Shown here in pieces: positions 1 through 24,000 of a DNA stretch of 24,000 bases (within the stretch, counting starts at the first letter, position 1; each line of letters begins with the position of its first letter). A model generated the notes under the pieces. The model worked only from the letters and a program-made list of their open reading frames with translations. It did not search any database and was not told the origin of the DNA. Source of the DNA: Stutzerimonas stutzeri (GTDB lineage Bacteria; Pseudomonadota; Gammaproteobacteria; Pseudomonadales; Pseudomonadaceae); contig NZ_CP007441.1 of the NCBI RefSeq assembly GCF_000590475.1, positions 2,025,208 through 2,049,207 of the forward strand. The letters run 5' to 3'. The position numbers and the translations under genes were made by a program.

Positions 1-1873
<1,873 letters not shown>

Positions 1874-1931
1874 CGCAGGCTCTCTCTTGTTATTGGTTGG
1901 GCCGCCCCGTGGGGCAGGTCTTTCAAGGGAG

Positions 1932-1947
1932 AGCAACCGCTGTGCCA
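1932..1947 (-). promoter_or_regulatory. sigma-54 (RpoN) -24/-12 promoter for the alcohol dehydrogenase gene
   Basis: The minus strand reads TGGCAC-AGCGG-TTGCT, a perfect match to TGGCAC-N5-TTGCW. It lies about 60 nt upstream of the ADH ATG and points towards it. Confidence 0.6.
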
Positions 1948-2048
1948 GGCGTTCAGATTTGGCTGCAACGCCAGTGGCGGCGAGGCTTTGCGCAGCCAGC
2001 GGGCATCGCGGCTGAAGCGGCCTGTCGCACCCGAACCGTTGCACCGCT

Positions 2049-2074
2049 GCGACAACTGTCGCGTCGCTGCGACA
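2049..2074. promoter_or_regulatory. Cluster of three GCGACA half-sites in alternating orientation (possible enhancer-binding-protein UAS or operator)
   Basis: GCGACA (2049-2054), TGTCGC (2057-2062) and GCGACA (2069-2074) form two overlapping perfect inverted repeats with 2-nt and 6-nt spacers. The cluster sits about 100 bp upstream of the minus-strand -24 element and about 145 bp upstream of the plus-strand one. Confidence 0.4.
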
Positions 2075-2218
2075 GGGGCGCGATGCGTCCTAGGCACTTG
2101 GTGGCAGTCTGGATGCAGAGGTCGCGACTCAGAACGGCCCGCCAAGTCAATAGAAAAGGCGGCCGGCGGGCTGTGTCGGAGGTGCAAACGCGCAATCGGT
2201 GATGTCTCAAGGCTTGCT

Positions 2219-2233
2219 TGGCATGTGCGTTGC
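2219..2233 (+). promoter_or_regulatory. Second sigma-54-like -24/-12 element facing the TonB-dependent receptor gene
   Basis: TGGCAT-GTGCG-TTGC has correct GG-N10-GC spacing and one mismatch to TGGCAC. It lies 184 nt upstream of the receptor ATG, so a long leader would be implied. Confidence 0.35.
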
Positions 2234-2416
2234 GTGGATGGCGCGCAGGCATCTGCAGGGTTTTCCGCATCGGGTGGTTTCTGTACTTTGAAACGCGCGT
2301 TCCGGTGCGCCAGGTCCCAGGCTGTCAATCGCGTCCTGTCGGTCAGGGCTCTCGAGCGGTTGCCTTGCAACAAGATCGGCGACTGCGACGTTACTCAATA
2401 ACAACAAGGCTCAACC

Positions 2417-4417
2417 ATGTATCGACTGTTTCTTGCCGGATCGCTCTCGTTGGCAACCGGACCCGTGCTCGCGCAGACAAGTGAACCGCTTACGCTCGAC
2501 CCCTTGGTGGTGAGTTCGCCGCGCGCAGAGTCCGACTGGTTTACCTTGCCGATGGCGGTGTCCGCCGTGACGGCACAGGACCACCCGGGCGAACAGCTGC
2601 TCAGCCTCGACAGCTTGCTCGGGCCTGTGCCGGGCGCGCTTCCGCAGAGCCGCTATAACCTGGCTCAGGGCATGCGCTTGTCGATTCGCGGCTTCGGTTC
2701 CCGTTCCAGTTTTGGCGTTCGCGGCGTGCGGGTGCTGGTCGACGGGGTGCCCCTGACCATGCCTGACGGGCAGACTGAAATGGATGGTCTGGATACCTCG
2801 CTGGTGGAGCGAATCGAGGTGATTCGCGGCCCCTCGTCGACCATTTACGGCAATGCCGCCGGTGGCGTCCTGGCGATTCAGACTCGGCAACCGGGCGACA
2901 CGCCGCGCACTCAGGTCGAGGTGACCGGCGGCGAACTGGGCTATCGCCGCATGCGCGCGGAAACCAGTGGCAGCGCCGGATCGCTGGGCGCCTTGCTGGC
3001 GGTCAACGCAACACAGCTCGACGGCTATCGCACCCACGGGACCGCAGAAACTAACCACCTCACCGGCAAGCTGCGTTGGCAAGGGGAGGGCGGGACGCTC
3101 GGGCTCACCCTGCATGCGATCGACAACCGGGCCGAGGATCCCGGTGGGCTGACCCTGGACCAGGTCCGGGCAGATCGTTCCCAGGCGCGGCCGCAGAGTC
3201 TTCAGTTCGATTCAGACGAGACCGTTCAGCAGCAGCGCCTTTCGCTGGTCTGGGATGGCCAGGCCGCAGGCGACGATACCTACCAGTTGCGCAGTTATTA
3301 CGGCCAGCGCGAGTTCAGCAACCGTCTCCCGTTGCAGGCCAACGGCCAGACAGCCTATGACCGCTGGTTCGCCGGGGTGGGCGCCCAGCGCACCTTCCAC
3401 CGTGAGCTGGCAGGCTTACCCCATCAGTTAACCGTCGGGATGGACCTGGAAAGCCAGCGGGACGAGCGCTCCCGCAACGACAACCTGCCTGGCGGCATCA
3501 CCGGTGCCCTGACTCAGCGCCAGCGCGAAACGGCGGACAGTCGGGGGGTATTTATCGAGGATCAGGTGAACCTGGGCGATGCCTGGTTGCTCACCGCAGG
3601 CGTGCGCTATGACAGCGTGCGGCTCGAGGCGAAGGACCGCTACTTGAGCGACGGCGATGCCTCGGGCGAACGCAACCTGGACGACTGGAATTACAGCCTG
3701 GGCCTGAGCCGGCAACTGGACGCCCATCATGTGGCGTACGTGCGCTACGCGACATCGTTCGAGACGCCGACGATCAACGAAATGGCCAACCCAACCGGGG
3801 GCGGCTTCAACCCATCGCTCGGCGCGGCGCAGTCGGTTAATCGCGAAATCGGCTTTAAGGGTGAACATCCCGGATTGCGCTACGAAGCGGTGCTTTACAG
3901 CATGCGCATCGAAGACGAGTTGATCCCGGAAGTCGACGGACGCACCTTCTACACCAACGCGGGTCGCTCTAGCCGCGACGGCATCGAGCTCAGCGGGGAT
4001 TGGTTGCTGGGACGCTATTGGCGATTGACCGGGGCCTGGAGCTACAACCGTTACAGTTTCGACCAGTTCCAGGGCTATGAGGGCAACCGCATCCCCGGGA
4101 TTCCGAAGCAAAGCCTGTTTGCCGAAGTCAGCTATGACCGCGACGACTGGTACGCACGAGTCAACGTCAATGCCTATGACCATCAATACGCGGACAATGC
4201 CAACCTCGACCGCGTTGCCGGCTATGCGGTAACCAACGCCCGCTTGGGCTGGCGGCTGGTGTGGGGCGATCAACGGTGGGAGCCTTACATCGGCATCGAC
4301 AACCTGCTGGACCGCGACTACTACGACAACCTGCGCATCAACGATAACTTCGGTCGCTACTACGAGCCCGCCCCAGGCCGCACGATCTACGCTGGGGCGA
4401 AGCTGACGTTCGAATAA
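2417..4417 (+). CDS. TonB-dependent outer-membrane receptor
   Basis: 666-aa ORF. Signal peptide MYRLFLAGSLSLATGPVLAQ, TonB-box-like LTLDPLVVS, plug-domain motif ERIEVIRGPSSTIYGNAAGGVLAIQT. Long beta-barrel region rich in alternating Y/G/D/N, ending in the barrel strand GRTIYAGAKLTFE. Confidence 0.9.
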   Translation: MYRLFLAGSLSLATGPVLAQTSEPLTLDPLVVSSPRAESDWFTLPMAVSAVTAQDHPGEQLLSLDSLLGPVPGALPQSRYNLAQGMRLSIRGFGSRSSFGVRGVRVLVDGVPLTMPDGQTEMDGLDTSLVERIEVIRGPSSTIYGNAAGGVLAIQTRQPGDTPRTQVEVTGGELGYRRMRAETSGSAGSLGALLAVNATQLDGYRTHGTAETNHLTGKLRWQGEGGTLGLTLHAIDNRAEDPGGLTLDQVRADRSQARPQSLQFDSDETVQQQRLSLVWDGQAAGDDTYQLRSYYGQREFSNRLPLQANGQTAYDRWFAGVGAQRTFHRELAGLPHQLTVGMDLESQRDERSRNDNLPGGITGALTQRQRETADSRGVFIEDQVNLGDAWLLTAGVRYDSVRLEAKDRYLSDGDASGERNLDDWNYSLGLSRQLDAHHVAYVRYATSFETPTINEMANPTGGGFNPSLGAAQSVNREIGFKGEHPGLRYEAVLYSMRIEDELIPEVDGRTFYTNAGRSSRDGIELSGDWLLGRYWRLTGAWSYNRYSFDQFQGYEGNRIPGIPKQSLFAEVSYDRDDWYARVNVNAYDHQYADNANLDRVAGYAVTNARLGWRLVWGDQRWEPYIGIDNLLDRDYYDNLRINDNFGRYYEPAPGRTIYAGAKLTFE

Positions 4418-4520
4418 CAATCTGAGGTTTTGGGCGATGCGCTGTGGTTTCGTGCGCAGCTTAGGCGGCACGCTTAGCCACGCATTAGGCTGTTAAACGT
4501 GAGCCGATTTCAGCCGGTGG

Positions 4521-4560
4521 AAAACAGACCCCTTATCTAGGTAGGACCTCGGTCTGTTTG
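4521..4560 (-). terminator. Possible hairpin terminator between the convergent receptor and AraC genes
   Basis: AAACAGACC (4522-4530) pairs perfectly with GGTCTGTTT (4551-4559) across a 20-nt loop. On the minus strand the stem ends in TTTT, 6 nt after the AraC stop. The long loop and short T run make it weak. Confidence 0.3.
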
Positions 4561-4565
4561 CCATC

Positions 4566-5444
4566 TCAAGCGCATCGTTCACTACGGGGCGAGCGACCGA
4601 AAAACGCTTTATAGGCGCGGCTGAATGCCGCCTCAGACTCATAACCCACCGCAAAGCCAACGTCGCCGATCCGGCTGTTCTGCGTGGCCAGCATGGTTTT
4701 GGCCAGCGTCAGCCGCCATTCGTTCTGATAGCGCAGGGGCGCTCGCCCGACCAGAGCGCTGAAGCGGTCACAGAAACTGGAGCGCGACATACCTGCCAGC
4801 TTTGCCAGCGCCTCGATGCGCCACTGTTGCCTGGGCTGTTCATGAATGGCCCTGAGCACACGGGCGATGCGGGCATCGGATAAACCGCCCAGCCACCCGG
4901 ACGCGGCGCCTTGCTGAACCCAGGTGCGCAGCACGCGGATAACGGTGAGGTCAATCAATCGCGACACCATCAATGCACCGCCCGGTTGCACGTCGTGGGC
5001 TTCCAGCAGCATGAAATGCAACAAGCCTTCGGACCACGGCGCCGCGTCGGCCTGCTTGATATGAATCAGCCAGGGCAGGGCAAATAGCATGGCGCGAAAG
5101 CTGCCGGCATCGAACCAGAAACGGCAGATGGTGACTGTGGTGGGATCGCAAGCGGTGAGCTCCAATTTTTCCAGCGTGTGGGGCAGCAGGAAAATATCGC
5201 CGGGTTCCAGCAGCGTGGCGGGGTCGTCGTCGCGCTGAATCTGCAGCCGGCCGCTTTGCACCAGGCACACGTGGGCGCTGTTGCAGTCCAGCGCCAGAGG
5301 TTCGCCGGGTCCGAGGGAGGAGGAGTAAACGCGGTCACCGGTCAGGCGCATTTGCGCCAGTACCTGGGATAGCAGGTCGCCGGTGGCGATACCTTCTAGC
5401 TGCATTTCCGGAAGAATGGTCAAGTGTTCCGGTGAATTGGTCAT
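4566..5444 (-). CDS. AraC/XylS-family transcriptional regulator with N-terminal cupin-like sensor domain
   Basis: 292-aa ORF. C-terminal double HTH region LAKLAGMSRSSFCDRFSALVGRAPLRYQNEWRLTLAKTMLATQNSRIGDVGFAVGYESEAAFSRAYKAFFGRSP. N-terminal half has cupin-like strands (VCLVQSGRLQIQ..GDIFLLPH). Confidence 0.85.
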   Translation of the reverse strand: MTNSPEHLTILPEMQLEGIATGDLLSQVLAQMRLTGDRVYSSSLGPGEPLALDCNSAHVCLVQSGRLQIQRDDDPATLLEPGDIFLLPHTLEKLELTACDPTTVTICRFWFDAGSFRAMLFALPWLIHIKQADAAPWSEGLLHFMLLEAHDVQPGGALMVSRLIDLTVIRVLRTWVQQGAASGWLGGLSDARIARVLRAIHEQPRQQWRIEALAKLAGMSRSSFCDRFSALVGRAPLRYQNEWRLTLAKTMLATQNSRIGDVGFAVGYESEAAFSRAYKAFFGRSPRSERCA

Positions 5445-5573
5445 GTAGAGCTGCCCGCGCTTTGACTAACGTAGGCCCCAAGCATAGCCCACTGCGGCGC
5501 TTGGTCAGAGCGCCCCAGCGCCGCCTTGGCAGCGAAGAACTATGCCAATCATCCAATCAGAAGGAAATTCTCA

Positions 5574-6071
5574 ATGTTCGGAATATCTACCCTTGGCTGG
5601 GTGCATACGCTGGGTAGCCTGCCCGCCATTCCGCTAGCCGCTTATATGTTCGCGCGCCACGGACGCATCGTTCCCCGGTCCAAGCCCGGCCTGGCTTATC
5701 TGCTATTTATGCTGCTGGGCGCCGGCTCGGTGTTTCTGATCGCCAAGCAGCCGGTGAGCGATGCCATCGCTGTGCTCACCCTGGTGTTGCTGCTGGCCGG
5801 CTATGGAGTAGGGCGGATAGGTGTACTCGGCCGCGCAGGGGTGTACCTGGAAACCATTTTGCTCAGCGCGACGGCGTTCTTTTTAATGCTGCCCATGGTC
5901 TCTGAGGTGCTGCGCCGTGTGCCGGATGGCCACCCCTTCGTTACCGACCTGCATTCGCCGGTGCTGGTCGGTGCTCAGGTCAGCTTGTTGCTTGCTCTTG
6001 TCGTTGGTGTAACGGCGCAGGTGCTGTACTTGCGCAGGCAAGCCGCGCCGCTGCGTGCCGAGGCTCGCTGA
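5574..6071 (+). CDS. Small integral membrane protein of unknown function (about 4-5 TM helices)
   Basis: The track ORF starts at 5526. I prefer ATG 5574 (MFGISTLGWVHTLGSLPAIPLAAYMF...) because AAGGAA sits 8 nt upstream. The sequence is hydrophobic throughout (LAYLLFMLLGAGSVFLIA, IAVLTLVLLLAGYGV, LETILLSATAFFLMLPMV, LVGAQVSLLLALVVGV). Confidence 0.6.
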   Translation: MFGISTLGWVHTLGSLPAIPLAAYMFARHGRIVPRSKPGLAYLLFMLLGAGSVFLIAKQPVSDAIAVLTLVLLLAGYGVGRIGVLGRAGVYLETILLSATAFFLMLPMVSEVLRRVPDGHPFVTDLHSPVLVGAQVSLLLALVVGVTAQVLYLRRQAAPLRAEAR

Positions 6072-6310
6072 TAAGATTGGGCAATACTCAGATCCGACAT
6101 CGCGAACTGCCTAGCTAAGGGGGGCGGGCTGTAGTTGCGCCACGCAGTTGCACCTTGGTAGAGGCCCGACAATCAATTCGATTGGCCGAAGGCTCCCGTA
6201 CTGCTCCGGCTTATGGCACTTCTAGTATCGAAGAGGGTTTACCGCTGTCCGTATGGGCTCAATCAAGAGTTTGCAGCTGCACTGCTTGATGGCCCTCTGC
6301 GCGGCACCGG

Positions 6311-6355
6311 ATGGGATGGGATGGGATGGGATGGGATGGGATGGGATGGGATGGG
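6311..6355. repeat. Perfect pentanucleotide microsatellite (ATGGG)x9
   Basis: Read directly: nine uninterrupted ATGGG units, the last extended to GGGG. It is intergenic, between convergent genes. Confidence 0.98.
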
Positions 6356-6675
6356 GACGATGAAGTACGGATAGTCGAGTTAGCAAATGGAGGATGCTCG
6401 TCGCTACTTTGTTTCAGCCTGAACGGGTAGCGCTCGACGCGCGGGTGCCGCCGTTGATACGGAGCTGGCTACAAGCCTGCTTGGAGCGTGGGTAACTATC
6501 ACCAACGCAATAAGTCAGACGCGCGGCCAAGGGCGGTTATGGGTCGAAAGCCGTCTGATATGAATGGCAGCTTCTGGCCCGGTAGCGGCCCTACGTCAGC
6601 GGACTCTTCAGCCGACTACAACTGAGCCGAGCACGTTGAGCGCATTCACGCCGCTTCCATCACCCAGCATTGTAA

Positions 6676-8241
6676 TCAGCGGTTGAAGCGCTCGACCAGA
6701 GCGCGCAGTCCGCGAGCGGCGCCCTCCAGCTCTCGCCCACGCTGCATCGTCAAATCAGCCTTACTGACGTTTCTGTCGGTCGTGACCGCAATGCTGGTGA
6801 CCTGACGCGCGATGTCTTCAGCCACATGCGCCTGTTCATCCGCCGCGGCGGCCATCTGTTGGCTCATGCCGGTGATTCGATTGACAGCGTCACGGATACC
6901 TTGCAGCGCCTGCTGTGCCTCTATGACCTGGGTGAGGCCCAGCGCCGCTTCCTTGTCGCCAACCTTGGAAATCGTGACGGCTTCATCAGCTTTGCTGGTC
7001 AGTGATTGGATGATGGCCTGGATCTGCTGCGTCGAGTCGCGAGTCTTACTGGCCAGAGCACGTACTTCATCCGCCACGACGGCGAAGCCTCTGCCTTGCT
7101 CACCGGCACGCGCCGCCTCGATGGCAGCGTTTAGCGCGAGTAGGTTGGTCTGTTCGGCGATACTCTGAATCATCCCGGCGGCGGACATGATCTGCTGGGT
7201 TTCACCCGCGAGCTCGTTCACTGAGTTGCCAATATTGCTAACAGTGTTGGCGAGCAACTCCATTGCCTTGCGTGAACTGGCCGCGACCTTGTCGCCTTCA
7301 CCTGCAAGGCTATTCGCAGATCTCGCCTCAACCGCGGTCTGCTGCACATGGCTGGCTACTTCAGTGATCGACGCGGTCATTTGAGTGACGGCTGTAGCGG
7401 TCATTTCGGTTTCGCCGCGCTGCTGGCGAAGGTCGTATTCGGTCTGACTGGCAAGCAGCGAGGTTTCGGCCGATGCGCTCTCCACCTGACCGGCAAGATC
7501 GGACAGTCGCGTCAGTGCCGTGCGCAGACGTGCGTCCTCGCTGATAAGCGCCATCTCAATCCGCGCAGCATTACCGTGTTGCTGTGTGTATGTGAGCGCA
7601 ACGACCGGATCGGTAAAAGCCTCCGGGACGCGTTGGAGTATCCGCTCCAACTGACGCTCGGCAGCCGCCTGGCAGCTCAAGCCCAGGGCGAAGAAGAGCC
7701 CCAGCGTGACGATGACTTCTATTGCAGGCGGTAACCAGAAAATACCGCCCGCAGCCAACGCCGCCGCGCCCATGGGCAGCATGAATGCTCGGGCCCAACC
7801 CTTGGCCCGTCGGCCAATGGATACCGCTGGCTGGCCAGCACGCAGTCGCCCGTACAGGGCCGCAGCTTGCGCCACTTGCTCAGCAGTCGGCTTGAACCGA
7901 ACCGACTCGAATCCGGTCAGCTTGCCGTCATCAAGGATCGGTGTGACGTAGGCGCTGACCCAATAGAAGTCGCCGTTCTTGCACCGATTCTTGACCACGC
8001 CCATCCAGCTCTTGCCGGCTTTCAGATAGCCCCACATTGCCCCGAATACAGCAGGTGGCATGTCCGGGTGGCGAACCAGGTTATGATCGCTGCCGATCAG
8101 CTCGGCGCGTGAATAGCCACTGATTGCAACGAACTCATCGTTGCAATAGAGGATTTTCCCCTGCGTATCGGTTGCAGAGATCAGCCGCTGATTGGCCGGA
8201 AAGCTTCGCTCGGTGTTGCTGACCGGGCCGTTGTTTCGCAT
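6676..8241 (-). CDS. aer: Aer-type aerotaxis/energy-taxis receptor (N-terminal PAS, membrane hairpin, MCP signalling domain)
   Basis: The track ORF extends to 8283. I prefer ATG at 8241 (MRNNGPVSN...) with GAGGAT about 7 nt upstream. The PAS region [74 protein letters not shown] closely parallels the E. coli Aer FAD-PAS domain (HNMVRHPDMPKAAFADMW). There is a central hydrophobic hairpin and the MCP tip [37 protein letters not shown]. Confidence 0.88.
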
Positions 8242-8471
8242 CGTCTGATCCTCATGACATGTTGTGGCGACTCGGCACTGCAAGTGATTACGAATCGATG
8301 AATGAAGCCAAACTGGCTAAGGTTTTTTTGGCTATCAACCGCGTCAGCCCAACGAGACAGCTCGATATCGCCTGCGTAAGTTCGTTGGGCAGCAGCGCGT
8401 TACAAAAAAACAAAGAGCCACTAGTCGGATTGGGTGATGGCAATTGGCCTTGGTGCGATAGACTGGCGGCG

Positions 8472-8494
8472 TTCATCAGCTCCCTGCTGATGAA
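8472..8494. promoter_or_regulatory. 23-bp perfect palindrome TTCATCAGC-TCCCT-GCTGATGAA upstream of the mini-pilin gene
   Basis: 9-bp perfect arms with a 5-nt spacer, about 45 bp upstream of ATG 8540. It lies in the lower-GC divergent region between aer and the pilus locus, with no T run after it. Confidence 0.4.
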
Positions 8495-8539
8495 TCGGCA
8501 AGGATGCCATTTGATCCGCAATGTTCATTTGGGGCGCCT

Positions 8540-8836
8540 ATGCACCGTAAATTGAGCTTGGTCATGGTGGGTTGGCTGGTTGTGATGGGTTCTCCATTCG
8601 CCAATGCCGGCGAGGCCAAAGGTCAGATGTCGATCTCGATTTCGATCCAGCCAGGCTGTGAGGTATCGAGCCGTGCCAATGCCGGCCTGTACCAGGTCGA
8701 GCACCGAAATTGCACTGGCGTGGCCGCCTACAAAGTGAATGCAGGCCAGGATCAGCTTCGTCTCGGCGCTTTGATGCGCACCTCAGTCTCCCAGGCTCAG
8801 AAAACAGCACCGCAAATCGTTACCGTGTATTGGTGA
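8540..8836 (+). CDS. Truncated spore-coat-U (SCPU)/Csu-type mini-pilin, secreted
   Basis: I prefer the start at ATG 8540 (MHRKLSLVMVGWLVVMGSPFANA|GEAKGQMSISISIQPGCEV...). It shares with the three downstream pilins an N-terminal G-x-x-x-GQM-x-x-x-I-x-I-x-x-GC-x-V strand, a second Cys (HRNCTGVAAYKV versus LKCSQGTAYNV) and the C-terminal VTVYW (versus VTVAW, VTVSW, VTVTY). The mature part is only about 75 aa against about 150 aa in the paralogs. Confidence 0.65.
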   Translation: MHRKLSLVMVGWLVVMGSPFANAGEAKGQMSISISIQPGCEVSSRANAGLYQVEHRNCTGVAAYKVNAGQDQLRLGALMRTSVSQAQKTAPQIVTVYW

Positions 8837-8874
8837 TATTCGCGCCCTGCCACTTCGTTCCCGAAAAACTCATC

Positions 8875-8980
8875 TCGTCCCCTAGCCCGTTGTGGCTGCA
8901 TTTTATGGATACTCGACGGGAAACAATATCGGTAAGACCCTGACGTGGTTCTAGGGGACGATCCCTTCGCTCGTAGGGGA
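8875..8980. promoter_or_regulatory. 11-bp perfect inverted repeat TCGTCCCCTAG / CTAGGGGACGA plus a third TAGGGGA copy, in the pilus operon upstream region
   Basis: The arms at 8875-8885 and 8951-8961 are exact reverse complements, 65 nt apart. TAGGGGA recurs at 8974-8980. The region lies 105-210 bp upstream of the major pilin ATG (9086). Confidence 0.6.
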
Positions 8981-9085
8981 GCCCCCGATTTTTCCCTTTG
9001 CCTTCTCAATGAATAATTCACTCCAAGCGAACAACCTCGGCGGCGCTTACTAAGAAGCCTGCCGGCACCACTTGGAGAGAAGGAA

Positions 9086-9625
9086 ATGTCCCGTAAGATC
9101 GTCGCTGGCGTCATGCTCGTAACTGCATCCCTGGTCGCCGGATCTGCTCTGGCAGCAGGCGAGTTGCAAGGCCAGATGAACGTGCAGATCACTATCGGCA
9201 GCGGCTGCACCGTTAGCAACGGCAGCAATGATGGCAGTCTCAACACGTTCGGCAGCATGACGTTCGGCGAATACGCCAGCCTGGATAACGTCATCGATGG
9301 CCGCTCGGTCGGCGCTGGCGGTGGCAGCTCCTTCGGTCTCAAGTGCAGCCAGGGCACCGCTTACAACGTAGCGTTGGATTCCGGTCAGAACGCCAGCGGC
9401 ACTGAGCGCCGCATGGGCAATGCTGGTGAGTACGTCAGCTATCAGCTGTACCAGGACGCCGGTCGCTCGCAGGCTTGGGGTAACGGCAGCAATGGCGGGA
9501 CCATGTTGGCTGGCGTAGGCACCGGCAATAACGAAGAGCTGGTCGTATATGGTCGCGTTCCGGCCCAGGCTACGCCGGCTGCTGGCACCTACGCAGACAC
9601 CGTGCAGGTCACCGTCGCCTGGTAA
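9086..9625 (+). CDS. Csu A/B (CupE1)-like major pilin, spore-coat-U domain
   Basis: 179 aa with strong RBS GGAGAGAAGG. Signal peptide MSRKIVAGVMLVTASLVAGSALA. SCPU pattern GQMNVQITIGSGCTVS...FGLKCSQGTAY...GTYADTVQVTVAW. First gene of a pilin-pilin-pilin-chaperone-usher-adhesin operon. Confidence 0.85.
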   Translation: MSRKIVAGVMLVTASLVAGSALAAGELQGQMNVQITIGSGCTVSNGSNDGSLNTFGSMTFGEYASLDNVIDGRSVGAGGGSSFGLKCSQGTAYNVALDSGQNASGTERRMGNAGEYVSYQLYQDAGRSQAWGNGSNGGTMLAGVGTGNNEELVVYGRVPAQATPAAGTYADTVQVTVAW

Positions 9626-9651
9626 GCCCAGGTCGTCGGAGCTTTCCAATC

Positions 9652-10167
9652 ATGGCCTTCATAGTCCGGGGTGCTCTGGCGATCTTGCTGCTATTGGCCG
9701 AGGGCCATGCAGCGATCGCCGCCAGCAAGACCGCGACCGTCGGCATCCGGGCCGAACTTCTCCCGGCATGCACTGCCGGCAGTGCGCAGGCAGGTGGGAC
9801 CACCTTCGGTACGTTGGATTTCGGCACTCACGTCTCGCTGGATAACGTCATCACGGTTGTTGGCCAGGCTGGCGCAGGCGCCTTGAGGGTCAACTGCCTG
9901 ACCGAGACGCCTTATCGCGTCCTGATCAGCGGAGGTAATAGCGGTTCGACAAACGACCGTGTCATGTCCGGTGCTGGTTCTGCGACGCTGCGTTACAACC
10001 TCTATACCGACGCCAATTTCAATGTCCTGTGGGATGACAGTACCGGTGTCAGCGGCTTGGGCAACGGTCAGGATCAGTGGCTTCCCGTTTATGGCCGCAT
10101 GCCCGCGCAGCCCATTTCCCAGACGGGGCTGTATAGCGACACGCTGACCGTTACAGTGAGTTGGTGA
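9652..10167 (+). CDS. CsuA (CupE2)-like minor pilin, spore-coat-U domain
   Basis: 171 aa with signal peptide. Motifs LPACTAGS...LDFG...LRVNCLTETPY...LRYNLY...GLYSDTLTVTVSW. Confidence 0.8.
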   Translation: MAFIVRGALAILLLLAEGHAAIAASKTATVGIRAELLPACTAGSAQAGGTTFGTLDFGTHVSLDNVITVVGQAGAGALRVNCLTETPYRVLISGGNSGSTNDRVMSGAGSATLRYNLYTDANFNVLWDDSTGVSGLGNGQDQWLPVYGRMPAQPISQTGLYSDTLTVTVSW

Positions 10168-10724
10168 TGATGCTTATACGCAGACATCCACTCAACGCCT
10201 GGTTGATTGTCGCGCTGATGGCTATGGGGCCGCTCGCGCTCGCGGATACCGGCACCAACGAGCAATCCACCAGCCAGAGTTTCCAGATCAGCGCGCGCGT
10301 CGAGCCCGGTTGCATCCTCGGCGGTGGCGCGGCGGACACGACTAACTTTGGCACGATCGATTTCGGACGCCTTGGTCAACTCGCCGCGGATATCAAGGTT
10401 GCCAGCTCATCGGGGAATGGATCGGTCATGCTGCAGTGCACGCCAGATACGCCCATCACGATAGCAATCGATGCCGGTCTGCATGGCAGTGGCGGTACCC
10501 GATACCTGGCCAAGGGCAACGAAACCTTGCGCTACCAGCTTTACCAGGACGAAGCCTTCTCCGTCGTGTGGGGCGATAACCGGGGCACGGGCACCGCATT
10601 GAGCATGACCTTCCCCTCGACTGGGGTTCAGACACTGCCCATCTACGCCCGACTGTTCCGCGAGACCACTCTGCCATCGGCCGGCATCTACACCGATGTC
10701 GTGACCGTCACTGTGACTTATTGA
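10167..10724 (+). CDS. CsuB (CupE3)-like minor pilin, spore-coat-U domain
   Basis: The track ORF starts at TTG 10161. ATG 10167 overlaps the upstream TGA (TGATG). Signal peptide LIVALMAMGPLALA. Motifs EPGCILGG...IDFG...LQCTPDTPI...LRYQLY...GIYTDVVTVTVTY. Confidence 0.8.
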   Translation: MMLIRRHPLNAWLIVALMAMGPLALADTGTNEQSTSQSFQISARVEPGCILGGGAADTTNFGTIDFGRLGQLAADIKVASSSGNGSVMLQCTPDTPITIAIDAGLHGSGGTRYLAKGNETLRYQLYQDEAFSVVWGDNRGTGTALSMTFPSTGVQTLPIYARLFRETTLPSAGIYTDVVTVTVTY

Positions 10725-10728
10725 CCAG

Positions 10729-11511
10729 ATGATGACCATGCCTGACTTCCTCTTTCGAAAACTATCCGTTCGTCCATTTCGATTGGCCGCGATTGCGCTG
10801 CTGACTACCTGCAGCGCAATGGCCGAAGCCGCCAGTTCGGTGCTGATCTGGCCTATCAATCCAACCATCGAGGCGGATGCCAGCGCTGCTGCCTTGTGGC
10901 TGGAAAACCGTGGTCAGGCGCCGGTTCGTCTGCAAGTTCGGGTGCTTGACTGGTCGCAGCAGGATCTGAACGACCAACTGGAGCCGCAGCAACAAGTCGT
11001 AGGCAGCCCGCCAATGGCTACGGTTGAGCCCGGTAAGCGCCAGCTGGTCCGCCTTATTCGCCGTCAGCCCGCCCCTGCAGGCCAGGAGCAAGCGTTTCGT
11101 GTCATCGTCGATGAGCTCCTGCCCGAGCGAACCCAGCGAGAAAATGACCTCGGCGTGCAATTCCAGATGCGTTATTCAGTGCCGCTGTTCGTATATGGCG
11201 CCGGCGCGACCGTGCCGGGCAAAAACAAAAGCGGGGAGGCTGACGGCACGGATCTCAGCTTTCGCATCGCTCAGGACAGCGGGCAAAGCTACCTGTACGT
11301 AAAAAACAGCGGCACGGTGCATGCTCGTATGTCTCAAGCGAGTCTGATGCAGGGGGCTCGCAAACTCGATATCGCCCAGGGTCTGCTCGGCTATGTTCTG
11401 CCAGCCAGTGAGATGCGCTGGCCGCTGCCGCCCGGCACGCCATCCGGTGGTGCGTCACTGCTCGTTCGGGTGAACGAGCAGGGCGAAGCGCAGACCATCG
11501 AGCCTAAGTGA
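10729..11511 (+). CDS. csuC: Periplasmic pilus chaperone (PapD fold), CsuC/CupE4-like
   Basis: 260 aa with signal peptide ...LLTTCSAMAEA. Has the chaperone signature SSVLIWPINPTIE...ALWLENRGQAPVRLQVRV...FRVIVDELLP...MRYSVPLFVY. Positioned between the pilins and the usher. Confidence 0.85.
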   Translation: MMTMPDFLFRKLSVRPFRLAAIALLTTCSAMAEAASSVLIWPINPTIEADASAAALWLENRGQAPVRLQVRVLDWSQQDLNDQLEPQQQVVGSPPMATVEPGKRQLVRLIRRQPAPAGQEQAFRVIVDELLPERTQRENDLGVQFQMRYSVPLFVYGAGATVPGKNKSGEADGTDLSFRIAQDSGQSYLYVKNSGTVHARMSQASLMQGARKLDIAQGLLGYVLPASEMRWPLPPGTPSGGASLLVRVNEQGEAQTIEPK

Positions 11512-11523
11512 TATCTGGCTAGG

Positions 11524-13866
11524 ATGAAGATTTGGCTTGGAATGGGCGTCCGCCGCTGGTGCCTTGGCCTGCTGCTGGTGCAGGGATTGTTATCCCTGCC
11601 GTTGGCACGTGCCGAGGAGGAAGCGATGGCCTTGTATCTTGAGCTGGTTCTCAACGGAATGCCGACCGGGCAGGTGCTTGAAGTGCAAACCCAAGGCGAT
11701 GAGCTGATGGTTACACGGGGTGCGCTTCGCGATGCCGGTGTGCCTATCGATGGGGAGGCGGACGGTCAGGTCTCCTTGGGCGAGCTTGAGGGCGTCACGG
11801 CTCGTTACGAGCAGGCGCTGCAGCAATTGTTACTTACCGTCCCGCTCGACTGGTTGCCGGAGCAGCGCCTGGGTCGTACCCGCGAGACCGAGCGCAGCGA
11901 CGCGGTGAGTTCGTTTGGAGCGCTGGTCAATTACGACCTGTTCTACAGCAATACAGACAGTGTCGGCGGCTATGTCAGTGCCTGGAGCGAACAACGCCTG
12001 TTCGGCGGCCTCGGCACGCTGAGCAACACCGGCGTGTTGCGGCATACACTCGACGGGCCTCCCGGCCGTGACGGTTATTTCCGCTTCGATACCACCTGGC
12101 GATACAACGATCAGGCGCGTCTGCTCAGCTATTCGGCGGGTGATATGGTCACCGGCGCCTTGAGTTGGAACAGCGCGGTGCGCATGGGAGGCGTGCAGTT
12201 GTCACGCAACTTCGCACTGCGCCCAGACCTGATCACCTATCCGCTGCCTAGCTTCAGCGGCGGAGCGGCGGTGCCGAGCACAGTGGACCTGTTCATCAAT
12301 AACGCCAAGGTCGACAGCGCAACGCTGCAGCCGGGGCCGTTCACGTTCGATACGCTGCCGCTGATCAGCGGGGCAGGGCAGGCCACTGTAGTGACGACCG
12401 ATGTCCAAGGGCGTCAGGTCAGTACCAGCGTGCCGTTTTACGTCACCAACACGCTGCTGCGTAAGGGTCTCACCGATTTTTCCTTCTCGCTGGGTAAGCT
12501 GCGTCAGGGGTACGGTGAAGACAGTTTCGCCTATGGCCGCAGCGCCACGTCTGGCACCTTTCGCTATGGCCTATTCGACAGCCTTACGCTGGAAAGTCAT
12601 GCCGAGGCGGCATCTGGACTCGCGCTGGGAGGCTTGGGCACCACCGTTGCCCTTGGACATTTCGGTGAGCTGACCACCTCGGCCACGCAGAGCCGCTACC
12701 TAGGCACCGCAGGACACCAACTTTCGATGGGCTACAGCTACTTCGCGCGGCGTTTCGGTGTATCGGCGCAGCGGGTGCAGCGGTCACGCGGATACGCCGA
12801 CCTCGCCGTGGAGGAGGCGCTCGATGCGCGTCCGCTTGACCCTTATTTAGCGCAGGTCAGCGATCAGCTGACTTTCACCATAAGCCCGCCTCAGATCGGC
12901 TCGATCGGTCTGGGATATTTCGCCAGCCGCATCGAAGGTGGTACTAGCACGCGGTTGCTCAACCTCTCATGGTCGCGGACGCTGTGGCGAAACCTGAATG
13001 TTTACGCATCGATAAACCGCATCATCGGTGAGTCCGGTATTTCAGCGCAGGCGCAGTTCAGTGTGCCGTTTGATCTCTTGTCGACCGTGACTGCCAGCAT
13101 CGAACGTGACCGCAGCGGCGCAACGGCCGAGCGGATCAGTTACAGCCGCAACGTGCCGAGTGACGGTGGGGTGGGCTGGAACCTGGCTATGGCTCATGGA
13201 CGCGAGACATACCGGCAGGCTGATCTGTCCTGGCGCAACCCGTTTCTGCAAGCCGAGGCCGGCGTCTACGGCACCGATAATGAGCTGACACACTGGGGCG
13301 ACGTAAGCGGTTCGCTGGTTGCGATGGACGGCGAGGTATTTGCCGCCAACCGCATCGATGATGCTTTCGTCGTGGTCAGCACCGGCGGCTACGCTGACGT
13401 GCCGGTCCGCTTCGAGCATCAGTTGCTGGGTCGGACCAATCGGGACGGCCATTTGTTGGTGCCTTGGGTACCTTCCTACTATCGCGGCCAGTTCGAGATC
13501 GAGCTGCTCGACCTGCCTGGCAACGTCAGCGCATCCGAGCCTGCCCGCTATCTTTCGGTCCAGCGAGGCAGCGGCGCTCTGCTTGATTTCGACTTGAGGC
13601 AACAGCTCGCTGCTGCAGTCACGCTGGTCGACGAACAGGGCGCGCCGCTACCGACGGGCCTGCGGGTCGAGCAAGTCGGCGCTGATACTCACGAGCTGCT
13701 TGGATATGACGGTCAGGTTTACTTTGAAGCGCTCGCGACCCACAACCGACTCGAGGTCGCCCTCGTCGATGGAGGGCGTTGTCAGGTCGAATTCGACATG
13801 CCGCCCCAATCCGATGAGATTGCTCAGATCGGGCCGCTCACTTGCCTCAGGAATCAAACACCATGA
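11524..13866 (+). CDS. csuD: Outer-membrane fimbrial usher, CsuD/CupE5-like
   Basis: 780 aa with signal peptide. N-terminal LYLELVLNGMPTG typical of ushers, then a long beta-barrel-type sequence. Its stop overlaps the next start (ATGA). Confidence 0.85.
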   Translation: MKIWLGMGVRRWCLGLLLVQGLLSLPLARAEEEAMALYLELVLNGMPTGQVLEVQTQGDELMVTRGALRDAGVPIDGEADGQVSLGELEGVTARYEQALQQLLLTVPLDWLPEQRLGRTRETERSDAVSSFGALVNYDLFYSNTDSVGGYVSAWSEQRLFGGLGTLSNTGVLRHTLDGPPGRDGYFRFDTTWRYNDQARLLSYSAGDMVTGALSWNSAVRMGGVQLSRNFALRPDLITYPLPSFSGGAAVPSTVDLFINNAKVDSATLQPGPFTFDTLPLISGAGQATVVTTDVQGRQVSTSVPFYVTNTLLRKGLTDFSFSLGKLRQGYGEDSFAYGRSATSGTFRYGLFDSLTLESHAEAASGLALGGLGTTVALGHFGELTTSATQSRYLGTAGHQLSMGYSYFARRFGVSAQRVQRSRGYADLAVEEALDARPLDPYLAQVSDQLTFTISPPQIGSIGLGYFASRIEGGTSTRLLNLSWSRTLWRNLNVYASINRIIGESGISAQAQFSVPFDLLSTVTASIERDRSGATAERISYSRNVPSDGGVGWNLAMAHGRETYRQADLSWRNPFLQAEAGVYGTDNELTHWGDVSGSLVAMDGEVFAANRIDDAFVVVSTGGYADVPVRFEHQLLGRTNRDGHLLVPWVPSYYRGQFEIELLDLPGNVSASEPARYLSVQRGSGALLDFDLRQQLAAAVTLVDEQGAPLPTGLRVEQVGADTHELLGYDGQVYFEALATHNRLEVALVDGGRCQVEFDMPPQSDEIAQIGPLTCLRNQTP

Positions 13867-14858
13867 AGGGAATCGACCATCTGATCAGTTACCCGCGCGC
13901 CTTGCTGTTCATGGTACTGGCGCTGCTTTGCTCGCTGCTGGCGACCCCGGCTCGTGCCAACTGCGCGACGTTCAGCGCTGACTCAAGTCTGGGCACGATC
14001 AGTTCGCTGGCTCTGGTGGGCAATTCTCAGCGGGGCGCCGCTGCTGGCGGATTTGTCTGTACGGGTTCATTGCAACTGTTGAGCACTGCCTTCATTCGAG
14101 TATCGCTGGTCAACAGTGACTTCAAACTGGTGGGCAGCCAAGGGGGTACGGTGCCCTTCAACGTATTCGTTGATCCGGGCTATACACGGGCCTTGCAGCC
14201 TGGGCAATCCGCTGAATTCGGTGCAACAAATTTGTTGAACCTAGGAGGCACCGGCGCTGGCGTGCCGCTGTACCTCACCACGACACCGGGCGCCAATGTC
14301 CCGGCCGGCACCTATACCGGCACGGTGACCCTGCGTTGGCACTGGGCCGTCTGCGACCTGGGTTTGGTTGGCATTTGCTCTTGGTATCGCAGCCCGGGGG
14401 TTGTACAACCCTGTCCGTTGGGCCTGGTTTGTGGGACACCCAGTAACTGGGGGGAGGGTGTGCTAACAACGGTCCGCGTCACGCTCATCGTAACCAAGGC
14501 CTGCCAGATCGTTAGCCTGCCGGCAGTGGATCTGGGACGTAAGGCGCTGGTCAGCCAGTTCACTGAGGTCAGCCAGACGCTCAGTGTCCGCTGTACTAAT
14601 ACCGAAGGTTTTACACTCAGTTTCGGCAATGGCCAGAACTATCAGGCACCTTGGCGGCAAATGGCGTTCGGCAATAACCGTCTTCGTTACAACATCTATG
14701 GAACTGATAAGTCGATGCTGACGCCTAGCCGGACGCTTGATGCAATCGGCACGGGGCTCAACCAGGGCTTTCAGGTGCAGATACAAGTGGATCCCAACCA
14801 GAAGGACGTTCCGCCTGGCACCTACGTCGATAACGTGGTGCTTACGCTCAGCTATTGA
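13863..14858 (+). CDS. csuE: Two-domain pilus tip protein, CsuE/CupE6-like putative adhesin
   Basis: ATG 13863 overlaps the usher stop. Signal peptide LLFMVLALLCSLLATPARA. The N-terminal domain ends GTYTGTVTLRW and the C-terminal pilin domain runs VTKACQIVS...LRYNIY...GTYVDNVVLTLSY, so both resemble SCPU domains. Last gene of the operon, as for Csu/CupE tip subunits. Confidence 0.75.
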   Translation: MKGIDHLISYPRALLFMVLALLCSLLATPARANCATFSADSSLGTISSLALVGNSQRGAAAGGFVCTGSLQLLSTAFIRVSLVNSDFKLVGSQGGTVPFNVFVDPGYTRALQPGQSAEFGATNLLNLGGTGAGVPLYLTTTPGANVPAGTYTGTVTLRWHWAVCDLGLVGICSWYRSPGVVQPCPLGLVCGTPSNWGEGVLTTVRVTLIVTKACQIVSLPAVDLGRKALVSQFTEVSQTLSVRCTNTEGFTLSFGNGQNYQAPWRQMAFGNNRLRYNIYGTDKSMLTPSRTLDAIGTGLNQGFQVQIQVDPNQKDVPPGTYVDNVVLTLSY

Positions 14859-14876
14859 GGTGCGTTGAACGTGCAG

Positions 14877-14897
14877 TCCCCTAGGCGCGCTAGGGGA
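14877..14897. repeat. Hairpin/palindrome TCCCCTAG-GCGCG-CTAGGGGA between the pilus and che operons
   Basis: 8-bp perfect stem with a 5-nt loop, 19 nt after the tip-protein stop and about 120 nt before cheY. It carries the same 8-mer core as the inverted repeat at 8875-8961. No T run follows. Confidence 0.6.
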
Positions 14898-15015
14898 AAT
14901 CCCGATATTGCGGTTTGGCGCTATTTCTTAAAATGGCCACCGACCCGCTCGTCGGCGGGCCTTTCGACGAGCGCTATCTGCGGTTGTCGTGTTCAGACTC
15001 GAATGGAGTTCGTGT

Positions 15016-15396
15016 GTGGCCAAAACAATACTCGTGGTAGACGATTCCGCGGCGATCCGTGAGCTATTCGTGGCAGCGCTCACCGAAGGCGGGTACCGCG
15101 CTGTGGAAGCCGTGGATGGGCTCGATGCGCTGGCCAAACTTGAAGAGCACTCCGTCAATTTACTGATAAGTGATTTGCATATGCCCAATCTCGATGGCAT
15201 TGGCCTGGTGCGTGCCGTGCGGGCGCATCCTCGGTATCGCTTTGCTCCGATCCTGGTACTGACCAGTGATCGGTCGCCAGCGAAGGAGGCGGAAGGGCTG
15301 GCCGTAGGCGCCACCGCCTGGGCCGCCAAGCCGATCCCCCCGCAGCGTTTACTCACGGCCATCGATACGCTGCTGGGCGAACATGCACCGGCTTGA
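15016..15396 (+). CDS. cheY: CheY-like single-domain response regulator
   Basis: The track ORF starts at GTG 14989. I prefer GTG 15016 (AKTILVVDDSAAIRE...) with GGAG 7 nt upstream. Receiver residues are intact: DD, ISDLHMPNLDG, VLTSD, AAKP. Confidence 0.85.
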   Translation: MAKTILVVDDSAAIRELFVAALTEGGYRAVEAVDGLDALAKLEEHSVNLLISDLHMPNLDGIGLVRAVRAHPRYRFAPILVLTSDRSPAKEAEGLAVGATAWAAKPIPPQRLLTAIDTLLGEHAPA

Positions 15397-15700
15397 AGTA
15401 ACGTATTCAGCTGAGTGCGTGACACTCGTATTCCGAGGTCGCTTGACACTCTACGAAATCCGGCATGCCCAGAGTGGGTTGCTGGCTGTAGCGCCGCTGG
15501 TCGAAAAAAGAAACTGTTATATCGATTTACGTCATATCGAACGCTTTGATATGGCCGCAGTGCAGCTACTCTTGGCTTGGGAGCGTCAAGTCCGCTCAAA
15601 TGCTCAATCCTTGCTGCTACAGACCAGCGACACGACGGCTGCACTGTTGCGATCGCTTGGTCTGAGCCGGCTGGTTGCACAATCACCAGAGGCGTTGTGA
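15383..15700 (+). CDS. STAS-domain protein (anti-sigma-antagonist fold) embedded in the che operon
   Basis: 105 aa. STAS-like pattern LVFRGRLTLYEI...YIDLRHIERFDMAAVQLLLAWERQ...LLLQTSDTTAALLRSLGL. Overlaps cheY by 14 nt, and its TGA overlaps the cheA ATG (TGATG). No SpoIIAA-type phosphorylatable Ser in the DMAAV position. Confidence 0.7.
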   Translation: MHRLEVTYSAECVTLVFRGRLTLYEIRHAQSGLLAVAPLVEKRNCYIDLRHIERFDMAAVQLLLAWERQVRSNAQSLLLQTSDTTAALLRSLGLSRLVAQSPEAL

Positions 15701-17901
15701 TGTTCCAGAACGACCAATGGACCCGCTTGCTGCTGGGGTTCGTTGACGAAGCCCGTGACACCGCGAGCCAGGCGGAAGCCCTCGTCCTCCAACTCGAGCA
15801 GGCGCCAAATGACGGGCAGGTCGTGGACGAGCTGTTCCGCCTCATGCACACATTCAAGGGCACCGCGGGGCTATTCGACCTCAAGCCTATCGTGCGCTTT
15901 GCACATCGCATCGAAAATGTGCTGGCTGAAGTCCGCCATGGGCAGCTTCGGCTTGATCCACGAGTCATGGCGCTGATGCTTGGCGGACTCGACGAAATTG
16001 TCTCGATGATCGAGCTCATCGATGCGGACACGGGCGAATTGCCGGTCGACGATGTCCATCAGGCCGAGCTGTTGTCTGCCTTCGATGCCCTTACAGGCGT
16101 GACCGAAGAACCAATGGGAATAGTGGCAACAGGTGTGGCGCCCGTCCCTGCTGATCAGCAAGTTACGGAGCCTGACCGCTTGTGGCTGATCTCGTTGCGG
16201 TTCGACGAGCGCGCGTTCATACAAGGGCTCGACCCCCAGGCGCTGGTGCAGGCGCTTGGTCGTCTGGGCTCTATCAAGCAGATCGATACGCTCAACGACG
16301 AATTACCTGTGCTGGCCGACATGGATCCGGAACGGTGTTACTTGGGGCTGGAAATCCAGCTGCAAAGCGCGGCGAGCAAGCCGGAGATTGAAAGTCTGTT
16401 CGACTTCGTCCGGCCTTTGTGCCGCTTTGTTGTTCGCCTGGCGTCCGACGCGCCGAGCATCCCGGCGAGCGTAGATGATGCCTCGAGCCAGGACACGCGC
16501 ATAGGCCATATCCTGCTCAATAGTGGCGCCTTGACCGCCGCGCAACTGGCGCAGGGCCTGGCTATACAGCAACGCCCAGCCGCACTAAAGCCGTCGTTGG
16601 GATCAGTGCTGGTCGAGGAAGGTCTGGTACCGGCGCAGCAGGTTAACGACGCGCTGGATTTGCAGCACCAGACCCGCCAGCGGCGTGCATACGAGGGCAG
16701 CGGTGTTCGCGTAGCGGCACAAAAGCTCGACCAGCTCGTCGACCTGGTCGGCGAACTGGTGACCAGCGCGGCAGGCGTCAAGGCCAGCATCGATCGGGAT
16801 GATCTGGCCGAAGGCGCCGAGCACCTGTGCACGGTCAGCCAGCACATCGCATCGCTGCGAGAGACGGCGCTCGGCCTGCGGATGGTCGAAGTCGGCGAGA
16901 CGTTCAGCCGCTTCCATCGTGTGGTACGTGACGTCAGCGAGCAGCTGCACAAAGAAATTCATCTTGATATCCGCGGCGCCGACACTGAGCTCGACAAGCT
17001 GATAATCGATCGGCTTGCCGATCCGCTCACGCATCTGGTCCGCAATGCCATTGCCCACGGTATCGAGCCGGCGCAGGAGCGCGGGCGCGGTGGTAAGCCC
17101 GTTCAGGGCCGGGTGCGCCTGGCCGCTCGCCAGGAGTCGGGCGTAGTGATCATTGAGGTCAGCGATGACGGGCGCGGGCTGGACTGGGACAAAATTCGCC
17201 GTCGGGCCGTGCAGCTTGGCCTGATCGATGCACACCGCGAGGTAGATCAGCGCGAACTGCGCTCGCTCATTTTCAGCCCTGGTTTCAGCACCGCCAGCAC
17301 CGTATCGGAGCTGTCCGGGCGCGGTGTAGGGCTTGATGTCGTGCGTGAGGTGGTCACTGACTTGCGTGGCGAGATCGAGGTGGAGTCGGTCCGAGGCGCT
17401 GGTACGCTGTTTCGTATCCGTGTGCCACTGACACTGGCCATCATCAATGGATTCCAGTTCAGCGTCGGTACCCAGCATTATGTGGTGCCGCTGGAAACGG
17501 TTCTCGAATGCCAGGAATGGCTGGGTCCCACCGGCCAGATCCATGGCAGCTTCGCCCGTCATGGCCGATCACGTCCATGCATCGATCTGGCGAGCCTTTT
17601 CGATGGCCGGACGGCATCCAACGGGGCGCGCCGCAACGCATTGGTGGTCAGTTATGGAAGCGAGGTTGGAGCACTGATTGCAGACGACCTATACGGCGAG
17701 TTGCAGACCGTGGTCAAACCGCTTGGTCCGATATTTCGGAACCTGCCGGGTATCAGCGGAGCGACCGTGTTGGGTTCAGGGGAAATTGCTCTGGTACTCG
17801 ACGTCGCCCACCTCTTTCACAATATTGCGCAATACATCGAGGCAGGCTCGCCCAACCCGTCTGCCAAGATTACCGAACCAGAACACCATGCTGAGGAGTA
17901 A
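15700..17901 (+). CDS. cheA: CheA histidine kinase (Hpt, variable region, dimerisation, HATPase and CheW-like domains)
   Basis: ATG 15700 ([11 protein letters not shown]...). Hpt site [15 protein letters not shown]. Dimerisation region [19 protein letters not shown]. ATPase boxes [33 protein letters not shown]-terminal CheW-like domain. The 5' part of the track ORF (15577-15699) overlaps the STAS gene and is not used. Confidence 0.92.
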
Positions 17902-17903
17902 CC

Positions 17904-19532
17904 ATGCTTGCCATCCATAACCTAAAAATCGGCACGCGCCTGATTGCAGGCTTCAGTCTGGTCGTTCTGCTCACTGCCGCAGTCGGCGCGGTTGGCATCG
18001 TCAATCTGGCGCGTGTCAATGCGTTGTCTGACCAGATGTATCATCGTGAAATGGGCGCGCTGGAAAGTATCCAGGATGCAAATGTGCACCTTGCCTACGC
18101 GGGCCGCAGCCTGCGCAGCAGTCTTTTAGCCACCACTTACATCGAGCGCGACACCGCTTCGAGTCAGCTTCAAGAAGCCTTGAAAGCCATGCACGCTTCG
18201 ATCGATCAGGCGCGACCAAGCTTCGACACAGCGGAGTCTCGGGCCCAGCTCGACGAGCTTGACGCACATGCCAGCCGTTACGAACGTGTCCTCAGCGATG
18301 TTTTGGAGCTGAGTCAATCTCGCGAGTTGATGACGCCGAACGAGATCGCACCCTTGCTTGCACAATTACAGAACTATGGCTCGGAGACAGACGCCGCGAT
18401 GAATACGCTGGTGGATGCCAAGCGCGAACGTGCGGGGCAGGCTAACCAGCAGATCGCAGAGATATATGACGATTCACGGCTGGAGATGATCGTGCTGGTG
18501 TTATTTGCCGCGGCGATCGGCTTCGCCGTTGGGGCGCTGATCACGCGCAGCATCACCCGCCCTCTTGGTCGTGCTGTGGCAGCGGCGGACCGCCTGGCGA
18601 AAGGTGAACTGGATGCTGCCATCGAAGCCGAAGGCCGGGATGAGACCGGCCAGCTGCTGGGCGCCATGCAACATATGGCTGGGCGGATGCGAGACGTCAT
18701 GAGTGATGTTCGGAGCGCGGCGGATGCGCTGTCCTCAGCTTCTGAACAGGTAAGCGCAACATCACAGTCGCTCAGCCAGGCGGCAACCGAGCAGGCTGCG
18801 AGCGTTGAGGAAACCTCGGCGGCAGTCGCCGAGATGGCTGCCTCGATCATGCGCAATACCGATAGCGCGCAAGAGACTGACCAGATAGCTGGCCGGGCTG
18901 CGGCCGGAGCCGTGGCCGGTGGTCGTGCGGTTAACGACATGGTCGATGCGATGAAACAGATCGCCGCACGGGTAGGCGTCATTGACGATATCGCCTACCA
19001 GACCAATCTACTGGCCTTGAATGCCACCATCGAGGCGGCACGCGCGGGCGATCATGGCCGTGGGTTCGCGGTGGTCGCAGCAGAAGTTCGGAAGCTTGCC
19101 GAGCGCTGCCAGGCTGCTGCGCAGGAAATCGGTGGCCTGGCCGCTGCCAATGTGCAACTGGCCGACCAAGCCGGTGCACAGCTCAAAGACATGGTGCCGG
19201 AAATCCTTCGCACCTCCGATCTGGTGCAGGAAATCTCGGCGGCGTCCCAGGAGCAGAGCAGCGGCACGGCGCAAATTCGCGCGACCATGGGCCAGATGAA
19301 CGAGATTACCCAGCAGAACGCGTCCGCTTCGGAGGAACTTGCCGCGACCGCGGAAGAGATGAACGCGCAAGCTGAACAGCTGCTCGAACTGATCAGCTAT
19401 TTTCACCTTGGCAACCTCTCCTTTGGAGGCGGCACAAGGCCAGGCACGCTTCGGCATGTGGGCACGAGCCACCGACCTCCGTTCGTGCACGCCGAAAGCA
19501 CTGACGAAGGTCAGTTCGTGCGTTTCACCTGA
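17904..19532 (+). CDS. Transmembrane methyl-accepting chemotaxis protein (periplasmic helical-bundle-type sensor, HAMP, signalling domain)
   Basis: 542 aa with RBS GAGGAG. Two TM segments ([21 protein letters not shown]; [19 protein letters not shown]). HAMP region [20 protein letters not shown]. Tip [39 protein letters not shown]-terminal tail ends ...DEGQFVRFT. Confidence 0.9.
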
Positions 19533-19539
19533 GGTTCGT

Positions 19540-20019
19540 GTGGATTCGATCAGCTATAAGCAGCATCTATCGTTTCGCGTGCAGGGCGCACGTTATGCGT
19601 TGGCGCTCGATCATGTCAGAGAGCTCATCGATTGCGGTCCGGTAACGCCCGTACCGCTCATGCCATCGTTCGTGCTTGGCATCGTCAATGTCCGAGGTTG
19701 CATGGTACCCGTCATCGACCTGGCGGCCCGGCTCGACCTGCCCCCAACGCAACGGAGCAAGCGCAGCTGTGTTGTGGTTGCCGAAGCGCTGTTCGATCAA
19801 CAGTCGCATCGTATCGGCCTGCTGGTGGAAGCCGTCGAAACGGTGCTAGACGTGCATGCAGACGATATCTCTCCGGCGCCAGTTTTTGGCAGCGACATCC
19901 GCCAGGATTTCATCGCGGGTGTACTAAACGGCAACCCGGGCGATACGGTCATTCTCGATTTACAGCAGTTGGTGATGCTCGGAGACCTGCAGCCGATCTT
20001 TCGGGCCGCCGCGCCGTGA
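19540..20019 (+). CDS. cheW: CheW coupling protein
   Basis: I prefer the GTG 19540 start (GAGG 5 nt upstream). CheW-like sequence LSFRVQGARYALALDHVRELID...LGIVNVRGCMVPVIDLAARLDL...VVVAEA...IGLLVEAVETVLDV. The upstream part of the track ORF overlaps the MCP. Confidence 0.85.
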   Translation: MDSISYKQHLSFRVQGARYALALDHVRELIDCGPVTPVPLMPSFVLGIVNVRGCMVPVIDLAARLDLPPTQRSKRSCVVVAEALFDQQSHRIGLLVEAVETVLDVHADDISPAPVFGSDIRQDFIAGVLNGNPGDTVILDLQQLVMLGDLQPIFRAAAP

Positions 20020-20828
20020 TTGTCGAGCGCCGGCCGCCATGCCTCGCCGACGAAGACTTTCAGTTCATCCGTGACCTGATGTTCGACGCCTCGGGTATTT
20101 CCATGGCCGATCACAAGCGCTCCCTCGTTGCGGGACGTCTCATGCCGCGGTTGCGTGCGCTGGGGCTTTGCAGCTACGCCGATTATGTGCAGCAACTCCG
20201 AAGCGCTGAGCAGCCGGGAGAACGCCGGCTGCTGATCGACCTTCTGACTACCAATGAGACGTCCTTTTTTCGCGAACCTGCTCATTTTGAAATGCTCGGA
20301 CGCTGGGTAGAGGAGCAAAACCGTCCTCTACATGTTTGGAGTGCCGCTGGCTCTTCCGGCCAGGAGGCGTTCAGCATCGCCATGACCCTGGCAGAGCACT
20401 GCTCCAGCACGAGCTGGTCGATCATCGGCAGCGATATCAGCCGAAAGGTCATGGAGCAGGCCCGACGCGCCGTTTATCCGATGGCGCAGGCGAGCCAATT
20501 CCCCCCGGGTTGGCTTGAGCGTTACTGTCTTCGCGGCATCGGTGCCAGCGAGGGTCTGTTTCGCATTGCCGAGCCGATTCGCCAGCGGGTCGAATTCGGC
20601 GAGATCAATCTCATCCAGCCATTGCCCGCTTCGCTCGGCCCGTTTGATGTGATTTTTTTGCGTAATCTGCTGATCTACTTCGATAGGCAGCACAAGCGGT
20701 TGATCCTCGCGCAATTGCTCGAGCGGCTCCGTGTTGGAGGGTTGCTGTTCATTTCCCATGCAGAAAACGTTCAAGGGATGGCGCTGCCGTTACGGGCCGT
20801 GCAACCGTCGATATTCGAGCGCCTATGA
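20016..20828 (+). CDS. cheR: CheR chemoreceptor methyltransferase
   Basis: GTG 20016 overlaps the cheW stop (GTGA). The long 5' extension of the track ORF (from 19632) lies inside cheW in another frame and is Arg/Pro-rich junk. Motifs FQFIRDLMFDASGI, LTTNETSFFREPAHF, VWSAAGSSGQEAFSIAM, IFLRNLLIYFD. Confidence 0.88.
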   Translation: MIVERRPPCLADEDFQFIRDLMFDASGISMADHKRSLVAGRLMPRLRALGLCSYADYVQQLRSAEQPGERRLLIDLLTTNETSFFREPAHFEMLGRWVEEQNRPLHVWSAAGSSGQEAFSIAMTLAEHCSSTSWSIIGSDISRKVMEQARRAVYPMAQASQFPPGWLERYCLRGIGASEGLFRIAEPIRQRVEFGEINLIQPLPASLGPFDVIFLRNLLIYFDRQHKRLILAQLLERLRVGGLLFISHAENVQGMALPLRAVQPSIFERL

Positions 20829-21895
20829 CGAAACAAGCTGAGCAAGACAGCGACATAGCGGTATTCATCATCGATCCGTCGGCGTTGGCGCGGCAGACTT
20901 TGGCGGGCTGCATCAATGCCCATCCACAGATGACGGTGATCGGTCAGGCGTCCGATCCGTTGTTCGCGCTGGCAAAAATGAAAAAGCGCTGGCCGGATGT
21001 CATGGTGCTGGATCTCGAGACACCAGAGACGGATGGCTTGGCCTTTCTACGCAAGGTCATGGCCGAGCGACCCACACCGGTCATCGTCTGCTCGGCGCTC
21101 GACAAAGCCCACACGTCGGCCAGCCTGGAGGCTCTCGCAGCGGGAGCAGTGAGTGTGCTGATCAAAGCCCGGTTAGGGGTTCGTGACGGGTTGCAGCAAC
21201 TGTCCGGCGAGTTGCTCAGGCAGATCGAGATCGCCGCGCGCAGCCGTCCGCAGCCAACAGAACGGTTGCTCGAAGCGAGTATGTCGGCCGGCGAGCCACC
21301 TATGCATCCGTTAAACCAGCAATCGTGCAGCCAACGGCTTGTGGCAATTGGTGCTTCTACCGGTGGAACCCAGGCGTTGGAGCGCGTGCTGTGTAAGTTG
21401 GATAAGGACTGTCCTGGACTGGTCATCGTCCAACACATGCCTGCCGGCTTTACCACCGCGTTCGCGCAGCGCCTGGACAATCGCTGCCGGATCGAGGTGC
21501 GAGAGGCCCGCCATCATGACGTTGTGCGCAGCGGCGTCGCATTCATCGCACCGGGAGGACGACAGACTGCGGTAAAGCGGCACGGCGGAAAGACGCTGAT
21601 CGAGATCAGCGACGGCCCGCCAGTGAATCATCACAAACCCTCGGTGGATGTACTTTTCGAATCCGTGGCCCGCTGCGTCGGCGCCGATGCTCTGGGCATC
21701 ATCATGACCGGTATGGGACATGATGGATCGAGGGGGATGTTGGCCATGCGCAACTCCGGTGCGTCTACACTGGCTCAAGATGAGGCCAGTTGCGTCGTCT
21801 ACGGCATGCCGAAGGAGGCGCTACGATTGGGTGCGGTGCAACATTCGGTCGATCTGGATGGCCTGGTCCACGCGATTCAGGCGTTTGGAAAATGA
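20825..21895 (+). CDS. cheB: CheB methylesterase with an atypical N-terminal receiver domain
   Basis: ATGA overlap with cheR. Esterase motifs IGASTGGTQAL, VIVQHMPAGFT and GMGHDG, with SCVVYGMPKEA. The receiver has the phospho-Asp (VMVLDLETPETDG), but the acidic pair reads D-P (FIIDPSALARQ) instead of D-D, and K is followed by A (LIKAR). Confidence 0.88.
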   Translation: MTKQAEQDSDIAVFIIDPSALARQTLAGCINAHPQMTVIGQASDPLFALAKMKKRWPDVMVLDLETPETDGLAFLRKVMAERPTPVIVCSALDKAHTSASLEALAAGAVSVLIKARLGVRDGLQQLSGELLRQIEIAARSRPQPTERLLEASMSAGEPPMHPLNQQSCSQRLVAIGASTGGTQALERVLCKLDKDCPGLVIVQHMPAGFTTAFAQRLDNRCRIEVREARHHDVVRSGVAFIAPGGRQTAVKRHGGKTLIEISDGPPVNHHKPSVDVLFESVARCVGADALGIIMTGMGHDGSRGMLAMRNSGASTLAQDEASCVVYGMPKEALRLGAVQHSVDLDGLVHAIQAFGK

Positions 21896-22024
21896 AGGCA
21901 GCTATTCATGCTCCGCGGAACGCGGGGCAATACCACGACGATTCAGTCTGAGCGGGTAACGTCAAATGGGACGGATGTGACAAGCCATAACCGTACAGGG
22001 ATGAAATATTGAAGGAGCAAAGCT

Positions 22025-22666
22025 ATGACGTATCGTCTATTACTGGCCGATGACCACGAACTGATCCGAGCCGGTGTCCGGATCATGATTCAGGGGATGG
22101 ATCAGTACGAGATCGTCGCAGAAGCTGAGGATGGCCCCGAAGCGGTCACACTTGCCAACGAGCATAAACCGGACATTGTGATACTGGACATTTCGATGAA
22201 GGGAGGCGGTGGGCTTGAAGCGCTGCGCTCGATCGCTGAGGTCAGCCCGACAAGCAAGGTGTTGATGTTATCCATGCATACCGATGCGGAAACGGTGTTC
22301 GAGGCCTTGCAGCAGGGTGCGACTGGCTACTTGCTGAAAGACGCAGCCAAGGCCGAGCTGCACCTGGCGCTGCGCGCGGTCAGTCGCGGCGAGCGGTATC
22401 TCAGCTCGGCGATCATGCAGCCGGTCATTGCCCAGGCGCTGGCGAAACCTGCAGTAGAGGCCGAAGGCCTGACCCAGCGTCAGATCGAAATTCTTCGACT
22501 GATCACACGCGGTACCTCGACACGCGCCATCGCCGAAGGGCTAAGCCTGAGTGTCAAGACTGTGGAAGCGCACCGATCACAGATCATGCGGCGTTTGAAC
22601 ATCCATGACGTTCCCGGCCTAGTCCTCTACGCAGTGCGCGAAGGAATCATTAGCCCCGACGATTAG
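22025..22666 (+). CDS. NarL/FixJ (LuxR-HTH) family response regulator, no cognate kinase gene adjacent
   Basis: 213 aa with strong RBS AAGGAG. Receiver motifs LLLADDHELIR, DIVILDISMKGGGGLEAL, VLMLSMH, GYLLKDA. GerE/LuxR HTH LTQRQIEILRLITRGTSTRAIAEGLSLSVKTVEAHRSQIMRRLNI. Confidence 0.9.
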   Translation: MTYRLLLADDHELIRAGVRIMIQGMDQYEIVAEAEDGPEAVTLANEHKPDIVILDISMKGGGGLEALRSIAEVSPTSKVLMLSMHTDAETVFEALQQGATGYLLKDAAKAELHLALRAVSRGERYLSSAIMQPVIAQALAKPAVEAEGLTQRQIEILRLITRGTSTRAIAEGLSLSVKTVEAHRSQIMRRLNIHDVPGLVLYAVREGIISPDD

Positions 22667-22903
22667 TTCGTGACCGCGACTGAAACTGGGGCTATACGTC
22701 GTCTCAGAAGCACATCATTGGCAATAAATCTTGGCCATATCCTGCCATGACTGCTCCAAGCCAATAGCTGTCTCCGCGGAAGTCGGCTATCGGCCCGGTA
22801 GCGAACAAAACCTTACTTTCCCTTTACGTCCGCTTCACACGAAGCTGACGGTCAGCGGCGTAAAGTTCTGTTCAGGCTGATGGAACAGCCGGCTCCATTG
22901 GGT

Positions 22904-22969
22904 GGACCCGCCGCGGCCGGGCTGTCTATTCCGACAGCTGTTGCAGACGCGGCGGTCCGCTATTTTTTT
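22904..22969 (+). terminator. Probable rho-independent terminator (compound hairpin plus T7 run)
   Basis: GGACC(C)GCCGCG (22904-22915) pairs with CGCGGCGGTCC (22948-22958) for 11 bp with one bulge. It encloses an inner hairpin GCTGTC-TATTCC-GACAGC and is followed by TATTTTTTT (T run 22963-22969). The T run is correctly placed only for the plus strand. Confidence 0.5.
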
Positions 22970-23033
22970 ACCTTGACTTTGGCATCGTGCGAAAGCAGGT
23001 CGGTTTAAACATTTCGTGGGGAGACCCGTCACC

Positions 23034-24000
23034 ATGATCGCTCAAAAAAATTTCCTGGCTGTCGTGGCTGGCGTTGCGTTATTTGCGCAGACGCTCGTCG
23101 CTCATGCCGAACTGCCGGACTTCACACCATTGGTCGAGAACGCCTCGCCGGCGGTGGTCAATATCAGCACCAAGCAGACCACGCCTGTACGTGGCGGGCC
23201 GGCGCAGATGCCAGACCTCGAAGGCATACCCCCCATGTTCCGTGACTTCTTCGAGCGCGGCATGCCGCAACAGCCGGATCGTCAGCGCGAGGTTCAGTCT
23301 CTGGGCTCCGGTTTCATCATTTCCGAAGACGGCTACATCTTGACCAACAACCATGTGGTCGCCGATGCCGACGAAATCATGGTGCGTTTGCCTGATCGCA
23401 GCGAACAAAAGGCCAAGCTGGTTGGCGCCGATCCGCGCAGCGACGTCGCGCTGTTGAAAATCGATGGAGACGATCTGCCAATCGTGCAGATTGGCAACTC
23501 CGAGCAATTGAAGGCGGGGGAGTGGGTCGTTGCCATCGGTTCGCCGTTCGGCTTCGATCATACGGTCACCGCTGGGGTGGTCAGCGCGACTGGGCGTAGC
23601 CTGCCGAACGAGAGCTATGTGCCGTTCATTCAGACGGACGTGGCGATCAACCCAGGTAACTCGGGCGGCCCGCTATTCAATCTGGACGGTGAAGTAGTCG
23701 GCATCAACTCCCAGATATTCACCCGCTCCGGCGGCTTCATGGGGCTGTCGTTCGCCATCCCGATCGATGTCGCCATGGATGTCGCCAATCAGCTGCGTGA
23801 AGACGGCAAGGTCAGCCGGGGTTGGCTCGGCGTGGTCATTCAGGAAGTAAATAAGGATCTGGCCGAGTCTTTCGGTCTGGAACGTCCAGCCGGTGCACTG
23901 GTTGCGCAGGTCATGGACGGCGGTCCGGCAGCCAAGGGCGGCCTGAAGGTCGGCGATGTCATCCTGAGCCTGGACGGCAAAGCCATCGACATGTCTGGCG
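23034..24000 (+). CDS. mucD: Periplasmic HtrA/DegP-family serine endoprotease, MucD-like; 5' part, continues past the right edge
   Basis: Absent from the ORF track (no in-window stop). My translation from ATG 23034 gives MIAQKNFLAVVAGVALFAQTLVAHAELPDFTPLVENASPAVVNISTKQ...GSGFIISEDGYILTNNHVVADADEIMVRLPDRSEQKAKLVGADPRSDVALLKI...TDVAINPGNSGGPLFNLDGEVVGINSQIF...SRGWLGVVIQEVNKDLAESFGL...GDVILSLDG. The His/Asp/Ser triad and the start of PDZ1 are present. It closely parallels P. aeruginosa MucD as I remember it. Confidence 0.85.
   Translation, partial: MIAQKNFLAVVAGVALFAQTLVAHAELPDFTPLVENASPAVVNISTKQTTPVRGGPAQMPDLEGIPPMFRDFFERGMPQQPDRQREVQSLGSGFIISEDGYILTNNHVVADADEIMVRLPDRSEQKAKLVGADPRSDVALLKIDGDDLPIVQIGNSEQLKAGEWVVAIGSPFGFDHTVTAGVVSATGRSLPNESYVPFIQTDVAINPGNSGGPLFNLDGEVVGINSQIFTRSGGFMGLSFAIPIDVAMDVANQLREDGKVSRGWLGVVIQEVNKDLAESFGLERPAGALVAQVMDGGPAAKGGLKVGDVILSLDGKAIDMSG

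What the first reader, a model, noticed from the sequence alone, without database searches (positions are those of the whole stretch)
8472..22666. Archaic Csu/CupE-type pilus operon followed directly by a complete accessory chemosensory operon and an orphan NarL-type regulator: candidate chemosensory-controlled pilus/surface module
Seen: a seven-gene pilus locus ends at 14858, and a tightly coupled cheY-STAS-cheA-mcp-cheW-cheR-cheB operon starts 157 bp later on the same strand. A DNA-binding response regulator with no kinase gene of its own follows. There are no flagellar genes, cheZ or motor genes in the window, and the operon carries its own dedicated receptor. Established: accessory Che-like pathways control non-flagellar outputs. 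Examples are Pil-Chp for type IV pili, Wsp for c-di-GMP, and M. xanthus Che3 acting through the transcription factor CrdA. Inference: this cluster may sense a signal and control expression or assembly of the adjacent chaperone-usher pilus, possibly through the downstream regulator. I know of no described Che pathway wired to a chaperone-usher pilus.
Basis: partly seen in the sequence, partly recalled or inferred. Interest (0 to 1): 0.75.

Follow-up and report, generated by a model that had tools for sequence, protein, structure and literature searches.

The report
Pilus and chemosensory operons sharing one switch
In a group of Stutzerimonas bacteria, an adhesive-pilus operon, a spare chemotaxis-like signalling operon and a DNA-binding regulator are inherited as one 14-kb block, and the two operons carry the same conserved control site, so they are probably switched on together; this gives a testable handle on a class of chemosensory system whose function is unknown.

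Summary
The window (Stutzerimonas stutzeri) holds a Csu/CupE-type chaperone-usher pilus operon. A translationally coupled cheY-STAS-cheA-mcp-cheW-cheR-cheB operon starts 157 bp after it, followed by a REC-GerE (NarL-type) regulator.

New findings:
- **One unit.** The three parts travel together. In six lineages (CheA identity 70% or more where it was measured) the block is colinear while the flanks differ. In the three lineages compared by DNA whose upstream flank differs, homology to the window starts near 9010; in four of the five compared it ends at the regulator's stop codon.
- **Shared operator.** Both operons carry a 15-bp dyad, TAGGGG-N3-CCCC(G/T)A, always 23 nt upstream of a -10-like hexamer. 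The same site precedes the che operon in two distant relatives that have the regulator but no pilus genes. None of 81 more distant csu loci has the site or che genes.
- **Class.** The receptor is 34H, so the system is F8-like, a class with no established function.
- **CheA insert.** CheA carries an MshEN-type c-di-GMP-binding motif.

The regulator belongs to the che cluster more deeply than the pilus does. Co-regulation is well supported. Che acting upstream of the pilus is untested; the regulator may instead drive both operons. I rate it a new variant of a known kind, of moderate to high interest.

The parts
8540..8836 (+). Small secreted SCPU-like protein (98 aa; signal peptide, two conserved Cys, ends IVT[IV]YW). 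It is the seventh 'pilus' gene and lies upstream of the csu operator.
   Evidence: No Pfam or NCBIfam hit. The protein is conserved in L085, L086, L087 and L089, and its N-terminus resembles the major pilin (E 3.5e-8).
8952..8965 (+). Upstream operator-like site (TAGGGGACGATCCC), 22 bp before the main csu dyad.
   Evidence: Pattern search; sequence read directly.
8974..8988 (+). Dyad operator of the csu promoter, TAGGGGAGCCCCCGA.
   Evidence: Conserved in 7 csu promoters (column conservation 0.88, against 0.57-0.60 for the surrounding sequence).
9012..9017 (+). -10-like hexamer AATAAT of the predicted csu promoter, 23 nt after the dyad. A strongly conserved leader (TCACTCCAAGCGAAC) follows.
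   Evidence: This is my inference: the promoter scan did not call it.
9086..9625 (+). Major pilin (CsuA/B / CupE1-like, SCPU domain).
   Evidence: Pfam SCPU E 5e-37. PDB 8cio CupE1 E 2.4e-27 and 7zl4 CsuA/B E 1.5e-14.
9652..10167 (+). Second SCPU pilin (CsuA-like position).
   Evidence: Pfam SCPU E 6e-29.
10167..10724 (+). Third SCPU pilin (CsuB-like position).
   Evidence: Pfam SCPU E 1.7e-34; gene call.
10729..11511 (+). Periplasmic PapD-like chaperone (CsuC-like).
   Evidence: Pfam PapD_N E 8e-19.
11524..13866 (+). Outer-membrane usher (CsuD-like).
   Evidence: Pfam Usher and PapC_C. Homologues of 79-100% identity occur only in the csu-che clade, where context was checked.
13863..14858 (+). 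Two-domain tip adhesin (CsuE-like).
   Evidence: Two SCPU stretches. PDB 6fjy CsuE, residues 36-328 against 4-309, E 4.3e-17.
14877..14897 (+). GC-rich hairpin (UCCCCUAG-GCGCG-CUAGGGGA) just after the tip gene. Its 3' arm is the left half of the che operator, and its 5' arm is an extra CCCCTAG half-site.
   Evidence: Sequence. RNA fold -31.5 kcal/mol, z -2.4. No T-run follows, so it is not a typical terminator.
14891..14905 (+). Dyad operator of the che promoter, TAGGGGAAATCCCGA.
   Evidence: Conserved in 8 che promoters, including two lineages without csu.
14929..14934 (+). -10-like hexamer TAAAAT of the predicted che promoter, 23 nt after the dyad.
   Evidence: inference.
15016..15396 (+). 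Single-domain CheY-like response regulator (GTG start; GGAG at 15005-15008).
   Evidence: Pfam Response_reg. Start confirmed by the gene call and by homologues.
15383..15700 (+). STAS-domain protein (anti-sigma-antagonist fold). The usual phospho-serine position reads DMAA here.
   Evidence: Pfam STAS_2 E 4e-9. Comparison with relatives that read DSAG or DTAG.
15700..17901 (+). CheA kinase (Hpt, dimerisation, HATPase and CheW-like domains) with an inserted MshEN-like segment.
   Evidence: Pfam; 100% identical to an S. stutzeri CheA.
16498..16665 (+). Tandem MshEN-type c-di-GMP-binding motifs inside CheA (aa 267-290 and 299-322).
   Evidence: NCBIfam NF053729, 38.6 bits against a cut-off of 38. 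The published 24-residue motif matches twice. PDB PilF 6f8l E 3e-9, PilB and MshE N-domains. Conserved in the CheA alignment consensus.
17904..19532 (+). Transmembrane 4HB-HAMP chemoreceptor of heptad class 34H, with a conserved C-terminal GQFV[RS]F[NTS] motif.
   Evidence: Pfam. Two symmetric 7-residue deletions relative to E. coli Tsr, which is 36H. C-termini compared.
19540..20019 (+). CheW adaptor.
   Evidence: Pfam CheW E 1.7e-31; gene call.
20016..20828 (+). CheR methyltransferase.
   Evidence: Pfam CheR and CheR_N.
20825..21895 (+). CheB methylesterase with receiver domain.
   Evidence: Pfam CheB_methylest E 6.5e-63. NCBIfam CheB, 400 bits, above the cut-off.
22025..22666 (+). NarL/FixJ-family response regulator (REC + GerE HTH). 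It is the right-hand end of the conserved block and the candidate binder of the dyad operator.
   Evidence: Pfam. Closest solved structures are VraR, NarL and DevR. The HTH is nearly invariant across the clade, L088, L090 and L001. DNA homology with four of the five lineages compared ends at 22665/22666.

Best explanation
This is a discrete module of about 14 kb, found in one Stutzerimonas sub-clade. It joins (i) an archaic Csu/CupE-type chaperone-usher pilus operon, (ii) an F8-like accessory chemosensory operon (CheY, STAS, CheA with an MshEN-type c-di-GMP-binding insert, a 34H receptor, CheW, CheR, CheB) and (iii) a NarL-family response regulator.

**Shown from sequence.** The block is inherited as a unit. 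The pilus and che operons each have their own promoter region. Both regions carry the same 15-bp dyad, TAGGGG-N3-CCCC(G/T)A, next to a weak -35 and exactly 23 nt upstream of a -10-like hexamer.

**Inferred.** Both are activator-dependent promoters switched on together by one dimeric activator. The best candidate is the module's own NarL-type regulator. It probably also raises its own level by read-through from the che promoter. The che-regulator-operator trio is the older unit, and the pilus operon was recruited into that regulon in this clade.

**Not resolved.** What phosphorylates the regulator is unknown; it could be CheA or an unlinked histidine kinase. So it is also unknown whether the Che array controls pilus expression or is simply co-expressed with it. 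The c-di-GMP motif in CheA and the adhesive pilus both suggest the module serves a surface-attached lifestyle.
For: **Unit of inheritance**
- Six lineages have the same colinear block with unrelated flanks (PAS-MCP, LysR or MFS upstream; DegP-like, amidohydrolase, GAF kinase or GntR downstream).
- DNA homology was compared for five. It starts at 9008-9012 in L085, L086 and L087, and at 6680 in L083, which shares the window's upstream flank. It ends at 22665/22666 in L083, L085, L086 and L087.

**Operator**
- TAGGGGN{2,5}CCC occurs three times in 24 kb, all in the two promoter regions. The expected count is 0.37; 2 of 100 shuffles reached three.
- A stricter dyad pattern, scanned over 1.67 Mb of fetched loci, hits only the csu and che promoters of regulator-bearing loci, plus two strays.
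- The site is present upstream of the first che gene in L088 (CheA 53%) and L090 (CheA 47%). Both have the regulator after cheB and no csu.
- Footprint: column conservation is 0.84-0.88 in the operator and 0.77-0.95 in the -10. The fixed 23-nt spacer and the upstream flank score 0.57-0.60. This holds across 7 csu and 8 che promoters.

**Specificity**
- 0 of 81 csu loci with 47-56% usher identity have che genes or the operator.
- 0 of 80 CheA loci from other genomes have an usher nearby.

**Regulator**
- Its HTH is nearly invariant wherever the operator is found.
- Its homologues appear to lie on the same contigs as the CheA homologues in at least 11 lineages. This is inferred from identical longest-contig lengths.
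- NarL-family regulators are known to bind GC-rich palindromes. NreC is one (PMC5694512, PMC8139620); its exact site, TAGGGN4CCCTA, is from my memory of Fedtke 2002.
- PprB, a NarL/LuxR regulator, directly activates CupE in P. aeruginosa (PMC3510237).

**Class and c-di-GMP**
- The 34H receptor points to an F8-like class (PMC11253619, PMC7184735).
- The MshEN motif in CheA is supported.
Against: - No experiment or binding data exist. The assignment of the operator to this regulator rests on co-occurrence and on family precedent.
- The consensus promoter scan called neither promoter. The -10 and spacing assignments are my reading of the alignments.
- The six lineages are close relatives. Shared descent explains part of the synteny.
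- In L001 a 56%-identical regulator has its own PAS-HisKA_3 kinase, and the operator there is only a degenerate run of CCTAGGG repeats. L005 (regulator 48%) shows no clear operator.
- The cheB-regulator spacer is not conserved and has no operator in the window.
- In L085 the chaperone gene is split, and in L086 cheB is split. Either the module is decaying in some lineages or these are assembly errors.
Confidence: 0.6

Rival explanations
1. The chemosensory array senses a signal through its 34H receptor (and c-di-GMP through CheA). CheA then phosphorylates the kinase-less NarL-type regulator, which activates the pilus operon and the che operon itself, giving positive feedback. On this reading the F8-like pathway is a transcriptional controller of a chaperone-usher pilus.
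For: - The regulator sits directly after cheB, with no kinase gene beside it, in eight lineages: the six clade members plus L088 and L090.
- Its receiver has the usual acceptor residues.
- The operator stands in front of both operons.
- In P. syringae, CheA1 of the F8 system showed no detectable interaction with its own CheY1 but did interact with another response regulator, WspR. It affected biofilm rather than chemotaxis (PMC11253619).
Against: - There is no phosphotransfer evidence.
- L001 pairs a 56%-identical regulator with a conventional PAS-HisKA_3 kinase.
- L088 has a PAS kinase one gene away.
- The full genome could not be searched for an unlinked kinase.
- The operon keeps a normal CheY and CheB, which are the expected CheA substrates.
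Confidence: 0.25
2. The regulator is controlled by an unlinked kinase and drives two independent cargoes. The Che operon has its own output, for example modulating flagellar behaviour or c-di-GMP turnover through CheY/STAS. It is merely co-expressed with the pilus, so that motility behaviour and attachment change together.
For: - The shared operator supports co-expression without any need for Che-to-pilus signalling.
- Some relatives do have kinases next to the regulator.
- The che-regulator-operator unit exists without pili in L088 and L090.
- F8 mutants of P. syringae show mild swimming and biofilm changes (PMC11253619).
Against: - No conserved kinase accompanies the module in any of the six clade lineages. 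The nearby kinases in different lineages are not homologous to each other.
- This reading does not explain why the block stays physically intact across changing flanks.
Confidence: 0.3
3. The adjacency is an accident of descent. A csu operon landed next to an accessory che cluster in one ancestor and has simply not been separated since. The shared motif is non-functional, for example a remnant of a duplicated promoter fragment or a local repeat.
For: - All six lineages belong to one genus-level clade.
- 81 other csu loci and 80 other che loci show no such linkage.
- Some genes in the block are split in two lineages.
Against: - The flanks have been exchanged repeatedly while the block stayed intact, with sharp borders.
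- The motif is a conserved island within diverged intergenic DNA, with fixed spacing to a -10 element in 15 promoters.
- It is older than the linkage, because it is present in L088 and L090.
- It is almost absent from 1.67 Mb of other sequence.
Confidence: 0.1

Closest known systems
PprAB control of CupE fimbriae in Pseudomonas aeruginosa
   Same: A NarL/LuxR-family response regulator directly and positively controls an archaic (Csu/CupE-type) chaperone-usher pilus promoter (PMC3510237). The pilin here is a CupE1 homologue (8cio, E 2e-27).
   Different: - PprB has a dedicated kinase, PprA, and no Che cluster is known to be involved.
- Here the regulator lies at the end of a chemosensory operon with no kinase gene beside it, and the same operator also precedes the che operon.
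F8-class chemosensory system of Pseudomonas syringae pv. tomato (cluster II / che1)
   Same: - It is an accessory Che cluster with its own single 34H two-transmembrane receptor. The receptor tip is at G380 there and G382 here.
- It is not the flagellar F6 system, and its function is unresolved (PMC11253619, PMC5088630).
- CheA homologues from the P. cichorii and P. gingeri groups are 42-46% identical.
   Different: - No chaperone-usher operon and no shared operator have been described there.
- Class membership was inferred here from the receptor's heptad class, not from the class HMMs.
Che pathways with non-flagellar outputs (Wsp, Pil-Chp, M. xanthus Che3-CrdA)
   Same: A complete Che-like operon with a dedicated receptor, encoded beside a candidate output regulator and a surface structure.
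   Different: - The output regulator would be NarL-type, not a GGDEF protein (WspR) or an NtrC-type regulator (CrdA).
- The neighbouring appendage is a chaperone-usher pilus, not a type IV pilus.
- Whether CheA signals to the regulator at all is unknown.
A1S_2811, the CheA/Y-like hybrid of Acinetobacter baumannii
   Same: A CheA-like kinase whose deletion lowered pilus-like structures. Its authors speculate that it regulates the csuA/BABCDE operon (PMC5635159).
   Different: - It is a ChpA-type hybrid encoded in its own operon, not a classical CheA with MCP, CheW, CheR and CheB.
- It is not linked to csu, and the effect is indirect, acting through quorum sensing.
MshEN-domain c-di-GMP receptors (MshE, PilB, PilF)
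   Same: Two tandem copies of the 24-residue MshEN motif, with detectable homology to solved MshEN domains. MshEN-CheA fusions were listed in the original survey (PMC5013675).
   Different: Here the motif sits between the P1/P2 region and the dimerisation domain of a CheA. No binding or effect on kinase activity is known.

Membership tests
Archaic (Csu/CupE-type) chaperone-usher pilus | Pilins with the SCPU (spore coat protein U) domain, homologous to CsuA/B / CupE1 | tested here: met
   Pfam SCPU E 5e-37, 6e-29 and 1.7e-34. PDB 8cio E 2.4e-27; 7zl4 E 1.5e-14.
Archaic (Csu/CupE-type) chaperone-usher pilus | PapD-like chaperone and outer-membrane usher, in the order pilins-chaperone-usher-tip | tested here: met
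   PapD_N, Usher and PapC_C domains. The gene order is the same in all six lineages.
Archaic (Csu/CupE-type) chaperone-usher pilus | Two-domain tip adhesin homologous to CsuE | tested here: met
   6fjy CsuE aligned over residues 36-328 against 4-309, E 4.3e-17.
Archaic (Csu/CupE-type) chaperone-usher pilus | Assembled pili on the cell surface | not testable with these tools
   Needs microscopy or biochemistry.
F8-class chemosensory system | CheA, CheB and CheR assigned to F8 by the class-specific HMMs (Wuichet and Zhulin / MiST) | not testable with these tools
   The class HMMs are not available here. NCBIfam gives only generic CheA and CheB matches.
F8-class chemosensory system | An in-cluster receptor of heptad class 34H with two transmembrane segments | tested here: met
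   Two symmetric 7-residue deletions relative to Tsr, which is 36H. 4HB-HAMP architecture. The literature links 34H to F8 (PMC11253619, PMC7184735).
F8-class chemosensory system | Complete core set (CheA, CheW, CheY, CheR, CheB) separate from flagellar genes | tested here: met
   no flagellar genes in the window.
PprAB-CupE type regulation | NarL/LuxR-family response regulator (REC + GerE HTH) | tested here: met
   Pfam Response_reg and GerE. Closest solved structures are VraR, NarL and DevR.
PprAB-CupE type regulation | Orthology to PprB | not tested
   No PprB sequence was available. None of the best 120 homologues is named PprB, and no NCBIfam equivalog reaches its cut-off.
PprAB-CupE type regulation | A dedicated sensor kinase encoded with the regulator | tested here: not met
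   No kinase gene lies next to the regulator in the window or in seven other lineages. Only L001 has one.
PprAB-CupE type regulation | The regulator binds the pilus promoter | not testable with these tools
   Only a predicted operator at 8974-8988.
Che pathway with a transcription-factor output (Che3-CrdA type) | CheA phosphorylates a DNA-binding response regulator encoded beside the che operon | not testable with these tools
   The adjacency is met. Phosphotransfer needs an experiment.
MshEN c-di-GMP receptor domain | The 24-residue motif RLGxx(L/V/I)(L/V/I)xxG(L/V/I)(L/V/I)xxxxLxxxLxxQ, usually in tandem | tested here: met
   Two matches to the published relaxed motif, at CheA aa 267-290 and 299-322. 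NCBIfam NF053729, 38.6 bits against a cut-off of 38. PDB PilF E 3e-9.
MshEN c-di-GMP receptor domain | Binds c-di-GMP | not testable with these tools
   Needs a binding assay.

The most novel reading that the evidence does not exclude
An F8-class chemosensory array, gated by c-di-GMP through an MshEN insert in CheA, phosphorylates the kinase-less NarL-type regulator. Through one dyad operator it thereby switches on both an adhesive chaperone-usher pilus and its own operon. This would be the first defined output of an F8 system and the first Che pathway wired to a chaperone-usher pilus.
Probability: 0.22. Interest if true: 0.8.

Novelty: new variant of a known kind. Interest (0 to 1): 0.6.

Why it matters
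F8 chemosensory systems are widespread in proteobacteria, yet no function has been established for them. In P. syringae the kinase and its CheY do not even behave as a pair (PMC11253619).

This module offers a concrete, testable handle with four parts:
- a predicted operator;
- a candidate regulator;
- a visible output, the pilus;
- a likely second-messenger input, c-di-GMP acting on CheA.

If the regulator binds both promoters, a chaperone-usher pilus has been drawn into a chemosensory regulon. That would be a route to sensory control of attachment, known so far for type IV pili and for c-di-GMP synthesis but not for chaperone-usher pili. It also shows how a regulon can grow: an operon inserted next to the regulator's own cluster comes to carry the same operator.

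Tried and rejected
**Searches that gave little or nothing**
- The genome-collection scan with a CheA alignment used patterns too general to be useful. It returned mostly distant CheAs (48% identity or less) and missed the close relatives. It served only as a negative control for usher adjacency.
- The metagenome scan with the 61%-identical usher P0128 found nothing.
- Look-ups of the ushers of two genomes that carry both systems unlinked (P0155, P0178) were not on record. I could therefore not test whether unlinked csu operons carry the operator.
- L091, the only out-clade csu locus with the operator, ends inside the tip gene, so its downstream genes are unknown.
- The consensus promoter and terminator scan found no sites at either promoter and no convincing terminator between the tip gene and cheY.
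- Rfam found no known RNA element in the window, including the conserved csu leader.
- I could not read Fedtke 2002 or Schlag 2008 to confirm the exact NreC site.

**Ideas considered and rejected**
- F7 'stage 1/2' membership. Those clusters have Aer2-like 36H receptors and a different gene order (PMC7184735), whereas the receptor here is 34H.
- A conserved cognate kinase near the module. The kinases found near the regulator in L001, L088, L086 and L081 are not homologous to one another.
- The upstream PAS-MCP as part of the module. It is present only in the window and in L083.

Full report
**Source and gene content**

The CheA, usher and regulator of the window are 100% identical to proteins annotated from Stutzerimonas stutzeri, on a contig of 4.73 Mb.

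- three SCPU pilins, a PapD-like chaperone, an usher and a tip protein with two SCPU stretches;
- then CheY, STAS, CheA, a 4HB-HAMP-MCP, CheW, CheR and CheB;
- then a REC-GerE regulator.

The major pilin matches the CupE1 pilus subunit of P. aeruginosa (8cio, E 2.4e-27) and CsuA/B of A. baumannii. The tip protein aligns end to end with CsuE (6fjy, E 4.3e-17). The gap between the tip gene and cheY is 157 bp, and the che genes overlap or nearly abut.

A seventh, small gene (8540-8836) has no family match. It encodes a secreted protein that is conserved in four other lineages, and its N-terminus resembles the major pilin.

The rest of the window encodes a TonB-dependent receptor, an AraC regulator, a PAS-MCP and a DegP-like protease. 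There are no flagellar genes.

**Synteny, starting from CheA**

Close relatives of this CheA are rare. There are six hits at 69-81% identity, and the next best are at about 53%.

I looked at the genes around five of them. Every lineage at 70% or more has the same order: small ORF or intergenic region, three pilins, chaperone, usher, tip, cheY, STAS, cheA, mcp, cheW, cheR, cheB, regulator. These lineages are the window itself, L083 (81%), L085 (74%), L087 (71%) and S. marianensis L086 (70%). A sixth lineage, S. nosocomialis L089, was found through the usher and has the same block.

The flanks differ:
- upstream, a PAS-MCP, a LysR regulator or an MFS transporter;
- downstream, a DegP-like protease, an amidohydrolase, a GAF kinase or a GntR regulator.

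Pairwise blastn shows sharp borders:
- Homology between the window and L085, L086 and L087 begins at 9008-9012.
- In L083, L085, L086 and L087 it ends at 22665/22666, the regulator's stop codon.
- L083 shares the window's upstream flank, so its homology starts earlier, at 6680.
- L089 was not compared by DNA.

The three parts therefore form one unit of inheritance of about 13.7 kb, or 14.1 kb with the small ORF.

**Synteny further out**

At 53% and 47% CheA identity (L088, a Pseudomonas MAG; L090, Pseudomonas sp. RIT-PI-AD) there is no pilus operon. The cluster there reads: cytoplasmic MCP, cheY, STAS, cheA, 4HB-MCP, cheW, cheR, cheD, cheB, NarL-type regulator.

The regulator after cheB is thus older than the pilus linkage. 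In the protein searches, regulator homologues of 66-73% identity show the same longest-contig lengths as CheA homologues of 47-53% in at least eleven lineages. That suggests they share contigs.

In L001 (an S. stutzeri MAG, CheA 48%) a 56%-identical regulator sits in an operon with a PAS-HisKA_3 kinase, divergent from the che operon.

None of 80 CheA loci from other species has an usher or chaperone within 10 kb.

**Synteny, starting from the pilus**

Ushers of 79-100% identity come only from the same clade, wherever I could check the context. The next group is at 61% or below.

I examined 81 loci with ushers of 47-56% identity: one look-up and 80 metagenomic loci. None has cheA, STAS, an MCP or cheB next to it. 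The linkage is specific to one clade.

**A shared operator**

I aligned the intergenic regions of five lineages. The same motif stands in front of csuA/B and in front of cheY.

In the window:
- The csu site is TAGGGGAGCCCCCGA (8974-8988). A second, weaker site lies 22 bp upstream (8952-8965).
- The che site is TAGGGGAAATCCCGA (14891-14905).
- A loose pattern finds exactly these three places in 24 kb. The expected count is 0.37, and 2 of 100 shuffles reached three.

In other lineages:
- In L085-L087 and L089 the che site is the near-perfect palindrome TAGGGGGCGCCCCTA.
- In L090 it is the perfect palindrome ATCGGGGATACCCCGAT, with a second dyad beside it.
- In L088 it is TAGGGGAAACCCCGA.

A stricter dyad pattern, scanned over 1.67 Mb of fetched loci, hits only these promoters plus two strays.

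The geometry is constant. The dyad is followed by 23 non-conserved bases and then a -10-like hexamer: AATAAT or TAAAAT for csu, TA(A/G)A(A/G)T for che in the six clade lineages, and TATCGT and TATGGT in L088 and L090 (in L089 the hexamer is shifted by 1 nt).

Column conservation across 7 csu and 8 che promoters is as follows:

| Region | Column conservation |
|---|---|
| Operator | 0.84-0.88 |
| -10 hexamer | 0.77-0.95 |
| 23-nt spacer and upstream flank | 0.57-0.60 |

The dyad therefore lies next to a weak -35, centred near -43. That is the position of a class II activator; this reading is my inference. The generic promoter scan did not call these sites, which is expected for a promoter with a poor -35.

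None of the 81 out-clade csu loci has the operator. The one exception is L091 (usher 60%, pilin 77%). It has TAGGGGTTTGCCCAA and the conserved leader, but its contig ends in the tip gene.

**Who binds it**

The candidate is the module's own regulator. The case for it is circumstantial and rests on four points:
- The regulator is present in every lineage that has the operator.
- Its HTH is almost invariant from the window to L001.
- It belongs to the NarL family. Members such as NreC bind GC-rich palindromes (PMC5694512, PMC8139620). I recall the NreC site as TAGGGN4CCCTA from Fedtke 2002, but could not check it.
- PprB, a NarL/LuxR regulator, binds the cupE promoter in P. aeruginosa (PMC3510237).

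There is no operator in the poorly conserved cheB-regulator spacer of the window. The regulator is probably read through from the che promoter. If so, and if it binds the dyad, it autoregulates.

**What kind of Che system**

Aligned to E. coli Tsr (36H), the operon's receptor has two symmetric 7-residue deletions, one on each arm of the hairpin. That makes it 34H, with its tip at G382.

The literature assigns 34H two-transmembrane receptors to F8 systems. The single 34H receptor of P. syringae (tip at G380) lies in its F8 cluster (PMC11253619, PMC7184735). F8 systems have no established function. In P. syringae the F8 kinase is not needed for chemotaxis and was not seen to interact with its CheY (PMC11253619).

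I could not run the class HMMs, so 'F8-like' is an inference.

Compared with L088, L090 and L001, the pilus-linked clade differs in three ways:
- it has lost the cytoplasmic MCP;
- it has lost cheD;
- its STAS protein has lost the serine at the usual phosphorylation position (DSAG or DTAG has become DMAA or DIAA).

**A c-di-GMP motif in CheA**

Between the N-terminal region and the dimerisation domain, CheA carries two tandem copies of the MshEN 24-residue motif, at aa 267-290 and 299-322.
- NCBIfam's MshE-related model scores 38.6 bits against a cut-off of 38.
- The published relaxed motif matches twice (PMC5013675).
- The segment finds the MshEN domains of PilF (6f8l, E 3e-9), PilB and MshE in the PDB.
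- The motif is conserved in the consensus of 24 CheA homologues.

MshEN-CheA fusions were listed but not studied in PMC5013675. This ties the kinase to the second messenger that governs attachment.

**Interpretation**

Three things are well supported:
- the parts form a discrete, conserved module;
- the two operons share a conserved operator and promoter geometry;
- the che-regulator-operator unit is older, and the pilus joined it.

Two things are inferred: that the regulator binds the operator, and that both promoters depend on it.

Two facts leave this undecided. Eight lineages have no kinase beside the regulator, while L001 has a conventional kinase.

The only literature link I found between a Che-like kinase and a chaperone-usher pilus is a speculative, indirect one in A. 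baumannii (PMC5635159).

**Verdict**

This is a new variant of known kinds: accessory Che pathways, and NarL-type control of CupE-like pili. It comes with a concrete cis-regulatory prediction that makes it directly testable.

Noticed in passing
window 16498-16665 (CheA aa 267-322): CheA carries two tandem MshEN-type c-di-GMP-binding motifs ([24 protein letters not shown] and [24 protein letters not shown]). They are conserved across 24 homologues and homologous to solved PilF, PilB and MshE N-domains. A c-di-GMP-gated CheA has, as far as I could find, been listed but never studied.
   Followed up: partly
window 15548-15559 (STAS aa 56-59): In the pilus-linked clade the STAS protein reads DMAA or DIAA where relatives without the pilus operon (L088, L090, L001) read DSAG or DTAG. 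This is the position of the phosphorylatable serine in anti-sigma antagonists, so the partner-switch chemistry may have been lost here.
   Followed up: partly
window 19509-19529 (MCP C-terminus): After a variable linker, the receptor ends in a motif conserved in all nine lineages, (D/E)(D/E/S)(G/D/S)(Q/H)FV(R/S)F(N/T/S). It resembles the CheR/CheB-tethering pentapeptide but carries one extra final residue. The P. syringae F8 receptor is also reported to have a pentapeptide.
   Followed up: partly
window 8540-8836: A small secreted protein (98 aa; two Cys; ends IVTVYW) has no family match. It is conserved upstream of the csu operator in L085, L086, L087 and L089. It looks like a truncated SCPU pilin and is transcribed separately from the pilus operon.
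   Followed up: partly
window 14877-14897: A GC-rich hairpin lies right after the tip-adhesin stop codon, and its 3' arm is the left half of the che operator. It could be a 3' end or stabiliser of the csu transcript, or a third half-site for the regulator. No T-run follows it.
   Followed up: partly
window 9018-9040: The csu leader just after the -10 element (TCACTCCAAGCGAAC) is almost invariant across seven lineages, although the surrounding DNA has diverged. No Rfam family matches it, and its role is unknown.
   Followed up: partly
window 6676-8283 (- strand): A PAS-domain MCP lies directly upstream of the module, in the window and in L083 only. From its tip position (E395 of 535 aa) its cytoplasmic arm looks about 40H long, which would suit the flagellar F6 pathway rather than this operon. 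It shares a 100-bp conserved tip-coding stretch with the operon's MCP.
   Followed up: partly
L085 5024-5810; L086 15099-16150: In L085 the chaperone gene is split into two ORFs (135 + 118 aa). In S. marianensis L086 cheB is split (287 + 63 aa). These are either assembly errors or signs that the module is decaying in some lineages.
   Followed up: no
L081 19029-21576 (about 2.7 kb beyond the regulator, just outside the window); L086 16989-18698: GAF-containing hybrid histidine kinases lie near the regulator in two lineages, but they are not homologous to each other. No conserved cognate kinase accompanies the module.
   Followed up: yes
L088 20147-21120; L088 7038-7973: The pilus-less relative has further signalling genes around its che cluster: a CheX/CheC-like phosphatase with a receiver protein, and a CheW-REC (CheV-like) gene. 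The streamlined Stutzerimonas module has none of these.
   Followed up: no

What the first reader, a model, noticed from the sequence alone, without database searches (positions are those of the whole stretch)
16498..16665. Tandem MshEN-like (c-di-GMP receptor-like) 24-residue motifs inside CheA, between Hpt and the dimerisation domain
Seen: CheA residues encoded at 16498-16569 read [24 protein letters not shown]. After an 8-residue spacer (QRPAALKP), 16594-16665 read [24 protein letters not shown]. Established: the MshEN c-di-GMP-binding domain of MshE and type II secretion/type IV pilus ATPases is defined by two tandem copies of RLGxx(L/V/I)(L/V/I)xxG(L/V/I)(L/V/I)xxxxLxxxLxxQ joined by a short spacer. 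The first copy here fits the spacing of every conserved position (R-x-G-xx-LL-xx-G-x-L-xxxx-L-xxx-L-xx-Q). The second fits all but the leading Arg, and its conserved Leu at position 17 is a Val. The segment sits where a CheY-binding P2 domain would normally be. Inference: CheA autophosphorylation or array coupling could be gated by c-di-GMP, which would fit a pathway next to an adhesive pilus operon. Caveats: the spacer is 8 rather than about 5 residues, motif 2 starts with Ser, and not every T2SSE_N-like repeat binds nucleotide.
Basis: partly seen in the sequence, partly recalled or inferred. Interest (0 to 1): 0.72.

Follow-up and report, generated by a model that had tools for sequence, protein, structure and literature searches.

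The report
Cyclic-di-GMP-binding module inside CheA kinase
A chemotaxis-type kinase (CheA) of Stutzerimonas stutzeri carries, in the linker before its dimerisation domain, a small four-helix module of the MshEN_N type that binds the biofilm signal c-di-GMP in related proteins; this CheA design was already catalogued in 2016, when the same module from an Aeromonas CheA was shown to bind c-di-GMP, so this is a new example of a known kind.

Summary
It is not chance: a tandem pair arose in 0 of 20,000 shuffles. A profile of 55 homologous CheA segments finds only MshEN/GSPII domains in the PDB (E 1.8e-24 to 1e-4). The curated 53-position NCBIfam model NF053729 scores 45.7 bits (cut-off 38). That equals the Aeromonas veronii CheA fragment (45.2), which binds c-di-GMP with KD 2.6 µM, and far exceeds non-binder XpsE (17.1). 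AlphaFold gives a four-helix bundle whose best PDB match is c-di-GMP-bound MshE (5HTL, rmsd 1.1 Å). The missing Pfam T2SSE_N hit means nothing, because proven binders also miss it. A P2-like domain is present (residues 160-247), so the module sits in the P2-P3 linker. The Csu pilus adjacency was seen only in the three Stutzerimonas-type loci (window, L004, L005). [quoted passage not shown] 2016. Whether c-di-GMP changes CheA output was not reported in any paper I found. Verdict: new member of a known kind, modest interest.

The parts
15700..17901 (+). cheA, 733 aa, 100% identical to a Stutzerimonas stutzeri CheA (P0001)
   Evidence: ORF. Pfam Hpt, H-kinase_dim, HATPase_c and CheW. Identity to P0001. 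The ATG overlaps the STAS stop codon.
15709..16095 (+). P1 (Hpt) domain, residues 4-132
   Evidence: Pfam Hpt E=5.9e-15. Five-helix prediction with pLDDT >90.
16177..16440 (+). P2-like α/β domain, residues 160-247. No Pfam or PDB sequence match.
   Evidence: AF2 strands and helices with pLDDT about 90. 46% mean identity across homologues. Wang 2016 labels this position 'CheY-binding' in the A. veronii homologue. phmmer against the PDB gave only spurious TALE-repeat hits.
16486..16695 (+). MshEN_N four-helix bundle, residues 263-332, inserted in the P2-P3 linker
   Evidence: AF2 helices 263-275, 280-290, 300-306 and 312-332. Foldseek top hit 5HTL, TMq 0.78, rmsd 1.1 Å. NF053729 45.7 bits against a cut-off of 38. 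Profile against the PDB.
16498..16569 (+). Motif I: [24 protein letters not shown] (residues 267-290)
   Evidence: G3, L6, L17, L21 and Q24 are invariant in 68 of 68 homologous CheA segments; R1 occurs in 59 of 68.
16570..16593 (+). Inter-motif spacer QRPAALKP (8 residues), predicted loop
   Evidence: Spacer length 8 in 34 of 68 and 9 in 17 of 68 segments. Only 26% identity across homologues. pLDDT dips here.
16594..16665 (+). Motif II: [24 protein letters not shown] (residues 299-322)
   Evidence: G3, A20 and Q24 are invariant; V17 occurs in 67 of 68. Position 1 is P37/A12/R9/S3/K3.
16708..16881 (+). P3 dimerisation hairpin, residues 337-394, starting about 15 residues after Q322
   Evidence: Pfam H-kinase_dim. 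AF2 helices 340-367 and 370-394.
16882..17844 (+). P4 kinase domain (395-580) and P5 CheW-like domain (581-715)
   Evidence: Pfam HATPase_c and CheW. AF2 model.
14989..15396 (+). cheY-like single-domain response regulator
   Evidence: Pfam Response_reg. Conserved directly upstream in all ten loci examined.
15383..15700 (+). STAS-only protein (CheS-like position), translationally coupled to cheA
   Evidence: Pfam STAS_2. A STAS-only gene is called between cheY and cheA in nine of the ten other loci; none is called in L004, which has a 300-bp gap there.
17904..19532 (+). Transmembrane MCP (4HB-HAMP-MCPsignal)
19540..20019 (+). cheW (likely GTG start, 159 aa)
   Evidence: Length agrees with L005.
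20016..20828 (+). cheR (likely GTG start, 270 aa)
   Evidence: Length agrees with L004 and L005.
20825..21895 (+). cheB
22025..22666 (+). REC-GerE (NarL-type) response regulator that accompanies the cluster in most loci
   Evidence: Present next to the cluster in L001-L005, L007, L009 and L010.
9086..14858 (+). Csu-type chaperone-usher pilus operon (3 SCPU pilins, PapD chaperone, usher, SCPU tip protein). Context only; adjacency is clade-specific.
   Evidence: and the ORFs. The Usher Pfam family is recorded for the equivalent 780- and 778-aa genes of L004 and L005, where the operon is also adjacent; it is absent from the other eight loci.

Best explanation
Residues about 263-332 of this S. stutzeri CheA form an MshEN_N domain. 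This is a four-helix bundle built from two 24-residue half-sites that together clamp one c-di-GMP molecule. The domain is inserted as a cassette into the normally flexible P2-P3 linker, about 15 residues before the first P3 helix. Shown here: the domain's identity, its predicted fold, its family-wide conservation and its position. Shown elsewhere: the homologous fragment of A. veronii CheA binds c-di-GMP with KD 2.6 µM. Inferred: this protein also binds c-di-GMP in the low-micromolar range. Both backbone-contact glycines (G269, G301), both glutamines (Q290, Q322) and the hydrophobic clamp residues (I268, L283, L287, L300, V315, L319) are present, and only the less critical Arg of half-site II is missing. 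Most likely mechanism (inferred, untested): ligand binding rigidifies the bundle at the base of the P1-P2 tether. That would change how readily P1 reaches the P4 ATP site, or how P2 and the CheS-like STAS protein present CheY and CheB. Kinase or phosphotransfer output of this accessory array would then become a function of both receptor state and cellular c-di-GMP. The array has the gene order CheY-STAS-CheA-MCP-CheW-CheR-CheB plus a NarL-type regulator.
For: Sequence as quoted. Not chance. phmmer and profile searches of the PDB hit only MshEN/GSPII domains: PilF 1.8e-24, PilB 6.7e-10, MshE 5HTL 3e-7 and c-di-GMP-bound PilF GSPII-B 1e-6, while the next unrelated hit has E=0.21. NCBIfam NF053729 'c-di-GMP_motif' scores 45.7 bits against a cut-off of 38, and 55 of 55 family members hit it. 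Controls: proven binders score 61.6-81.5 bits, the A. veronii CheA binder 45.2 and the non-binder XpsE 17.1. AF2 gives a four-helix bundle with pLDDT 84, and the top 14 Foldseek hits are all MshEN-type, best 5HTL_B at rmsd 1.1 Å. G3 and Q24 are invariant in both motifs across 68 CheAs, and the motifs are 57-58% identical against 9-11% for the linkers. Wang et al. 2016 (PMC5013675) list this exact architecture and measured KD 2.6 µM for A. veronii CheA residues 261-390. The window segment is 47% identical to that fragment. Mutational data: changing conserved hydrophobic residues costs more than 10-fold in affinity, the G11L and G40I variants bind poorly if at all, and R9 and Q32 changes cost less than 5-fold. 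A PAS-GGDEF-EAL gene lies within 10 kb in 3 of the 10 related loci.
Against: No binding measurement exists for this protein. Half-site II starts with Ser rather than Arg/Lys, and that position is variable in the Pseudomonas clade. The NF053729 match is split in two and the full-length protein clears the cut-off only just (38.6 against 38). In MshE itself c-di-GMP changed ATPase activity by less than 10% in vitro, so binding need not alter catalysis directly. Orthologous clusters in P. cichorii, P. japonica and others function without the module. AF2 places low confidence on residues 331-336, so rigid coupling to P3 is not predicted. No paper in the searched library reports an effect on CheA.
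Confidence: 0.7

Rival explanations
1. The module is a degenerate MshEN_N that no longer binds nucleotide. It would serve instead as a docking surface or structured spacer, for example for the CheS-like STAS protein, a PilZ protein or CheY. This would resemble Xanthomonas PilB, whose MshEN-like N-terminus binds PilZ.
For: Ser299 replaces the Arg of half-site II, and that position is unconstrained in the clade. Foldseek hits include the X. citri PilB(N)-PilZ complexes 7LKM, 7LKN and 7LKO. Wang et al. warn that some listed proteins lack a recognisable binding motif and that many MshEN domains have lost binding. A STAS gene always accompanies the cluster.
Against: The residues changed in the non-binder XpsE (G11V, G40L, L54H, L58C, Q61V and others) are all intact here. 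Gln24, which contacts the ligand rather than the protein core, is invariant in both half-sites in 68 of 68 segments. The HMM score equals that of the proven A. veronii CheA binder and is far above XpsE. STAS is equally present in orthologous clusters whose CheA lacks the module, so STAS does not depend on it.
Confidence: 0.18
2. The module binds a different cyclic dinucleotide, such as 3'3'-cGAMP, as its physiological ligand.
For: VcMshEN_N binds cGAMP detectably (KD 3.3e-4 M). Half-site II is asymmetric relative to half-site I (Ser1, Val17, Ala20), which could in principle favour a mixed-base ligand.
Against: cGAMP affinity in MshEN is about 600-fold weaker than c-di-GMP affinity. The homologous A. 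veronii fragment binds c-di-GMP. Nothing in the window points to a cGAMP synthase.
Confidence: 0.04
3. The resemblance arises by chance from an amphipathic helical linker, and there is no domain.
For: There is no Pfam T2SSE_N hit.
Against: 0 of 20,000 shuffles gave a tandem pair. The profile E-value against MshEN structures is 1.8e-24. The curated HMM scores above its cut-off. The fold is predicted with confidence. The Pfam miss is reproduced by proven binders.
Confidence: 0.01

Closest known systems
Aeromonas veronii CheA EKB11881 (Wang et al. 2016, Nat Commun 7:12481, Suppl. Tables 4 and 6, Suppl. Fig. 3c)
   Same: [quoted passage not shown] The module sits at the same position (residues about 260-342 there, 262-336 here). 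The segments are 47% identical. Both have a long spacer (9 there, 8 here) and a non-Arg residue at one position-1 site. NF053729 scores are the same (45.2 and 45.7 bits).
   Different: Different genus. A. veronii has Met at motif I position 1 and Lys at motif II position 1, while this protein has Arg and Ser. Binding was measured there (KD 2.6 µM for residues 261-390) and not here. The gene neighbourhood of the Aeromonas gene was not examined.
Vibrio cholerae MshE N-terminal domain (MshEN_N, PDB 5HTL)
   Same: Two 24-residue half-sites forming a four-helix bundle. It is the best structural match to the predicted model (TMq 0.78, rmsd 1.1 Å). All ligand-contact classes are present: G3, Q24 and the hydrophobic residues at positions 2, 17 and 21.
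   Different: In MshE the domain is N-terminal, is followed by MshEN_C/T2SSE_N1 and regulates a secretion or pilus ATPase. Its spacer is 5 residues and both half-sites start with Arg. Here the module is internal, lacks MshEN_C and is fused to a histidine kinase.
Thermus thermophilus PilF GSPII domains (PDB 6F8L, 8PDK, 8PFA)
   Same: The strongest sequence match (E=1.8e-24). The third PilF domain has the same 'RLG…Q – 7-residue spacer – PLG…Q' layout as most Pseudomonas CheA modules.
   Different: These are tandem triplicate domains at the N-terminus of a type IV pilus ATPase, with no kinase.
Other routes by which c-di-GMP reaches chemosensory systems (PilZ-domain chemoreceptor Cbp1 of Azorhizobium, PMC6454048; PlzC of V. 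cholerae, PMC12799141; the MapZ-CheR1 adaptor of P. aeruginosa, cited)
   Same: All couple c-di-GMP level to chemosensory signalling.
   Different: Those act through PilZ domains on receptors, on the methyltransferase or on the motor. Here the receptor module sits inside the kinase itself.
Orthologous Pseudomonas clusters with MshEN_N-less CheA (P. cichorii P0093, P. japonica P0076). These may correspond to the P. syringae F8 system with CheA1 and CheY1 (PMC11253619); that equivalence is my inference and was not tested.
   Same: Same gene order: sMCP-CheY-STAS-CheA-MCP-CheW-CheR-(CheD)-CheB-GerE response regulator. CheA is 42-45% identical.
   Different: Their P2-P3 linker is short or low-complexity, with no MshEN_N. 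They also lack the Csu operon.

Membership tests
MshEN_N c-di-GMP-binding domain (Wang et al. 2016) | Two tandem 24-residue motifs RLGxx(L/V/I)(L/V/I)xxG(L/V/I)(L/V/I)xxxxLxxxLxxQ | tested here: met
   Motif I fits every conserved position (I for L at position 2, A at position 11). Motif II fits except S at position 1 and V at position 17. The V17 and the non-Arg position 1 are the consensus of 68 CheA homologues. Motif I matches the authors' relaxed pattern, which allows [RKPN] at position 1; motif II misses it only because of Ser at that position.
MshEN_N c-di-GMP-binding domain | Short spacer joining the two motifs (5 residues in VcMshE, giving a 53-residue unit) | tested here: inconclusive
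   The spacer is 8 residues, so the unit is 56. The commonest family length is 8 and nearly all are 7-12. The A. veronii CheA binder has 9, so a longer loop is tolerated. It does split the NF053729 alignment into two stretches.
MshEN_N c-di-GMP-binding domain | Curated sequence model of the 53-residue binding unit (NCBIfam NF053729, cut-off 38 bits) | tested here: met
   45.7 bits (E=4e-12) for the 66-aa segment and 38.6 bits for the whole CheA. 55 of 55 homologues hit. Controls: binders 45-82 bits, non-binder XpsE 17 bits.
MshEN_N c-di-GMP-binding domain | Four-helix-bundle fold made of two helical hairpins | tested here: met
   AF2 predicts four helices with pLDDT 84, and the same helices appear in the full-length model. 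The top Foldseek hit is 5HTL_B with rmsd 1.1 Å over 58 columns, and ranks 1-14 are all MshEN-type. This is a prediction, not an experimental structure.
MshEN_N c-di-GMP-binding domain | Ligand-contact residues retained (G3 backbone amides, Q24 side chains, hydrophobic triads at positions 2, 17 and 21, Arg1 stacking) | tested here: met
   G269, G301, Q290, Q322, I268, L283, L287, L300, V315, L319 and R267 are present. Only Arg1 of half-site II is missing (Ser299). Changing the motif I Arg (R9) cost less than 5-fold in MshE.
MshEN_N c-di-GMP-binding domain | Measured specific binding of c-di-GMP | not testable with these tools
   Known only for the A. veronii homologue (KD 2.6 µM).
Pfam T2SSE_N (PF05157) | Match to the Pfam model | tested here: not met
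   No hit at E<=10 for the CheA, the segment or any of 55 homologues. The test is uninformative: the N-terminal 61-76 residues of proven binders (PA3740, Moth_1554, TM0837, MxPilB) give no hit either. In 2016 the model lacked the first three helices. The module also lacks the MshEN_C/T2SSE_N1 subdomain.
CheA histidine kinase | P1 (Hpt), P3 (H-kinase_dim), P4 (HATPase_c) and P5 (CheW-like) domains in order, in a che gene cluster | tested here: met
   All Pfam hits are above their cut-offs. The AF2 domain map agrees. Neighbours are CheY, STAS, MCP, CheW, CheR and CheB.
CheA histidine kinase | P2 (response-regulator-binding) domain between P1 and P3 | tested here: inconclusive
   A conserved α/β domain is predicted at residues 160-247 with pLDDT about 90. 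It has no Pfam or PDB sequence match, and its fold was not compared separately.

The most novel reading that the evidence does not exclude
c-di-GMP occupancy of the MshEN_N cassette in the P2-P3 linker directly gates the phosphorylation output of a non-flagellar chemosensory array (CheY-STAS-CheA-MCP-CheW-CheR-CheB). The kinase would then act as a coincidence detector of receptor signal and second messenger. In Stutzerimonas this output would feed, through the adjacent NarL-type regulator, into expression of the neighbouring Csu adhesive pilus. The natural MshEN_N-less orthologues in the P. cichorii and P. japonica lineages would be the 'uncoupled' versions.
Probability: 0.2. Interest if true: 0.6.

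Novelty: new member of a known kind. Interest (0 to 1): 0.3.

Why it matters
c-di-GMP is known to reach chemotaxis through PilZ proteins acting on receptors, on CheR or on the motor. A receptor module built into CheA itself would be a more direct route. It has been known since 2016 only as a line in a supplementary table plus one binding constant, and I found no functional follow-up in the searched literature. This window adds three things. It gives a well-conserved Stutzerimonas/Pseudomonas family of such kinases. It gives the precise placement of the module: it replaces the P2-P3 linker and does not replace P2. It also gives natural orthologues without the module, which make a clean comparative experiment possible. 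It does not establish a new kind of system.

Tried and rejected
There was no hit for the CheA, the segment or 55 homologues. I rejected it as a test after positive controls with proven binders also failed.

(2) The search for homologous proteins with a 156-aa piece returned nothing, a word-filter artefact. The full-length query worked.

I therefore did not retrieve the A. veronii locus or a taxon-wide census.

(4) The search of protein representatives with A1 found 19,243 clusters at E<=1e-3. The top 150 are multi-repeat MshEN_N proteins, so the search was not useful for counting CheAs.

(5) phmmer of the P2-like region against the PDB gave only spurious TALE-repeat matches.

(6) The Csu pilus adjacency as a functional argument: rejected as general, because it was seen only in the window and the two Stutzerimonas-type loci (against 43-45, 65-67, 70, 71).

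(7) The non-binding third domain of D. geothermalis PilB as a warning for this protein: rejected. That construct pairs a PLG motif with an 'RLE' motif that lacks Gly3, which is unlike this protein.

(8) Literature searches for an effect of c-di-GMP on a MshEN-containing CheA found none.
Full report
The segment lies in a 774-codon ORF. The real start of that ORF is almost certainly the ATG at 15700, which overlaps the stop codon of the upstream STAS gene as TGATG. This gives a 733-aa CheA that is 100% identical to a database CheA from Stutzerimonas stutzeri. In this numbering motif I is residues 267-290, the spacer 291-298 and motif II 299-322. Pfam finds Hpt (12-101), H-kinase_dim (337-389), HATPase_c and CheW.

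IS IT MORE THAN CHANCE? Yes. The relaxed 24-residue pattern occurs 0.009 times per shuffled CheA. A tandem pair occurred in 0 of 20,000 shuffles. The only two matches in all six reading frames of the window are these two. The raw 100-aa segment already matches the three GSPII/MshEN domains of T. thermophilus PilF at E=2.7e-9 and PilB N-termini at about 0.008.

WHAT IT IS. I collected 120 CheA homologues. About 70 of them carry the same two motifs at the same position. A profile of 55 such segments (A1) searched against all PDB sequences returns only MshEN/GSPII domains. These are PilF at 1.8e-24, PilB of Geobacter and Myxococcus at 6.7e-10 to 1.6e-9, V. cholerae MshE (5HTL) at 3e-7 and the c-di-GMP-bound PilF GSPII-B domain at 1e-6. 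The first unrelated hit has E=0.21.

NCBIfam holds a curated 53-position model of exactly this binding unit: NF053729, 'cyclic di-GMP-binding domain-containing protein, MshE-related', cut-off 38 bits. The window segment scores 45.7 bits (E=4e-12) and the whole CheA 38.6 bits. All 55 homologues hit the model. I calibrated it with sequences from Wang et al.'s supplement. Four MshEN_N sequences with the intact motif score 61.6-81.5 bits; binding has been measured for PA3740 and Moorella GspE, and the other two are TM0837 and M. xanthus PilB. The A. veronii CheA fragment scores 45.2 bits in two stretches, the same as the window. The non-binder Xanthomonas XpsE scores 17.1 bits.

AlphaFold2 on A1 predicts four helices with pLDDT 84. 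Foldseek against the PDB ranks c-di-GMP-bound MshE first (5HTL_B, TMq 0.78, rmsd 1.1 Å over 58 columns, probability 1.0). Ranks 1-14 are all MshEN-type domains. The E-values are weak (0.03 and above) because the domain is only 66 residues long.

THE PFAM MISS. It is formally met for Pfam: there is no hit at E<=10 for the protein, the segment or any of 55 homologues, only a sub-threshold DUF4388 match. This is not evidence against the domain. The N-terminal 61-76 residues of proven binders behave identically. Wang et al. also state that, at the time, PF05157 lacked the first three helices of MshEN_N and hence the binding site.

THE CAVEATS ARE FAMILY TRAITS. I examined 68 CheA segments position by position. 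Motif I has G3, L6, L17, L21 and Q24 invariant, and R1 in 59 of 68. Motif II has G3, A20 and Q24 invariant and V17 in 67 of 68, so the 'Val instead of Leu' is the consensus. Position 1 of motif II is P37/A12/R9/S3/K3. The spacer is 8 residues in 34 segments, 9 in 17 and 7-12 in most of the rest.

The two motifs are as conserved as the catalytic domains. Their mean identity to the window is 57-58%, against 49% for P1, 47% for P3, 63% for P4 and 47% for P5. The flanking linkers are 9-11% and the inter-motif spacer 26%. In MshE the roles of these residues are known. The Gly3 backbone amides hydrogen-bond to guanine. The Gln24 side chains hydrogen-bond to ribose and phosphate. The hydrophobic residues at positions 2, 17 and 21 clamp the bases. 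Changing those hydrophobic residues costs more than 10-fold in affinity, and the G11L and G40I variants show poor binding, if any. R9, D12 and Q32 changes cost less than 5-fold. The invariance of both glutamines, which are ligand contacts and not core residues, is the best internal argument that binding is retained.

ALREADY PUBLISHED. Wang et al. 2016 (Nat Commun 7:12481, PMC5013675) state that MshEN associates with 'chemotaxis protein kinase CheA'. [quoted passage not shown] Supplementary Fig. 3c aligns its residues 260-342. Supplementary Table 6 reports KD 2.6 µM for c-di-GMP with the fragment 261-390. That fragment has Met at motif I position 1, Lys at motif II position 1 and a 9-residue spacer. 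It is 47% identical to the window segment. So neither the non-Arg start nor the longer spacer prevents binding. Four literature searches found no later study of what c-di-GMP does to such a CheA.

ANATOMY AND PLACEMENT. The full-length AlphaFold2 model has pLDDT 82.8. Its domain map is as follows.
- P1: residues 4-132.
- Disordered tether: 137-156.
- Confidently predicted α/β P2-like domain: 160-247.
- Disordered stretch: 252-262.
- MshEN_N helices: 263-275, 280-290, 300-306 and 312-332.
- Low-confidence junction: 331-336.
- P3 helices: 340-367 and 370-394.
- P4 and P5 follow.

P2 is present and the module occupies the P2-P3 linker. Alignment A2 shows this cleanly. About 675-aa orthologues from P. 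gingeri, P. aylmerensis, P. japonica and P. cichorii have a short or low-complexity linker exactly between the end of P2 (FIxDFCTLR…) and the start of P3 (…IRVAAHKLDELINLV). P0056 has a same-length low-complexity stretch instead. The module is thus a cassette that has been gained or lost within one orthologous kinase.

GENOMIC CONTEXT. The window carries the following, in order.
- A Csu-type chaperone-usher pilus operon, 9086-14858.
- cheY, 14989-15396.
- A STAS-only gene, 15383-15700.
- cheA.
- A 4HB-HAMP MCP, 17904-19532.
- cheW, 19540-20019.
- cheR, 20016-20828.
- cheB, 20825-21895.
- A REC-GerE regulator, 22025-22666.

In all ten related loci the core CheY-(STAS)-CheA-MCP-CheW-CheR-(CheD)-CheB is conserved; the STAS gene is called in nine of them, the exception being L004. 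It is usually preceded by a soluble MCP and usually accompanied by a REC-GerE regulator. The two loci whose CheA lacks MshEN_N have the same cluster.

The Csu operon is adjacent only in the window and the two loci whose CheAs are 70% and 75% identical (one from S. marianensis, one an unnamed ENA metagenome contig). There it takes the place of the soluble MCP. The pilus adjacency is therefore a lineage-specific rearrangement and does not explain the far more widespread module. A PAS-GGDEF-EAL gene lies within 10 kb in three loci. This is suggestive but weak, because such genes are common and two of the three loci share synteny. The STAS protein occupies the position of CheS of S. meliloti and A. 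fabrum. CheS binds CheA and changes its handling of CheY (PMC12654446). Homology to CheS was not tested.

HOW IT MOST LIKELY WORKS. Shown: a conserved MshEN_N bundle with an intact ligand site lies about 15 residues before P3, at the base of the P1-P2 tether. Shown elsewhere: the homologous fragment binds c-di-GMP at 2.6 µM, which is within the 0.05-10 µM cellular range quoted. Inferred with probability about 0.7: this protein binds c-di-GMP with micromolar affinity. Inferred with probability about 0.4: binding alters signalling output. The likely routes are stiffening or repositioning the tether that delivers P1 to the P4 ATP site, or changing P2 and STAS-mediated presentation of CheY and CheB. 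One caution applies: c-di-GMP barely changes MshE ATPase activity in vitro. MshEN effects may therefore need partners or assembly, so an array-level rather than a catalytic effect is plausible.

RIVALS. Three alternatives were considered.
- A degenerate module that does not bind nucleotide and serves as a docking site, as in the Xanthomonas PilB N-terminus that binds PilZ (7LKM appears among the fold hits). Probability about 0.18. It is disfavoured by the invariant Gly and Gln residues and by the HMM score, which matches the proven binder.
- A different cyclic dinucleotide as ligand. Probability about 0.04. MshEN binds cGAMP about 600-fold more weakly than c-di-GMP.
- Chance resemblance. Refuted.

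VERDICT. The identification as an MshEN-type c-di-GMP receptor module is strongly supported. The P2 statement is wrong and the pilus argument is weak. The functional inference is reasonable but untested, and it was already made in print in 2016, together with a binding constant for a homologue. This is a new member of a known kind. The residual interest lies in the unanswered question of what c-di-GMP does to a CheA, and in the natural orthologues with and without the module that this family offers for answering it.

Noticed in passing
window 9086-14858 (+); L004 3381-9164; L005 3385-9166: A complete Csu-type chaperone-usher pilus operon (three SCPU pilins, PapD-like chaperone, usher, SCPU tip protein) sits directly upstream of cheY. 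This is seen only in the window and the two Stutzerimonas-type loci. It occupies the place that a soluble MCP gene holds in seven of the other eight related clusters.
   Followed up: partly
L009 8001-10073 (P. cichorii) and L010 8001-10037 (P. japonica); alignment A2: Orthologous chemosensory clusters exist whose CheA lacks the MshEN_N cassette. They have a short or low-complexity P2-P3 linker instead. These are natural with/without-module pairs within one cluster type.
   Followed up: partly
L002 4660-8283; L003 4841-8074; L006 3373-6216: A large PAS-GGDEF-EAL protein is encoded within 10 kb upstream of the cluster in three distant loci. In L002 and L003 it comes with a PAS-HisKA_3 kinase and a REC-GerE regulator. 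This may be a local c-di-GMP source or sink, but the association is statistically weak.
   Followed up: no
window 22025-22666 (+): A NarL/GerE-type response regulator follows cheB here and accompanies the cluster in 8 of the 10 related loci. Its best NCBIfam match is MctR at 170 bits, below the 300-bit cut-off. It is a candidate transcriptional output of the pathway.
   Followed up: partly
window 15383-15700 (+): A STAS-only gene lies between cheY and cheA and is translationally coupled to cheA (TGATG overlap). It is in the position of rhizobial CheS, which binds CheA. Homology to CheS itself was not tested.
   Followed up: partly
window 20825-20828: cheR and cheB overlap directly and there is no cheD, whereas five of the ten related clusters (L002, L006, L008 with the module; L009 without it) have cheD between them.
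   Followed up: no
window 19408-20019 and 19632-20828 (+): The mechanically longest ORFs for cheW (203 aa) and cheR (398 aa) are over-extended. The likely starts are GTG 19540 (159 aa) and GTG 20016 (270 aa), which match the lengths of the orthologues.
   Followed up: yes
Pfam PF14332 (DUF4388), profile positions about 49-76: Both the CheA modules (53 of 55) and proven MshEN_N binders give sub-threshold hits to the same part of DUF4388. That family seems to contain an MshEN-like half-motif.
   Followed up: no
Proteins P0121-P0135: The best-scoring representatives for the CheA MshEN_N profile are long proteins with 4-9 tandem MshEN_N-like stretches (for example P0121, 1162 aa, 7 stretches). Their architectures were not examined.
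   Followed up: no
window 6676-8283 (-): A PAS-containing soluble or Aer-like MCP is encoded on the opposite strand upstream of the Csu operon. An AraC-family regulator (4566-5444, -) and a TonB-dependent receptor (2417-4417, +) lie further upstream.
   Followed up: no
L004 5024-5810 and 9697-10001; L005 15099-16150: In related loci the chaperone gene (L004) and cheB (L005) are called as two pieces, which may reflect frameshifts or assembly errors. The STAS gene is not called in L004 although a 300-bp gap is there.
   Followed up: no
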